A DNA stretch of 64,000 nucleotides. Origin: Rhopilema esculentum. Lineage: Eukaryota. Below the pieces are notes generated by a model. It worked only from the letters and a program-made list of their open reading frames with translations, did not search any database and had not been told where the DNA came from. How positions within the stretch are numbered: the first letter of the stretch is position 1; the number at the start of each line of letters is the position of its first letter. This document shows, one piece after another, positions 1 to 64,000 of the stretch. The stretch is from NCBI RefSeq assembly GCF_013076305.1, contig NW_027019299.1, positions 9,808,265-9,872,264 on the forward strand, read 5' to 3'. The translations under genes and the position numbers were made by a program.

Positions 1-1114
1 TCTCAGGTCAAATATGAGATTTCTAGCCAGATTTGAAGTGAATGCTAATTTTTTATTTTTCTTCAAAGCAATAGTATTATTTTTTCATCATCGCATTTCT
101 CGAAAGCATGACTTTCTGTCTATAAAATCCTTTCTCCTTGATATAATGAGCGTGAAGCAACTTTGATCTCGCGTCTTGAGCCGGAGTAGAAATGATAGTA
201 AAGTTCGCTTTGATGAAGATTTATTTTATAATTACAATAATGACGACGAAGATACTAATTTGTAGCTGAGACTAAGACTGTATTTTCTTGCTTTGCTTAA
301 ATTTTTCTTGTAAAATTTATCGTGGAACATTCAAAAAGCAGAATAAACGACCAATTCAAATATACAAGGATATTCAGGTTTAGATAAACGCTTGATTCAG
401 TTAATCAATGCATCAAGAACTAGATTTTCAACTTTTATTCGAATTAATACAGGGCCTTCTTTGCTTGGAAACATCTTAACAACTGCAGCCTCTGAATAAC
501 ATTAATGAATGGTCAATCAATAGTACCCATTTTCTATATTCATAAACCCACTTCGTTTACTTTATGATTTTTCGGCACTTGGAAGCGAGAATTTGGATCT
601 AAAATGTTATATAGAGTATTTTATTCAGTGCCTCTACGTTCCAAAAATGATGTTTCTTAATTTCTTTTACATCAAATTTCCTTCACTAAAGATAAGCCAT
701 TATTTTTAATTTCAATCCATTTTTATTTGGGAACACACCGACACATGACTGATGTATCTGATACTGTCTATATCGTTACATATATAAACGACATTTTAAT
801 ACTAGAATGAATGGACAAAGTAAATTCTGAACCTCGATTTTTTTCAAATTTTGAAATTTCTAGCAATTTCCCTAATTTTTCCTTTCAATTTCTATTTCCT
901 TCTTACTTTCCTTTCAAGTGAAAGCACTATACTTGCTCTATTTTTTGGTAAATTGATCTTCGTGTTCTGAAGGTCATTCTCGTTCATATGCTATCGGACC
1001 TTCGTTTGTACTCTTTTCAACTTGAAAAAAACTTTTACCTTTTTTTCATTTAGAGTTATATTTCTTAAAAGAAATTTTGCACATAAAGAGCATAATTATC
1101 AATTCTTTCTTTAG

Positions 1115-1186
1115 TTCACAGAATTGGACGAACAGGACGACAAGGACAAACGGGAATTGCTACAACTTTTATAAATAAAAGCTGTG
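1115..1186 (+). CDS. DDX41: DEAD-box helicase DDX41/abstrakt-like, antepenultimate coding exon (helicase motif VI)
   Basis: Acceptor cttTAG|TTCACAG, donor TGTG|gtaagc. Translation (g)tt..: VHRIGRTGRQGQTGIATTFINKSC. Matches the DDX41 C-terminal helicase motif VI region (YVHRIGRTGRSG.TGIATTFINK) recalled from memory. Confidence 0.8.
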
Positions 1187-1256
1187 GTAAGCCAAATATA
1201 CACTGCTATGCATTTAGACAATATTCAAAAATCTCTATATTATGATAATATCATAG

Positions 1257-1530
1257 TTATATATAATATAATATAATATAATATAATATATATATATAAT
1301 ATAATATATAATATATATAATATAATATAATATAATATAATATAATATAATATAATATAATATAATATAATATAATATAATGTAATGTAATGTAATGTAA
1401 TGTAATGTAATGTAATGTAATGTAATGTAATGTAATGTAATGTAATGAAATGTAATGTAATGTAATGTAATGTAATATCATATCATATCATATCATATCA
1501 TATCATATCATATCATATCAATCATATCAT
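1257..1530. repeat. Compound pentanucleotide microsatellite (TAATA)n-(TGTAA)n-(CATAT)n in a DDX41 intron
   Basis: Visible perfect tandem 5-mers. The ORF-track hits 1257-1481 (IILYY.../ITLHY...) are translations of this repeat. Confidence 0.95.
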
Positions 1531-1622
1531 TCCTTTCAGTCCTTTCAGTACAGTAAAAATGATATTTTTTTTCTCGTTCAATTTAAGAAAACTCCATTTA
1601 TTGTTGTTTCGATTTCTTGTAG

Positions 1623-1733
1623 ACGAGTCGGTTTTGATCGACTTGAAGCATCTATTAATCGAAGCCAAACAGAAGTTACCGCCATTTTTGGCCGCTCTGG
1701 AAACAGAAAACGAGGGGCTTCTTCATTTGGGTG
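1623..1733 (+). CDS. DDX41: DDX41-like penultimate coding exon
   Basis: Acceptor cttgtAG|ACGAG, donor GGTG|gtgagt. The phase-1 join with the previous exon gives ...KSC-DESVLIDLKHLLIEAKQKLPPFLAALETENEGLLHLGG. Compare human DDX41 ACDESVLMDLKALLLEAKQKVPPVL. Confidence 0.8.
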
Positions 1734-2597
1734 GTGAGTTCGTTCAGAATTCCCTACTTGATTGCATTTTTCTTAGATATCAAAATTTTTTCTGTTAAGG
1801 CCTAGTTTGCTTTTATACTTAAAGGCCTAGTTGCACGCTCAGATTTTTTATCAGATATTCATCTTAGGGACGCCAGAGAAGTGGGCACGGGGGTCAACCG
1901 CTCCTATTGCCTTTTGATAGGAGGGGCAAGAGGGGCAAGAAGGGCAAGAAGGGAAACAGGGGCCAGATTGCCCTTGAAACCGGCCATTTGTAATAATCAG
2001 AGAGATTCATATAAATTCTAATCGTAGTTTCTGATTCATGACGACATTTCTCAACGCTTCTAAAATAGTTCGAACTAAAATAAACTACAGAAGATCGAAC
2101 TAAAATGGCAGTTACGAAGGAATTATCAGCAGCTGAGAACTTTGTTTCAAATGCCCTTTTACCCAAGGCTGCCTTTGGTCGTTGCGGCGACCTGATTCAT
2201 CTGATATTAATATTGTCAAAAAAGAAAGATATTTTTCTGCGTATTTATCACGATCTCTGCTTCAGCTATACACGAAATTGAAGAACACGTTACATCAATT
2301 GAGTATTGAACAATATTGTTATCTGATGATCAATTGATCATTTCATGAAAACATTATGCCATGTAACATGCTCTTCAGATGTATTGGTTGTTCACAGTTT
2401 CCACTTTTGGTGTCATGGTTTCCCTTGTGTTGACATTTATAGGTATGAGCTAGGAACACGGCTATAGGAAGTCAATCCAAATTATTTTTAACTTTCAGCT
2501 TTGATTTAGCTAGCGTTTGGTTCATTTCAGGAATAGTGTTTTCATCTTCATTATCCTAAGATAACTTGTATTGGTTAATAAATTTGGCTTCTTCTAG

Positions 2598-2734
2598 ATC
2601 AACAGGGCTGTTCATACTGTGGACAATTAGGCCATCGTATAACTGCATGTCCAAAGTTGGAAGCCATGCAAAGTCGACAGCAAACAACCGTAGGCCGCAA
2701 AGATTATTTGGCCACCAATGCTGCCGATTGGTAG
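2598..2734 (+). CDS. DDX41: DDX41-like terminal coding exon (CCHC zinc knuckle) ending at TAG
   Basis: Acceptor cttctAG|ATCAAC. The phase-1 join gives [47 protein letters not shown]. Compare DDX41 [35 protein letters not shown]. The stop is TAG at 2732-2734. Confidence 0.8.
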
Positions 2735-3449
2735 GCACTTTCAACACGCACTTTCAACTGACTAATGGCATGCTGGTACGTAGCTATGACTGGTGCTGCA
2801 TAAATGAAGTAGAAGGACATGTCCTTCATTTCTTGTTTTTTTCAACTGAAGTAAAAGCGTCGAATGAACGGCAAACCGAACTAAATTCCCAGAATATTGA
2901 CTCATGTTAAAGCAATGCGGTGTAACTCTCCATTTTAAGTAAATCAATCTCCGATGAAATCGTAATTCAGCAAGCAAAACTTATGTTGGTAACGTATCGT
3001 GGCTGTCTGTCTTTGAATACGTTTACAAATACTTGAGTAGGTTTAAAAACCAGAACCTAAGTCCAGCAAAAGCAACTTCGATACTGTATCGAAACAGTAA
3101 TGACATGTTGTTGGAATAGGTATCCTTTTACGCCAAAAACCAGGATAAAGCATGGAGTCCGATGCAAGTCAGAAAGAAGGGGGGCCAAGGCCAAATCAGC
3201 GACCCATAACAAAATAAAGAAGCTCTATTGTTTTGCAAAAAAAGGTACATGGCCCTCTAACCCTAATGCTTAATCTGCTTAAACCCGGGCTTGAAAGTCT
3301 TAATATAACCGGATTGAATACACAAACTGCATGTTTGTGACCAAATCGCAGATATAGAATCGAATTTGCACCTTGGATCTAAGCCTTTGTTCAATTTTCA
3401 AAGGCTGAAATATTGACTTGACAGCAATAGGTATATCCCAATATATTTA

Positions 3450-4440
3450 CTTTCTAATGCATATTAAATAGCCTGAAACAGAGCAAGAAAATTTTCCCGG
3501 TAATACTTTGGCCTTTTCGGTATATAACTTTCGTTCTGCTCACTTCGGATAAAAGTCTCTTAGTGGCTGGAGCAACCCTCCGTCTTGGAGTCAAAGAGCA
3601 TGCGCTGTTGAAAATTTTCACTTCTTCGTGTCCACAAGCCAGGGCCATTTATCATGCGAAGTTCCAATGGAATCTCGTTCCATACCTTAATTCCATTAAA
3701 CATAATCGATCGCTTTTTGAGGCTAATTTTGGCTTGGGGTATTGCAAATTTTTTATTTGTAGCTTGTCTTCTACAGTAGCTGTGCCTTGAGGAAGTTTTT
3801 TCGAACAGATTACAAAAGAATTCCATTTGAGATTCTGCATTTATATCAAACATAAATTTTGCACATTGTCTGTCTTCAAAGTTTAATATACTAATTTTAC
3901 GAAAAATTGATTTGGAGCTTGCTGTATTTTTATCGAAGTTCATTATTCTTACAGCTTTTTTAAGATTTCGACTTACAGACAGGACTTGCTAGCACTTCCC
4001 CAAGTGATTAACGCATAGTTGATATGGGTCAATTAATTTGCAATTAGCCAATCAGAGACTTTGTTAAGCTCATCATTCACAATTGATTCTAATTCCTTTA
4101 GATTTTTGTGCCAAAAGAAAACATTTGTGTCATCAGCAAATAGATGAATTTTTAAGATACTTGACGCGCTCGGCATGTCGTTTATATATAAGAGAAAAAG
4201 TAGAGGTTCAAGGACGCTGCCTTGGGAGACTCCGAATTCAACATTACAAGATTCAGAGAAAGTGCCATTTATACTTACTTTCTGTGTTCGATTTGTCAAA
4301 TAAGACTCAAACTATTTTAAGGCTATGCCTCTTATACCATAATATCCCAATTTATTGATTAGAATATTATGGTCAACGGTATTAAACGCTTTTGCAAAAT
4401 GTAAGAAAATACAACATGAATGATTTTTGTTATCCGCTGC
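3450..4440 (-). mobile_element. 5'-truncated, frameshifted non-LTR retrotransposon (LINE) fragment: RT domain C-terminal half plus 3' tail
   Basis: Minus-strand ORFs 4033-4299 (GVSQGSVLEPLLFLLYINDMP...LFADDTNVFF), 3560-3943, and the RC of 4300-4400 (AKAFNTVDHNILINKLGYYGIRG) carry canonical RT motifs (FDTVDH, GxPQGSVLSPLLF, FADD). They are interrupted by frameshifts. The 3' tail at 3545-3605 is shared with a repeat at 17745-17840. Confidence 0.8.
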
Positions 4441-5059
4441 GTATGTTTAACAAGAAAAAATGACGCCGTTATCTCTGCAATACTTCTATCCTGCCTTCCT
4501 ACGCCACTGTCCTGATCCAAGTTTGTTATTTAAATACTTGGATATGAGGTATAATTTGCCGATAATAGGACACAGAAAGGGGCAAGACAGATTTGCGATT
4601 GGCAGGCCCTGTTTCTAGCCCCCCTTTCTACAATCCCGGAAAAAAGTGATACTTTTCAAGAAAAGTTGATTTTTTCTCTTTCCTTTCGAAAATAACTCCT
4701 CCAACATTGATTCAGGAGGTGATGGGGTATTCAAATTTACCGGGGGAATCTACAGATTGCCAAAATTGCACTTTGTCTTGACAATGGTCTGGGATTGCAG
4801 GATATATGGCACTACACTGCGTGGGTTATGTGACGACAAGATTAGGGATCAAATTACCAGACAATGCCTCAGTCAGACAAAGGCGGCAAGTTGAGCAAGG
4901 CTGCAAATGTTCAATTTCTTTCCACCTGCTTGTCTTGCTTCAAAACAAGAAGGTTGACATCACCTGCCCTTTTTAAGCTGGGACCTTCTTTCAGCATAAT
5001 TCCTGACTTACTCACAGATCGACATTTGTCTCCTGCTTCCAAACAAAGAAAAGAAAGCA

Positions 5060-5062
5060 ATG
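5060..5062 (+). CDS. SLC46-like paralog 1, putative ATG-only first coding exon (tentative)
   Basis: agcaATG|gtatgtac is a strong donor 1.5 kb upstream of exon 2, by analogy with paralogs 2 and 3. It lacks the conserved gataaagYcATGgtRagtagg context seen in the other two. Alternative: ATG at 6166-6168 downstream of a TATAAAT at 6142. Confidence 0.25.
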
Positions 5063-6566
5063 GTATGTACATGCGCATATTGCGAATTACCTTTGTTGTC
5101 CTCGTGATCTTCTGATGCTGAAATTGTGCCAAAAGTTGTTCCGCTCGATTACATTTTTAACGAGAAGCACGTTAATTTTGAAGTACACTTATAACGTAAT
5201 TATTTCTTTAAGACGATGTAATAATTTACGTAAATGCCTGGCATGTAATGAAAGTGCCCAGCCTATTCTTCGTTTGTATGTGTTTGGTCGAATGTCGCAA
5301 TAATGAAGACATCTCTGCATTTTGTGTGAAGGAAGGTGACAGGCATAGCTGTTGCTAAGGGCCGCGAACATAATACAGACTGAGGGGGCTGAAACGTTTT
5401 AGGGGGATAAACAAGCTAAAAACCATAGAGGGCGTTTTTTTTAATTGTTTTAAGTACATTTTGAAAATAACTAATTGGCTTATAAGCCCCCGTAGCCCCC
5501 TATTTCCGCGGTCCCTGCCTATCGTTATGCGCCCACTGACTTCATCCAATCTTTTTCAAAGCGATACAAGCTTTTCTTGGGCTGTATTTATGTTCTGCGT
5601 GTCATCAAAATGAACATAGGCTATGTTCTTTTGTAGGTGTGGGGGGGGGGGCTAAAAAACTAATTGCAATTGCTAATGATGGTTGCCAACAGCACAGGGT
5701 AGAAAGAAGCCTAGCTGAGGGTTCTAAGGAAATTTTCTTTTACATGTTCCATTATCGTTGTTATTTGATCTTTATTAAATCTCTTGAGATGATTTTTATC
5801 TGTGAACCAAGAATGTAAAAAGTTAGTCTAACACAACCTCCTTAACTCCTCGATAGCCAACTTCCTTAATTCCTGGGGAGGGGAGGGGAGCTGAGCCTCC
5901 CCAGATTTTCGTCAGGAGGGGCTCAAACCCTGGAGCCCCCTAAGTATGCACCTATGAAAATGAAAATCATTTTTTGGAAGGGGAGGGGAGGGGATGAGAT
6001 GGTGTGGCAAATGAGACAATTTTTAGACATCTGTAGCTTTAGTACCACTTCATTGCAACAAAAATTTCATAGTTTGGCAATTTTTGGGGTGGGGATGTGG
6101 CTGCAGCTCCCAAGAACAACACTTCAAATGTCCAATTTTTATAAATGGTGGTCTATATTTAGGCCATGGTAGCTATTGTTGTGGCAATGTTATTTGATTG
6201 AGATCACTAAACAGTAACAACAATATCTTGAAATGTATGCTATCAATGGAAGGAACAAGAATATAAAAAGTGGCATGCCATGTTGGCAGCTCTTAATGCT
6301 TTTTAAAATAACGCCTTTCAAATTTGGAATGATGAATAAGGAAACCGAGAAAGAATCTTGATCGAAATGAAAATGAAATGAAAGCGAAATGCAGTTTTGA
6401 AAATGTATAGTACTTTAAACTATTTTTTTAAAAAGGTAATCAAGGTATATATGTTTTTTATCTTTATTTGTGATGTGATGTCTGCAAACCTTCCAAGTAT
6501 TGTACATTTTGTTTGACAAAATCAAAATTGTTTAGATAGAATAAGTAGCTTTTAATTTTTGAACAG

Positions 6567-6812
6567 GAAAAGGTAAATGATGAGCCAAATGCCAAGAAAG
6601 GGGTCAAAGGAATTCTTAAAGCTATTTTCACAGCCCCTGAATTGCTATTCTGCATGTATGTGTTTGGTTTGATGCTCCATTTGCCACTACTGCATCAGTA
6701 TGTTTACATGAGGTTCAGTCAGGAAGAGAACTTTCCATACCACTATTCTGCAGCACATGGCAGCTGTGGGAATCATCAACTAAACAAAACAATGAAGGCT
6801 TTGCAAGAAAAG
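6567..6812 (+). CDS. SLC46-like MFS transporter paralog 1, exon 2 (TM1 plus extracellular loop)
   Basis: Acceptor gaacAG|GAAAAG, donor AAAAG|gtagat, phase 0/0. EKVNDEPNAKKGVKGILKAIFTAPELLFCMYVFGLMLHLPLLHQYVYMRFSQEENFPYHYSAAHGSCGNHQLNKTMKALQEK. Confidence 0.8.
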
Positions 6813-7358
6813 GTAGATTTATAACTTGTTCAGGTTTTCTCAAAATTTATCAGCCAGTTTTGCATACAGTTTTTCATTGATGAAATCAAAAGTTTACTGG
6901 ATGTTTAGTGAAAACAAACATAAGTTCCTTATTTTACTATTTTTTACCTAAAAGACTGCAATATTTTGTGAAATGCTACTCCCAGCAGGGAATATTAATG
7001 TTTACTGGGTAATGTTCTAAACCATGTTTTTCTATGGAAGAGAAGGGGTGGGGTAATTTTACAGTAGCATGGTACTAGGGGCGTGTCATTTTAAACAAAT
7101 ACCCAGAAATATTGGTATTATTTTTTTAATAACATTACAGACCCATATATTTGAAGCAGCTAATGTGGCCAATAATACCACAAACAAAGGCAGAAGAATG
7201 CAGAAGAAAGTGAAAGACACAATCTACAGAATTCTCAATATGTGGATATATGTGACATTCAATGTTGTGCAACAGATCATTAAACTTTTGTTATTTCTTT
7301 ATTAATTTAACCATTGGCCTTTTTGCGCCTTTATTCCTGGTACTTTTCTTTCGATTAG

Positions 7359-7671
7359 GTCCAAGGGAAGAGTGCTCGCTTTCAGATAGGTCAAAGTTTG
7401 TTTACCACCATTCCATCTTTAGTAGTGTGTCTCTATCTGGGAGCATGGTCAGACGTTGTGGGAAGAAAGCCAGTCGTTATTCTGGGTACACTTGGCACCT
7501 TGCTAGAGACAATTGTTGTCCTACTGACGATGATGTTGGATCTTCCAATCCGTGTTGTGTACATTGGGTCTTTTTTAAATGGCATGGGAGGCTATTTCAC
7601 AGGTCTCATCCTTGCAGTCATGGCTTACATTGCAGACACAACATCACCAGACAAGAGAGCTCTAAGACTAG
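7359..7671 (+). CDS. SLC46-like paralog 1, exon 3 (TM2-TM4, MFS signature GAWSDxVGRKP)
   Basis: Acceptor gattAG|GTCCAAG, donor CTAG|gtatgt (phase 1). ...LYLGAWSDVVGRKPVVILGTLG...YIGSFLNGMGGYFTG...AYIADTTSPDKRALRL. The MFS motif-A-like G-x-x-SD-x-x-GRK(R)P matches PCFT/SLC46A1 LGAWSDSVGRRP. Confidence 0.85.
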
Positions 7672-7864
7672 GTATGTGACTGAATTTTTCTGGAAATATT
7701 GTAAGAAATTTTCAAAATTTGAATGGCAGTAACAATGACCCCTTATGTTCTGCACAGTTTGGGCCAATTGTTCAAGTTTCTGACATGCTATCCAGGCTCT
7801 TTTTTGATGATTTGTTGGAGAGTACTTAAATTGAAAGGAGTGGTGGCTTTGACACTAGAAAGCA

Positions 7865-8009
7865 GGAAGAGAGGCAACCAGGAAGAGAGGCAACCAGGAA
7901 GAGAGGCAACCAGGAAGAGAGGCAACCAGGAAGAGAGGCAACCAGGAAGAGAGGCAACCAGGAAGAGAGGCAACCAGGAAGAGAGGCAACCAGGAAGAGA
8001 GGCAACCAG
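7865..8009. repeat. 16-bp minisatellite (GGAAGAGAGGCAACCA)x9 in intron 3 of paralog 1
   Basis: Perfect tandem copies. ORF-track entries 7723-8019, 7788-7973, 7826-8101 and 7855-8037 are its translations. Confidence 0.95.
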
Positions 8010-9431
8010 TCACTGCTGATAGTACCATCCAATTCATCGTTTTCCTTTAATTCTGGCAGATAAGATGTTGAATGAAATTTGGAAGCTGAAAACAATTGCA
8101 AGAAAAATTCTGAGAACGACTTGAGATGAGCAAGGGTTTAGTTACAATAACAGTTCTCAGGGGCGAAGGCATTATTTTTCTAAGGATTCTTTCTGACAAA
8201 AAATGCCAATAAGATAGAATAAGACAATTTTCTGTTCTCTTATTTTGTCTTGCTGCTACTGTAGATTGATTCTGGACTTGTAGTCGATGCATTTGGTGGA
8301 ATTTTCTGCTCATACGAGCTTGTTTTACAATATAAATAGATTTTAAATGGATTACGAAGATTACAGCCATTCCATGGATTGGCTACAAAAACCACAGAAT
8401 AATAAAATAGTTGAAATCATTTACTCCTCAAGTTCACCATTTTCCAATCCAGTGGCGTAGCTTTACACTGGACCCAAGACAGAGGAGGCTAGCTGGGCCC
8501 ATTCTGTGGACCGTAATAATGAAATCTATTCTATAGTAATTTTCTTATTCTGGAGTCTAAGTTCATTGTCAAGCGAGAAGTCTCTGGGGCCCAGCCTCGC
8601 TCTCGGCAGTAATTTAACTTTGAGAACATAGAAAACATTTAGGTTCCTTTTCACTATCCAGTAGTCGATTTTACCGCCAAACTAAGTATTTTGTGGAGCA
8701 ATTGAAGATTTACCGACCAGCCCTACCCCCCCCTCCCCCTCCCAACTAGCTACGCTACATCCTGGTTGCATCAGAGCATCATTAAACTGATTAACCATCT
8801 CTTTCGCCCAGGGTAACTACGCTTCTGACCATAGAATGTTCCTTGGTTATTCAACAATCAAACGTGCTTACAGACGAAACAAATATGGAGGCCATCGCCC
8901 TCCTACTTCTTCTTTGCTATACCTAGCTTCAGTATCATATGGTACCAATAAGCCAGCCCCTAAATTGAGTTTTTTCATTTCTTTTTAAGTTTTTGGTGTT
9001 AACCCAAAAAAATGTATTTATAAGTTGAAAGGCAAAATACAATCTTCCTGAACTTCTGAAAGTGTTAGGAGAAAGAGAAACACAAAGGTAGACCAGACCT
9101 TATTCTTATTGTTGTCAAAGTAGAGTTGCGTGAGATCACAATCAAGTGTGCTAATTCGTTAGCTGGACTGATAGCAATTCATGAAATAATGTAAGCGAAA
9201 CCTTGAAGCCTAGCTTTGACATAATTCACTTCGAAGCTCCTTCAAAAAGAGTCAGACAGCAAGCAACTCTTTTATTTAAAAAAAAATTGCAAAAGTTTAC
9301 AATTTGAACCTTAGCTTTTATTCCTCTCACATAAATCTCCCTAAAACGTAATTCTTGCCTTGCATTTTATTGCAAAGTTGGAAGAAATATTTATCTCAGA
9401 AGAGTACATTAATTTTTTATTCGGTTTCTAG

Positions 9432-9628
9432 GTATTATGGAATGTGTAGTTTTCGTAGGAGCAACATTAAGCAATTTCATCAGTGGACATCTTATCAGCA
9501 ATTATGGCTTCAAAATACCGTATATTATTGTCGTCGTTGCTGTCGGTATATCTTGTCTTCTCGCTATATTTGCGATGCAAGAATCACTCAAAAACAAACC
9601 AGTTAAATCAGCCGGGTGCTTCAACATG
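9432..9628 (+). CDS. SLC46-like paralog 1, exon 4
   Basis: Acceptor ttctAG|GTATTATGG, donor ACATG|gtatgt. GIMECVVFVGATLSNFISGHLISNYGFKIPYIIVVVAVGISCLLAIFAMQESLKNKPVKSAGCFNM. Phase 1 to 0. Confidence 0.8.
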
Positions 9629-10108
9629 GTATGTTTAATTCAGTTACTTTAATTAAAAATCTGGAATTTCAAACCCATTTATAACCACAAGCTATTAATG
9701 TCTGGCTAGCTACATGAAAATTTTTGATGTGTTTACACGCGTTACAACTATGAAATAGAACTTCTTTGATCATATGCTGTTTCTATAGAAGCAGAATCTA
9801 GAGAGATCTGGAAGTTTAATCAAAGTTTGGTAACACAAAGGAGGTAATTTCGCCAATATTTATGAAGGGGAAAGGAGATTGATTTAATTGGAAATCATTG
9901 GAAATGCTCTCGTGCTATTTACTAGCCTGAGCAGTACTCATGATTGAGAAATTTAAAGGACATTAATTAGAGAAGACTGGTAGAGTAGAAGGACAGTGAT
10001 TGATAGAGTAGAAGGACAAGGGCAGTGACTGTAAAGTCAGGCCTTTTATTTTTTCTTGGCCAGTTGCGTTAGGGTATTACGGATCTTATTATTGTTTGTT
10101 TTTTCTAG

Positions 10109-10460
10109 GCCTGTCTGAAGTACCCGCTACAAGTATGGCGCACCCTTTCAATGCCACGCCCTGGAAAATGGAAGATCGTTGTTCTTATGCCTGCCACACT
10201 TTTCGTTAACATGCTCTCGATGGGCATTAGCTCGCTGATAACGCTGTACCTCATGAATTCACCTTTCTGCTTAAGCCCAATCGAAGTTGGATATTTTTCC
10301 GGCACACGCTTATTTCTCATGGGTATTGGTGCAGCTGTTGGCATTAAGTTGCTTGGCCTTTTGATGCAACCCCACTTCATCTCACTAGTGGGAATCATGT
10401 CCTATTTTGCTTTTTACACTTTGCTGGCCTTTGTAAAAGATTCGAAGACAGTATATATAG
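10109..10460 (+). CDS. SLC46-like paralog 1, exon 5
   Basis: Acceptor tttctAG|GCCTGT, donor ATAG|gtatgg. ACLKYPLQVWRTLSMPRPGKWKIVVLMPATLFVNMLSMGISSLITLYLMNSPFCLSPIEVGYFSGTRLFLMGIGAAVGIKLLGLLMQPHFISLVGIMSYFAFYTLLAFVKDSKTVYI. Phase 0 to 1. Confidence 0.8.
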
Positions 10461-10768
10461 GTATGGATCAAAACTACTTGAATTACTGTTTTTAGGTTGT
10501 TTTTAAGTACACTAGAAAAACTCGATTTATTTTGACATTGTAAAGTTGCTTTGGCTTGAAAAACAATTTTTCAGGTTTATCTTGACTATTTTTTAATACT
10601 CTTTAGTAAAAAGACTATACTCATTATCATCATGATCATGATCATCACCATCATCAATTGCAAAAATCGAGTATTCGTACCAAGAATGTACCGATTCGTA
10701 CCATGGTAAGAATCGGTACAGCTGTATCTTTAGGATAGTATTTCACCGCAAATCCTCTCTTTCTACAG

Positions 10769-10852
10769 CTTGCTTGCTTGGCGCCTTGTCTGGCACAGCT
10801 AGTCCTATTTTTCGCAGTATACTGTCAAAGACGGTCTCTTCAAACGAGCAAG
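10769..10852 (+). CDS. SLC46-like paralog 1, exon 6
   Basis: Acceptor ttctacAG|CTTGC, donor GCAAG|gtaact, phase 1/1. (A)CLLGALSGTASPIFRSILSKTVSSNEQ(G). Confidence 0.8.
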
Positions 10853-11222
10853 GTAACTTGAAAGAAATTTCAAATATACTTATTAGTTCGTTTTCGAGCT
10901 GCAATTCCTGCCGAAATTCCTTAGAACGCCCTGTTGCTAAAGTATTCTTTTAAAAAGCAACTCCTTCCCCTCTTCCCGTTACCAATGTTGACCCTTGTAA
11001 ACTATCTGATAGGAATCAAATGGACAACCCCGAAGCTCTTAACATTATATACCCAAACAACATCGTTGGAAAGGAGGGGGGGGGGAAGAAAACACTATTA
11101 GCAAAATGTGAACAATTTAATGTAGTTTGCCAAGACCTTTTAAGGAGATTGTGCATTAAAGTTCTGCCTGAAACAGACTCAAAAATGTGGAAAAAGTAGT
11201 TTCGCAAATCTCTTTTTTGCAG

Positions 11223-11382
11223 GTGTTCTGTTTTCAGCCGTCTCGTCTCTAGAGATGTTGGCTGTTTTTCTTGGTAACTTTCTGTTCAATGCTGTTTATC
11301 TGGTCTTAAATCGTCATGGAAAACCTGGAGCCATTTTCTTCCTGGTGGACGCTATTTTGCTGATACCATTCTTCTTGGCTTT
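11223..11382 (+). CDS. SLC46-like paralog 1, exon 7 (last two TMs)
   Basis: Acceptor ttttgcAG|GTGTTC, donor GCTTT|gtaagt. GVLFSAVSSLEMLAVFLGNFLFNAVYLVLNRHGKPGAIFFLVDAILLIPFFLA. The donor sits inside an in-frame TTG-TAA, so an unspliced transcript would stop here. Confidence 0.75.
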
Positions 11383-11999
11383 GTAAGTAAATTCATGTAA
11401 AACCATTACTTCAGGAACTGAGGAAATATCGGCCAATTATACTTAGGGAAAATTATGTTTTACATTGAAAGATATTGTTTTGACAAAGATGATGAGCTCC
11501 TTCTGCATTTGTACAGATTTATCTTTTTCATTATTGTGTCTCTTTGAAGGTTAAAGGCAATCTGTCTCGTTGTGGATTGGTTAACGAGAACAATAGCTGG
11601 AACAATAGCCTAAACACAATTCCAGCGCTCCGCCATATTTTTTACAATGCGATAAATTAAAGGGGGACTGGAAACAATAAATAATCCCTTTGTTCTTATA
11701 ATCAATCAGCGTCGTGACAACTTGCCTTTAGTATAGATATACTATAGCTGCTCTTACCTAATAAACTTCTCTGGGCCTCTACAGAAACAGTCCTGTGGCT
11801 AGTATTGCTAGTCTTTAATTAGGGGTCTGGAGAACATCTACTAATACATCTATTTTTCAAGTTAGGGGTCTGGGGCACATTCTAGATCGGAAAAGCTAGC
11901 TCATTCAAACTGTTCTGGTGATGATGAAATTGACAAAAACAATTCATTTATTTTTTTATCATGTTTTTGGCTCTTATTCGTAAATATTCTCTTTTTCAG

Positions 12000-12132
12000 G
12001 ATCTATATAAGGAAAATACGAAGCGGTGGCAAAGGCAGAGAAGATCTTCAAGCGATTGTGAATGCTGATTTACCTAGCACTGGGAAGGAGATTGTCGATG
12101 ATTACGGTTCTAGTACCTCGAATCGGCATTAA
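12000..12132 (+). CDS. SLC46-like paralog 1, exon 8 (cytoplasmic tail, stop TAA)
   Basis: Acceptor ctttttcAG|G. LIYIRKIRSGGKGREDLQAIVNADLPSTGKEIVDDYGSSTSNRH*. Phase 2 is completed by the first G. Total CDS 1488 nt, 495 aa. Confidence 0.7.
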
Positions 12133-12457
12133 TCATAAATTTCAAACAAGGTACCCTGAGAACAAAAACAAAAAGTCCTTTATCTCAAAAGAGATGTATC
12201 TATATATATATGTGTATGTATAGGATTAATTTCAACGTTGTTGATTCCTGCTAATAAGTGCAAGCTTTTTGCCAATCAATTAAAGAGGGAAGGCTGATTA
12301 TTGTTAACTTATATATGAATTTATGCATAAAAAATCGTAAATGTTTTCCCTTACTGGTCCACTTTAGAAGGATGTGATGCCTTTGTATGCGCAGTACAAA
12401 AGAACATTATAAGGTTTTTTCTTTATATCATCATACATATACTATAGCGATTGAAGA

Positions 12458-12463
12458 AATAAA
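12458..12463 (+). promoter_or_regulatory. Candidate polyadenylation signal AATAAA for paralog 1
   Basis: AATAAA ~325 nt after the stop codon, within an AT-rich (TA)n-containing 3' region. Confidence 0.3.
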
Positions 12464-14203
12464 ACACTAGGATGTGAGAGTTGCCCTAATATTTATTGGT
12501 ACAATTGCGTATATGTGTTGGTTTACCTTAACTAAGTATAGCACGTCTATATAAACGCATTCGGCATAAAAAACAGGACGATTCTAAGTTGCTACTCCGA
12601 GTTTCACTCTATATATATATGTTTTATCTACTATGTTTCTTTTATATATATATCTTTTATATACTTTTATGTTAAAACTACATGTTTTATCTCTACATCT
12701 TCTGAAGAGTATATATATAGTTGCCTGATATATATATGTATTATATTATTATTATATTATTATCATAATATTATCATATTATAAAATATGTATCTATTGG
12801 AAGTTTCAAAATATAAGAAAATTTTAGGGTGAAAATCGACTCTTTAATACTAAGAAGAATTATCTTTTTCACCTTATCAACAAATGTACAACTATTGTCC
12901 CTTACAGTTAGTTCTGACAACACTAGTTCCAGTGCCAAACATTACATACTCCAGGTTACTCATTTTTGCTTTATGCGTCTGTCAATTATTCTAGGCCAAA
13001 TAATATTGATTTCTTCTCGTCTAATTTTCCAGAATTGGATTTATTTTTTACGATTATTTTCCCAGGTGGAAACTTCGTTAATGATTAATTTCGTAAAATA
13101 TTCTTTGCAATACCTTACATTCCTAGTTGATTAAAATCTTGATGTTCAATTACTGTGTATGGTGTAAGGAACTCTGTTCTGTAAGACCACGGTTTCAGTA
13201 TTTAATCCCCATTGAAACGTTATACATATGATATATGTTTAAAGGAAAGCATGTATGCATTAATTCCTTTATCGAATTGCCTCTATACTATGCTCTGTAC
13301 TTTTTAGCCAATACCTTTAAGATAGCAAGACCATACAGTATATGCATCAAATGAAGTATGCATCATTTACGAAAAAGGACTTTGCTGTGTTAAACATTCC
13401 ATTTTCCTACATTTTCTTTGATCGGGAATCATTTTGAATCTTTTTCAGACAACCAGAAATTTGTTTACGCATTGTCATAGTCGCATTTGTTTACGTGATA
13501 GTCGCAATGAGTACTTCTTTCCATTATCCAACTCAATTGAACAAGAATTGAATACATAAATGTCAAAAAATATAAAAAACAGTATTTTCGAGCATTTTCT
13601 CAAAGCTGAGGTTGTTTAGACTCGGTTTGGCAGATATGCAGCGCTTGAATAGCGTAGGCTAAGCTTGAAGGGTCAAGGGGCTTTGCCCTTCAACGGCTGG
13701 AACAGTCCTATTTCACGTAGGAGAAATTTTTATGTCTGCACACAGGCTACAAAAGACAAAAGTACCTTATAGCACAGAATAGAAATGTACCTTATAGCAT
13801 TTCTATTCTGTGCTTATAGTGATAGGTAACAAGCAATGTAATTAGGTTATATGATTAAAACTTTTCTCTGCAGCTTACAAAAGATGAAGTATTCAAGTAT
13901 TCAACTCTTTGAGAACTAGAAAGATGATACCTTGCGCATTCAGAGTTGAAGGTTCATCTTCTGTCCTCGATACAGCTGTCCTTTGTCCTCTACCCATCTT
14001 TTGTCCTTTGATAAATGTCTTTTGTCTTCTATCCATATTTTGTCCTTTGGTAGGCATTCATGTTATGTGTTACTAAAAATCTGTTGTTTTCAGGCGTGTT
14101 CTACTTATTCTGGTAAAGTAGCACAAATGCAGAAATTTTCCGACCAATTGTGTGCTTTAGGCAGCCCCCAGGTCATGAGGTTTCCAGACTAATACCCCCA
14201 TAC

Positions 14204-14210
14204 TATAAAA
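14204..14210 (+). promoter_or_regulatory. TATA box (TATAAAA) of SLC46-like paralog 2
   Basis: ~95 bp upstream of the initiator ATG at 14305 in exon 1. Confidence 0.4.
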
Positions 14211-14304
14211 TCACTGAATTGCTCCCTGTGCAGTTTTTTACCGAGCTTCGTCTTCAAGCTTCTTCCTGCCTGGGATGCAGGTACCCTCAGAGTTTGATAA
14301 AGTC

Positions 14305-14307
14305 ATG
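14305..14307 (+). CDS. SLC46-like paralog 2, first coding exon contributes only the initiator ATG
   Basis: gataaagtcATG|gtgagtagg has a Kozak-like context and a strong donor. The same context gataaagccATG|gtaagtagg is present in paralog 3. Phase 0 joins to exon 2 at 16546. Confidence 0.55.
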
Positions 14308-16545
14308 GTGAGTAGGTCTATGTTTTTGTATAAGTAACCAGTTAAATGTGCTCATATGAAATGCATTCGACTTCTGACTAAAAACTGTCTTAAGACAATT
14401 CATGAACAATTTGTTTTGATTTCTGCATGTGGAGGTTAACGATGGCAGACACAATCTGGACCGAAGCAATTGTTCTTCAAAAATGGAGGCATCGATGGTT
14501 TTCAAAGATTTAGGCAAAGCTGACTTTTTGAAAATCCAACTGACATACCTAGTGGAAAACGAGAAATCACCTCACCGCCTTTCACTTAAAAAATCTTTGA
14601 CCTTTTCTATCATTTCTTTTTGTTATGATCAATACGAGGCTAGGCCCTTGCATACTTCTCTCAGCGGTTGATCCAAGAAAAAAATTGGGGTTGCTTGTCT
14701 GTTACTTTCAAAACCTTTGACCGAGGGTAAATTTTAACGATTCATCCAACGCCAGGGGGTGGGGCTCTGCTGCTAGTCTGTACTCCAGACCCCCAACATT
14801 CAGGGCCACAGACAATAAAGCAGCATCATCAAAATGTCTGCAAAAATTGCAGCTTGACGGGGTCAAGAGGAAGCTTTATTTACATCGCTGGCCCCTCCAG
14901 TTTAGGACCAATGGCACGGGCCCTGGAATTAGTTGGATTGTGTGTATTTCATTATTACTTTGAAAGTTATTTAAAATGAAATGTCTAAAAAATTATTTTA
15001 ATGTTCTTGGACAACAGCACACATGAAATCCCAAGTTTCCAAACAATGGTAATAAAATTCCATTGTGTTCTTTGAAACAATAGTTCTTCCCACATGCATT
15101 GAATGGTTGCGTTGCTTGTCTCAGGAAAATGGAATAAAACAGCAAAGATGCAAATGCAATTACCAATTCTCATGTGCTTTCATAGCTCTGTCCTGAGTTT
15201 TTACTATGTGTCCATCGGCTAATTCAGTAAACATTATGTTTTTTTTCTTACCTACATTGTATCCTATCTTGCAATTTACATTTATTATTGACGCAATCAG
15301 CTTGATATGCTGAAAATAATTTTCAAACTTGAGTTTGAGTTTGAGCGATCTTCATTGGTTGTCTATAATTTTTAGCCTGCCTACCCGCTGGCTAAAGCTG
15401 TTTTTATTTTTAGGCAATATTCATTTCTGTCTTATATCCTCACTTTGGACTGGATTCTTGCATGTGGAAAACGTGGAAAAAGCGTTTTATTGAACAATTT
15501 TTGCAGACATTTTGCTGATGCTGCTTTATTGTGGAATTTGGTTCAATGTCATGTTTTATCTAAAGAATACTCTAGACAAATAAGTTGAGCTGACTTTAAC
15601 ATTTTATTTAGCGAAAAAGTGGGGAGGCCATAGCCCCTGGCCTCCTATGATGCGGGCACTGAATTCTATTTAGTGTACTTTTCATCCGACACGTTTCAGA
15701 TGATGATAGTTTATAGCCAGGTTTAATTTGAACTGAATGGAAGCATGGCACCCACGTTTATCTGGCTATGAACGACCTTAACAAGACTTAGGTGTAGTCT
15801 TTGGTGCTACTGTACTGATTTACCGAAACAAATAATCAAATTTCTATATCAGCGAGTTTTCTTAGTTGCAATTGATCAGTTATACTAATAGCCTATGGAG
15901 AGCGCGACCTACCATGCTAATCATGCTCCCATTGGCATCGTCTTTGTAATCTTGTTCTTGTAAAATGCAGAGTCCAGGAAAGTTGTCAACCTTCCTCCGG
16001 CCAAGAAAATCTTACTATAAAACCTTATTTTTAATGGGTTTAAAATGGGCGTTGTCAGAAAACATGGGACTCAGCTGGTCTTGATCTCCTTTTTTGAAAC
16101 TCTCTTTTTTAAACTTTTCCAAAAATTTGTAACTGGTTTTCAATTCTAAATGTTTTTAGAGACAGATGTAAAGTAAAATATATATATCGATTGCTAAAAA
16201 AAGCGTGCCATAATTCAAATAAATAAATTATAAAAAGTTAGTATCGTTTTGCGAAAATATTCATATAAAAAATGCAGGAGGATTTCGATTGGCGCTCATT
16301 TTTTATTGCTTTATTTTGAAAAACAAAGAATGTAGAATTTAGCAACTTCCACAAGTATTCAAATTTTTGGTCACCTTCTTCAATTTCTCTTTGTTTCTAC
16401 AACCTTCCTCTGGCCAGTGACCGCGGGACCGAGATGTTGTCCCGACTCTGGTAAAATGTACTTTTTGAGACTGAGTGCAAAAAACATTTATCTTGTCTCT
16501 TATTTAGAAAATTGGCAGTTCAAATGCACCTTTTGAAATTTACAG

Positions 16546-16791
16546 GATGAAGCAGAAACTGAGCCAAAAACTAACGAAGGAATCAAAGGTATTCTCAAAG
16601 CTGTATTTACAGCCCCTGAATTGCCATTTTTCATGTATGTGTTTGGTATGATGCTCCATATGCCACTTCTGCAGCAATATGCTTACATGAGGTTCAGTCA
16701 GGAAGAGAACTTTCCATACCACTATTCTGCAGCACACAGCACCTGTGGGAATCATCAACTAAACAAAACAATGAAGGCTTTGCAAGAAAAG
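16546..16791 (+). CDS. SLC46-like paralog 2, exon 2
   Basis: Acceptor atttacAG|GATGAAG, donor AAAAG|gtattg. DEAETEPKTNEGIKGILKAVFTAPELPFFMYVFGMMLHMPLLQQYAYMRFSQEENFPYHYSAAHSTCGNHQLNKTMKALQEK. Confidence 0.85.
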
Positions 16792-17744
16792 GTATTGTAT
16801 TACAGTATGTAATGATATGAACAAGAAGGGGTTTCTAAAAATATTTCAAAAACCAATAGCACAATTTGGTATTAGTAATCTTATGATATAAGTAAGGGGG
16901 ATTAATTTGGTTTTGAAATGTAAGCAGGCAATCTACAGTTTCTTTTATTTCGTTTTTATGCTTTAACATAGCACTCTAAGACCAACAATACGGCAATGCC
17001 TAAAAGACATTCTGAAGTCTTCTCTCAGGATTGATTCCAGGGGCGATGTGGACGTTGAATTTTTTAAGGGGGGGGGGGGGTGGAGGGATTTCCTGAATTG
17101 CAGATATTGGGATCACACCTTCCACTAAGAGTCTGACTAATATAGCACGAAAATTCTGTCTCTTGCGTTTAACTACACAAACAGAGCACAAGATTTCAAA
17201 TGTTGCCCATGCCTAAAAGTAATTTTGATTTTGCTAGATTTTTTCAATGCTCCTTGGTTATCAACAATTTGTTATAGAAAGCTTTGGTTAAAGTTAGACT
17301 TGGGTTTTGATACAATGACATGTAGGTAGGTATGTATGCAAATTCCACCTTTATTGGTTTCTCATTACCGAGGTGTGTCTGCGCTTGAAATGCTTTCAGT
17401 TCATTTAAGCTAAAATAAAATGTGCCACAAAACATTTAAGTTGATTCTCCAGATATGCGTTGGCTCTCATAAAAGTAGAAGTCTCAATTTAATTCAAGGC
17501 TGCATAAATGTAAAGTGTTCTGAATGTCCACAAATTCAGAAGTTTTGCAACTTTTAAGCTGGGAATTATTTAACCTATAACATTGAAATTTCAGGTATTT
17601 GCTTTTTTTAGCCAGGTAGTTCTAAAGAGAATCAGTTAACAAGCTTGGTTTACTAGATATAGAGTACCCCTACAGACATATTCGATTTGTACATTGGACA
17701 CCCTAATTGTTGATAAAACGAGCAAGAGGAAGTTTTGTATGCGT

Positions 17745-17840
17745 GAGGCAACGCTCCGCCCTGGAGTCAAAGAGCATGCGCATGACACGAAGTTATTATT
17801 AAGCATGCTCTGTGACTCCAGGACGGAGGGTTGCTTCATT
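17745..17840. repeat. LINE-tail-derived short repeat forming a near-perfect 32-bp-stem hairpin (intron 2 of paralog 2)
   Basis: GCAACGCTCCGCCCTGGAGTCAAAGAGCATGC ... GCATGCTCTGTGACTCCAGGACGGAGGGTTGC form an inverted repeat with a ~20-nt loop. The left arm is ~90% identical to 3565-3600, which abuts the LINE RT C-terminus on the opposite strand. Confidence 0.7.
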
Positions 17841-18112
17841 CAATTGAAGACTTTCGCTCGCTCGTCTCCCCAACAACTACCTTCTTTCCTTGTCCGGCAA
17901 TTCTCCATATTAGTGACCAGTGAACAAAATTTGCATATCGAAATTACCGAAATATCAAATGATAAGTTAATGTTAACCCATAATTTTCTGTTTCTATGTT
18001 TGCTAGGTAGTTCGAAAAATTGGGCCTAGATCATAAAACGTTGATACTTTATTAATTTGATCTTTTATTCGCACTACTCTATATTTAAACCATCTTTAAT
18101 TCTTCTTGATAG

Positions 18113-18425
18113 GTGCAAGCAAAAAGTGCTTACTTCCAGATAGGCCTAACTTTGTGCAATACTATTCCATCCTTGATCGTTTGCCTATACCTTGGAGCTT
18201 GGTCAGACAATGTTGGTAGAAAGCCTGTGATAATTCTTGCAACACTTTGTAGTTTTGTAGAGACAATTTTTGTTTTACTGACAATTATGTTTGATCTTCC
18301 GATCCTGGTGGTATACATTGGGTCTTTTCTAAATGGCATGGGAGGATATTACACAAGCCTCACCTTTGCGGTAATGGCCTACATTGCTGACTCAACTCCA
18401 GCAGATAAAAGAGCCTTGAGACTAG
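18113..18425 (+). CDS. SLC46-like paralog 2, exon 3
   Basis: Acceptor cttgatAG|GTGCAAGC, donor CTAG|gtattt. VQAKSAYFQIGLTLCNTIPSLIVCLYLGAWSDNVGRKPVIILATLCSFVETIFVLLTIMFDLPILVVYIGSFLNGMGGYYTSLTFAVMAYIADSTPADKRALRL. Confidence 0.85.
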
Positions 18426-18682
18426 GTATTTGTTCTTTTCATTAAATATTCTATAGAATGCTTAATACTAAATTTCTCAGTACATTTGTTTTACGATTTT
18501 AGTTGCACAGTCAATTGTTAGCATTATCAAAGTTTTCGATGATAAAGTTTTGTTAAAGTAAGATCAGTCATATCGATGACTGACGAGCTCATCATTTTTT
18601 ATCGATCTTTGGCTTCAAAATGAGCACAATGGGGTTCTAACCGACGTGTCCCATTATTGAGTGTGGTCATAGTTGATATTTA

Positions 18683-19400
18683 GGCCCCGTTCACACGGGA
18701 ACGCAATCGTTCCGTTCCGTTCTTCTCCTTTCCGAAAAGCGTAACGCTCAGGGGTTGTGTTCACACGGGAACACTTCAAATGACATCGTTCCGTTCCAAA
18801 AAGTGGAACGATAAAATAAGTGATACGAAAAGTGGAACGGTACGCAATCGTTCCGTTCTGTTTCCGTGTGAACGCGCAGAGCTGGTCCAGAAATTGGAAC
18901 GATGAGAGTTTTGCCTTTGGCGCATGCGTCTGTGTTGTTGTTCTGGGAAGCAAAAGGTGACAATAATAACTCAGCGCAGAAAATGGAAGATTTCAAAAAC
19001 ACCATTGGCTGAATCTCGCCGTTAGTCCATTTAAAAGATTCAACACCATTCTGCAGACCTTGAAATTCCTTCCTTTTAGGGTTGGCTTCCATTTGCCCAC
19101 GAGCTTGCTTATTTTGGGGCGACTTTGTATTCTTCATTTATTCAAATTGTTTGAAAAATTAGAGATAGCTCAGAGATAAATCGAAATGATGAAATCTATC
19201 TCCATTATGGACATGCGCATTAAAAATCATTTGCTTATTTTGGCGCGCAAATTGCAGAACGGGACGATTGCGTTCTCGTCTGAACATAAACAAAAATCGA
19301 TAGGCAATCGTTCCGTTACCGTGTGAACAGTATACTTTTCCGTTACAGAAACTGGAACAAAAATGGAACGGAACGATTGCGTTCCCGTGTGAACGGGGCC
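18683..19400. mobile_element. MITE-like non-autonomous DNA transposon (718 bp) with perfect 36-bp terminal inverted repeats, in intron 3 of paralog 2
   Basis: Left end GGCCCCGTTCACACGGGAACGCAATCGTTCCGTTCC (18683-18718) is the exact reverse complement of the right end 19365-19400. Internal subterminal repeats cgttccgttcc/ggaacgg. No transposase ORF. Confidence 0.8.
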
Positions 19401-20423
19401 TCAGTGTGGTCTAGAGGCAGTGTCACTATAAGTTTTGAAATCCTATCTATAGAATACCTAAGCTCAATCGAATATTTTGAAAAAGGGCCATCCCCTTACC
19501 GAATCACACAACATGTTGCACTAAAACACAGCAAATTGCTGGACCTTGCGTCGAAACGTTTAATTATTGTCAAATGAAGAATTACTGTATATTTGTAAAC
19601 TTGCAAGGGCAAGTTTTTTCTCCGGCTGCGATAAGATTAAATAATCATGAACACGATTAGCTATTGTGTTTTTGATTAAGATAATGCAACAACATGACTA
19701 CAAAAAATCAGCCAGCTTTCCATTCGCAATCATCCACAACAACATCCTTTCTTGAAATGCAGTACTGATTGTTGCATGAAATATAGAGAGCGAGAAATTT
19801 AATTTTGCAGTCAGAGCATGAGGTACGGTCAATAACATAATTTAGTTGAAAAGAAAATGCAAAGATATGTTTTAAAATGTGCTTGCTGCACGGAACTGGT
19901 CTAAGCCCTATTCAGTTAAAAAAGCTACTTTGCTCTTTTGAAGGGTTGAGATCAAAGACAAGCAATGTGCTGTGGCTAAAGGATCCTGCTTAGGTCCATT
20001 GCTTTTTGTATGGTTATATTTGGTTACGCTTATCGACCGCTAGAAATATAGTGACATAGTCACAAAGTCTATTTTTTTTAATCTTAAAATCACAAAGCCT
20101 GAAAAAACACAATGAAATACGTCTAAATGAGTGAAGTTATTTAGATCTATTAGAATTTCGCCTATGATGTGGCATAACAAATATTTCCTTTCCTCCACCA
20201 AACCACAGTAAAATGGCTCTGGTGATAAAACTTTTGAACCATACCAAAATAAAAACAATCCATTAGAAAAATTCTAATCTTTCATTGATTTAATTGATTC
20301 TGCACATTTTGAGGTCTTCATTTTTTGCTCATGTGGTCAAAATTGCGCTATTTTATTTCAAAAAGGCTCGGGGATTGCCTTTTTCACCAGTTATATTATA
20401 ATCTGCGTTGATTGCTTTTCTAG

Positions 20424-20620
20424 GTATCATGGAAGCCTTGGTTTTCATAGGAGCAACAGCTAGTTATTTTGCTAGTGGACATTTTATCAGCCAATATTTC
20501 TTCAAAATTCCATCAGTTCTTCTTGTTGTTTGCCTCGGTGTGGCCTGTCTTCTTGCTATTTTTGCAATGCAAGAGTCAATTAAAAACAAAGCAGTTAGAA
20601 CAGCCGGCTGTTCCACCGTG
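20424..20620 (+). CDS. SLC46-like paralog 2, exon 4
   Basis: Acceptor ttttctAG|GTATCATGG, donor CCGTG|gtaagt. GIMEALVFIGATASYFASGHFISQYFFKIPSVLLVVCLGVACLLAIFAMQESIKNKAVRTAGCSTV. Confidence 0.85.
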
Positions 20621-21105
20621 GTAAGTTCCATTCAGTTATTTCTATTAAACAATTGGAATTTTATTTCCGTTTTTAACCGTAATAGGTTGATGTTTGGCTG
20701 CGTGACAATGTCCATTTCTGGGCTTGAATTTGTAGTGACTACTCCTTACCTCCTTTTTCTTATTTTTCCTTAACCACTTGTTTTTAACTTTGCACATTTT
20801 TGCAACAATTTTTATCTCCTCCTTAATACACAATTTCAGAACCAGGAGCAAAGCATGAAAATTTGGTCTATAAAGAATTCACACTCTAGTGCAGCAACTT
20901 TTCCTTTGCCTCCTTCGTCCCTGGGAGATTTTTCTTGTAGAGAAAGGGTTTTCACAATTAAGAATACCAATTGGAAAGAAACATATTAGATATACATGTA
21001 TTTCATGGAACGTATATTTTACACGTATACACCCTTATGTTTAGGCCAGAAGAAATAAAAAAGAGATGAAACATCAATCATGGGGCGTTTTTTCTTCTCT
21101 TTTAG

Positions 21106-21457
21106 GCGTGTTTGAAGTATCCGCTACAAGTATGGCACACCCTTTCGAAGCCAAGACCTGGAAAATGGAAGATCATTGTTTTTATGCCAGCAACTATTAT
21201 TTTGAACATGCTTTCGATTGGAATTAGCCCACTTTTAATGCTGTACACCATGAATTCACCGTTTTGCTTAAGCCCAATAGAAGTCGGATATTTCATCGGG
21301 ACACGTTTTTTTCTCATGGGTATTGGTACAGCACTTGGCATCAAATCTCTTGGCCTTTTAATGCAGCCTCACATTGTTTCATTGATTGGGATTATATCAT
21401 ACATTGCATATTATACCTTGCTGGCATTCGCACAAGACAAAAAAACTATATATATAG
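21106..21457 (+). CDS. SLC46-like paralog 2, exon 5
   Basis: Acceptor ctcttttAG|GCGTGT, donor ATAG|gtatga. ACLKYPLQVWHTLSKPRPGKWKIIVFMPATIILNMLSIGISPLLMLYTMNSPFCLSPIEVGYFIGTRFFLMGIGTALGIKSLGLLMQPHIVSLIGIISYIAYYTLLAFAQDKKTIYI. Confidence 0.85.
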
Positions 21458-21932
21458 GTATGATTTAAAACGATTTAAAAGTTTTTTGCAACTTTTATAG
21501 CAGAACAGTGCAGTTGTCTTTGCAAATTGCAAACTTCCAAAATAACACAGCACTGTAAGCACACTTTTACGTATGCTAAGTAAGCATTTTTAGATCGCCA
21601 CTAAGAGAATTCAGCAAAATTTATTGAGCAGTAGTAGTATATGATTATTTAGACTGGATAACACTGTACAATTTAAAAATTGGTATCAATACTGGTCCAG
21701 CAACCGTTCCCGTTCGCCATGGGACGAAGCAATTAAGGTAATAATCTTTTGTACAGATGTTTTGACTTTACAAAACCTCTTCTTTTACACCTAATGGGCA
21801 TGCCATCGAGGGCAGAGTTGATATTAATAGGGAGTATCTAAGATCTTTCACTCAAGATTCTATATGAAAGAACATTCTTTCGAAATAATTGTGCTTAGTT
21901 GATCATTTCTATCTAACGTTTTCTTCCAACAG

Positions 21933-22016
21933 CTTGTTTGGCTGGGGTACTTTCCGGAACAGCTGGTCCGATTTTTCGCAGTATCTTGTCGAGGACGGTT
22001 AGCCAAACTGAGCAAG
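21933..22016 (+). CDS. SLC46-like paralog 2, exon 6
   Basis: Acceptor ttccaacAG|CTTGT, donor GCAAG|gtacat. (A)CLAGVLSGTAGPIFRSILSRTVSQTEQ(G). Confidence 0.85.
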
Positions 22017-22116
22017 GTACATTGAACAATCATCTGGTTTTTATTTTTGCTCCTCATCATTATTATTTTGACGGCCTAAAATTGCATTTTTGGTCCTTAA
22101 TGTAACAAAAACTCCC

Positions 22117-22175
22117 ATCATTATCATCATCATCATTGTCTTTTTCATCATCATCGTCAGTCTTATCCAAGCGTC
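22117..22175. repeat. (ATC/ATT)n-type trinucleotide low-complexity tract in intron 6 of paralog 2
   Basis: catcattatcatcatcatcattgtctttttcatcatcatcgtcagtc. It explains ORF 22090-22416 (IIIIIIVFFIIIV). Confidence 0.8.
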
Positions 22176-22641
22176 GATCATCATAATGTCGCCCCTTGCT
22201 ATTTGTGACAATATATATCATGGGCTTCGACACAGGCTGGAACGTGGGGGGGTGGGAGGTGGGTCAAAGAAAAATTTAACACCATTAGTAAAAGATTTTA
22301 AGAAAAGCTCCTTTGTTTGCTGGCCTTCTAGGCCCCTTTTTTGTCGAAAGCCTTGTATGAATTTAGGTGGAGTGACTTGTGGTGTTGCACCAATGTCGAA
22401 CCGTTGCCTTCTGTGATGAGGGAATTTAGCCTTATGGCCTGATTTGATGTCTTATGAGTACAAATGACAATGTCTTATGGGGAAACTATTTTTTAACACA
22501 AAACCTCCTTTTTGGTATTTCCCAAGTAAGGTATTAAATAAAGTTTTAAGCATGTATCAGTATTAATGTCAATAACATTCAGCATTGGCAATTATAAAAT
22601 AGCATCGTTTGTTTTGATTTTACAAAAACTTTCCTCTATAG

Positions 22642-22801
22642 GTGCTCTGTTTTCAGCCGTCTCTTCTTTGGAGATGCTATTCGTTTTTCTTGGTAACTTT
22701 GCATTCGGCGCTGTTTATCCTGTTCTCAATAACCTTGGGCATCCTGGAGCCATTTTCATTTTGTTTGATTGTCTTTTGCTATTACCATTCCTCTTGAATT
22801 T
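22642..22801 (+). CDS. SLC46-like paralog 2, exon 7
   Basis: Acceptor tctatAG|GTGCTC, donor AATTT|gtaagt. GALFSAVSSLEMLFVFLGNFAFGAVYPVLNNLGHPGAIFILFDCLLLLPFLLN. Confidence 0.8.
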
Positions 22802-23317
22802 GTAAGTATATTATTGGTCAGTTTTAGCCTCTCGGCTACTTAAGACATCTTTGTCTACGAAGTTATAGTGCAAATGAAGTTTGAAGACATTGAGAACTTT
22901 GGGACAAGTACGCCGGACGACAGGGGCGCACGAAGGGGGCTGCCCCATTGCCCTTCGACAAATATAGCAGTTTTCTTTAATTTCATCATGCGCCCCCATA
23001 CGGAAAAAATTTACTTCATGTTCTTGATTATAATGAAAAATGAACAATTTCAATAGTGTTGCAAAGAGAATGAAGCCCCTTCTTCCGTGTAGGCCTCTTA
23101 GCGATGGATCACTGGCATGTTTTCTTCATGTCTGTAAATTTTCTGTTCAAATTTTTCTTTATCTTATCCAATATCAAAATTGTTCCTAATTTATTAGTAC
23201 ATAGTAAACAGAACTTACTGTAGAATTAAATTTCTTACGCTTTGTAATAAGTTATTTCTTCTTTCTTCATCTTATTTCGTGTATATGAAACCTGTTCATA
23301 ATTACTATTTATCCAAG

Positions 23318-23447
23318 GATATATATAAAAAGAAGAAAGAATGATGAAAGCCAAGAAGACCTTGAAGAGATTTTTAAAGTGAAAGAGGTTGCCGGTTACT
23401 ATGGCACTGGCGGCTCAAGTCCTCCGCAGTCTCCTAAAGACCGTTAA
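23318..23447 (+). CDS. SLC46-like paralog 2, exon 8 (C-terminal tail, stop TAA)
   Basis: Acceptor atccaAG|GATAT. LIYIKRRKNDESQEDLEEIFKVKEVAGYYGTGGSSPPQSPKDR*. Total CDS 1485 nt, 494 aa. Confidence 0.75.
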
Positions 23448-26400
23448 CCTCAAGTCGATATTTGTTCCCTCTTTATTAAAAACATTATATTGCTAGTTCC
23501 CTTGTTTAATTCATATTTTCTTGTTCTGATCTACCAGTTTTCATTAAAATTATAACGTAGAAAAAAGACAATGTTTGAAAATTTTACCGGCATATGCGCA
23601 TCAACATAAGGACAGAAGGGGCTGGGTCACATAAACTTAAGCAAACATTTCATGCAGGACAGTCTGCGTGAAATCTCGATGCTTGCGGCAATGCTGCCAA
23701 ATCGGAATCATGCTTAAACCATTGGCTTTCAGAATTTTTTACTGTTCGTGGACCGGGGCTTTCACAGACAGATGTCTCTGTGCTGTCCTTTGACCAAACA
23801 GCCCGTTAGGACGTTCACTTCTTGTGATCCCGCTGCAGTACAAACGGCTTTTTTGTGGACTGATAAATGAAATGATGTTGAGCTATACGTCAATCAGTCA
23901 ATCTTTAAGAATTTGGCAATGACAAAATAATTTTTTGTAACAAAACACGTTAAAATCTTCTCGATGCGCTGCGATTCTCTGTCCTACCGACAACATTGTC
24001 CCGCAGCCTTACACGTGACCCAAATAATCTTTAAGAAGTTTGCTCGTTTGTTGCCAAAGTTTCCAGATTGAATGGACATTTCTTTAGATACATGAAGTAG
24101 ACACTATTCTTGACTTTCAACTGAGTTTCCTTTAAATGATGTTAGCAATTCTAGTCTACGAGCCGAGGGCAAGAGGAGTATAGTCGTCTCAAGCTCAAAA
24201 TTTATCAAAAACTTTCGGAAGGTTCTTTGTCTTTTTGCTAATTTTGCTCTTTTTTCGATGTCGAAATTTTTCCTGCGGAAAATTTGTCGGAATCTTATAT
24301 ATTTAGCTCTCCTTATCTTGGCTACTGCCAAAAGACAATGGATTCAGTTGTCTCTGTACTTTTTGGACCAGTACCTTGGCTTCTGCAGGGTGACAGTGCT
24401 TTACATGGGGGCAAAGTGGGGCAGGCCTAGATCTATTGGATGGATGAGAAAAAAAAAATGCAGAATATGCTGTCCGCCGGATTCTTGACTGTATTTCCAT
24501 AAAGATTTGTGAGACCATGCATACGACCATACTCCATTAAAAAAGTAAACTTCATTGGGGGAAGAAATTGAATTCAAAATGAATTAAAATCTTGACTCTG
24601 AGATTATGCTTTGAAAAAATCTTGACCCTGAGATAATGAATTAGCAGCACACCTCCAAAACTCATCTACAGTGTTCATGGCCAAAAAAGGTTTATCAATT
24701 TCAACACAACTTTTGTGTTTGACTATGAAGGCAAATGTAAAGGTCCTTTCAGCAATATCGTTTCTGTTCTATAAATGGTTTCATTTAGGATACTGAACAC
24801 ATTTTGCTGCTCTTCAATGCTTATGGTACAAGTCTTCTTCTTGATATTGTGAAGACGATATTGCGACTTTATGCATTAATAAACCTTGAAAGTGACGTTT
24901 TATTGCAAATTATTCTACATTGTCACAAAAAGTTACCCTCAGATTCGAATACAAAAATTCTAGAAGCAACATTAAATTATACTCGGGCAACAGAAGAGTT
25001 TCATTACTTTGTTGTTTAAAGTATTCTCTCTTCTGTAATTTGTGTTTTCTTACATTTGCTCTGGTAGTGTAAATTTTGTATTTGCAATATTTTCAATTGT
25101 GAGTGCTAGTTGTTATATATCACAAGTAATTTTGAAATGTAATTTGGAGTCTTAATGTTCAATATTCTTGTCACGGGGTTGCTATGTATTTCTGTGTTGG
25201 TGGTTGTCAATTCTATATGAATATATGAACAATAGTTTTCAATTTACAAGAAATAAGATATTGAAAAAACTGCTCTAAGAGAATCAGTGTTGATCTGCCC
25301 TTTGTTAATTGGGGTCTGATATCGTTTCTTGTTGCTAGACTTCATCTTCGAGAAAAAGCTATTCCAGTTTCAAGTACTTCTTGAGGTTTGTTCCTTTACG
25401 CAGGAGAATGCATTTCAATTCGCTTCACAGCAAGAGATGCAAAAGCTTCTTGCAGATATAGAATGTTTCCAAGAAATTGCTTTTATGAATTTTTTTTCAA
25501 CCCTCTACTGCAAATGTCTCAAGGTCCAAGGGGGGCCTATTATAGGAGGACCAAAAGCCGCAGAACCGTGCAAAAATCAACTAAATGCCGCAATCCGCAA
25601 TGAAATTAAGCGCGAAGACGCGACCGCGATAGCAAAAGAGGCCCTATAAGAGGTTATTGAAATATGAATTAATTAAAGTTTTCGGGGAGAAAATATGACT
25701 ATTTAGATTTTTTGGTTTTGAAATAACTTTGGTTCCCAGTATTAAATATGAAATAACAAAATAACTGAATACATCTTTGAATGTTGTGTTAGAATTATCT
25801 ATTTGATAACAGCATTGACTCAAGTGACTTTTGATATGTAGAGTTTTTAGGAAACCATATTACGCCTGGGTTGCTCTTTTAAATTTTCCAAACTTTTTTT
25901 GGGCATTTTCTCACAGGAGGCGCTTAAAAGAAGAGGCGGCTTTTCATACTTCATGATTAGTAAAAAAGCCAATAGCATAGAATCTACCGCAAATTGTTTT
26001 GCCTTATATTATCTCATCAAAATAGACAAAAATACCAGATAAGATCATAAAAGTGTTTTTATCTACCTTAATTGTTCCACAACTTTATACTATGAATTCT
26101 TTCTAATACAACTAAACAACAGTATTGTAAACCATTTAAGTTGCAGGATTGATTTGCTGATAAAATCTGTCTTCTAAATTTTCAAATCTCCAAACAGATA
26201 TTGTCCATTTTTCAATCTTTTTTATCTGAGTCTAGTCATGTTTTCCGCGAGGTTATTCTTATTTTAAACAAAATAGACGAAGACTAGCCCCTTCAGGTTG
26301 TACCCTCCACGCAAAAGACTTCAGACTATCAGTTTTGGTACGTGTATGTTTTTCGAGTTTCTTTAGTTGTTCCCCAAAAACAAGTTGAGCAAAACAAAGA

Positions 26401-27591
26401 TGGATTTCTCATCCAGTGTCCTTAGATTTCCCTCAAAAGTACCAAAAGTCACCACAGTTCCAAAGAGAATCAATTCCCTATTTTTACCTAAGTACGGGGC
26501 CCTTTGGCTATTCCTGAACATATTCTTTACACATTTTCAATATTTTATCTGCAAAGTTTGGTTTTGAAGACTCAGTCCATTTTGTATGTGAGTCGGTCCC
26601 ATGTGTCCTGACACCTCCTAAAAACTTTCTACTTTGGGGGTAGAATGGAACATTTGACAATTTCGAAATACTTTACTTTGGTAATTTGAAATATGAATTA
26701 ATTGTAAGATATCATCATGAATTATGAAATAATGTCGTCCCCTCTTATAGGGCCTCGCAAAACATCACGAGACACCAAAAGCCATCTACTTGAAAAGGGG
26801 GATAAGAAGTAACTGTTTCTAATGGTCCTCACTATATTTCGCAGCAAGCTATCGTTGTATCAATCCAAACATTTTTAAACATCTTTTGACACATCAACGT
26901 GTTTGTACCCAAGCATTTTCCACATCCCAACTTTTTTTAAAATACCTAGTTTATGCAGAGCCACAACATTTTTTAATTATTAAAACTCGCATTTTTCTTG
27001 CTTTGAACAAAACTCAAGTAAACCAAAAACTTGATTCTTGATGAAGCTTGAGCGTTGCATTATTCTTAAACTATTCTTAAATTTCAGCGATTTAAAGCCT
27101 TAATATTCCTATAGACTATTTTCTTATAAAAAGTGTGTACCCTGAATCATATGAATGGATTAAAATTCGAAAAAAGCTAGCCCTACTCAAGCTCTACTGA
27201 ATAAATCGGTTATTGAACCTCACTGCGCAACCTGACTGTGCCCTGACTCTGAGCCGACAAGGAAGATAGTTAGATAGAAACCTTCTGGCATTTAAAAACA
27301 ATAGAAACATGCACGGACATTGGAAAATTATCTTTGTCTGCAACAGACTACAAAGAAACAACTACTTTTCAAATTTTCTGAAGGGGTATTAACTCAACAT
27401 CGACCTTTGATTGTTAACAATTTGTGTATGTAATATGTAATCTTGTGTTTTCAATTGCCACCGAGTGCCCCCCGTGTTGTTTGGCAGATTTGAAACCATA
27501 GAGTTAAGAACGCCTCTTGACTCTATGCTTGAAACCAAGAGAATACTCTGGCTAGGGCCCGTTTCCAAGCATATTCCTGGCTCGGTCGCAG

Positions 27592-27599
27592 TATATTTA
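27592..27599 (+). promoter_or_regulatory. TATA-like element (TATATTTA) of SLC46-like paralog 3
   Basis: ~75 bp upstream of the initiator ATG at 27673. Confidence 0.35.
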
Positions 27600-27672
27600 G
27601 AGCACTCCTGTGACGAAGAATGAGATGAAACAAAACTCTACGCTCAAATTTCAAGGAAAATAAGATAAAGCC

Positions 27673-27675
27673 ATG
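27673..27675 (+). CDS. SLC46-like paralog 3, first coding exon contributes only the initiator ATG
   Basis: gataaagccATG|gtaagtagg. Phase 0 joins exon 2 at 28954, giving M-DDVRIEPKT... Confidence 0.55.
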
Positions 27676-28953
27676 GTAAGTAGGCCACCTTTATTTTTCA
27701 GGGTTACCTTTATGAAAATCGATTTGATATCCACTCGATCTTTAAGCGGAGCCTGTCATTGTACAAACGATGTACGCGATCACCGTGAACCGTAACCTAT
27801 GTTGAAATTGTGCCATAAACAACTCAACTACATTGTTAATGAGGTCAATTACATTGTACTTTTATAATCCAGATGTTTTCTGGAAAATGATTCGGGACGA
27901 TGGGGGCTGTGGATATTCTTCTACAAGATTTAGGCAAAAAAGCTGATTTCTTTTAGATTAACCAACCAGAAAATGGTAAACTTTGCACAAAACGAGAAAA
28001 CAACTTGTACTTTAAAATAATTTGATTTCGATATGTTAACGCCACCGAGAGAAAATGATAATTGGCATTACAGATACAAACTTCCGGTATTTTGTTTACA
28101 TCGGATAAAAAATGCGCCCGGTGCTGGTCGGCGAAGTTCCAGGCTGAAAGCAAAGGGGTTCTTTATTTTAAGGAAATCCTGTTCAAAAAGGATTAGGAAG
28201 AGAGACGGAAATTTCATAGAAAACTACAGTTTTGTGTTTACCTAATGATAGACTGCTAGTATTTCTGTATTGCGAGAGGGCATAATTGCGTGAGCCTAAA
28301 ATTTCCGTGTCACGCTCTGCTATATTGTTGTTAAGTCGGCTGACTGTTTTGGTGTGTTTAATCTAGAGATCAACCCCCTTGTTAAAATTTAGACAGTTTT
28401 AGGGTCTCAGCAAGCGCATGTGTGGTTGGGTGAATTCCTTGACAATGTAAACTAGCCCTTCATTATTTTGCTATGGATTTTCCATGTATGAGCAGTTTCT
28501 ATCAGCCTTTCAGAGTTGGTGAATAGTTTGAATCATTTCATTTACGCAATAAAAAAAATTTAATACAAATGCAAGTATAGAGGGTGTTGTTTTGGGTATG
28601 GCTTCTAGAAGTTGCCTACAGGATAAACCCTCTTCCTATCCTTTTGTAACAGGCTCACTCTCTTGTCTATGTCACCAAATGCCTCTTACACTTTAGGAAG
28701 GCACCTCTGCAGATAGGCCACCCTTACATCCTATTGTTCTGGAAATAGAGCAAGGTGGACAGAGAGCTCCCTCTTATGGCACCACTTGTCGTGCCAAATG
28801 TCAGTTTTATAATGTATGACTTCCCAGTAGCTAAAATGTTTTAGGGATGCCTAAGTCTTTGTGTTTGCAAAATAGTTATCTTCAGGTATCAACTGAAAGG
28901 CCATTTTGTCTGTTCATTTGGCAGAAGTTTTATGTAACTTTTAATATTTACAG

Positions 28954-29199
28954 GATGATGTAAGAATTGAGCCCAAAACTAACCATGGAATTAAAGGCAT
29001 TCTCAAAGCTGTATTTACAGCCCCGGAATTGCCATTTTTCATGTATGTGTTTGGTATGATGCTACATATGCCACTTCTGCAGCAATATGCTTACATGAGG
29101 TTCAGTCAGGAAGAGAACTTTCCATACCACTATTCTGCAGCACACAGCACCTGTGGGAATCATCAACTAAACAAAACAATGAAGGCTTTGCAAGAAAAG
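28954..29199 (+). CDS. SLC46-like paralog 3, exon 2
   Basis: Acceptor atttacAG|GATGATG, donor AAAAG|gtattg. DDVRIEPKTNHGIKGILKAVFTAPELPFFMYVFGMMLHMPLLQQYAYMRFSQEENFPYHYSAAHSTCGNHQLNKTMKALQEK. Near-identical in nucleotide sequence to paralog 2 exon 2 plus ~70 bp of the following intron. Confidence 0.85.
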
Positions 29200-31292
29200 G
29201 TATTGTATTACAGTATGTAATGATATGAACAAGAAGGGGTTTCTAAAAATATTTCAAAAACCATAGTACAATTTGGTATTGGGATGAATCATAGTAATTT
29301 TATGAAATGAATTAGGGGGACTAATTAGATTGGATTCTCCAAGCCCCCAAAACCATTTGGTACTATAAACTTTTAACTCTTTAATTTGTGCCTTTGAGAT
29401 TATGACACAGGTTTTTGTCATTTTTTTTGCCCAACATGTCATCACTGCCATTGTTTTTTCTGCCACAAAAAACTGTCACTGTTATTGTGCAACATTCAAG
29501 TTTGTGATGAAGTTTGATGCAAAATTATTCTAAGCATCTAAACAAAGTATTTTTTCATTCAATCTTTAATAGGCCTTTAGATATATGTTAGGTTGATTTG
29601 ACCAATGATCATTACATTTCTTTGTAATCTTACCTTTGGGCAGATTTTTTATGTTACTGGCTTCAGCCTGTCATTAACTTTAAATTGTAATCATTAATGT
29701 CCATTTGGTTTGTAAACATCTGATGTTCAATTCTCATAAAGAATTTTCCTGTTTGGTTAAAAATTTTTATCTTTTTTATGCCTGAAGCAAATGTTGTAAA
29801 TGTATTATAAATGCTGAATCAAAGCAGACATATCATGTAATATTTAATGATGTTCAACAGTTTATACAATCCTGGAGGGCCACTCCCATACTTGACCTTC
29901 CTCTCATTCTTTACCTGATGGGATGTGCTGTGAGACAGGGTATCCTTTTTTCAATAAAACTTATGAGACGGGGTATTATGATATGCATCAAAATTATGAG
30001 ACAGGGTATTGAAATTAAGAAAAACTGCCAAGAACAATTTCAGTTACATTTGCTAATGGGAATTATCATGAGGTCTGGTATGTCTGGCAAAATTGTGCAT
30101 ATTTTTGGTACTCTTTTTATGGGACACTGTATGCTTTTTGGCAATTTTTTTTATAAGACAGGGTTAGGGTGCAAAAAGGTTTTCTGCACACCTTTGTCAC
30201 TTTCTAGTCAAGTGCCCCCTCTTCCGGTTACACAACTTATTAAACAATCAGCCCAATGGTGTCAGCGTTCTAGCAAACTCGATAACTCCAATTTTTTCGA
30301 AGAAATCAATGCAACCATCTCTCTCGTAACGAAGGCATCGTTAGCTATGGCAAATAACCAAATTTGCCAAATTTGTCTACCCATTATTCAAACCTGAAAA
30401 TGGGCATGTTTACTTTAATTTTAGAGAAAAAGTTAAAGTTTAAAATGATACGTTTTATTTTGCTGATTCTCCTTTCCTTTCTGCCAGCTTTACAGTACAT
30501 CTTTCTGCCAAAACCAGCTCTTTCAGCAGCATTTCATTTTTGGAAAAGAAATTAACGATTCACACGTGTTCGAAACAATCAAATTTTGTTTCTGTTTATA
30601 CAGGAACGCAATCTATCAGTTCCATTTTGTACGCGAAATGTGTTTCATATTCTGGACCAGTTCTCATGTCCACATGGAAACAGAAAGACTGCGAACCGCA
30701 CCACGTTTCGTATCACTTTTTATAAAGTTCTAAATTTTTGAAACGAGATGCTCGCGCTCCTATGTGAGCGTTCTAGCTACTTTCTGGAACGGAACGCAGG
30801 GCCTTCGCTAGCTATTGTGCTGGGGTGCTCAGGTCCCATTTCCTGAAAAGGGGCTGACTCTTCCTTTAATTGCTGGCAGTTCTGAAAATTTGCATATGAA
30901 GTATCTATTCATGGCAAAAATCCTTGTTTTCACGACGGGAAGTGGCGACCTTGAAGGAACGATAACCGATAGATTTTTCATGATGGCCAGATGAATTCAT
31001 AGATAAAATTTTTGCAGTCCTTTTACCCAATACAAAACTACACAAAAGGCAAGAGTTTGGGAAAAGCCAAGGAAGCCAAATTCTGCGAAAAATGGCGGAT
31101 CATTTTGAGATACATTATGTCCCCTGACCGAAGCATGAAGACAAAAGACTACAATCGTGTTCAGCAATAAACTAGTGTAAATTTGCTTATTTTCTGAGAT
31201 TTTTAGAAAAAATATTATTAACCATCAATATTTTTATTTATTTAAACATCGGCATTTCTCTATTTTTAGGCCTCTTTTATTTTCCTTGATAG

Positions 31293-31605
31293 GTGCAAGC
31301 AAAAAGTGCTGGCTTCCAGATAGGCCAAAGTTTGTGCAATACTATTCCATCCTTGGTTGTTTGCCTATACCTTGGAGTTTGGTCTGACAAAGTTGGCAGA
31401 AAGCCAGTGGTTATTCTGGGAACACTTGGTAGCCTTTTAGAAGCACTGGTTGTTCTTTCGACAATGATATTTGATCTTCCGATTCTAGTTGTCTATATTG
31501 GGTCTTTTTTAAATGGCATGGGAGGCTATTTCACCGGCCTCATCGTTGCAGTAATGGCCTACATTGCAGATACAACACAACCCGAGAAGAGAGCTCTACG
31601 ACTAG
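31293..31605 (+). CDS. SLC46-like paralog 3, exon 3
   Basis: Acceptor cttgatAG|GTGCAAGC, donor CTAG|gtattt. VQAKSAGFQIGQSLCNTIPSLVVCLYLGVWSDKVGRKPVVILGTLGSLLEALVVLSTMIFDLPILVVYIGSFLNGMGGYFTGLIVAVMAYIADTTQPEKRALRL. Confidence 0.85.
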
Positions 31606-31685
31606 GTATTTCTCCCATTTTTAAATGTTCTACAAAACAGGGCTCCCGGCGAAGCAAGGGGCAAGGGGGCCTCGATTGACTGAAC

Positions 31686-32425
31686 ACTCCAAGAACAGGC
31701 TGAATACCCCAAGAACACCCCCCAAGAACACCCCAAGAACACCCTAAGAACAAGCTATTAAGCGGCTGAACACCTTTTAAAACATATCAAAATCGGCATA
31801 TCATTCGAAAAATCATTTGGTCAATCAATCAAAATTAATTTTGGGGCGGAAAATATTCATTCCGCTTGCACTAGTAAACTAACTAGCGTGCACTAGCATA
31901 CCGTGACCACATAATAGTTAATTTCTATTCTATGTCGTGACCATTTGGGCAAATTAGCGGATGGGAAGAGCAATTGTTTGGAGGACAATAGGTAGTCAAA
32001 TGACATGTCGTATTTTTACATTGTCACTGGATGTGAGAGGAGAGATTTGAAAACAACGGGAAATTGCTTGAATGCACCATAGTCATAAAGGGAGTCGAAC
32101 TCGAATTTGCTCAGCGTGTACAAACCCCCGTTCACACTTTTGGCGCGCAAAACATCAGTTGATTGTAACAACATCAACATCATTAGACTTATCAGGCCCT
32201 TTCCCGCCCCAAAATTAATTTTGATTGATTGACCAAATGATTTTTCGAATGATATGCTGATTTTGATATGTTTTAAAGGGTGTTCAGCCGCTTAATAGTT
32301 TGTTCTTAGGGTGTTCTTGGGGTGTTCTTGGGGTGTTCTTGGGGTGTTCTTAGAGTGTTCTTGGGGTGTTCTTGGGGTGTTCTTGGGGTGTTCTTGGGGT
32401 GTTAAGCCTATTCTTGGATTGTTCA
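31686..32425. mobile_element. Foldback-type element: ~170-230 bp inverted arms with 10-bp subterminal tandem repeats (CCAAGAACAC / GGTGTTCTTG) around a ~350 bp spacer, in intron 3 of paralog 3
   Basis: 31740-31849 is the reverse complement of 32204-32310 (~97% identity). The outer ends carry 4-5 (left) and ~9 (right) copies of the 10-mer. ORFs 31559-31753(-), 32292-32546(-) and 32311-32598(+) are repeat translations (LGCSWGVLG...). Confidence 0.8.
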
Positions 32426-32821
32426 GTCTTTTAGAAACGACGGCAAGGGGGGCATGTCTCCAACTTTTTGCAAGACAGAACAGCTTTTTCGCAAAAACTT
32501 TTGCTTTAATTCTTACTTTCCAAATTTCGTCGGATGATGCAGCCAATGTTAAATGTTATGTTTTCGAGTACATATTTGTTTTACCTTTATCAAGATAAAA
32601 TAATAGAAGTAGTTCTATTCTTTTATCTTGCTTTTGCTATTTGAGTTGCATCGACCATATTCAAAAATTTTAAAGTTTGCAATAATGAGCAATGTGTGAC
32701 TGACTGGCTGATCATCTGTGATCGATCTTGGTAAACTTGCATGATGCCCCAAAATCATGATAATGTTGCCTGAAATTGATCCAACCCATTGTATTGTAAT
32801 GTGGTCTACTTGCTTTTCTAG

Positions 32822-33018
32822 GTGTTATGGAAGCTGTAGTGTTTATAGGAGCAACTGCCAGTAGTTTCATCGGTGGACATTTTATCAGCAAATATGGCTT
32901 CAAAACCCCGTACATTCTTGTTGTTGTATGCCAAGGTGTTTCCTGTCTTTTTGCAATTTTTGCACTTTCAGAATCAAACAAAAACAAAACAGTAACAACA
33001 GCCGGCTGTTTCACTATG
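32822..33018 (+). CDS. SLC46-like paralog 3, exon 4
   Basis: Acceptor cttttctAG|GTGTTATGG, donor CTATG|gtaagt. GVMEAVVFIGATASSFIGGHFISKYGFKTPYILVVVCQGVSCLFAIFALSESNKNKTVTTAGCFTM. Confidence 0.85.
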
Positions 33019-33454
33019 GTAAGTTCCATTCAGTTACTTCTTTTGAAAATTTGAAAATTCAGTTCCGTTTAGAGCGGTAATTGTGTAGCCCTGAGCAAAT
33101 TTCTATTCTGAAAAGAATCTTATCTACTTAACAACACAAGTTTAAGGGATAGGCAATAATATTTTCAATATTTACATACTAATTCAACATTCTTGTCAAG
33201 GCCTAGCCAATTAACGATTCGCTGTCATACAAATTGACGATTTTCTTTCAAACAAATTAGCGATTCCTTGTCATACATTCCTTGACATATTTTGATACAA
33301 TTTTGCCAACTCTAATCACTCATTTTTTTTATTGGGCTCTAGTGTTAAACAATTATTGATGCATATGTATCATGATTCTTTATAAAAACTTTCTGACAAT
33401 TAGGCCAGAAGAAATAAGACATCGTGGATTTTAGTTATTCTTTTTTCTATTTAG

Positions 33455-33806
33455 GCTTTTTTGAAGTACCCTTTTCAAGTATGGCAAACTCTTTCAAAGC
33501 CAAGACCTGGAAAATGGAAGATCGTTGTTCTTATTCCTGCCACACTTTTCGTTAACATGCTTTCAATTGGCATCAGCTCTTTGATAACGCTGTACCTTAT
33601 GAATGCACCGTTTTGCCTAAGCCCAATAGAAGTTGGATATTTCATCGGGACGCGTTTTTTTCTCATGGGTATTGGTGCAGCTCTTGGCATCAAATCTCTT
33701 GGCCTTTTAATGCAGCCTCACATTGTTTCATTGATTGGGATTATGTCATACTTTGCATTTTATACCTTGCTGGCATTCGCACAACACAAGCAAACAATCT
33801 ACATAG
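33455..33806 (+). CDS. SLC46-like paralog 3, exon 5
   Basis: Acceptor tctatttAG|GCTTTT, donor ATAG|gtatga. AFLKYPFQVWQTLSKPRPGKWKIVVLIPATLFVNMLSIGISSLITLYLMNAPFCLSPIEVGYFIGTRFFLMGIGAALGIKSLGLLMQPHIVSLIGIMSYFAFYTLLAFAQHKQTIYI. Confidence 0.85.
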
Positions 33807-34588
33807 GTATGATTTATAGCAATTCAAAGTTTATTTTTGTAATTTTTCCAGCAGAACTGTGAAGTTATCTTAATCTGTATAACAAAAAAGGAAATGACAT
33901 CATAAAACTTATTTAGAATTTTTGAATTTTGCAAACATGACCTGAAAGAACGCCTCTAAAAGGGCAAAATCAGTTAGATCTGTTAATGATTGCCCAAGAT
34001 ATGGCAACATGAGCAGGGGATATTGCCCCATCAAGCCACTGTCATGTGGCCTTGGTTCTTAAACTCATAAACCGGGCAAAAACAACAGTGATCATTTAGC
34101 AAAACATTGCTCTGTCACCGACAACACATCAGCCAATTTGCAATGGATTTAACTGATATTGCACATTCAATGTATTTCACCGTGCTCTTTCAGCTTATAT
34201 TGTCAAATTTTACAATTTCTAAAAATAGAGATGACGTCATCCTTTTGCCGCTGTAATTGCAACTACATCTTTATGTTGGCCATGTTAACGTTTTTACATA
34301 GCAAGTGACAGATTTCAGCAACATTTATTTATCGGTTCGCCATGGGGTGAGACCGTTCAGGAAATAATCTTCTTTAATAGATGGTAAATTTTAAGACTTT
34401 TCTTCTACAACTCTGTTTCTACAACTGTCTGATATACCATACCCTCTTCGGTAGAATCGATGTAAATGTGGAGTGGGAAGAGGGAAGGTTAAAAAAGCAA
34501 GGGGTTTAAGATTCCTCGTTCTAGATTTTATGTGAAAGAATATTCCCAAGGAATAGTGTATATCTGGCTAGATCTTTCTTTCCAACAG

Positions 34589-34672
34589 CTTGTGTTGCTG
34601 GGGTACTTTCCGGAACAGCTAGTCCGATTTTTCGCAGTATATTGTCGAGGGCGGTCAACCAAACTGAGCAAG
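34589..34672 (+). CDS. SLC46-like paralog 3, exon 6
   Basis: Acceptor ttccaacAG|CTTGT, donor GCAAG|gtaaat. (A)CVAGVLSGTASPIFRSILSRAVNQTEQ(G). Confidence 0.85.
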
Positions 34673-36393
34673 GTAAATAGACCAATCATTTGTTTTTCAT
34701 TTTTGCTGCTCATTATTGTCATAATCACCAAAATAATCGTTATTTTTATCGTCATCTTCATTTTAATCGTTAATCATCGTCAGCTCGAGCACATGATGCA
34801 GAGGTAAATTTCTAAACCTAGTGCTTAATTTTAAAGCATCTTCCCCAATCTTCATGGTGTATGGATAACTTTGTAGACTTTCTATATCTATATCATAAAT
34901 GGGTTACGCCAAACCATAAACGGACGAGTTATGTTGAATCAATGTTAAACGATACCAGCAAATCAGATTTATCGTAGAACCAATCTGTAAGAGCAGAGCG
35001 AGCCCGTAGCCAGGCCTTCTACGTAGGGGTGGCAAATACAGGCGAAGTTTAAAGTAAAGTTTTATGTAGGGAGGGGAGGAAGGGGTGCGGAGAGTTAGTG
35101 GAAACAAAGAAGCAAAAAAGTTGTAAAATGTCTTCAGAAATTAAACAACTTTCTTCCACTTAATTTCTATTCAGCTAGAAACATTTAAATGTTATGTTTT
35201 CCATCAAGATTTCATTTTTCAAACGCAAGATGTACAAGATCGTTCTTTCTCTCTGCCTGCAAAGATCTTCCCTGAGAGGAATCTATCCTTGTTTATGCAG
35301 AAAACAAGCATTTTTCAAACCAAGTCTCTATGAGTCACAGAAAACAAGTCTCTATGTGTTGATGTGAAGCCAACAGTGATTGCAACTTTTAGAAATTAAT
35401 AAAGAGCGAGTATCGGCTAGCTGAGCTCGCTTTCTGGCCACTTTAAATCTTTAAGCACTCGAGAGAAGATTAGCACACTGCTTGAAAAAAAATCACCAAG
35501 CTCCTTGAATGTTTTCTCCAGAATAAATTATTTACGCTGGATATTTGTATAGAGGTATCAAGGTCTCGTAATAAAAACTCCCAGTAAGCAATTTTCCTTC
35601 CGTCAGAGTTATCTTGACTCAAATTGTCATATCAATGAAAACGACGAAAAAGTCCATTGAGAAAATTGGAGAAAAATTCTCCGGGTGGCTCTCTTGCTCC
35701 AGGGGTGCCACCCCATGCCCCCCCTCTGGCTACGGACCTGAGCAAAAGAACAAAATAGAATAATACAAATTGGCTTTTTAAAATGGCTTAAGGATCACTT
35801 TACACAGGAATTTGAAAAAAATTGGATGTTTGTCTCAACAAACCCCCCTATACCTCATGGAAGATTTACGTGCGCTTCAGACTGAATACTATCGTCTACC
35901 AGTTAAAATTTCATAGCGGGACAAAGACTGATTATCATCTTAGGAAGCATGACATGTTTGGTAATGATAGTGAATGAAATGAATACCGCCGTGTCATATA
36001 TACCAAAGTACTTGTTTATATATATTCAAATCCTCACTTGACGAAGAATATAGGGCATTTCATTAAAGAAGCCATTAATTTGCGTGCGATTTTATATAAC
36101 GTGATTAAGATTTTGGCAAACTATTCTAATGAAACTTCATCACCTCCTGTTTCAAATTTTTAAGGTTCCTTCATCTTTAGAAATATGAAATGAATCTGTT
36201 ACGTTGCTTTTGTCAATATTGTTGTATTTAATTCAGTAAACTGCAAATAATTGATTTTGATAATGCTATTGTCTTCGTCTTCGCCATTGGCAGCCACGTC
36301 CAATTGACAATCATCACAAGTAGCGAATGTCTATTACAATTTGTGACTGATCGATTCTTAAACACAAAATTGTTACAAACATCTCCTTTTTAG

Positions 36394-36553
36394 GCGCTCT
36401 GTTTTCAGTCGTCTCTTCTCTAGAGATGTTGGCCGTTTTTCTTGGTAACTTTCTTTTCAACGCTGTTTATACTGTCGTCAATGGCAGTGGGCATCCTGAA
36501 TCAATTTTCTTTGTGGTTGTTGGTCTTTTGCTGTTACCGTTTCTCTTGAATTT
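36394..36553 (+). CDS. SLC46-like paralog 3, exon 7
   Basis: Acceptor cctttttAG|GCGCTC, donor AATTT|gtaagt. GALFSVVSSLEMLAVFLGNFLFNAVYTVVNGSGHPESIFFVVVGLLLLPFLLN. Confidence 0.8.
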
Positions 36554-36714
36554 GTAAGTATATTTATTATTGGTCAGCTCTAACTTCTCGGAAACTTAAG
36601 ACATATTCGTCAATCAAATTAAAATGCAAAGGAAAGTTGATGATATTGGCAACTTTGAAGGTCAGCCAAACCGTACTCAGTTTGTGGTGTCCTTGATGAT
36701 ATTGCGTATTGAAC

Positions 36715-36900
36715 TACAGTGTAACCTCCATCAACGGACACCTCTATACAACGGACACCTCCAAACAACGGACAGATTTTTGAGTCCCAAAACAAAAGTT
36801 ATAAAGAGATGACACCTCCATACAGCGGACACCTCTCTACAACGGACAATAACATTGGTCCCACTGGTGTCCGTTATATGGAGGTTCCACTGTTTATCAA
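36715..36900. repeat. Short dispersed/inverted repeat cluster (ACAACGGACACCTC units) in intron 7 of paralog 3
   Basis: Four or more copies of CGGACACCTC(T/C)A(T/A)ACA(A/G)CGGACA plus an inverted copy GGTGTCCGTTATATGGAGGT. Confidence 0.6.
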
Positions 36901-37121
36901 TAGTCTTGAAAAGAGAATAAAGCCCCATATATCTTGTTTTTGTTTTCGCACATATTTTCTTATCCAATACAATAGTTTATCTTAACTTATCAATCTAGTT
37001 TAAGTGCACATATATAACTGTAGAATTTGTTTCTCACTTTTTGTGATAGATGCAAGGTTTTTTCTCTTTTTCTTGCTATATTGTGTTTATGAAACCTGTT
37101 CATACTTTTCCTCTATCGAAG

Positions 37122-37251
37122 AATATATATAAAAAGAAGAAAAAGTGACGAAGGCCAAGATGATCTTGAAAAGATTTGGAATGTGCAAGAGGTTGCAGGC
37201 GATTATGGTTCCGGTGCCTCAAGTCCTCCGCAGTCTCCTAAAGACGCTTGA
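37122..37251 (+). CDS. SLC46-like paralog 3, exon 8 (C-terminal tail, stop TGA)
   Basis: Acceptor ctatcgaAG|AATAT. LIYIKRRKSDEGQDDLEKIWNVQEVAGDYGSGASSPPQSPKDA*. Total 1485 nt, 494 aa. Confidence 0.75.
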
Positions 37252-40200
37252 CCTCAGGTCAATGCTGGTTCCTTTTATATTCAAAATACAATGCTGTATT
37301 GCTGGCTTCCTCCACAATTCAAAACTTTCTCTTCCCTAATGGACCGATTTTCTTTCAAATCATTATAATATTTCGCGGACCTTCGGCATCGAAAAAGAGG
37401 ACATATACTTCACCAGGGTTTCAGCGTCTTGTAGCCAATCATTTGTTTCATTCTATTAAATGATACAGTTTCCCGCAGTGAGACAGGTTCTCAAAATACG
37501 AAAGTCCGAACGCATCACATACAGCAACTCTGTATACATCGAAAGAGGGAATGAGGAGATTAAAAAACGTTAAATAGTCCACCCAATTAAGCGATATACA
37601 TAGAGCATATGTCATCCAATCCCCTAAAAGTAAGGCAGATAAATTTACGAGTTTCTTGCTCAAGCTTCAAAACTAAACGAAATTTTTTCTTAAAAGTGTT
37701 AGTATTTTAAAATTTTTATTGAATTTTCTGTATTTGATTTTACCTAAAGTTGTCTCAGAGGCATAGAAGCAAGGGCTGGGGGAATGCTGGGGGAGTGCAG
37801 GGGGAGTGTAGCCCCCTAAAGCTCAAATTTATCAGGCACTTTTGGAAGATTTTGCTTCTTTATCGAACTTTGTAGCTTTTTTCTTGCTTCGATTTCGAAA
37901 TTCTTCTCTACACATGTGTGGGAAATTTATATTTTTAGCTCCCTAGAAATTTAATCTACACTGCGCCCCTGCCAGGAGACAAGGAATTCAGCGAATATGA
38001 TGTATTAATGTGTTGAATGAATACCTTATGCACGTATTCTTTTGTCTTATTGTCTTTTTGAACCAAAACCTTCGCTACTGCACGGTCGGATGGCCCCCTT
38101 TGACTAGAGAGGAGCAAAAAATTTAGAAACTTTTTTAGGGCCCCTCTTCGCTCGGGGCTCGGGCAATCTGCCCCCTCTGGGTGGGCCTTATTGGTAGGCC
38201 TAGTGTCTGTATTTGCCTTGAGCATGAGCACCATAGAAGCATTTTAAAAGTTTGGGGCACATGGATGCATAAAAGGGCTTCTCCAAAAGCTGCAAATATG
38301 TACTTTATCTCTGTTTCTGGAAGCTGAGGGCGCACGTGCCGCCCTTTGCCCTAGTTCCTACACCTATGCGTACCCCCTAATTGGCGCCTCACCGCGTAGT
38401 GTTGTAACAGTGTTTCCAACGGCGACTATGTAAACTTATGATTATAAGTTTATTATTAGGATTAATTCACTGTCACGAAAAGTTATTTATATATTAACTT
38501 TTAAAGAATAGAGCCAAAAAGGATCCTTCAATGCTCTGCTTCGTCTACCTAAACCCCCTCCCCCCTCTACTCGTTTAGTCTTCATGCTATGAGAGCTCCA
38601 CCTTTAAGAATTTCCTCGCATAAAAATTCCTCTTACTATTAAATGTTGTTAAATTTTGTTGTTAAATTTCGTTATTGTAACTTTGAGTAATATAGTTAGT
38701 TATAGTGTAGTAAATTTGGTGTCATTTGTATATAGTGGATTTGAAAACAAAAGAAGCTAAATTGAGCTGAGGTTGAGATGGGTGTCCTATCTAAAAAGGG
38801 ATGTCTGTTCGACGTATATTTGGCTCCTCAGAAAACCTGACTACATTTCTCTTTTGATAAAAGCCAGATAATTTTGCAGAGGTTTGAGGCTCTTTTTTGT
38901 AATATTTGATTGTAACAGTACTGTTAATTTTTCTACAACAATTTGCTATTAAATTTTTTCCAAGATTACTTGATAACAGTCTTGCAATTTTCAAAAACAC
39001 ATTCTTTTTTCTTATCATTTTTTATCAACAATTCTGGCAAATCGAGCCTCAGTGTCCTAATAAGAAAGAGTGTACGTGTTTGCTCAGCTGCACCAAACCT
39101 GTCAAATTTTATTTTTGAAAATAAGTGAAAGTGCTTGATGGGGGAAGGCCGGGACTGCTATTGGGGTATCAAGGGCAGGTGCGGATCTATAATTAATCCT
39201 TAGTGGCACACGGATAAAAGGGGGCTGGGGGTATAACCACCAGAAACACTACACCCTCTAGTTCTTTTGAAACCCCACTTTGAGTAAGCACCTGTTTACA
39301 GAATTTGAAGGTCTACTGCTCAATTAGCTAATTCGAATTAACATAAGAATAGAATTCGAAAGTAGATAGAAAAATGCAGGAATTTATGAAAGCCGAGTAG
39401 AAATGAATGGGTCAGAAACAAATTGGTAGCGACATTCCTGTAGATCTCGTCAAAAAAGACACTTAGCAAGCAAATTAAAACCAGCTTTTGTGAAGTCAGT
39501 ACATTTCGCAGCGCATGTCACTGATTTCTCTGCCCCACGTTGGGCGCCATTTTATTTAGAACATAGCTTCGGTAAAGTGAAGACGTAAATGAAACTCCCT
39601 ATCGTTTGATTTTATCCTTAAATATATAAAAACATGACTATATGCAACTATAACATGAAAATAACTCATTGGTCTATCGTAAAACTATATAGTGTATCTT
39701 TGTCATGACATCACTGCTTCACTAAAAGTCCTTCATCAAGATCTAAAAGTAGAAAAATGTTATTTTAGTTCCATAGCCAAATAACAGGAAATATTTTCAT
39801 TGAATTTAGATCTGCATATTTTCACTTTTTACTGTAGCTGTAATCTGGCAGGTCTCATTTACGAAAAGAACAGTGACCACAGAAGCTAGGGGGTTTGTGG
39901 GCTGAAGTCCCTAAAAAATTTCAGAACGGCAATTAAAACAAAGTTCCACGGTGCCTGGAAAGGAACCATAAACTTTTATAGCTTCTCCAGTGCCACAGCT
40001 ACCAATTCACCTGCGCTACAGCAATCCCTCGTTAGAACACTTAAATTTTGGGCACAACTGAAGAGTATTATGGATTTCAGGGTATGTGAATTTCAGACTG
40101 ATCAGCTTACTAGAAAGTCGAATACAAAATGCGAAATATGTTATTACATGCAATCAAATAAAAAAAGGAAGAGCTGAAAATATTGCTTCAAAGCAAGTCT

Positions 40201-40391
40201 ACATCTTTACCAACATCACTTGATGCTATTTACTTCTACTAATTGGCAAGGTAACGAAGTAGTTAATCTAACCTCAAAGTTTCTTACCCACCAGTGCCAC
40301 GTCTCCTGTTCGTCTTTAGATGATTTGCATTGATTTCAACTGACAGAAAAAATTATACATGTAAAACATGTATTATGGTCTTCTTGTTATT

Positions 40392-40425
40392 TTCTAGGTA
40401 TTATGGATGATGTACATTTGTTGTT
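40392..40425 (+). pseudogene. Second tiny exon-4 acceptor relic (ttttctAG|GTATTATGGATGATGTACATTTG)
   Basis: Matches the acceptor plus first ~25 nt of exon 4 (ttctAG|GTATTATGGAATGTGTAGTTTTCG in paralog 1), then diverges. Confidence 0.35.
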
Positions 40426-41037
40426 GATGATTTGTTTATCTTAAATTCTGATTTACTCATTATCTAAGCACATGACAATCAAAAAATTAAAGCAAAACGT
40501 TCAACGTTTATTATGCTTTTGAAATTAATGAAAAGAATCATCTACACCCAAAGCGTCTATGTTATTTAGCAAGAAAACTATTTTGATTACTAAATGACAG
40601 CTTTAAAAATTGTTCACCTGATATCACTTTTAATAACCTGAAGGCTGATATCTTGGCCAAAATGATCTTCTCGGTAATATATTTAAAGTCAGAACAAAGG
40701 TGCACGTATTAAGTTTCAAGTTCAATTAAATTATTTTATGCTTATTAAGTTTCATCTGTACTTTGAGGAATTTTTCTATGAATCCTTCAAAAACATTTTC
40801 CAGAAATTTTCTGAAGCACCGGTCTTATGTTCCCTGACTTTTCGCCTGCAAAACAGCAAGGTAGTCTTTCAAATTTATTTTGATTCAAAAGACATTGGAA
40901 TTAAGCAAAAAAAATTCGCGGCGAAGCGTTCGTTACAAAAACCACTTAGCGCTGAACTTCTGTTTTAAAAACCTGTCGGCTTAGGCCTTTGGCTTCTGTG
41001 AGCCGCCATTTTTAGCACCGTTTCCATACTTTTGTGA

Positions 41038-41226
41038 CCCTAGTGTAGTTTGTATAGGACCAACAGCTAGTGATTTTGCCTGTGGACCTTTTATCAGCAA
41101 ATATGGCTCCCGAATCCCATTCATTTTTGTCGTTGTTTGCCAAGATGTGCTCTGTCTCCTTGTTATTTTTGCACTGCCAGAATCAATTAAAAACAAAGCA
41201 GTTGAAGGCACCAAATGTTTCACAAC
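41038..41226 (+). pseudogene. Orphan SLC46 exon-4 relic (fourth-copy remnant) with intact reading frame and GT donor but no flanking exons
   Basis: Translation VVCIGPTASDFACGPFISKYGSRIPFIFVVVCQDVLCLLVIFALPESIKNKAVEGTKCFTT|gtaaat aligns residue-for-residue with exon 4 of the three paralogs (~55-60% identity). The 5' end lost ~11 nt relative to the functional acceptor. No exon 1-3 or 5-8 homologues were found within +-3 kb. Confidence 0.55.
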
Positions 41227-42375
41227 GGTAAATAACTAAAAGTAAAAAACACTATTTTACTAAATGAAACAATCTGCTATTTGAGAATACCGACTTTGAT
41301 AACGAAAAAACCTGCAAAGCAAAAATATGCGTATTCGAAGATAAAATTTTGCAATGATACTGAATACAATTTTGCTACATGATTCGATTAGACTTTAGCA
41401 TTATCCTTTTATCTTTTCTTTCCATTTTGTTTTTCATTCTAAGTCTGCAAATTGACGTGTTATCATTGATGCAAGCAAGTAAACAATTCTAGTGTTTTTT
41501 GCGTTGGGTTGAAGTTACAAATTCCATTTTTTAATGCGATGTGCTGACAATGCCTAGAGAAGTATGACAAAGGCGCCATATTTTCAAACTTTATTGAAGT
41601 GCCAAAATTTTCGAATTTTTCAAGGCGTAGCCAAAGGAAGCAAAATCTTTTTTCTGGCTTTTGAGAAAATTAAACCATAATATTTTTCTTATTTTAAAGT
41701 AATTTTTCTGTTGCAATCTTTCAATCAGTCTTTCAATCGTTTGCAAAATATACATCCATAGCTTTGATGTTTCTTTCTTCAATTGCTGGCATCGATTGCC
41801 TGTTTTAGGGCGTTTCAATACTTACAGTTATTGCGGGCAAATCGTTAGAGGTCCTATCCTGCAAATTTCGTGCACTGTCACTTTTGTCGCACTCTATGCT
41901 AGTAGCTTGCAACAGTATGGGACTTCCAACTGGCACTATCTTCTGTGGCGCTTCGCAAGGCTCCTATTTAGGTCCACCACACTTTCTGAACTAAATTTAT
42001 AATGATAAACTTGCCTTGAAAAATTGCAAAGTAATGATGTAGCATATCATATTCCGCTAAGAACATGGCAGGTCCTACGTTTAACGCACTTCTTAGGCTC
42101 GCAAAGAAAAAATCAATTTATTGGCAAAAATTCATTGTCATCTAAGAAGAACATTATGGAAAAGCCCTCTCATAGGGTCTCGCGACGACGGCAACCTCCC
42201 ATACCATTTTTTTTGTCTTTACTTCTTCTCAATGAAATATCTTCCTGTTGCCTAGTGACTCGCGGAGACGAGGTTGTCCAGGAAACAACAAACCGCCAAA
42301 AGAGCAATGGCCTAAATCAGTGCAGATCATGAAAAGTAGTAGCAGATTAAGATAGTATTGCAAAGGGGGTGAAAT

Positions 42376-42807
42376 ATGGAGGGGGATGAAGAATTTCTGG
42401 TCCCGCAGAATTCTTTTGCTGATGAGAGAGATTTCACTAATACTCCGAAATCGCGGAAAGCGACTTTAAACTCTTTGGCAACGTCAACATCTTATAATTA
42501 CTCGAAAGAAGGAAGTGATAGCAGACTAGCAAGAACACCAGCGCAGTCATTTAAATCTAGAACAAACGATACTTTGTTGCAAGAACGGTCCATCACTCAG
42601 CTAAGTGGGACTTCACTAACAGCTAACACATCTAATATTTCTCAGAAAGTCTCCTCTAACCAAATACTCTATGACATGTCAATGCTCCGTAGTGGCCATT
42701 CTGCTATGCATGAACTGAAGTCGCGTTTATATAATCGCCCAGTTGACAGTGAAGTCTTCAAAACTCTGAACAACAATGGAAGTTCAAACACAAATTTAAA
42801 AAGCAAG
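42376..42807 (+). CDS. Dynein heavy chain (axonemal-type), first coding exon with initiator ATG. Low-complexity S/T-rich N-terminus
   Basis: ATG in good Kozak context (aaatATGg), preceded by an in-frame TGA. 144 codons ending AAG|gtaaat (phase 0). The dynein assignment comes from the downstream exons. Confidence 0.55.
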
Positions 42808-43493
42808 GTAAATTTGTCTCCCCTTGTGTATATAATGTTTTGACAGGCACCAAATTGATGATAAGATGCAGTCATTACTCCAACTGGATTGAAATTAGAA
42901 ACCCAAATTAAACATACACTTAGCATCAAAATCAAACTTAGCATTTGCAGTCATTGCTGCTTTAAATACACATCCTTAAGACTTCCTTTACACATCCTTT
43001 AAATATCGCTGGATGCATTGACTAGTTATTATGCACTAGAGGGATGGAGGAAAAGGGGTCTCCAGATCCCATTTTTTGACAAAGTGGGTGAATCATTCTT
43101 ATTTTCCAAATTCCAGCCCCTCTGAGGATGTCCTGGAAACCAATTTGACCTTTTTTAGGCATTTATTTTGTTTTGAGAATGTTTGATTCAGGATGCTTTG
43201 ATTCTGTTGCCTTAGTAAAATTTTAAAACTTTGGTGTCACCTTGTTTTTCCCTTAAGAATAAACATTCTAGGACTTCCTTTTCCTAAAATTTGGGGCATG
43301 AAAAATTTGTTTTTGTTGAGGCAAGATCCTAAATTGTTTGCAAATTAATTTTTGAAATGTGTACTATTATATATTTCTGAAGCAAGGCAACAATTGTTTG
43401 GCCTTGGGGATTGTATTCTTGTTTCTAATGAAACCAAAATCTCTGTCAGATGGGCTCAAAGTTTAGCTGAATTGTTTGCTTTTCATCTTTTAG

Positions 43494-43601
43494 AGCCTAC
43501 CACACCCTCCAACAAATGCATCTCCATCTAAAGTTCCATACAAAACTATGATGCTGAAGAAAAAACAAGTTAAGCCTGAGACAGTACCAGATGAACAATC
43601 A
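43494..43601 (+). CDS. Dynein heavy chain exon 2 (tentative)
   Basis: Acceptor tcttttAG|AGCCTAC. SLPHPPTNASPSKVPYKTMMLKKKQVKPETVPDEQS. Weak donor TCA|gtagta. Phase bookkeeping 0/0 is consistent. Confidence 0.4.
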
Positions 43602-43995
43602 GTAGTATGCTTACTGTTATGTTTTTTGTATTTTTGATGTCCTATCTCTAACAGCCAAGATTTTTTGTATGATGTTCATGGTTGGAAAAATTTTTTTGTA
43701 TGTCAATTGATGATACAGCACATGCTGGCTAATTATTGTTTACCTGGAAGAACTATGCCCTTTGTAATTTTAAATGCTCTGTGAATTACTCACAGCTGTG
43801 CATTGATATTTCAACAAGCCCTTTTCTTCAATCAATGACAGACACTTTGAATTTTTAATTAATAAACATTATTTGAGACCAAAAGATCAAACAACCATCT
43901 TATCTACAAACCCATGATGGCAATTATCCTTCATTTTTAGAAACATCTAGCTGTGTTTCTACTAAAACACTTTTTTTGTAATTTTCTACTTTTAG

Positions 43996-44355
43996 GAAGA
44001 AAATTTTGCTCAAACCAAACCTCTCAAAGATGAAAATAACAGAGACCCCAAACAGTGGAAGGAGGAATGTGCTGAAAATTTTCCAAATGAGATTTTACTT
44101 ATCATTTATGATCTAAGAAAGCGGCTTGGCTGGCCTTGTAAAGGCATTGAACTAGGAGAAATGCCAGTAGCAAAAAAGACAATTGATACAACAGAAAAAG
44201 AGTTGAAAGACGATGGAGAATTTAGGTACTGTATTGACAGAGACCATAGAAAGCCAAAGTCAAGATACAATCCATATGATTTGGTAACCACAAAGCCAGA
44301 TATAATTAAAAAGAGTGATAGATATTTCACTGTTACAGCTACCTATGTTACTATG
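43996..44355 (+). CDS. Dynein heavy chain exon 3
   Basis: Acceptor tacttttAG|GAAGAA, donor CTATG|gtatgt. ...ILLIIYDLRKRLGWPCKGIELGEMPVAKKTIDTTEKELKDDGEFRYCIDRDHRKPKSRYNPYDLVTTKPDIIKKSDRYFTVTATYVTM. Confidence 0.65.
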
Positions 44356-44567
44356 GTATGTATTTCAACCTTTATTGATTATTTTCAAAATGTCTCAACA
44401 AATGGCTAACTGCTTCTAGAGATGACTAAAGAATCCATTCAGTGGACTCCTATTTAACCATGTTAAAAATAAACATATTATTTTTCCTCAGATTTGCACA
44501 TAACTTTATAAACATTCCTTCTTGTTTTTGTATGCGAGACTTGAAAGTTTTCTTATTTTTATTTTAG

Positions 44568-44671
44568 GTGAGAAAGGGAGTAGAAGCAGAAGTATCACCT
44601 GTTTTAGATTGGCTTAAAGAAAGAAAGCTATTTTTCAGCATCTACAAGATACCTTTCTTCGATCAGTTCAG
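44568..44671 (+). CDS. Dynein heavy chain exon 4
   Basis: Acceptor tattttAG|GTGAGAAAG, donor TTCAG|gtaaat (phase 2). VRKGVEAEVSPVLDWLKERKLFFSIYKIPFFDQF(R). Confidence 0.65.
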
Positions 44672-45050
44672 GTAAATTTCTTTAATCAACTAGAGAATGC
44701 CATTCAGGGCTGTTACTTCTGGGAGGGAGAGGGGGAAAGGCCTGTATTTTTGCGTATAGTTTTAACCAATAAGATTATGAAATATATTTTTCATTTTATC
44801 AAACTTTTTGCTGTAATTGAAATTTTAAATTTGGTCCCTCTTCCAATTTTTTGTGAAAATTACTGCCCTGCATTAGGTTATGCTAAAGGGACAAGCAGTT
44901 ATGTCTTGTTGGAAAGAATACCAGCAGTCATAATTCAACTCTTTTAATAAGTTTGAGGATTGATCAAGTTTATCGTACCATCAAGAAACTGTGAGAATAA
45001 GAGTTATTGTAACTCTCTTGCTGGCTATGTCGAAATTGAGCTCTGTTTAA

Positions 45051-47958
45051 AGGGCCACTCCAGCCCAAAATTTTTTTTGCATAAATTGGTAGTTAGTCAA
45101 GAAAAAGAAGCTATCGTGAAATTTTTTTTCGAAAAGCTTAACTCGTTTTCCAGATATAGACGCTCAAAGTTGAGAATCACCGTAAAAATACGACAAAATT
45201 TTTTTCGGAAAAAGCACTTTGTGACGTGTGAAAGGGCTATTGTTTCAATATTCGGCTCTATTGTTATACGTTCGCACTGAAATTCGCACGACTCGGTAGA
45301 GGCTCGGAAGAGGCGATTCATGTCGGAATCTCGGTTGTCGTTTTATTTATTTTCCTTCTTTGCGATTGATGTTCAGCGGAGGCTTCCAGCCAACATGGAC
45401 TAGTAATTCGACAAATCAAAGATGGAAGCTTCAACCTGAACGCATACCCTCATCTTGGCAACGCAGCAAGCTTTTTAATGTGGAATGCTTCACGAATTTT
45501 CAGATGTGAATGGATTTCTGACCGAAGGCATTTCTTATTGTCGTGTCATCTCAGGAATTTCCAGGGAGCTGAATAATAATTGATGTCTCACCGCATTAGA
45601 AGAAGAACCCCATTCACAAAATGGAAACTTTCCCGTAAGTCACAATTCAATCTTATTATCATTTTACTATGTTGAATGTTAGGCGAAACTGCAGGGTGTA
45701 GAGGTTTGGAGGGGGTTTGGGGATGGCGTGACACGCACCCCCTAAGCATCGCAATTTGCCGTGCTTTGAGCAAAACTTCGTCCTCTAAATACAGGTTTTC
45801 TAACAGCCAGTCTTGTGAACTGTCTCCCAAATGGTCAGAAATGTGGTAATATGAAAAGTACCACAGGGGCTCTCAAGCAAAATGTCACATAAAATATTAC
45901 CAAAAGTAGAAGTTTGCTACTTTTTTGTACCAACAAGGGGGCCTGAGCCTCCTAGCACTACATCCCTGCCAATGATCTGTGCACTACACCTTTGCCCGAG
46001 GTATAGATGTGTAAAATTTCCCAGGGTTTGTCTCCTGAACCCTTCTTCTTCATGTTCTACCTTGTTCTGCCTTCAATTTTGGAATTCTGCCTATTTCATC
46101 ATAAAATTGATGCACAATTTCAAAATTTTGCCAGATCAATATCCAGGGCAAAAGATCTACTACCCAAAAGGAAAAACATGGAATTTACACCCTTGGTCTT
46201 GGAAAAAAGATGTGTAATATCCTCATTCTAATGTTTTAAAGGCAGAATTGTTTATATTTGTTAAATTTACCTTTGCTATTCTAGCATTGATTCATATAAG
46301 CATGGCCTATATCATTTAAATTCATCTTTGTGTTACTTCAAGTTAATATCCTTAGATGCTATTTGCTATAGTAACAGTGGTTGCCCTTTCACCCCTAAAT
46401 TTCTCTTTGATCCTTCTAAATATCTATACTCGGAATGCCCCTGAGTGTCCAAGTTTCTTTGATCATTTTATGTTTTAATATGACTCAAAAGTAAATTTCA
46501 CTGGTATGTTGGTATTTATCCCTGTCAACCTTATTATTCTAGGCATAAAAAAGGTAACAAACTCTTTTATGGATCAGCAGAAAGGATCTTGCAAAAAAAT
46601 GCTAGATGAAGGTTGGAGATTACATGCATCCTGTCATCTGGCTACTGGCTTTGTGGGAGTGATAACTTGCCCCTCTCTTCCATTCAAGAGTTACCACAAA
46701 GACCTCAACACATTATTCTGTTTTTGTATTAACATTTTTACAAAGGAGACTATATTTAAAATTATCAAAATTTTATATATAATTTGGTCATATATAATGT
46801 TTGCAAATTATTTAAAGCTAGTAACAACATATAGGTATTTTCTAGAAGTTTTACAATAGATTATTGTTTCATGATACTTTTATAAGAACATTTCTCATGT
46901 GCAATAGAAATTACAAATTGCTAGCTAGTTCACTGGCCTGATTGTATAATTCAATGTAGCCAAGTATTTAAATACATCAAACATGTATTTATTATTCATA
47001 AATATAGCAGGTTGAGATTCTGACAGCTTAAAGGAGCCGACAAGGCCCCTTTAATAGCTTAAAGGTTAAAAACAAATATTATATTTACAAAAGTATATTG
47101 AAAAAGTTGAATTATTAATATAATCTCAAATCCCTTTTTTGTTTGTATAAAAACAAATTCATAATTTTTGAAAAAGTTGTTTGACTCATGACTAATGGTA
47201 GGTTTTTAGTCTTGTCTTGAAAGTTGTATACTTTCTTGTCCATGTCCTCATTTGTCCTGTTTTATTTCCAATAAGTCATGTTGATATGAAGCTCTTTATC
47301 CTAATGAATATGTTGTGTCAATTCATACAGCTTTCATTCCCGGTATACTGGTTTTGTTTTCTTCTTTCCTCCCGAATTAATTGCGCGATGTTTTTTAGCT
47401 GTTGCACTAAAGGAGGGGCTGATGAAAAAGCGCGAATCTTCTTTTTAAAATCAGGGAACTGGCCTGCCAATACAAATTGCTTCAAAAGCAACATTCCATG
47501 AAAGTCTGTCAACATCCTCATGTCTATGTCTCGCTGGCCTACTTTGCCAATTCGACTTCTCTGTCAGAAAGATTCGTGGGACAAAAAACTTCCATATTCG
47601 ATCAGAATATCAAGACTGATGAGCGATACTTCTCTCTTTATATCGATTCCAGATAAAAGTCTGGCCTTCTAACAAACATGCCGCTGCTAGGCCCTGTCTG
47701 CCATTTCGCAACGTTATCGTTGACCCTTTGGACAGCCGATGATACTTGCCGCGAACTTACCGAGACCGAAAATGCCTGTGACGTCAATCCGAAGATCTCC
47801 GATAACACGGTTGAAAAACAATTCAACTCAATGACCATTTTACAAACGCTAATAACTACAAAACAGTTAGAGATATGAAAAAAATAATAACAGATTCGTT
47901 TTCAGGAGGTCTGATTACATCGTGTTCTGAAATAAAAATTTTGGGCTGGAGTGGCCCT
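45051..47958. mobile_element. TTAA-flanked non-autonomous TIR element (~2.9 kb, piggyBac-like target duplication) inside dynein intron 4
   Basis: 25-bp TIR AGGGCCACTCCAGCCCAAAATTTTT (45051-45075) and its exact reverse complement (47934-47958). TTAA immediately outside both ends (45047-45050, 47959-47962). Internal ORFs (45882-46217 and others) have no transposase-like motifs. Confidence 0.6.
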
Positions 47959-48336
47959 TTAAGTAAAATTTGTATACATGCCCTTCTTCATCTCACATTA
48001 CTTTTGATCTACATCTGGATGTAAATTTTTGCTCACCTTTTTCCATCATCCGACGTTTATCCTCTAAGGAGAATCAGGTGGAAAGTATGTGCGCATGTCA
48101 TATTTCCGCTCTTTCTTTCTATTTTCAAATTTTCCGGTACCAAAGGCTTCTTTAACATATATGTCGAAATTTTGATGTTCTAAGATGCAAGTCACTGGTG
48201 AGTTCACTCATCGTATTGTAACTATATGCAACCGTAACATTACTGGACTTAATTGATTCCTGTAATTTACAGAAACTCATTTTCAAAGTTAAAAACACAA
48301 AAAATTTAGCATGATAATTTTTGTGATGTCTTGTAG

Positions 48337-48399
48337 GATTCGGAAAACTTTCCTAAACTGGAAAAAAAATGTTCGATCAGCTAGAAACACAGAAAGCAA
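48337..48399 (+). CDS. Dynein heavy chain exon 5
   Basis: Acceptor cttgtAG|GATTCGG, donor GCAA|gtaagt. Phase 2/2. (R)IRKTFLNWKKNVRSARNTES(K). Confidence 0.55.
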
Positions 48400-49200
48400 G
48401 TAAGTGTCATTTTGCTTCTTTTTTGTGGAGCCACGTAACGCATTGCCCCATCATTTCAATTTTGATTTCATTTTCTTAGATGACTGCGTTGTATTTTGAA
48501 TACAAGGTGCAATATAAGGTAGATCGTTAACTGAATCGATGAATACTCTTTGTGATAATTTTGTGATATTTTGATGCACAGACATACCTGCTTGCAACAA
48601 AAACCAAAAATATTCCTTTTCTTTACTGAGAGAAATTGTGAGCGAGTGACAGGGCTAGGACAGGCCTCCAGTCTCCGACCAGCGACAACCGTTTCTCCCG
48701 ACCTTTCAGTTACGATTATGTTGATTCTATCTGCTTCCAGATTGCTCAAAGCGTTGAACTTATAGCTCATTATTTGTAAATTATAACTCATCAATTTTGA
48801 CCTTCAGAAATATCTCGATGGCTAATGCAGCTAATGCTTGAACGTACCTTAAAATTTAAGATATCTTACTAGCCTTTTCGGGATAATAATTTAACAATGT
48901 TGGACAATTCATTTTGGTCGGATGTCTGACAAAATTTGTCAAGCAGAGCCATTCAGAGCTTCAGAAAGATATTAACGTAAGGGTCTGGCCAATATTTCTT
49001 CAAGTCTTGGTTCTTAGCTCGGGATTATCCACTATAATTCAAAACCAAGTACTTCCCGTTTTTTGAAGGTAATAAATATTTGATCAGTATATGCTGTATC
49101 TATTCAGAGGTTTCCTTTCCTTTTTATCAATTCCAAAATTTTTATTATTCTTTAGGTTGATGATGCGTGTACCTCAAATCCTTATCTTTCTTTTAAATAG

Positions 49201-49468
49201 ATTCTTTCTCGCTGATTCTCTGCTGATATCAAACGGCATTTTCCAAACAGCCTTGCTGCGAATAAGATCCCTCTGCGAGGACGCTTGTAGCAGTGGCAGT
49301 GGCAAATCGAATGAAGAAGATAAGATCACACTTCTAGATACCGAATGGTACAACACCATGGTCCTAGGAGCCTTTTGCGAACGACAGCGCAGTCGAGTGG
49401 TTTCATCGACTAAAAAACTGGCTGCACTTCGGAAAAAAGTCGTTGAAATCGTCACAGATGCTTGTGAG
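49201..49468 (+). CDS. Dynein heavy chain exon 6
   Basis: Acceptor cttttaaatAG|ATTC. An alternative in-frame acceptor at 49156 would add 15 codons. Donor TGTGAG|gtgagg. (K)FFLADSLLISNGIFQTALLRIRSLCEDACSSGSGKSNEEDKITLLDTEWYNTMVLGAFCERQRSRVVSSTKKLAALRKKVVEIVTDACE. Confidence 0.6.
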
Positions 49469-49891
49469 GTGAGGGTCTAACAGTACTTTTTGAATTCCAT
49501 GGTGAATTTGATTTGAACTGAAACGCGTGCTATGACTCATGAAAAGGTCTAAAAAATTCTCCATTCTATTCTATTCCATTTTTCGCCCCCCCCCCTCCCT
49601 CATTAGATTCTCCAGTTTTCGAAGCCAATCAAGAGTTATGCTCGTTTATCTCTTGTGAATTCTTGATAAAATTATTTTGTTTGCTCGAGCAGTTCCATGT
49701 CACGCGAAGCTCGACCCCTTTTTCCAAACATGACTATACCATTCGTGTCCGAAGTTGTTCATTTTTAAATGGGGAAAATTGTTTCTAAAGGTCTTAGTTT
49801 GATAAGATGTCGTAGACCAGAGTTTTCAGTTAGAAGGACAAGTTTCTTTTCAAAAATGCTGTTTAGATTCAATTATTTTTTCTTGTTACAG

Positions 49892-50012
49892 AAAGTAGTC
49901 CAGCTGGAAAAAGAACGCATTGAAGCGACTAGAAAAGATATCGTAGACAATTCAAACAAAAAGTTCACTGGCAACACAAAAGCAAAAGCCAAATCTTTGC
50001 AGCTGACGAAAG
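49892..50012 (+). CDS. Dynein heavy chain exon 7
   Basis: Acceptor cttgttacAG|AAAGTAG, donor GAAAG|gtattt. KVVQLEKERIEATRKDIVDNSNKKFTGNTKAKAKSLQLTK(G). Confidence 0.6.
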
Positions 50013-51029
50013 GTATTTGTCCTTTCATTGCCTTTTGAGACTTTTTTAATGTTTCTCTACAATTTTTTTATAAATTGGTTTGAAAAAAGCAAATACTGTG
50101 AAACATACTCAAGTTTTTCGTCTGACATTCATTAGAGTATAAAACGTTAAAACATGGATCGAAAACTCTACGCTAGAAAGTAAATATACCCAGTTGTGGA
50201 TCGAAATAGGCCAATCAAAAAGACGAGTACGTGACTGTTGAAGTTGCCCACTTAGTGCCGCTTCCCTATTGGAAATATTACTAACGAAGACTAAAGATGC
50301 AAATGAACTCCTTCTGTTTACACAATAGCGGCTGTTTCATGACTGTTTGGATAGATTCCAAAACTGATTTCCTATTTAAAATGTCGCAGATGTAGTTCTA
50401 AGGTGAAAACAAACTCCAGTTTTGGAACCTATCGTCACTTTTTTAAAGCCATTTTTAAATTCTCTACCACAAGAAGATTTTCTTACAACGGTTTGTGTTA
50501 CTGCCTAATAACAGTTTCCTGCATCTCTTTTTTATAGCTTGTTTGAAAGCAAACGTGCCAAACGTGGTATTTTGTATTCGAATCGCTTTTATTTGTTGTG
50601 TCTTAGCTTTGCTTAAGTTCTCTTCACCTAAAAGCGAAAGTTTGAAATACTATAAAGTTATTGCTATTCATATCCATTTGTTCCATTTGTTTTCTATGTA
50701 AGAAATGTATTAGGCCTACCTAGATAGACCAATTGTTTAAAACTGCAAACGTTTACCAGTAGGCTCTTGCATTGGTTGCTGTCGTCTTAATGGGTTGATA
50801 CTGCAAGCTTTATAAAAGTACCAGTTTGTTACACAAATATCTTTACAATATACAAATTGTTTTAAGGGATTGTAAGGACTAAACAAATGCAGAAGTTAGC
50901 TGGCATGGGAAAAATATGGAGTCCGTTGACATTTTAACATTTTCTATACCATGTATCAGGTTATGAGGTTTTGATCTATATATTGCCTTGTTTTTTGATA
51001 ATCAGATTTATGCTAAACAATTTTTTCAG

Positions 51030-51425
51030 AAAAATACGGCATAGGAGACGCAACAGACAAATCCAAGAAGACCAAAGAATCTGAGAAGAACAAGAACCCG
51101 TACAAGTACACCAAATTGGCGGAATGGCGCACCGTTCGCCAAAGGCTTCGTTCGTTTATTCGCTGTGTGGATTTCATGGTAATGGAGCTGCTAAAAAGAC
51201 TGGTGACTGTCTCGGTATCCAGCTTAATTGGGCAGATTGAAGCGTCCGTCAACATGAATAAACGACCGAAATCTAGGGCCATTGATTGGAATGAAAAGAA
51301 AAGAACCAGATTCAGAGATCTGGTGGATATTTTGAAAATTGAATCAAGCATAACCTCTGCCATGTTTGAGTTGGACCTTGTACTTGAAGAGAAAAGAAAT
51401 TATTCCGCAAAAGCAAGATCCCCAG
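51030..51425 (+). CDS. Dynein heavy chain exon 8 (N-terminal stem, DHC_N1-type region)
   Basis: Acceptor ttttttcAG|AAAAAT, donor CCCAG|gtattt. ...YKYTKLAEWRTVRQRLRSFIRCVDFMVMELLKRLVTVSVSSLIGQIEASVNMNKRPKSRAIDWNEKKRTRFRDLVDILKIESSITSAMFELDLVLEEKRNYSAKARSP. Confidence 0.7.
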
Positions 51426-51685
51426 GTATTTTTATGACAAGATCTTTTTAGCACCATTGCCTTAGAAATCGCGTTTACTGCTTCTAAATTGACCTTTTGT
51501 CTATAAAACACCCTTTGAGAAGCATGTCAATTTTTCTATCTGTTCGTTTGTCAGTATATCTTACTGAGAGAGATTCAATATTGCACATTCTTTTAAGGCC
51601 TCTTAAGTGTCAACATTATAAAGATATATCTAGAACTAAATTTAATCGAGAGCTGTCTTCTCTGACTTGCATTTTTTTTGTGAAG

Positions 51686-51906
51686 ATTTGCAAAAGACAG
51701 CAAGGAAAGGTGTTCACTTTTCATCGCTCTCCGATGCAGCTATTGCTGAGGAGGAGGAGTCAAGTTCTTCATTTGAAGAAGATTATGATGAAATGTCTTC
51801 ACAATCTTCCTTCAACGATGGCAACGATGCGATAGAGAAAAGCCACTCTAAACTGTCAATGCGTTCAATAAAGATCTCAGTTGTGCAGCTTTCACCAAAC
51901 TATCAG
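51686..51906 (+). CDS. Dynein heavy chain exon 9 (contains an acidic Ser-rich stretch)
   Basis: Acceptor ttgtgaAG|ATTTGC, donor TATCAG|gtcaat. DLQKTARKGVHFSSLSDAAIAEEEESSSSFEEDYDEMSSQSSFNDGNDAIEKSHSKLSMRSIKISVVQLSPNYQ. Confidence 0.5.
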
Positions 51907-52309
51907 GTCAATATTTTTATCCTTTAGTCTCCAATTCTCTAAATGTAGCTCTCTATTTCAGCACTTATCTCAATCTATTTGCTAATTAACGCTATGGTGT
52001 ATAGAGCAGGAAGGTTCTAAGTTGCAAATCGTCAGGCAACTGTTTAATTTGCCAATTTATACCGATATCTTGCATTCATTCAAGATTGGGTGATTTCGAT
52101 CATCTTTACTGTTGCTCACGACAGTGTGCATTTTGCTCTTTGAAATACAGCTTCCAAACTGGATATTTTATTCATAAGGAAAGAACCTGATGTCAAGCCT
52201 ATTAGCAGCTATTCTCTCTCATTACCCTTCCTTCGTTCTACCAAATGCTTTATAATGTCAGCGGGTCTGTGTTTGATGTGTTGCCTTCATAATAATCTTG
52301 CCTTTTCAG

Positions 52310-52594
52310 GATTTTGAATCACAACTTCTGGACGTAATATACCAGTTTGAGCAATCAATTACGTCATTCACGAGCTTACTGAAAGAGCCTGGTTTGCAAC
52401 AATTTATTGATGAAAGAGAGACTATTCTTATCTTAGAATGTGATAAAGAGGCGATGGAGTTAAGCCGCTCGCATGAGAAGCCTTGGCCGAGTGTCGAACT
52501 GCTCTTTGGCTCCGATGATGAATACCAAAGATACATTGCAGATATCGTGCAGCATATTTCTGTGGAGATAAGAAATGTGGAGGAGTATGCTGAT
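52310..52594 (+). CDS. Dynein heavy chain exon 10
   Basis: Acceptor cttttcAG|GATTTTG, donor GCTGAT|gtaagt. DFESQLLDVIYQFEQSITSFTSLLKEPGLQQFIDERETILILECDKEAMELSRSHEKPWPSVELLFGSDDEYQRYIADIVQHISVEIRNVEEYAD. Confidence 0.7.
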
Positions 52595-52875
52595 GTAAGT
52601 ATATGTTTGGCTGTTAATTCCAGTTTCATCATTATTGGCTCCCAGATTTTGTATTTTCGTATATCTAGGCCTTTATGCGTAGGTATAAGCAGTTCAAACG
52701 CGCAGTATTTGAGTTAATTATCTAACATAAAAAATGTATGGTATAATTATTGCTTCAAAAAGAATGGTAGATTTTTTAATGTCAAGCTTACTTGTGAAAG
52801 ACAAAATCGTCGAATGAATTAGTTTGTTGTTCTACATCTACCTTGGTTTTCATAACGATATTTTGTGCCATGTAG

Positions 52876-52998
52876 ATGTTTGTTGATTTCTGCAATATGG
52901 TCGACACAGCAAGTAAAGTCAATGTGGAGAGGGCTCTGCAAAGGCAAGTATGGAGCGCTGATCAGTTCAATGCAGTACTTGGCCAATTCACAGATCAG
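52876..52998 (+). CDS. Dynein heavy chain exon 11
   Basis: Acceptor ccatgtAG|ATGTTTG, donor GATCAG|gtatgc. MFVDFCNMVDTASKVNVERALQRQVWSADQFNAVLGQFTDQ. Confidence 0.6.
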
Positions 52999-53387
52999 GT
53001 ATGCAAACATATCTGTCGGTATCTGTTACCTAAATAAAAAATAAAAATTTTGAATAAGAAACGTAACTAGTATAAACCTGTATTCATAACAAGTTCACTG
53101 TATAGCAATACATTGATAATGAATAACAGGTGATTGTAAAAATTCAGAAAACATTTTAAATGGGGAGGGGGGGATGGCGAGGATGGTGGTAGAAAAGAGG
53201 GCTATGCTGCATTGTTGATACTCGAGACAAAACACTCATCTTTCTTCAAGTTGGAAAGAGGATGATAAAGGTCTCCTCTGCTCAAATGTGCCAAAACTAA
53301 GAATTATGGAAATAGTCACAGGCAATTCCAGTCGTCTTTCGATTCTGACTTGTTTTACTCATGATCGGATTTTTCCCTTGCCTTAAG

Positions 53388-53561
53388 ATATCTGCAATGA
53401 GCAGCATGGCTGACGAAAAGAGAGTCGGTATGTTCTTGGTGAAATCAGTGAAGTTTAGAGAATCCTGCTTGCCATACCCACAAGGAATTGTTGCTGCCGT
53501 TAGTCACCATCTTCCGCAAATATCTTGTTCAAGGAATGAGGCTCTGCTCAAAGTGATCAAG
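53388..53561 (+). CDS. Dynein heavy chain exon 12
   Basis: Acceptor gccttaAG|ATATCTG, donor ATCAAG|gtagtt. ISAMSSMADEKRVGMFLVKSVKFRESCLPYPQGIVAAVSHHLPQISCSRNEALLKVIK. Confidence 0.6.
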
Positions 53562-53668
53562 GTAGTTATTACTCGGAATTCCTTTTTATTTATATGTTTC
53601 ATTTAAAATTGTTTCTCTTTCTGCCAAGACGTCAATTTTCTGATTTTTTTCCGTTCTATATTCCCCAG

Positions 53669-53887
53669 AGCTCTGAACTAAAACTTGAAAGGACACCGTT
53701 CACTGTCGAAGATTTCGTCGAGCATCTTGCTTTCTTGGCACGCATGTCCAACGAAGTGCCATCTTTAGACAAAGAGTTCAAAGTAGTTTCTGGATTGTTT
53801 CAAATTGCCATCAAATTCTCCCTGGATTTTAGTGCAGAAGAATGGGCTCTTTACAGAACCCTTGGTCCTAGTTTTACCCAACTCAAG
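53669..53887 (+). CDS. Dynein heavy chain exon 13
   Basis: Acceptor ttccccAG|AGCTCT, donor CTCAAG|gtttgt. SSELKLERTPFTVEDFVEHLAFLARMSNEVPSLDKEFKVVSGLFQIAIKFSLDFSAEEWALYRTLGPSFTQLK. Confidence 0.7.
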
Positions 53888-54396
53888 GTTTGTTCGATAT
53901 TCTTATTAAATTGTCCTCCGTTTTTTTTGCATTTGCTTCAATTTTCTTTTGATTAAAACCCCGAATTGTGTTGATTGATAGGTTTATTTCCAGTTGATTT
54001 GCCTGAATTTCTGCTATTGTAAGTGTTTCCCAAGCATTAGACCAGTTACTATTGCGATAACTTCCAATGTGGCACAAGATGTAACGATAAGGGCAGTGTA
54101 AAAAGGGTAAGTATCTTGGTTCAAATTATTACTCTTTCAACAGTTGTAATGCACCTTTTGGAAAGATGTACTCACTAACTTACGGTTAATTTGTACGTGA
54201 ACTCGCATGATCCCCTCTGAGAAATCTTGAATATCTGTTGTCAGAATGCGTAAGGCTCCAGTAAATAATCTTCGTTTAGGCACATGTACTTCATAAGATC
54301 ACTAAAGAATCTGAAAATGCCTGATTTTGTTTGATCTTTTTATCAGGCAACATATCTTTATTGACCTGTTCTATATCTCAAATTTATATTTATTAG

Positions 54397-54689
54397 GCAA
54401 CGATTCTTTACTGCGAGGCAAAAAAAGACGAACATATACAAAAATTCATGAAAGATCTCAAGAACATGGTCGCTGAATTGAGAAAGTATTTGCACAACGT
54501 CAAGAACAAGGTGCGCTCCCCAGTGCTTCTCGATGAAGACGTGGTGCCACAAGCTGCTATGGAAAACATTACAATGTTGATGGAAGATGTTGAACTGATT
54601 GGCCAAAGATCCCGAAATTATGCAAGCTATCAAGATAGATTTGGTGATGCCCTGTCGACAGCCGTCAAAAAGAGATCGCTTATGCTAGA
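54397..54689 (+). CDS. Dynein heavy chain exon 14
   Basis: Acceptor tttattAG|GCAACG, donor CTAGA|gtaagt (phase 2). ATILYCEAKKDEHIQKFMKDLKNMVAELRKYLHNVKNKVRSPVLLDEDVVPQAAMENITMLMEDVELIGQRSRNYASYQDRFGDALSTAVKKRSLML. Confidence 0.7.
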
Positions 54690-55588
54690 GTAAGTTTCAT
54701 TTGCTAAGGAACTTTAGAAATGTCTGTAAGTGTAATAGGAGGCTTTTACAAGGCCCATCCGCAAAAAATAGCTATTAGAGGGCTAACTGTATAATAAAGT
54801 AAGATTATGGTGTCCTCCTCCTCCCCGCGTACCACGCAAAGCTCATAAGACCCACGAAATGTACCCAGCAATACATAGGCTCGGAATTCATCTTAATCGA
54901 CGTTCTGCAAAGAAGAAAAATGTATTTTAGTTATTAGACTTCCAGTAGGCCATTCTCGGTTGATGTGTTGGGATCATTTGTCCCTTGTTTTTTTGCTTCT
55001 AATACAGTGACTTGGCCACCTCTACATACCAAAGTCATTTTTTGGACTCTGTATAAACTGGTTGGAAAAACCCATTAGGTTCTTAAGCTTTCAACTTTTA
55101 GGATATTCATGGTTCTATGTGTTTAATACTCAAAGAAGTAAATCCCGCACAGAAGAACCAAGTAATTCAAGACATAAAGGCTGCCCCTCTCTGTTTTTAC
55201 ATCTATTTCCCCTGAACATCTATTTTCATATGGCAACTCTGTCGTCAGGCATCATCCCCAAAGTTCAGCGCAAAATGTCCCTTTTAAATGAGAACCTTTG
55301 TAAGAAGCTTCCCCATATGCACCAGACCCAACAATAGTGGTGCACTTGAACCAGTAGATTCTTCTTTTAAGGTCTTTGCTCTAGTAGATACTGAAAACAC
55401 CGAACATCGATTGTGATATTGCTCCAGTTTCATCTCAATTAAGGTTTACTCTTAAGTCTTCTTAAGTACTTTATGATGAAGTAATGATTAACCATTTAGA
55501 GTAAGTCAGAGAACCAAAATCCAAAATACATTGGTTTTGCTATTGGCAAACAACGTTGGTAATGATGATACGTGTCATATTTTTTTAG

Positions 55589-55827
55589 GGAGACTGGTTA
55601 CGGCATTTCTGATCCGAACCTGAACTCTGCCTCAGTTTCCGCTCTTCAAAACGATTTATCAGAAGTGGAACGTGATCTGACCCTGCGAAAATTGTTATGG
55701 GAATCGATGGAAGAATGGGAGGTGCTTGTCAACCAATGGAAATCCACGCATTTTGACGCTCTAGCTGTTGATGATGTTCAGAAAGACGTCACAAGATTCG
55801 TGCAAACTGTATTCCTTTTGGAGAAAG
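55589..55827 (+). CDS. Dynein heavy chain exon 15
   Basis: Acceptor tttttttAG|GGAGAC, donor GAAAG|gtccgt (phase 1). (E)ETGYGISDPNLNSASVSALQNDLSEVERDLTLRKLLWESMEEWEVLVNQWKSTHFDALAVDDVQKDVTRFVQTVFLLEK. Confidence 0.7.
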
Positions 55828-56098
55828 GTCCGTTAATGACGTCACTTTACAATTTTATCCTGCTTTATCGTGGTTGAAAGGAGATTAGCATTTAACACCG
55901 TTCTACATAAGGAGGCTTGCTTGTTTATGACTAGCTGTTTGATAGCCTAGAAATGGTTCTTTCTGTAGTCATTTTGTGCCATATGTTTGTGTAAATTAAC
56001 TTGCCAACTTGCTATTTTGTCCTACATGAAGATTTATTAATTGACTCCCTGGCTATTTGAGAAATTTCTTGGCCTTTCAACATGCAGTTCTATGCTAG

Positions 56099-56289
56099 GT
56101 CTTCCACCGAATCCAGTTGTTCCAAAATTAAAGAAGAAGGTCATGAAGTTTAAGCAGGGTATGCCCGTTATTAGTAGCTTGCGAAACACAGCCCTTCGGG
56201 AAAGGCATTGGAATGAAATACAAGAAATCATTGGCACCAAAGTAGTGAGAGACAAGTTGTTTACATTGGGTGATTTGTTACAGTTAAAG
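56099..56289 (+). CDS. Dynein heavy chain exon 16 (conserved LRNxALRERHW linker motif)
   Basis: Acceptor atgctAG|GTCTTCC (phase 1), donor TTAAAG|gttagt. GLPPNPVVPKLKKKVMKFKQGMPVISSLRNTALRERHWNEIQEIIGTKVVRDKLFTLGDLLQLK. The upstream AG at 56086 is out of phase. Confidence 0.75.
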
Positions 56290-57282
56290 GTTAGTCTCTA
56301 AACTAATTTATATCGTATAGTTACAGTGAATGCCCACACGATATTATTATCAAAAACAATTTTATTTACTTAAGTGTGTTAATCAAAACGGTAGATGCTC
56401 GGGTGATTCAGCAATTACATTCTGTACAATCACTGCCAAAAGTCTTGGAACACTAACGTAGGTTTTCAAAGGCAAATCCAGCCATCCCCCTCTCCCCCTA
56501 GGAACAATGTTGATTTATGATAGAAAATTGAAAGGGGTTATGGAGTATGCGTCTTCTTGTGGATTTTTTGATATTTTTCTTTACTTTCAACATTGTTTTA
56601 GGGGGAACGGGGGACGGAAGTAGTAGTATTCGGTAAAACAAATGAAAAACAGAAAAGCACAGCGCAAAGTAATTTTAGCAGTGATTGTAGGTGGTTTACG
56701 TCCGCGGATTCATTTTAATTTTCTGTTGTTTGAATTCAAGTACTATAAAGATACGTAGTATATCCATAGCTACGATTTGTTTTTTATTCTTGGTAAAGAA
56801 TTCTTGCAAAGGATATTAATCCAATGTCCCAGTGCTGTTTAATAGAAATGCCAGCCAAATATCAGACGGTGATGAAAAGCGAAACATTCTGTGAAAAATG
56901 TAAGACCCATGTGTGATAATTTGCTTAAAGAATAGGGGCTAATTTTGGAGGGATCATTCGAAGGAGGGGGCGTAATTGAGTATCTACGGTCTATGGGACT
57001 GTCGCCTCTAATTTGTTGATTTTCTGTTATAGCAAAACCTTGTTTCACACGTGGAAAGTTTGATTAATAGTTTTGTATGTAGAACAAGGATTTAGCAATA
57101 GTACTTGCACCAAACGGTGTTCTTTACTCTCATTTGTGAAGCCTCAATACGTAAAGGGGTGGGGCTGCTTTTGCTATCAGCCGGCTGTTACTCGTTTGCT
57201 TGTAAAATCATGAAGCATGTTCTATTGACAATTGGATAATCGACGTTTAGGGCATTTCAGATAATCCTTTTCGTACGCACAG

Positions 57283-57363
57283 ATATTTCAATACAAAGAG
57301 AAGATTGCAGAAATATCCTCGCAAGCAAGTAACGAAGCAACTCTTGAGCAAATGTTGCAGCGG
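57283..57363 (+). CDS. Dynein heavy chain exon 17
   Basis: Acceptor cgcacAG|ATATTTC, donor CAGCGG|gtgagt. IFQYKEKIAEISSQASNEATLEQMLQR. Confidence 0.6.
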
Positions 57364-58440
57364 GTGAGTTACCTACACATTAATGTAACGATATTCAAAT
57401 ATTTTTTTACTTTTCATACTTGATGAACACTTGATCTTTTATAAAAAGCTAAGAGTATCCATTGGGCAATCTTTTATATCTAGAGAAAAATGGACTTGTT
57501 TATGATTATAATCAGGCTCCTTTCTATTTGACTTTGAATCTGTTTCGTTTTGTTATTTTACCCGAACCAACCATTTTTAATCTTTCAGCCTTACGTTTCT
57601 TAAGTTTTTTCTGCTTTGAAAGTCTATAAAAAAGTAGTATCTTGAGTGCATCATAAATAAGAATGAATAACATCATCAACTCGCATCATAAATAAGAGTG
57701 AATATTAGAAATTAACACAACGCTTTGGGTCTCCAAACATGATAATAGCGTTGGTGCCTGAATGACCTTTATTTAACTAACTGAAGAACATTCACACACA
57801 CCGAAGGGGTGAGGGTAGTCATAAAAAAGATGATGTTACACGTATTTGCTATGGTAACAATATATATAGGCAGAATTTTTTTCATTATTGTGCTGGGAGA
57901 GATGTTCCAATATTGTCTACCAAAGTATGTTTTCGCTGGCATGGGTATATATTTCTTAGAAAAGGAACGATACCCAACAATTTTAATACTCAATGGCTGA
58001 CTATCTGGCTAGAATCCTAATGAGATTTAGAAATGGTTCCTTTAAAAAGTGCATGGTATGGTGAACTATCAAAGATTGTACTTGCGTCTTGCGCAGTTTT
58101 GAAATCTAGGCCCTTTAGTGGCTGTTTTGCTCCAGGTTGATGAAATTCGTAAACGTTTTCAGGCTATCTACAATATCCACTAAAAGTCTTGGTTCGCTTC
58201 ACTAAATTTTTTAACATTTTATGCTACCCCTTCTCTACCCCACTCCCCCCATCCCTTCTCCCTCTGAACAATGTTGTTTTACACCATGTTAAACGATGCG
58301 GTGTGGTCTGATTGATTCCTTTCAGTGGCTATGATATTTAACTCTACAAACAACATTGTTCTTGGGGAGAGGTTTTATATCAGAAATAGTTCTATTTTCA
58401 AAACAAGACAGTAGCATGTACACCAAACCTCTATTTTAAG

Positions 58441-58626
58441 ATGTTATCACATTCCCATTTCTTCAAGGTCATCGAATACTGGAATTTCACCGATTTTCAG
58501 CTTGTTGCTCATACAAGCAGAGACATTGCAATAATTGTGAGTGCGGATGAAATTATCACTACACTTGAAGAATGTCAAGTCACACTTGGCAATATCAAAG
58601 GATCTCGATTTTCACAGCCAATCAAG
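58441..58626 (+). CDS. Dynein heavy chain exon 18
   Basis: Acceptor ctattttaAG|ATGTTA, donor ATCAAG|gtgaat. MLSHSHFFKVIEYWNFTDFQLVAHTSRDIAIIVSADEIITTLEECQVTLGNIKGSRFSQPIK. The SSRF..P motif is typical of the dynein linker. Confidence 0.7.
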
Positions 58627-59119
58627 GTGAATGCTTTTCTGAGATAAGTTTGAAATGAATACTTTGTAATTCTACTGCATGCTTTCCCTTTAAACACCCT
58701 TTTTCATTTCTTGCAAACAGGTTTTGGTATTAAATATCAAATTTTGATATGCAGCTGATATGCCAAATTCCATTATCTTTCTCAAATCTTCTGAATGCCA
58801 TTATATCAATAAAAATGAAGGTGAAGTTATCACTTTTCATATGATACATTTAAACGTTTTCTTGCACAACTCTTTGCTTTAGGTCAAGTTTAGTGATTTC
58901 ATGAAGTGGCTGACCCAGTAGCAAATACCATAACACTGTCCTAACCAATACTAAGACACTTTAGCAATGTAAATTGATACAATAATGTTCTTTGAGTAAA
59001 CAAATAATCAACAATCATATTTATCATTTTACCTTTTTCAACTTGTAATAATCTTAAAATCTCAACCCTTACACTAGTTTACTATGTAAAAGATTATTTA
59101 ATTCTTTTTCTTGTTCCAG

Positions 59120-59241
59120 GGTCTTGTCGAAGAATGGGAACGAAAACTGAATTTGTTTGGCAGAACATTTGAAGAGTGGATGCTTGTACAACGCAACTGG
59201 CTGTATCTGGAAACAATATTCTCGGCTGCAGATATCCAAAG
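59120..59241 (+). CDS. Dynein heavy chain exon 19
   Basis: Acceptor cttgttccAG|GGTCTTG, donor CAAAG|gtagga (phase 2). GLVEEWERKLNLFGRTFEEWMLVQRNWLYLETIFSAADIQ(R). Matches the conserved W..VQ..W.YLE.IF.S.DI pattern. Confidence 0.8.
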
Positions 59242-59383
59242 GTAGGACACATGGTCCGTTGGCACATTTTATGCTAGGGCACGCGTTTGTTTCATTTGAC
59301 TGGGATCTTCTTCAGCTTTCCCTTGTCTATTGTTGAAATTTTTTGATTTCCGAGTCTCGTGATAATTTTTTTTCGTTTTGAAG

Positions 59384-59493
59384 ACAATTGCCAAACGAAT
59401 CAAAACTATTCAATGTCGTTGACAAGAACTGGAAGGACATCATGCGCAGAGTCATTGATAATCCGAATGCTCTCAAAGCCTCAACCGCGGCAG
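59384..59493 (+). CDS. Dynein heavy chain exon 20
   Basis: Acceptor cgttttgaAG|ACAATTG, donor GGCAG|gtaggc. (R)QLPNESKLFNVVDKNWKDIMRRVIDNPNALKASTAA(G). Confidence 0.8.
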
Positions 59494-59948
59494 GTAGGCT
59501 ATTTTCTTTGTAAGCTGATTCCAGTTTATTAACATAGATTCAGATATAAAAAGAACCAATTTATAAAGATAACTCTAAATAGTACATAGCATGGAACTGT
59601 GATTGTTTTATTGAATTTTAAAAGTTTTTGGAAACTTTTTTACCGTTTAGCTTTTAGAAAAGCTTTAATTGGCGTGCAATAGTTTACTAGGTACACTTCC
59701 CATGCAAGACAATAAAAATCTGTCACTTCGGCTGACATTGAGGCCTCAAGCTAGCACCGCCCCACTTGGTATAACGACAAGCGTTAAGTTTGGGTCATAA
59801 GTTCGCGCTCGAATTTGTGTTGCTCTGGGTAAAGAGGTCATTAATGTAGGATAGGATAAAGTCATAACTGTGGAATTTACTTTTGTTTCAATTGTGCTGA
59901 AACGATTTTATACCGCGTTCTATTTTGTAAAGTGCTTTGTGTCTCCAG

Positions 59949-60010
59949 GTGTTCTTGAGATTTTACAGTCATGCAATACAAATCTTGAGAAAGTTCACAG
60001 GTCTTTGGAA
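59949..60010 (+). CDS. Dynein heavy chain exon 21
   Basis: Acceptor tgtctccAG|GTGTTC, donor TTGGAA|gtaagt. (G)VLEILQSCNTNLEKVHRSLE. Confidence 0.75.
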
Positions 60011-60425
60011 GTAAGTTTTCTGGATTTGTCTTTTTTCACTCAAACACTTCAGAAACTTCAGGGTGTATTTTGTGGACCGTTACTTTCTAGATAGTAAGAC
60101 CTTGATCTCCTACCTGGAACTTCTTTCTGGTCAATAACTAACCACATTATCCTTAAATTATCTTTTTTCATTTTAACTCTTTTCTACGCTATATTTTTAT
60201 TTTCTTTTCCTATTGTAAAATATGATAATAGTATAATGATATTGATGTTCAATATTTTGTTTTTCTGATAATTTTGTTAACAATTTTATGCCATCTCTCT
60301 AATCATCCTTCATATAGATTCATCTATTAACTCTGAAACTTTATTCCTGAAATCGAATTAATAAAAGAATTGTCATTTCTAACTTCTTTATCAATATTGA
60401 AATTTATCGAAATTTGTTTTTTTAG

Positions 60426-60649
60426 GACTACCTGGAAACAAAGCGCCTCGTTTTCGCAAGATTCTACTTCCTCAGCAACGAAGAGCTTTTGGATATCCTC
60501 GCCAATACTAAGAACCCTGCAGCAGTTCAGCCTCATTTGAAGAAATGTTTCGGCAATGTACAGGCCTTGGTGTTTCACCGAGAAACGCGAGCAACGCCCA
60601 CTGTTATATCTATGATCTCAGAAGAAGACGAACGCTTGCCCTTGGCGAA
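60426..60649 (+). CDS. Dynein heavy chain exon 22
   Basis: Acceptor tttttttAG|GACTAC, donor GCGAA|gtaaga (phase 2). [74 protein letters not shown](K). Confidence 0.8.
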
Positions 60650-61074
60650 GTAAGAAGCATTCCAAGTATCTTGATTACTTGATTAAAGTAACTTGATACA
60701 GTGATTAAAAAGTTATGGCAATGGGGTTTGTCATATAAAATACGAAAGTATAACAAAATTGATAACAATTTTGATTTGACAAAGTCAAGCCATCACGCAT
60801 TTTGTAAAATGTTAAGACTAGAATTTTACGGAAGCTCATATTTCGCTGAAAATTCTTTGAAGTCAATATTTTAAACCTCATATGGGTCGATTTTCAAGCT
60901 CCACTGAAGTCAATTTACGGCTATATTAGTATGCTTCAATTTTGTTTGGGAATCCATTTGTATCGCTCATTAGACCTGATACCAACATCAACCCTAGCCT
61001 TGTTCAAGGAATTTTATTCGTTTTCAGATTTGGTATTTGGTTAAAAAAGCGTTTTAAATTTTGCTTTTTTGTAG

Positions 61075-61149
61075 AAACGTGCGTGCCACAGGGCCTGTTG
61101 AGCAATGGCTGTTGAATGTGGAGCATACCATGTTCGACACTGTCAAACT
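61075..61149 (+). CDS. Dynein heavy chain exon 23
   Basis: Acceptor ttttttgtAG|AAACGTG, donor AAACT|gtaagt. (K)NVRATGPVEQWLLNVEHTMFDTVK(L). Confidence 0.75.
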
Positions 61150-61298
61150 GTAAGTGTGATTCTTGCCATTAACGCATTTCTTTCTTTATTGATGATTTAA
61201 TGAATTTTAAACAAAGATTTTCATGAGCATTATAATATTCTAATGACAGTATGAATTATTTTCACATGTTATTCTTTGACCGTGTATTCAATTTTCAG

Positions 61299-61386
61299 AA
61301 GCCTTAAAAAAGCAATAACGGATTATACGAACAGTGACTACGTGGAATGGGTTCTTGACCATTCTGGCCAAGTTGATATTGCAGTG
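61299..61386 (+). CDS. Dynein heavy chain exon 24
   Basis: Acceptor caattttcAG|AAGCC, donor GCAGTG|gtaagt. (L)SLKKAITDYTNSDYVEWVLDHSGQVDIAV. Confidence 0.7.
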
Positions 61387-62259
61387 GTAAGTGAAAAATT
61401 TACATATCAATGACTTCCTTTCCTTTCCTTTATTTCATGTTGGTTAAAATGATAACTAAAGAAAAACTGATTCAACTATTAAAGGTGTAAGCTAACAGGA
61501 TATATCTGACAACATTGCATCTAATTTTACGGGAATGAGTCAAAAGTGTTTTGGAAAGATGTGATAGTCCTATTTATTTTTTGCAATCATTTTGGGATAT
61601 AGCATCTTTTTTTAGTGACTTTGTTTCAAATTTCTCTGCATCTTACTTTCACAGTTTCAAATATATAAATTCTATTTTTTGCCTCGTGTTTCCAAATTTT
61701 GATTTTCTTGAGCCATATTTGCATTCTGTGGAGAGAAAATGTTTTCTCCATGAAGGCTGGACTTGAACCGTTTGAAGTCCAGTATATCTAACTAGAAAAG
61801 TCTTGAAGATTTTTATGATGAGAAATTCTTTAATCGACTGTTTTGCTGGCTTCTCTCCGTTGTATTACTATTTCTATATATCGCAAGAATTGATTTTCAA
61901 CTCATTTAAGAAGATAATTGAAGTTATTGCTTTCATATGTACACATTCATATGCCGTGCTAGGGAAAAATGATGCTTGTGTAGTAATGATATTCACTAGT
62001 CACTAATGTACTGAAGTAGCTCGCACAGTCGTATGCTTGATTTCAAAGCCTTTAAGACTAATTAATATTGTACAGACATATACTTTTTATTCCTACCGAT
62101 GAAATCTTCCGCTTTATTTGGCTATGTATCATTTTCACGAAACTGTCTTTTTTATGAATTTGAATTTACTCATGTCAACTTTTCAATAAAGTGTTTAGTC
62201 AGTTTTGTATTTATTCATTCTTTCCTCTTTCAAATTGTAATGAATTGCAACTTTATTAG

Positions 62260-62510
62260 ACTCAAATCATGTTCAACCGGTTAGTCACCGAAGCCTTAAC
62301 GAGCGGAAGTAGCATGACGTCACTAAATGACGTTCGGACTAAGCTGGTTACGCTGCTAAACAGCCTCGCTTCTGTCGTCACGCGTGCACTGTCAACTCAT
62401 TTATACCAAACTGTCGTGGCTCTCATCATAACGCTGGTTCATTCAAGAGATATAACAAGGGACCTTATCGTAGGCGACGTAACATCAGCTGACGATTTTG
62501 CTTGGACCAG
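62260..62510 (+). CDS. Dynein heavy chain exon 25
   Basis: Acceptor ctttattAG|ACTCAA, donor ACCAG|gtgggt (phase 2). TQIMFNRLVTEALTSGSSMTSLNDVRTKLVTLLNSLASVVTRALSTHLYQTVVALIITLVHSRDITRDLIVGDVTSADDFAWT(R). Matches the conserved LNDIV.LVRG.L....R.TL.ALI..DVHARDV...L......DF.W pattern. Confidence 0.75.
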
Positions 62511-63064
62511 GTGGGTTCATATAGTATCAAACAAGATATATTTTTCCATCTCCAATGGTATAGATCGTGTTTCATTCAGATGGAACATTTCTTAAGGCCC
62601 TGGCTCTTTACAATCGTCAAAAATACTTCGAGGCTACCAGTTTTTTAATGCGTGTTCCTCATTTACCCCGAACGTGGTTATTATTGTACACAATGTGGTT
62701 GGGTCTAGCACTCCATGAAAGTAGCAGTAAATGCAAAGTATCGTTTCTTTTTTTATTCGCGCAATTTTCCACAGAGTTTTTTACGTTTTACGTCATCATA
62801 AATTCGATCATTGCCACTCAAATACAAGCTATCGTATTCCTGCATCGTCATAGAAAAGCTCCAATTCTCCCAAACTCTTGTTTTTGCTTTTGAAAAAATT
62901 CTACTTTCTAAATTTTCAATGAATGCTAAAGGTAGCCTTTTTACTCAGTACCATGGGAGAATTTGCACTGTACAGAAAACCTTTTTCTTGCATGACTTCA
63001 TCTTATGGTTTCGTAGCAGTTTGATATTTCCAGCAGTTTAGTTTCATCTTTCACTTTCTTCCAG

Positions 63065-63296
63065 GCACCTGCGCTACGAGTGGGACGATGAAGGGAACAC
63101 TTGCAGAGTTACACAATCGCTGGCATCCTTTGTGTATGGCTATGAATACCTCGGGTGCTCTTCCCGTCTGGTCATTACCCCCTTGACAGATCGTTGCTAC
63201 CTTACACTTACTGGGGCGATGCATCTTAATCTCGGGGGTGCTCCTGCAGGACCTGCAGGCACGGGCAAGACAGAGACAGTTAAAGACCTCGCAAAG
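63065..63296 (+). CDS. Dynein heavy chain exon 26: AAA1 module with Walker A P-loop GPAGTGKT
   Basis: Acceptor ctttcttccAG|GCACCTG, donor GCAAAG|gtttgt. (R)[77 protein letters not shown]. This is a diagnostic dynein heavy chain AAA1 sequence. Confidence 0.9.
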
Positions 63297-63830
63297 GTTT
63301 GTTTGCAAGCGTTCATTGATAGAAAACTGCTTTAGGATACATTGTGTATTGTAGCTAACTTTGACATTTTAAGCTAAGCCGTGTCTTTAGTCCTTTTTAA
63401 TGTTTTTTATTATCATGGGTCAGACTATCTTCCTGTGAAATGCTCCTCAAATTGCATTTTTAAGACCCTATAAATCTTTCAAGTTGTGTTTGATGTGTGT
63501 ATCAACTTTGAGTCTTTGCACTGCATTTTGCAAGGGCAGATTCTTGAGATATGTCAGCTATAGTGCCGTCACTGCTTAATATTGTATCGTAATTTGGTAG
63601 CAAATTTCTAAAGGATATGTATGTTTAAATGAGCATAAAAATTGCTTTATGACTGGGAAACAAGCAACGATTGAATAAGTTGATAAATGTGTTAATGCAT
63701 TCAAGTTTTTTACAATTTTTTGAATGAATTTTGTTGCATGGTTTTAGTAAGTTGAATAGGTATGATCAAGTGGAAAGTCCTACTTTGGCCATACACCATT
63801 CTACTATTCAAGTATTGTTTGCATTTTAAG

Positions 63831-63884
63831 GCGATGGGTAAACAATGTCTGGTATTCAACTGCTCTGAAGGCCTGGATTTCAAG
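63831..63884 (+). CDS. Dynein heavy chain exon 27 (the gene continues beyond the window)
   Basis: Acceptor gcattttaAG|GCGATG, donor TTCAAG|gtaaaa. AMGKQCLVFNCSEGLDFK matches the conserved A.G..C.VFNCS.GLDYK that follows the P-loop. Confidence 0.85.
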
Positions 63885-63920
63885 GTAAAATAGACACTAC
63901 TTCATTGTAATTGTAATCGT

Positions 63921-63965
63921 TGTTGTTGTTGTTGTTGTTATTGTTGCTGTTGTTGATGTTGTTTC
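63921..63965. repeat. (GTT)n trinucleotide microsatellite in dynein intron
   Basis: gttgttgttgttgttgttattgttgctgttgttgatgttgtt. Confidence 0.9.
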
Positions 63966-64000
63966 CACTGATATTTCTATGGAGTCTTCGGCGATCATCA

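What the first reader, a model, noticed from the sequence alone, without database searches (positions are those of the whole stretch)
5060..37251. Head-to-tail tandem triplication of complete SLC46-family MFS transporter genes
Three same-strand paralogs (5060-12132, 14305-23447, 27673-37251). Each has 8 coding exons with identical intron positions and phases (0,0,1,0,1,1,2) and 494-495 codons. All keep the MFS GAWSDxVGRKP signature and 12 predicted TM segments. Pairwise identity is only ~70-85% at the protein level, so the array is old and its members have diverged, not a recent assembly artefact. SLC46 members in other animals are reported to transport folates and/or immunostimulatory small molecules (muropeptides, cyclic dinucleotides). 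Lineage-specific tandem expansion of this family therefore deserves attention.
Basis: partly seen in the sequence, partly recalled or inferred. Interest (0 to 1): 0.6.

Follow-up and report, generated by a model that had tools for sequence, protein, structure and literature searches.

The report
Three tandem SLC46 transporter genes, jellyfish
The window holds three intact, head-to-tail copies of an SLC46-type membrane transporter gene from the jellyfish Rhopilema esculentum; this is an ordinary lineage-specific tandem duplication, already annotated in RefSeq, and the substrate is unknown.

Summary
Three + strand genes (5060-12132, 14305-23447, 27673-37251) each have 8 coding exons. All introns are GT-AG with phases 0,0,1,0,1,1,2. 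The products are 495, 494 and 494 aa and 71.5-79.6% identical. Coding exon 1 is the ATG alone, with a donor site directly after it.

All three translations match RefSeq proteins of Rhopilema esculentum (XP_065071360, XP_065071359, XP_065071361). The second RefSeq model starts at an in-frame ATG 10 codons upstream.

They are MFS transporters of the SLC46 family:
- Pfam MFS_1 matches all three.
- The best solved relative is chicken PCFT, by sequence (E 3e-37) and by fold (TM 0.80/0.91).
- The model of gene 3 has 12 TM helices.

All three are under purifying selection (dN/dS 0.20-0.30; dS 0.38-0.81). They form a clade with 100% bootstrap inside the scyphozoan SLC46 proteins. The same three-gene array is present in a second, related genome assembly.

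Family-wide residues are kept. The residues specific to folate handling in PCFT are not, so the name "folate transporter" is unproven.

Extras: a decayed solitary exon-4 copy at 41.0 kb, and signs of gene conversion between genes 2 and 3. Interest is low.

The parts
5060..12132 (+). Gene 1 (g1), an SLC46-family MFS transporter of 495 aa. CDS exons: 5060-5062, 6567-6812, 7359-7671, 9432-9628, 10109-10460, 10769-10852, 11223-11382, 12000-12132.
   Evidence: Model built. All introns are GT-AG, phases 0,0,1,0,1,1,2. The translation is an exact match to RefSeq XP_065071360.1. Pfam MFS_1, E 4e-25.
14305..23447 (+). Gene 2 (g2), an SLC46-family MFS transporter of 494 aa (504 aa from the upstream ATG). 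CDS exons: 14305-14307, 16546-16791, 18113-18425, 20424-20620, 21106-21457, 21933-22016, 22642-22801, 23318-23447.
   Evidence: Model. Identical to RefSeq XP_065071359.1 (P0002) apart from its 10 extra N-terminal residues. Pfam MFS_1, E 1.1e-19.
14275..14307 (+). Alternative, longer coding part of g2 exon 1 (MQVPSEFDKVM), as used by RefSeq.
   Evidence: In-frame ATG at 14275; P0002 sequence. In the related genome both ATGs are lost at the orthologous position, so which start is used is uncertain.
27673..37251 (+). Gene 3 (g3), an SLC46-family MFS transporter of 494 aa. CDS exons: 27673-27675, 28954-29199, 31293-31605, 32822-33018, 33455-33806, 34589-34672, 36394-36553, 37122-37251.
   Evidence: Model. 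100% identical over its full length to RefSeq XP_065071361.1 (P0001). Pfam MFS_1, E 4.9e-25. AlphaFold model with 12 TM helices. Top fold match is PCFT 7bc6.
5060..5062 (+). g1 coding exon 1: the start codon alone, followed directly by the donor GTATGT.
   Evidence: AAAGCAATG|GTATGT. Conserved base for base in the related genome.
27673..27675 (+). g3 coding exon 1: the start codon alone, followed directly by the donor GTAAGT.
   Evidence: AAAGCCATG|GTAAGT. The 17-mer AAGCCATGGTRAGTAGG occurs only at g2 and g3 in the window, against 0.01 expected by chance. Conserved in the related genome.
16524..16907 (+). g2 side of a probable gene-conversion tract: exon 2 plus about 116 nt of intron 2.
   Evidence: 91% identical over 396 bp to 28932-29326. 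Synonymous difference in exon 2 is 0.11, against 0.26-0.45 in most other exons. The intron part is 92% identical between g2 and g3 but is absent from both orthologues in the related genome.
28932..29326 (+). g3 side of the same probable gene-conversion tract.
41039..41236 (+). Solitary relic of an exon 4 (remnant of a fourth copy or of a partial duplication), 3.8 kb downstream of g3.
   Evidence: tblastn: 57-62% aa identity to g2/g3 residues 192-252, E 1e-13 to 8e-16. 79-81% DNA identity to exon 4 of g3 and g2. The acceptor site and the first ~15 nt are lost. No other exon-like match appears in 37.3-64 kb.

Best explanation
The region is a tandem array of three intact, selectively maintained paralogues of one SLC46-family major-facilitator transporter gene of the scyphozoan jellyfish Rhopilema esculentum.

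Origin (inferred from divergence and trees):
- Two successive head-to-tail duplications made the array. g1 split first, then g2 and g3.
- Both happened within the scyphozoan lineage. They came after the split from the Sanderia lineage and before the split from a closely related species that carries the same array.
- A further partial or decayed copy left one relic exon.
- g2 and g3 later exchanged sequence around exon 2 by gene conversion.

The proteins (shown by sequence and model):
- Each is a 12-helix MFS carrier of the PCFT/SLC46 type.
- Each keeps the TM2-TM3 motif-A loop (D115, G118, R119).
- Each keeps the glutamate equivalent to human PCFT E185, which the literature links to proton coupling, and the arginine equivalent to R376.
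- Each keeps the two extracellular cysteines (C68, C307) and one N-glycosylation sequon in the first extracellular loop.

Mechanism and substrate (inferred, not tested):
- The most likely mechanism is alternating-access, proton-coupled transport of a small organic, probably anionic, solute across the plasma or endolysosomal membrane.
- The PCFT-specific residues of the folate site are replaced, so folate should not be assumed to be the substrate.
- The positions equivalent to PCFT's functional residues are the same in all three copies, apart from the H247 and F282 equivalents. Variation is highest in TM3, TM6 and TM12 and in the tails. In the MFS fold TM3/6/9/12 are the outer, lipid-facing helices (general knowledge; TM9 is average here).
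- The copies therefore more likely differ in expression, sorting or dosage than in substrate.
For: Gene models:
- Built. They are exact matches to RefSeq proteins.

Family:
- Pfam MFS_1.
- PCFT 7bc6 is the best solved relative by sequence (E 3.1e-37) and by fold (TM 0.80/0.91, rmsd 2.7 A, E 1e-19).
- The model has 12 helices.

Selection and divergence:
- dN/dS is 0.20-0.30.
- dS is 0.38 for g2-g3, 0.74 for g1-g3 and 0.81 for g1-g2.
- Introns are no longer alignable except next to exons.

Phylogeny:
- g1+g2+g3 100% bootstrap; g2+g3 85%; scyphozoan clade 100%.

Conservation of the array:
- ENA assembly ERZ25067906, contig ctg4003_155x_l, has the same three genes in the same order.
- Exon DNA identity to its orthologues is 92-95% for g1, 86-89% for g2 exons 5-8, and 94-96% for g3 exons 2-7 (89% for exon 8).

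Residues:
- Kept: D109, G112, R113, E185, E232, Y291, R376, Y414.
- Replaced: R148, D156, H247, H281, F282, W299, Y315, Y362.
- Mapping. Residue roles are taken from PMC8978580.

Variation by region:
- TM1, TM4 and TM8 17-21% variable; TM3, TM6 and TM12 50-55%; C-terminal tail 79%.

Gene conversion.
Against: - There is no expression, localisation or transport data here. No RNA-derived contig carrying these exact proteins was on record.
- The exon joins therefore rest on three things: RefSeq's models, conservation between the paralogues and the related species, and a spliced contig of a more distant relative that joins exons 2-5 at the same positions (P0004/L004).
- The proton-coupling inference rests on one conserved glutamate. 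The aspartate and histidine implicated in PCFT (D156, H281) are absent.
- The protein library is clustered at 50% identity. Extra copies in other scyphozoans would be collapsed, so the timing 'after the Sanderia split' is provisional.
- The structure model has moderate confidence (pLDDT 76) and was built from only 12 aligned sequences.
Confidence: 0.85

Rival explanations
1. The three genes are true functional orthologues of PCFT/SLC46A1, that is, proton-coupled folate importers. Two of them carry that name in RefSeq. The triplication would raise or diversify folate uptake.
For: - The best solved relative is PCFT, by sequence and by fold.
- RefSeq names g1 and g3 'proton-coupled folate transporter-like'.
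- E185, E232, R376 and the D109/R113 loop are kept.
Against: - Residues that the PCFT literature ties to folate binding or proton-linked gating are all replaced: R148 to S, D156 to Y, H281 to S, F282 to M/I, Y315 to M, Y362 to C, H247 to C/F.
- Those residues are invariant in the shark and chicken PCFT sequences and, where aligned, in the python sequence.
- In the bootstrap tree the cnidarian clade does not join the PCFT clade; the relevant nodes have 8-46% support.
- RefSeq names g2 'SLC46A3-like', which shows that the names come from weak best hits.
Confidence: 0.15
2. The array encodes importers of microbial or immune small molecules (muropeptides, cyclic dinucleotides). This is the role reported for Drosophila CG8046 and mammalian SLC46A2/A3. 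The expansion would reflect host-microbe interaction in a jellyfish.
For: - SLC46 members are reported to deliver peptidoglycan fragments to cytosolic sensors and to import cGAMP (PMC11509177; bioRxiv 10.1101/2022.09.29.509906).
- The jellyfish proteins are as close to SLC46A3 as to PCFT: 127 bits to a bat SLC46A3 against 131.6 bits to chicken PCFT.
- They lack the folate-specific residues.
Against: - Nothing in the sequence speaks for these substrates.
- No SLC46A2 or Drosophila sequence was available for comparison.
- The proteins do not fall inside the vertebrate SLC46A3 clade.
- No paper in the library links SLC46 to cnidarian immunity.
Confidence: 0.12
3. One or more of the three copies is a non-functional or decaying duplicate.
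For: - A decayed relic exon lies just downstream, so copies in this array can die.
- g2 has diverged more from its orthologue (86-89% DNA identity in exons 5-8) than g1 and g3 have from theirs (92-96% in all exons but g3 exon 8, 89%).
- g2's start-codon region is not conserved in the related genome.
Against: - All three have intact ORFs and canonical splice sites throughout.
- dN/dS is 0.20-0.30 in every pair.
- All family-invariant residues are kept.
- All three are retained in the related species.
Confidence: 0.05
4. The repeat is an assembly artefact, or the units are exons of one long gene.
For: An older automatic annotation (EukProt) fused g1 and g2 into a 1053-aa product (P0011).
Against: - The copies differ by dS 0.38-0.81, and their introns are unalignable.
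- Each unit ends in a stop codon in a conserved last exon and starts with its own ATG exon.
- RefSeq has three separate genes.
- An independent assembly of a related species has the same array.
Confidence: 0.02

Closest known systems
Proton-coupled folate transporter, SLC46A1 (chicken PCFT, PDB 7bc6/7bc7; human PCFT)
   Same: - 12-TM MFS fold, TM-score 0.80/0.91.
- Alignable over residues 28-428, E 3.1e-37; about 25% identity in the structural alignment.
- The D109/G112/R113 loop, E185, E232, Y291, R376 and Y414 are kept.
- The two cysteines invariant across the family alignment and a glycosylation sequon in the first extracellular loop are kept.
   Different: - The residues implicated in folate handling (R148, D156, H247, H281, F282, Y315, Y362) are replaced.
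- The genes are not placed in the vertebrate PCFT clade.
- There are three tandem copies instead of one.
SLC46A3 (lysosomal proton-coupled steroid-conjugate and bile-acid symporter; also implicated in muramyl-dipeptide delivery)
   Same: - Same family.
- About 25-27% identity over about 90% of the length.
- SLC46A3 also lacks the PCFT-specific R148, D156 and H281.
- RefSeq names g2 after it.
   Different: - SLC46A3 has D at the E185 and E232 positions and R at the Y362 position. The jellyfish proteins have E, E and C.
- The jellyfish genes lie outside the vertebrate SLC46A3 clade, which has 99-100% bootstrap on its own.
- Lysosomal location is untested.
Other cnidarian SLC46-like genes (Sanderia malayensis, Hydractinia, Hydra, Porites, Nematostella)
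   Same: - They form one medusozoan clade (93% bootstrap), next to a weakly supported (44%) group of the anthozoan sequences Porites and Nematostella; the Montipora homologue was used as the outgroup. The branching broadly follows the species relationships.
- Identity to the query (g3): 52% to Sanderia, 40% to Hydractinia, 33-35% to anthozoan sequences.
- They share the S/A and Y/S pattern at the R148 and D156 positions.
   Different: The three Rhopilema genes are each other's closest relatives, so the triplication is younger than these splits.

Membership tests
Major facilitator superfamily (MFS) | Match to the Pfam MFS_1 profile above the curated cut-off | tested here: met
   88.9, 71.0 and 88.6 bits against a cut-off of 33.4.
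Major facilitator superfamily (MFS) | Twelve transmembrane helices in two six-helix halves joined by a central loop | tested here: met
   The AlphaFold model of g3 has 12 long helices with a central loop at 235-272. 417 PDB fold matches reach E <= 0.001, and all 50 listed are MFS-type transporters. The hydropathy scan gives 12, 11 and 12 segments. Only g3 was modelled.
Major facilitator superfamily (MFS) | Motif A (G-x-x-x-D-x-x-G-R-[KR]) in the TM2-TM3 loop | tested here: met
   G[AV]WSDxVGRKP at residues 111-121 in all three. g3 has V for A at the second position.
SLC46 family (PCFT / SLC46A2 / SLC46A3) | Closest characterised relatives, by sequence and by fold, are SLC46 proteins | tested here: met
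   PDB sequence search: PCFT at E 3.1e-37; the next hit is EmrD at 2.2e-4. Foldseek: PCFT at 1e-19; the next hit is at 1.5e-10. All named hits are PCFT or SLC46A3.
SLC46 family (PCFT / SLC46A2 / SLC46A3) | Residues conserved across the family (human PCFT numbering D109, G112, R113, E185/D, E232/D, R376, Y414; the cysteines at positions 68 and 307 of g3) | tested here: met
   All are present in g1, g2 and g3. C68 and C307 are invariant in the family alignments.
SLC46A1 / PCFT orthologue (folate transporter) | Residues tied to folate binding and proton-linked gating: R148, D156, H281, F282, Y315 | tested here: not met
   They are S, Y, S, M/I and M in the three jellyfish proteins. They are invariant in the chicken, shark and python PCFT sequences. 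Roles are from PMC8978580.
SLC46A1 / PCFT orthologue (folate transporter) | Phylogenetic placement inside the PCFT clade | tested here: not met
   The PCFT clade has 100% bootstrap without them. The nodes that would link it to other groups have 8-46% support.
SLC46A1 / PCFT orthologue (folate transporter) | Acid-pH-dependent folate or antifolate uptake | not testable with these tools
   Needs heterologous expression and uptake assays.
SLC46A3 orthologue | Phylogenetic placement inside the SLC46A3 clade | tested here: not met
   The vertebrate SLC46A3 clade (with lamprey) has 99% bootstrap without them.
SLC46A3 orthologue | Lysosomal localisation and transport of steroid conjugates or bile acids | not testable with these tools
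   No experimental data.
SLC46A2 / Drosophila CG8046-type muropeptide or cGAMP transporter | Orthology to SLC46A2 or CG8046; transport of muropeptides or cyclic dinucleotides | not tested
   No SLC46A2 or Drosophila sequence was identified among the hits that were looked up. Function is known only from the literature.
Tandem gene duplication array | Adjacent, same-strand copies with identical exon-intron structure that are each other's closest relatives | tested here: met
   Same strand, intergenic spacers of 2.2 kb and 4.2 kb, identical phases. Monophyly at 100% bootstrap.

The most novel reading that the evidence does not exclude
The jellyfish array could be a set of importers for microbe-derived or immune signalling molecules (muropeptides, cyclic dinucleotides). 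These would feed cytosolic sensors. The duplication and the g2/g3 sequence exchange would then reflect adaptation to microbes. That would put SLC46-mediated delivery of immune ligands at the base of animals rather than in insects and mammals only.
Probability: 0.1. Interest if true: 0.6.

Novelty: new member of a known kind. Interest (0 to 1): 0.2.

Why it matters
The finding matters little by itself. Tandem duplicates of solute carriers are common in animal genomes, and these three are already predicted in RefSeq.

Three points are useful:
1. The RefSeq names ('folate transporter-like', 'SLC46A3-like') should not be read as substrate assignments. The folate-site residues are absent, and there is no one-to-one orthology to vertebrate SLC46A1 or SLC46A3; SLC46A2 could not be compared.
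2. The array is a clean, dated example of duplication followed by gene conversion in a cnidarian, with an orthologous array available for comparison.
3. If anyone wants to test whether the reported transport of immune ligands by SLC46 proteins is ancient, these genes and their single-copy relatives in Hydra and Nematostella are obvious candidates.

Tried and rejected
- Looked for further copies. tblastn with all three proteins at E <= 10 over the rest of the window found only the solitary exon-4 relic at 41.0 kb. A weak match at 42201-42299 (E 2.7) was dismissed as chance.
- Looked for RNA-level confirmation. Exact-protein look-ups of P0001 and P0002 found no contig on record. The only indirect support is a spliced contig of a more distant relative that joins exons 2-5 at the same positions (P0004/L004).
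- The word-indexed homologue search reached only 8 and 13 proteins. The exhaustive search was needed to get relatives for a tree.
- Rfam found no RNA gene anywhere in the window.
- Single long gene, assembly artefact and pseudogene readings were considered and rejected (see the rival explanations).
- I considered that the low synonymous divergence of exon 2 reflects nucleotide-level constraint only. I rejected that as the sole cause. The similarity between g2 and g3 runs about 116 nt into intron 2, in sequence that both orthologues in the related genome lack.
- The related assembly (ENA ERZ25067906) could not be identified to species with the tools available.
Full report
**What is in the sequence**

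The window is AT-rich (GC about 0.36) and eukaryotic. Six peptide pieces taken from open frames matched the + strand three times each, in the same order, at E 1e-10 to 1e-74. I extended each match to the nearest consensus splice sites. This gave three gene models with eight coding exons each:
- g1: 5060-5062, 6567-6812, 7359-7671, 9432-9628, 10109-10460, 10769-10852, 11223-11382, 12000-12132.
- g2: 14305-14307, 16546-16791, 18113-18425, 20424-20620, 21106-21457, 21933-22016, 22642-22801, 23318-23447.
- g3: 27673-27675, 28954-29199, 31293-31605, 32822-33018, 33455-33806, 34589-34672, 36394-36553, 37122-37251.

All 21 introns are GT-AG and the phases are 0,0,1,0,1,1,2 in every gene. The products are 495, 494 and 494 aa without internal stops. 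Pairwise identity is 71.5% (g1/g2), 75.4% (g1/g3) and 79.6% (g2/g3).

The first coding exon is the start codon alone. A strong donor site follows it directly: AAAGCAATG|GTATGT, AAAGTCATG|GTGAGT and AAAGCCATG|GTAAGT. Conservation of the protein continues upstream of the first internal Met in exon 2. An upstream ATG exon is therefore required.

**Independent confirmation of the models**

The g3 translation is 100% identical over its full length to a RefSeq protein of the scyphozoan jellyfish Rhopilema esculentum (XP_065071361.1, 'proton-coupled folate transporter-like'). g1 is an exact match to XP_065071360.1. g2 equals XP_065071359.1 ('SLC46A3-like'), except that RefSeq starts at an in-frame ATG at 14275, ten codons upstream in the same exon 1. 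An older EukProt annotation had fused g1 and g2 into a 1053-aa product and had added 56 residues at the N-terminus of g3. The separate ATG exons, the conserved terminal exons with stop codons and the RefSeq models all argue against that fusion. I found no RNA-derived contig carrying these exact proteins. A 1672-nt JGI contig from a more distant relative (P0004/L004) carries exons 2-5 joined at the same positions and then reads on into intron 5. That is what a partly spliced transcript would look like.

**Family**

All three proteins match Pfam MFS_1 well above the cut-off. Among all solved structures, the only strong sequence match is the chicken proton-coupled folate transporter SLC46A1 (7bc6, E 3.1e-37, residues 28-428). 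The next match is a bacterial MFS pump at 2e-4.

An AlphaFold model of g3 (pLDDT 76, pTM 0.75, from 12 aligned sequences) has twelve long helices and a central loop. Its best fold match is again 7bc6 (TM 0.80/0.91, rmsd 2.7 A, E 1e-19). That is nine orders of magnitude ahead of the next MFS structure.

Motif A is GAWSDVVGRKP in g1, GAWSDNVGRKP in g2 and GVWSDKVGRKP in g3. Membership of the SLC46 family is supported.

**No assignment to a vertebrate member, and no substrate**

I used the numbering offset between chicken and human PCFT given in a review (PMC8978580) and the HMMER and MAFFT alignments.
- Kept in the jellyfish proteins: D109, G112, R113, E185, E232, Y291, R376 and Y414. These are conserved across most of the 138 SLC46-like sequences compared.
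- Replaced: R148 (S), D156 (Y), H247 (C/F), H281 (S), F282 (M/I), W299 (L), Y315 (M) and Y362 (C). These are residues the PCFT literature ties to folate binding and proton-linked gating. Wherever they are aligned, they are unchanged in the chicken, shark and python PCFT sequences, except Y291, which is F in the shark.

Vertebrate SLC46A3 also lacks the PCFT-specific set but differs from the jellyfish proteins at other positions (D at the E185 and E232 positions, R at the Y362 position).

In a bootstrapped neighbour-joining tree the PCFT clade (100%) and the SLC46A3 clade (99%) each stand alone. The nodes that would join the cnidarian sequences to either have 8-46% support. No SLC46A2 or Drosophila sequence could be identified among the hits I was able to name. 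The RefSeq names are therefore best-hit labels, not orthology statements.

**History of the array**

Nei-Gojobori estimates give dS 0.38 for g2-g3, 0.74 for g1-g3 and 0.81 for g1-g2, with dN/dS 0.20-0.30. Introns are unalignable except next to exons. The three genes form a clade with 100% bootstrap, with g2+g3 at 85%. This clade sits inside a scyphozoan clade (100%) with Sanderia malayensis and an unnamed JGI sequence. The scyphozoans group with the hydrozoans Hydractinia and Hydra in a medusozoan clade (93%), and the anthozoans Porites and Nematostella form a weakly supported neighbouring group (44%).

A second assembly, ENA ERZ25067906, from an unidentified but clearly related species, carries the same arrangement on one 2.5-Mb contig. 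Its genes lie in the order g1-like, g2-like, g3-like on one strand. Exon DNA identity to the window's genes is 92-95% for g1, 86-89% for g2 exons 5-8, and 94-96% for g3 exons 2-7 (89% for exon 8). Identity to the non-orthologous copies is 75-88%, except in exon 2 and exon 6 of g2/g3 (89-96%), the exons whose synonymous divergence between g2 and g3 is also lowest.

The triplication is thus real, older than that speciation, and younger than the split from the other scyphozoan sequences sampled. That last point is provisional, because the protein library is clustered at 50% identity.

The ATG|GT exon 1 is conserved base for base for g1 and g3 in the related genome. At the position orthologous to g2's exon 1, both ATGs are lost there. 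Another AAGCCATG|GTGAGT lies 2.9 kb upstream of the exon 2 of its g2-like gene.

**Sequence exchange and decay**

Exon 2 has unusually low synonymous difference: 0.11 for g2-g3, against 0.26-0.45 in most other exons. The g2/g3 similarity (91% over 396 bp, 16524-16907 against 28932-29326) runs about 116 nt into intron 2. That intron stretch is 92% identical between g2 and g3. It is missing from both orthologues in the related genome, whereas the equivalent g1 stretch is 88.5% identical to its orthologue. The simplest reading is gene conversion between g2 and g3 in the R. esculentum lineage.

A solitary exon-4-like segment lies 3.8 kb downstream of g3, at 41039-41236. It is 79-81% identical in DNA to exon 4 of g3 and g2 and has lost its acceptor site. 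No other exon remnants surround it. It is the remnant of a fourth copy or of a partial duplication.

**How the proteins probably work**

Shown:
- Three intact genes under purifying selection.
- An MFS/SLC46 fold.
- Conserved motif A, the E185 and R376 equivalents, two invariant extracellular cysteines, and an N-x-T sequon at N74 in the first extracellular loop.

Inferred:
- The mechanism is alternating-access, proton-coupled transport of a small organic solute.
- The positions equivalent to the PCFT functional residues are the same in all three copies, except H247 and F282.
- Variable positions are concentrated in TM3, TM6 and TM12 (50-55%) and the C-terminal tail (79%). TM1, TM4 and TM8 are 17-21% variable. 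In the MFS fold TM3/6/9/12 are the outer helices (general knowledge; TM9 is average here at 30%).
- The copies therefore more likely differ in expression, sorting or dosage than in substrate.
- The substrate is unknown. Folate is unlikely on the residue evidence. Muropeptides and cyclic dinucleotides are possible only by analogy with other SLC46 members.

**Novelty and verdict**

No paper in the library links SLC46 to cnidarians. The R. esculentum genome paper mentions neither folate nor SLC46 nor major-facilitator genes; it only notes a general expansion of transmembrane-transport families. The genes themselves are already predicted in RefSeq. This is a correct and well-read observation of an ordinary lineage-specific tandem duplication of a known transporter family. 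Interest is low (0.2).

Noticed in passing
window 41039-41236 (+): Solitary exon-4-like relic of the same gene family, 3.8 kb downstream of g3. The frame is open but the acceptor site is lost, and no other exon remnants lie nearby.
   Followed up: yes
window about 42400-64000 (+): The next gene downstream is an axonemal dynein heavy chain. Pfam DHC_N2 matches at 55572-55877 and 56041-56301, and DYH2-5-8_CC matches at 53594-53956. It runs off the end of the window.
   Followed up: partly
window 4033-4299 (-): Reverse-transcriptase fragment (Pfam RVT_1, E 2.7e-6, just below the cut-off) about 0.8 kb upstream of g1's ATG exon. Probably a decayed retroelement.
   Followed up: partly
window 14275-14307 and L003 about 13980 and about 16698: The start of g2 is ambiguous: ATG at 14275 (RefSeq) or at 14305. 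In the related genome both ATGs are lost at the orthologous site, and a different ATG|GTGAGT exon-1-like sequence lies closer to exon 2.
   Followed up: partly
window 16524-16907 and 28932-29326: Exon 2 plus about 116 nt of intron 2 are 91% identical between g2 and g3. The intron part is absent from both orthologues in the related genome. This is probably gene conversion.
   Followed up: yes
window 29224-29756: About 530 bp just after exon 2 in g3's intron 2 has no counterpart in the orthologous intron of the related genome. Its first ~100 bp are shared with g2's intron 2.
   Followed up: partly
window 7863-8009; 32301-32403; 1261-1530: Tandem repeats: a perfect 16-mer x 9.2 in g1's intron 3, an 11-mer x 9.4 in g3's intron 3, and (ATATA)n / (ATATC)n upstream of the array. 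The two intronic arrays produce long spurious ORFs.
   Followed up: no
window 18792-18900 vs 30745-30642; 3552-3605 vs 17748-17854: Short dispersed repeats are shared, in inverted orientation, between introns of different copies and with the upstream region. They are likely small transposable-element remnants.
   Followed up: no
g2 exons 5-8 (window 21106-23447) vs L002 446-3441: g2 is more diverged from its orthologue (86-89% DNA identity in exons 5-8) than g1 and g3 are from theirs (92-96% in all exons but g3 exon 8, 89%). This suggests faster evolution of the middle copy.
   Followed up: partly
L003 3505-5919 (-): In the related genome an 804-aa ORF with a weak FAM200-ZBED5 RNase-like hit lies just upstream of the g1 orthologue. 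I did not check whether the window has a counterpart.
   Followed up: no
public annotation of the region (P0011, P0009): The older EukProt gene set fuses g1 and g2 into one 1053-aa protein and adds 56 extra N-terminal residues to g3. RefSeq splits them correctly.
   Followed up: yes

What the first reader, a model, noticed from the sequence alone, without database searches (positions are those of the whole stretch)
16546..16860. Localized gene-conversion tract: exon 2 plus ~70 bp of intron 2 nearly identical between paralogs 2 and 3 (and partly paralog 1)
16567-16860 and 28975-29270 differ at only a handful of positions. The coding part shows 2 synonymous differences over ~200 nt, and the intronic gtattgtattacagtatgtaatgatatgaacaagaaggggtttctaaaaatatttcaaaaacca is also identical. 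Every other exon pair of the same two genes is only ~80% identical. The 3' ~105 nt of exon 2 is also almost identical in paralog 1 (6708-6812), with 3 differences. Identity that crosses the exon-intron boundary points to non-allelic gene conversion, not protein-level selection. A nucleotide-level functional element embedded there (for example a structured RNA or regulatory site) is the alternative.
Basis: seen in the sequence. Interest (0 to 1): 0.6.

Follow-up and report, generated by a model that had tools for sequence, protein, structure and literature searches.

The report
Gene-conversion patch in jellyfish transporter paralogs
Three neighbouring copies of a jellyfish SLC46-type transporter gene share a short, almost identical stretch (most of exon 2 plus the first 64 bases of the next intron), most likely because one copy recently overwrote part of another, which is a real but ordinary event in tandem gene families.

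Summary
The window matches Rhopilema esculentum (jellyfish) and carries three tandem, + strand SLC46-like MFS transporter paralogs. Paralogs 2 and 3 differ at 2 of 265 positions across 16591-16855 / 28999-29263. Both differences are synonymous, and a 199-nt perfect run includes 64 nt of intron 2. The first 45 nt of the same exon show 10 differences, the intron beyond 16856 is about 80% identical, and the other exons are 77-92% identical. Paralog 1 shares the last 112 nt (6704-6815) with 3 clustered differences, and that identity stops 3 nt into its unrelated intron. The synonymous-site deficit survives scan-corrected permutation (p = 5e-5 for P2-P3; 0.0025 for P1). The patch has no unusual RNA folding and no Rfam match. 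Related transcripts from another organism show no excess synonymous conservation there. The rest of the cluster is also mosaic, with further low-divergence P2-P3 segments in exon 3 5', exon 5 3' and exon 6. The best explanation is recent non-allelic gene conversion, the youngest of several events. Tract length fits the published ~250 bp mean. It is a new instance of a well-known process, so interest is low. Not tested: read support for the assembly, and close orthologs.

The parts
16591..16855 (+). Near-identical patch in paralog 2 (inferred conversion tract): exon 2 from codon 16 to its end, plus the first 64 nt of intron 2
   Evidence: 2 substitutions in 265 nt against paralog 3 (16617, 16656), with a 199-nt perfect run at 16657-16855. 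Bounded by a difference at 16590 and an indel at 16856.
28999..29263 (+). The same patch in paralog 3
   Evidence: Ungapped register, offset 12408 from paralog 2. At both internal differences P1 agrees with P2, so P3 probably carries the derived states.
6704..6815 (+). Stretch of paralog 1 shared with the patch: 3' 109 nt of exon 2 plus 3 intron bases
   Evidence: 3 differences in 112 nt against P2 and P3, clustered at 6758, 6759 and 6763. Identity ends at intron position 4, and the rest of P1 intron 2 cannot be aligned.
16546..16791 (+). Exon 2 of paralog 2 (246 nt, phase 0-0). It encodes the N-terminal segment, TM1 and the first loop of an SLC46-like MFS transporter.
   Evidence: AG/GT splice sites and reading frame. 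Exact match to P0001, named 'SLC46A3-like [Rhopilema esculentum]'. Pfam MFS_1 E = 1.6e-20.
28954..29199 (+). Exon 2 of paralog 3
   Evidence: Matches P0002, named 'proton-coupled folate transporter-like [Rhopilema esculentum]'.
6567..6812 (+). Exon 2 of paralog 1
   Evidence: Exons 2-7 are open reading frames. No matching protein came back from the database search.
6567..11382 (+). Paralog 1, exons 2-7 (6567-6812, 7359-7671, 9432-9628, 10109-10460, 10769-10852, 11223-11382)
   Evidence: blastn and tblastn self-comparison plus splice sites.
14275..23447 (+). Paralog 2, exon 1 coding part to the stop codon (E1 14275-14307, E2 16546-16791, E3 18113-18425, E4 20424-20620, E5 21106-21457, E6 21933-22016, E7 22642-22801, E8 23318-23447)
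   Evidence: The translation of exons 2-8 is 100% identical to P0001 over the whole query; the exon 1 peptide was located in the window.
28954..37251 (+). Paralog 3, exons 2-8 (28954-29199, 31293-31605, 32822-33018, 33455-33806, 34589-34672, 36394-36553, 37122-37251)
   Evidence: The translation agrees with P0002.
21226..21435 (+). Probable older P2-P3 low-divergence segment in the 3' half of exon 5 (P3 counterpart 33575-33784). Part of the mosaic.
   Evidence: For codons 292-369, P2-P3 pS is 0.21 while P1 pS is 0.61-0.63. Scan-permutation p = 0.03-0.04. Alignment.
18113..18199 (+). 5' 87 nt of exon 3 (P3 counterpart 31293-31379), another P2-P3 low-pS segment
   Evidence: P2-P3 pS is 0.05 (1 synonymous, 6 nonsynonymous differences) while P1 pS is 0.80. 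Upstream intron identity is only about 76%.

Best explanation
The patch is a recent interlocus (non-allelic) gene-conversion tract between tandem paralogs 2 and 3 of an SLC46-like transporter cluster in Rhopilema esculentum.

Inferred mechanism: a DNA break in one copy was repaired using the neighbouring copy, about 12.4 kb away on the same strand, as template. About 265 bp was copied, from mid exon 2 into the first 64 nt of intron 2. Both flanks were left at their older divergence of roughly 20%. P3 probably gained two substitutions afterwards.

The 3' 112 nt of exon 2 had earlier been homogenised with paralog 1 as well. That tract stops at the exon edge, probably because P1's intron offers no homology for heteroduplex extension.

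Exon 2 is the youngest patch in a cluster whose other segments also show conflicting divergence levels, which indicates repeated conversion. A run of identity at or above the ~200-bp minimal efficient processing segment would make exon 2 a self-sustaining conversion site.

Shown: the identity pattern, its boundaries, its statistical significance and the mosaic. Inferred: the repair mechanism, the direction and the order of events.
For: 1. There are 2 differences in 265 nt, with a 199-nt perfect run crossing the exon-intron junction. The flanks are diverged: 10 differences in the first 45 nt of exon 2, and about 80% identity in the alignable intron after 16856.
2. The synonymous deficit is significant. 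pS is 0.05 in the tract against 0.28-0.50 in most other segments. Fisher p = 1.4e-4, scan-permutation p = 5e-5, Sawyer-type p = 3e-4, maximum chi-square p <= 0.003.
3. Intron identity is 64/64 against a 76% flank background, P about 2e-8.
4. P1 shares 112 nt with 3 differences. Scan p = 0.0025 and Fisher p = 1.7e-5.
5. The cluster is mosaic. P1-P2 pS runs from 0.05 (exon 2 3') to 0.80 (exon 3 5'). P2-P3 pS is 0.05, 0.21 and 0.12 in exon 3 5', exon 5 3' and exon 6, but 0.44-0.50 elsewhere, where all three pairs are about equidistant.
6. In the 5' part of the tract P1 varies at synonymous sites (5/22), so those sites are not constrained in themselves.
7. The tract length fits the published mean for non-allelic conversion of ~250 bp (10.1101/135152). 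The genes are close tandem copies in the same orientation.
8. GC3 is slightly higher in the tract (0.448 against 0.365), the direction expected from GC-biased conversion. This is weak evidence.
9. Tract divergence of 0.75% is below the species' reported heterozygosity of 1.68% (PMC7172023), so the event is recent.
Against: - No orthologous clusters from close relatives could be obtained, so the classic test could not be run: paralogs grouping by species inside the tract and by orthology outside it.
- No reads or population data were available, so an assembly or polishing artefact is not formally excluded.
- Conversion is reported to be rare at ~80% identity (PMC3924818). A recent event in copies this diverged needs either luck or a long-maintained identity island.
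- For the 112 nt shared by all three copies, the paralogs alone cannot separate conversion from nucleotide-level constraint. The end of the P1 tract falls at the splice site, which protein- or RNA-level selection would also predict.
Confidence: 0.85

Rival explanations
1. A nucleotide-level functional element (structured RNA, an editing-site duplex between exon and intron, a splicing or transcriptional regulator, or a small-RNA target) lies in exon 2 and the start of intron 2. Purifying selection on the bases themselves keeps it identical in the paralogs.
For: - Identity covers synonymous and intronic sites.
- The 3' 112 nt is shared by all three copies and ends at the splice donor in P1.
- The three differences in P1 are clustered, leaving perfect runs of 54 and 52 nt.
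Against: - Folding is no better than shuffled sequence: z = -0.28 on the + strand, -0.91 on the - strand, and +1.41 for the exon-intron junction.
- There is no Rfam match apart from a chance-level hit at E = 0.53, which lies mostly outside the tract.
- No exon-intron inverted repeat was found.
- P1 has an unrelated intron, and it differs at 14 of 92 positions in the 5' part of the tract, including 5 of 22 synonymous sites.
- Homologous transcripts L001/L002 share only about 38% of synonymous third positions with Rhopilema in this region, similar to most other windows along the gene.
- Their own paralog pair L002/L003 shows ordinary synonymous divergence there: 5/17, 4/16 and 3/17.
- The 64-nt intron identity ends abruptly inside alignable intron.
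Confidence: 0.05
2. Assembly or polishing artefact. The reference was locally homogenised, for example by cross-mapped reads during consensus or iterative short-read correction, and the real copies differ more.
For: The published R. esculentum assembly used noisy PacBio reads, wtdbg2, Quiver and 5 rounds of Illumina correction (PMC7172023). It is not shown that the window comes from that assembly. No read data could be checked here.
Against: - The flanks are 20% diverged within tens of bases of the patch, so long reads anchor uniquely, and short reads would cross-map only if the region were already nearly identical.
- Two substitutions and an indel boundary are retained.
- P1 shows a graded, partial version with its own three differences.
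- Other segments show intermediate divergence, forming a mosaic. That is expected from biology and not from polishing.
Confidence: 0.06
3. Protein-level purifying selection plus codon preference and chance. Exon 2 encodes a highly constrained TM1/loop-1 segment, and the identity is only the extreme of ordinary rate variation.
For: The loop is fairly conserved at protein level among cnidarian homologs (NFPYH[YF]SA..SCG..LNKT.KALQEKVQ).
Against: - Protein selection cannot explain near-identical synonymous sites (2 of 61 differ between P2 and P3; 1 of 32 between P1 and P2 or P3).
- Nor can it explain 64 identical intron bases.
- Exons with equal or stronger protein conservation, such as the FLNGMGGY region in exon 3, have pS of about 0.5.
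Confidence: 0.02

Closest known systems
Interlocus (non-allelic, ectopic) gene conversion between tandem duplicates. Examples: human G-gamma/A-gamma globin genes and L/M opsin exons (from my own knowledge), HMA4 tandem paralogues in Arabidopsis halleri (bioRxiv 10.1101/2025.10.29.685298), GOT1 paralogs in Tigriopus (PMC3728101).
   Same: - Same-orientation tandem copies about 10-12 kb apart.
- A short internal patch of a few hundred bp with near-zero divergence at synonymous and intronic sites, flanked by much older divergence.
- Mosaic divergence along the genes.
- Tract length close to the ~250 bp mean estimated for human non-allelic conversion (10.1101/135152).
   Different: - The copies are unusually diverged for active conversion (about 77-87% in exons, introns mostly unalignable), whereas most documented cases involve copies above 90-95% identity.
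- One sub-tract is shared by three copies and ends at a splice site.
- No outgroup or population confirmation is available here.
Exon plus intron conservation around A-to-I RNA editing sites, where an editing-site complementary sequence in the downstream intron pairs with the exon (known from GluA2 and from insect and cephalopod channel genes; from my own knowledge).
   Same: Conservation of synonymous sites in an exon, continuing into the adjacent intron.
   Different: - No exon-intron duplex is predicted (z = +1.41; no inverted repeat).
- P1 lacks the intron part entirely.
- No cross-species synonymous conservation was seen.

Membership tests
Interlocus gene-conversion tract | Paralogous loci that are substantially diverged outside the candidate tract | tested here: met
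   Exon identity is 76.6-86.6% (E6 91.7%). dS is 0.31-0.68 in exons 3, 4, 5, 7 and 8 for P2-P3. Introns are mostly unalignable.
Interlocus gene-conversion tract | A contiguous stretch with significantly reduced divergence at neutral sites (synonymous and non-coding) | tested here: met
   2 of 61 synonymous third positions differ, against 65 of 296 elsewhere (p = 1.4e-4). Scan-permutation p = 5e-5. 64/64 intron bases are identical against a 76% background.
Interlocus gene-conversion tract | The patch is flanked on both sides by diverged homologous sequence (a patch, not a crossover product) | tested here: met
   Left: 10 differences in the first 45 nt of exon 2, and about 80% identity in the intron 1 end. 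Right: an indel at 16856, then about 80% identity over roughly 50 nt of alignable intron.
Interlocus gene-conversion tract | Tract length in the range known for conversion (tens of bp to about 1 kb) | tested here: met
   265 nt (P2-P3) and 112 nt (with P1), against a published mean of ~250 bp (10.1101/135152).
Interlocus gene-conversion tract | Phylogenetic incongruence against orthologs: paralogs group by species within the tract and by orthology outside it | not testable with these tools
   No close relative's genome was reachable. Only distant homologs were recovered, at 50-56% amino-acid identity (P0003, P0004, L001-L003). Within the window, segment-wise pS is incongruent, which is indirect support.
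Interlocus gene-conversion tract | The assembly is correct at the tract (reads span the tract plus copy-specific flanks) | not testable with these tools
   No reads were available. Exact-protein look-ups for P0001 and P0002 found no other contigs.
Conserved structured RNA or regulatory element embedded in a coding exon | Thermodynamic stability beyond shuffled controls, or a match to a known RNA family | tested here: not met
   z = -0.28, -0.91 and +1.41. Rfam gave only a hit at E = 0.53 and 20.6 bits against a gathering score of 100.
Conserved structured RNA or regulatory element embedded in a coding exon | Nucleotide-level conservation, including synonymous sites, in homologs from other species | tested here: not met
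   Third-position identity at conserved codons is 10/26 in the exon-2 equivalent, similar to most other windows. The paralog pair L002/L003 shows 12/50 synonymous differences there, not fewer than elsewhere. Caveat: these homologs are distant.
Conserved structured RNA or regulatory element embedded in a coding exon | Compensatory (covarying) base-pair changes | not testable with these tools
   The copies are nearly identical, so there is no variation to score.
SLC46 / MFS transporter gene family (identity of the host genes) | MFS fold signature and closest named relatives in SLC46 | tested here: met
   Pfam MFS_1 E = 1.6e-20. The closest named proteins are SLC46A3-like and PCFT-like of Rhopilema, Nematostella PCFT and fish SLC46A3. 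The names are database annotations, not tested functions.

The most novel reading that the evidence does not exclude
The 3' half of exon 2, which encodes the first extracellular or lumenal loop with its NKT glycosylation motif and a cysteine, may be an island of persistent concerted evolution among all three paralogs. On this reading selection maintains it, acting either on an identical loop-1 sequence or on an RNA/DNA-level signal in those 112 nt, and conversion is the vehicle that spreads a favoured variant, not a neutral accident. The rest of each gene, for example TM2 at the start of exon 3 where P2-P3 show 6 nonsynonymous and 1 synonymous differences, would be held apart by diversifying selection.
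Probability: 0.1. Interest if true: 0.4.

Novelty: new member of a known kind. Interest (0 to 1): 0.17.

Why it matters
The main value is practical. Trees, dS-based dating and orthology calls for these jellyfish SLC46-like genes will be misled if exon 2 and the other mosaic segments are not masked. The case also shows that conversion can still act on tandem copies that are about 80% identical overall, possibly because an identity island in exon 2 keeps itself convertible. It does not reveal a new mechanism or element.

Tried and rejected
- Structured RNA: folding of both strands of the tract and of the exon-intron junction gave no signal. Rfam at a permissive threshold gave only a chance-level mir-2063 hit, which corresponds to a P2-only AU-rich hairpin at the tract's right edge and is not conserved in P3.
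- Exon-intron editing-type duplex: no inverted repeat was found.
- cDNA-mediated conversion: considered because the run of zero synonymous differences continues from exon 2 into the first 27 codons of exon 3 in mRNA coordinates. Rejected because the tract includes 64 intron bases, exon 3 5' carries 6 nonsynonymous differences, and P1 shows no continuation into exon 3.
- Single unequal crossover: rejected because both flanks are diverged.
- Independent genomic or transcript copies of P0001 and P0002, to check the assembly: none on record.
- Close orthologs: only distant homologs were found, namely P0003, P0004 and the JGI metatranscriptome contigs L001-L003 from an unidentified organism.
- Literature: no report of this locus was found.

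Full report
**What the window is.** The window has 36.5% G+C and carries three tandem, + strand paralogs with the same exon structure (self-blastn; tblastn; splice sites and frames).
- The translation of exons 2-8 of paralog 2 (P2) is 100% identical to database protein P0001, 'SLC46A3-like [Rhopilema esculentum]'.
- The paralog 3 (P3) translation agrees with P0002, 'proton-coupled folate transporter-like [Rhopilema esculentum]'.
- Pfam gives MFS_1 at E = 1.6e-20.
- No protein matching paralog 1 (P1) came back, although its exons 2-7 are open. No homolog of exon 8 was found for P1.
- The published genome has 36.25% G+C and 1.68% heterozygosity (PMC7172023). I cannot show that the window comes from that particular assembly.
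- Exon 2 (246 nt, phase 0-0) is at 6567-6812 (P1), 16546-16791 (P2) and 28954-29199 (P3).

**Checking the observation.** In ungapped register, P2 16591-16855 and P3 28999-29263 (265 nt) differ at two positions, 16617 T/G and 16656 C/A.
- Both differences are synonymous. At both, P1 agrees with P2.
- 16657-16855 is a 199-nt perfect run, including the first 64 nt of intron 2.
- To the left, the first 45 nt of exon 2 carry 10 differences, the last at 16590.
- To the right there is a 1-nt indel at 16856. The intron then stays alignable for about 50 nt at about 80% identity, with a 12-nt indel.
- P1 matches P2 and P3 over 16683-16794 (P1 6704-6815, 112 nt), except for three clustered differences at 16737, 16738 and 16742 (CAT GGC AGC against CAC AGC ACC: one synonymous, two nonsynonymous).
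- The identity with P1 stops at intron position 4, and the rest of P1's intron 2 cannot be aligned.
- The finding's description is therefore right. Small corrections: the left edge is 16591, not 16567, and 'about 80% for every other exon' is really 76.6-91.7%.

**Is it more than chance?**

| Test | Result |
|---|---|
| NG86 pS, tract (codons 15-82), P2-P3 | 0.05, against 0.28-0.50 in exon 2 5', exon 3 rest, exon 4, exon 5 5' and exon 7 |
| Synonymous third positions, P2-P3 | 2/61 differ in the tract, 65/296 in exons 3-8; Fisher p = 1.4e-4 |
| Synonymous third positions, P1 part | 1/32 against 91/244; p = 1.7e-5 |
| Scan-corrected permutation | p = 5e-5 (P2-P3); p = 0.0025 (P1-P2, P1-P3) |
| Sawyer-type permutation on variable sites | p = 3e-4 |
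| Two-breakpoint maximum chi-square | p <= 0.003 |
| 64 identical intron bases against a 76% background | P about 2e-8 |

The 76% background comes from the thirteen other 60-nt flanks of exons 2-8.

**Conversion or a nucleotide-level element?** Several results argue against an element.
- Folding of the tract is no better than shuffled controls on either strand (z = -0.28 and -0.91). The exon-intron junction folds worse than shuffles (z = +1.41).
- No exon-intron inverted repeat exists.
- Rfam returns only a chance-level hit (E = 0.53). It corresponds to a P2-specific AU-rich hairpin at 16841-16921 that P3 does not conserve.
- In the 5' part of the tract, P1 differs from P2 and P3 at 14 of 92 positions, including 5 of 22 synonymous sites. 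Those sites are therefore free to vary.
- For the 112 nt shared by all three copies, I used homologous transcripts recovered from a JGI metatranscriptome: L001/L002 and a paralog L003, from an unidentified organism, at 50-56% protein identity.
  - Their synonymous third positions match Rhopilema at 10/26 in the exon-2 equivalent, similar to most other windows along the gene.
  - The L002/L003 pair shows ordinary synonymous divergence there (5/17, 4/16, 3/17), not lower than downstream.
- So homogenisation of exon 2 is not a general property of these genes. The caveat is that these relatives are distant.

**The cluster is a mosaic.** Segment-wise pS varies far more than one duplication history allows.

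| Segment | P2-P3 pS | P1 pS (against P2, P3) |
|---|---|---|
| Exon 2 tract | 0.05 | 0.18-0.23 |
| Exon 2 3' (shared with P1) | 0.00 | 0.05 |
| Exon 3 5' (first 29 codons) | 0.05 | 0.80 |
| Exon 3 rest | 0.48 | 0.43-0.51 |
| Exon 4 | 0.44 | 0.47-0.49 |
| Exon 5 5' | 0.50 | 0.34-0.42 |
| Exon 5 3' | 0.21 | 0.61-0.63 |
| Exon 6 | 0.12 | 0.53-0.60 |

- In exon 3 rest, exon 4 and exon 5 5', all three pairs are about equidistant.
- The exon 5 3' segment is marginally significant on its own (scan p = 0.03-0.04).
- P1 and P3 are the closer pair in the 5' part of exon 5.
- This pattern is what repeated interlocus conversion among tandem copies produces. The exon 2 patch is the youngest event.
- The exon 2 and exon 3 5' segments are not one genomic event. 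The intron between them is unalignable apart from its ends, and those ends are at background identity.

**Mechanism and timing (inferred).** The likely mechanism is homologous repair of a break in one copy using the neighbouring copy, 12.4 kb away, as template.
- A patch of about 265 bp was transferred. This is close to the published mean non-allelic tract length of ~250 bp (10.1101/135152).
- Divergence inside the tract (0.75%) is below the reported heterozygosity of the species (1.68%), so the event is recent and may still be polymorphic.
- The earlier exchange with P1 (3/112 = 2.7%) ends at the splice site, plausibly because P1's intron offers no homology.
- Published work puts efficient conversion at about 200 bp or more of near-identity, and the rate falls steeply at ~80% identity (PMC3924818). 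This suggests that exon 2 remained convertible because earlier events kept it similar, while the rest of the genes escaped.
- GC3 is a little higher in the tract (0.448 against 0.365). That is in the direction of GC-biased conversion, but it is weak evidence.

**What remains open.**
- An assembly or polishing artefact could not be tested, because there were no reads and no second copy of P0001 or P0002 on record.
- I consider it unlikely. The flanks are 20% diverged within tens of bases, copy-specific differences survive in the patch, and P1 shows a graded version.
- The definitive phylogenetic test needs orthologous clusters from close relatives, which the tools could not reach.

**Verdict.** This is a new instance of a well-known process, interlocus gene conversion in a tandem gene family. 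It matters mainly as a caveat for dating and phylogeny of these genes. Interest is low.

Noticed in passing
window 18113-18199 (P2 exon 3 5') and 31293-31379 (P3): P2 and P3 show 1 synonymous and 6 nonsynonymous differences in the first 29 codons of exon 3 (pS 0.05, pN 0.09), while P1 is near saturation there (pS 0.80). Most of the amino-acid changes are specific to P2 (Y, L, T, I at the start of TM2). This could be an older conversion followed by relaxed or positive selection. The numbers are too small to tell.
   Followed up: partly
window 21226-21435 and 21933-22016 (P2 exon 5 3' half and exon 6); P3 33575-33784 and 34589-34672: A second region of low P2-P3 synonymous divergence (pS 0.21 and 0.12, against 0.6 for P1). 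It is probably one or more older conversion tracts. Scan-permutation p is only 0.03-0.04.
   Followed up: partly
window 10109-10230 (P1 exon 5 5') compared with 33455-33575 (P3) and 21106-21226 (P2): In the 5' part of exon 5, P1 and P3 are more alike than either is to P2, and P2 carries several private amino-acid changes. The Sawyer-type test flags the P1-P3 pair overall (p = 2e-4 penalised score; its location was not mapped). This could be a P1-P3 conversion or accelerated change in P2.
   Followed up: partly
window 41044-41228 (+): An isolated exon-4-like fragment of the same gene family: 57% amino-acid identity to P2 exon 4, 79-81% nucleotide identity over about 156 nt, open frame, and an AG acceptor and GT donor still present at its ends. 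No other family exons lie nearby. It looks like the relic of a fourth copy.
   Followed up: partly
window 16841-16921 (+): An AU-rich hairpin in P2 intron 2, abutting the right edge of the tract. Arms are at 16843-16857 and 16905-16919; -16.4 kcal/mol; z = -2.6. A weak Rfam mir-2063 hit overlaps it (E = 0.53). The distal arm is not conserved in P3, so it is probably incidental.
   Followed up: yes
window 31682-31853 and 32200-32371: A 172-nt inverted repeat (93% identity) inside intron 3 of P3, resembling a foldback or MITE. Smaller inverted pairs lie at 14812-14849/15495-15532 and at 18682-18724/19359-19401.
   Followed up: no
window 6567-11382 (paralog 1): No protein matching P1 was returned by the database search that found P2 and P3, and no homolog of the last exon was detected. 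In all three copies the exon 7 donor (TT|GTAAGT) puts an in-frame TAA immediately after the exon, so retaining intron 7 would end the protein there. P1 may use that end, or it may be unannotated or a pseudogene.
   Followed up: partly
window 6758-6763 (P1) = 16737-16742 (P2): The only three differences between P1 and P2/P3 in the shared 112 nt fall within 6 nt (CATGGCAGC against CACAGCACC; G-S against S-T). Possible causes are a multi-nucleotide change, patchy mismatch repair, or a small island protected from conversion.
   Followed up: no
window 17068-17080; 7860-8009; 1236-1491: A run of 13 G in P2 intron 2. A 64-nt-period tandem duplication in P1 intron 3. A tandem repeat with a period of about 113 nt near the start of the window.
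   Followed up: no
window about 52298-53956 (+): Open frames downstream of the cluster. One gives a weak Pfam hit to the dynein axonemal heavy chain 2/5/8 coiled-coil (PF25007, E = 3.7e-4, below the curated cut-off), which suggests a dynein heavy chain gene as the 3' neighbour.
   Followed up: partly
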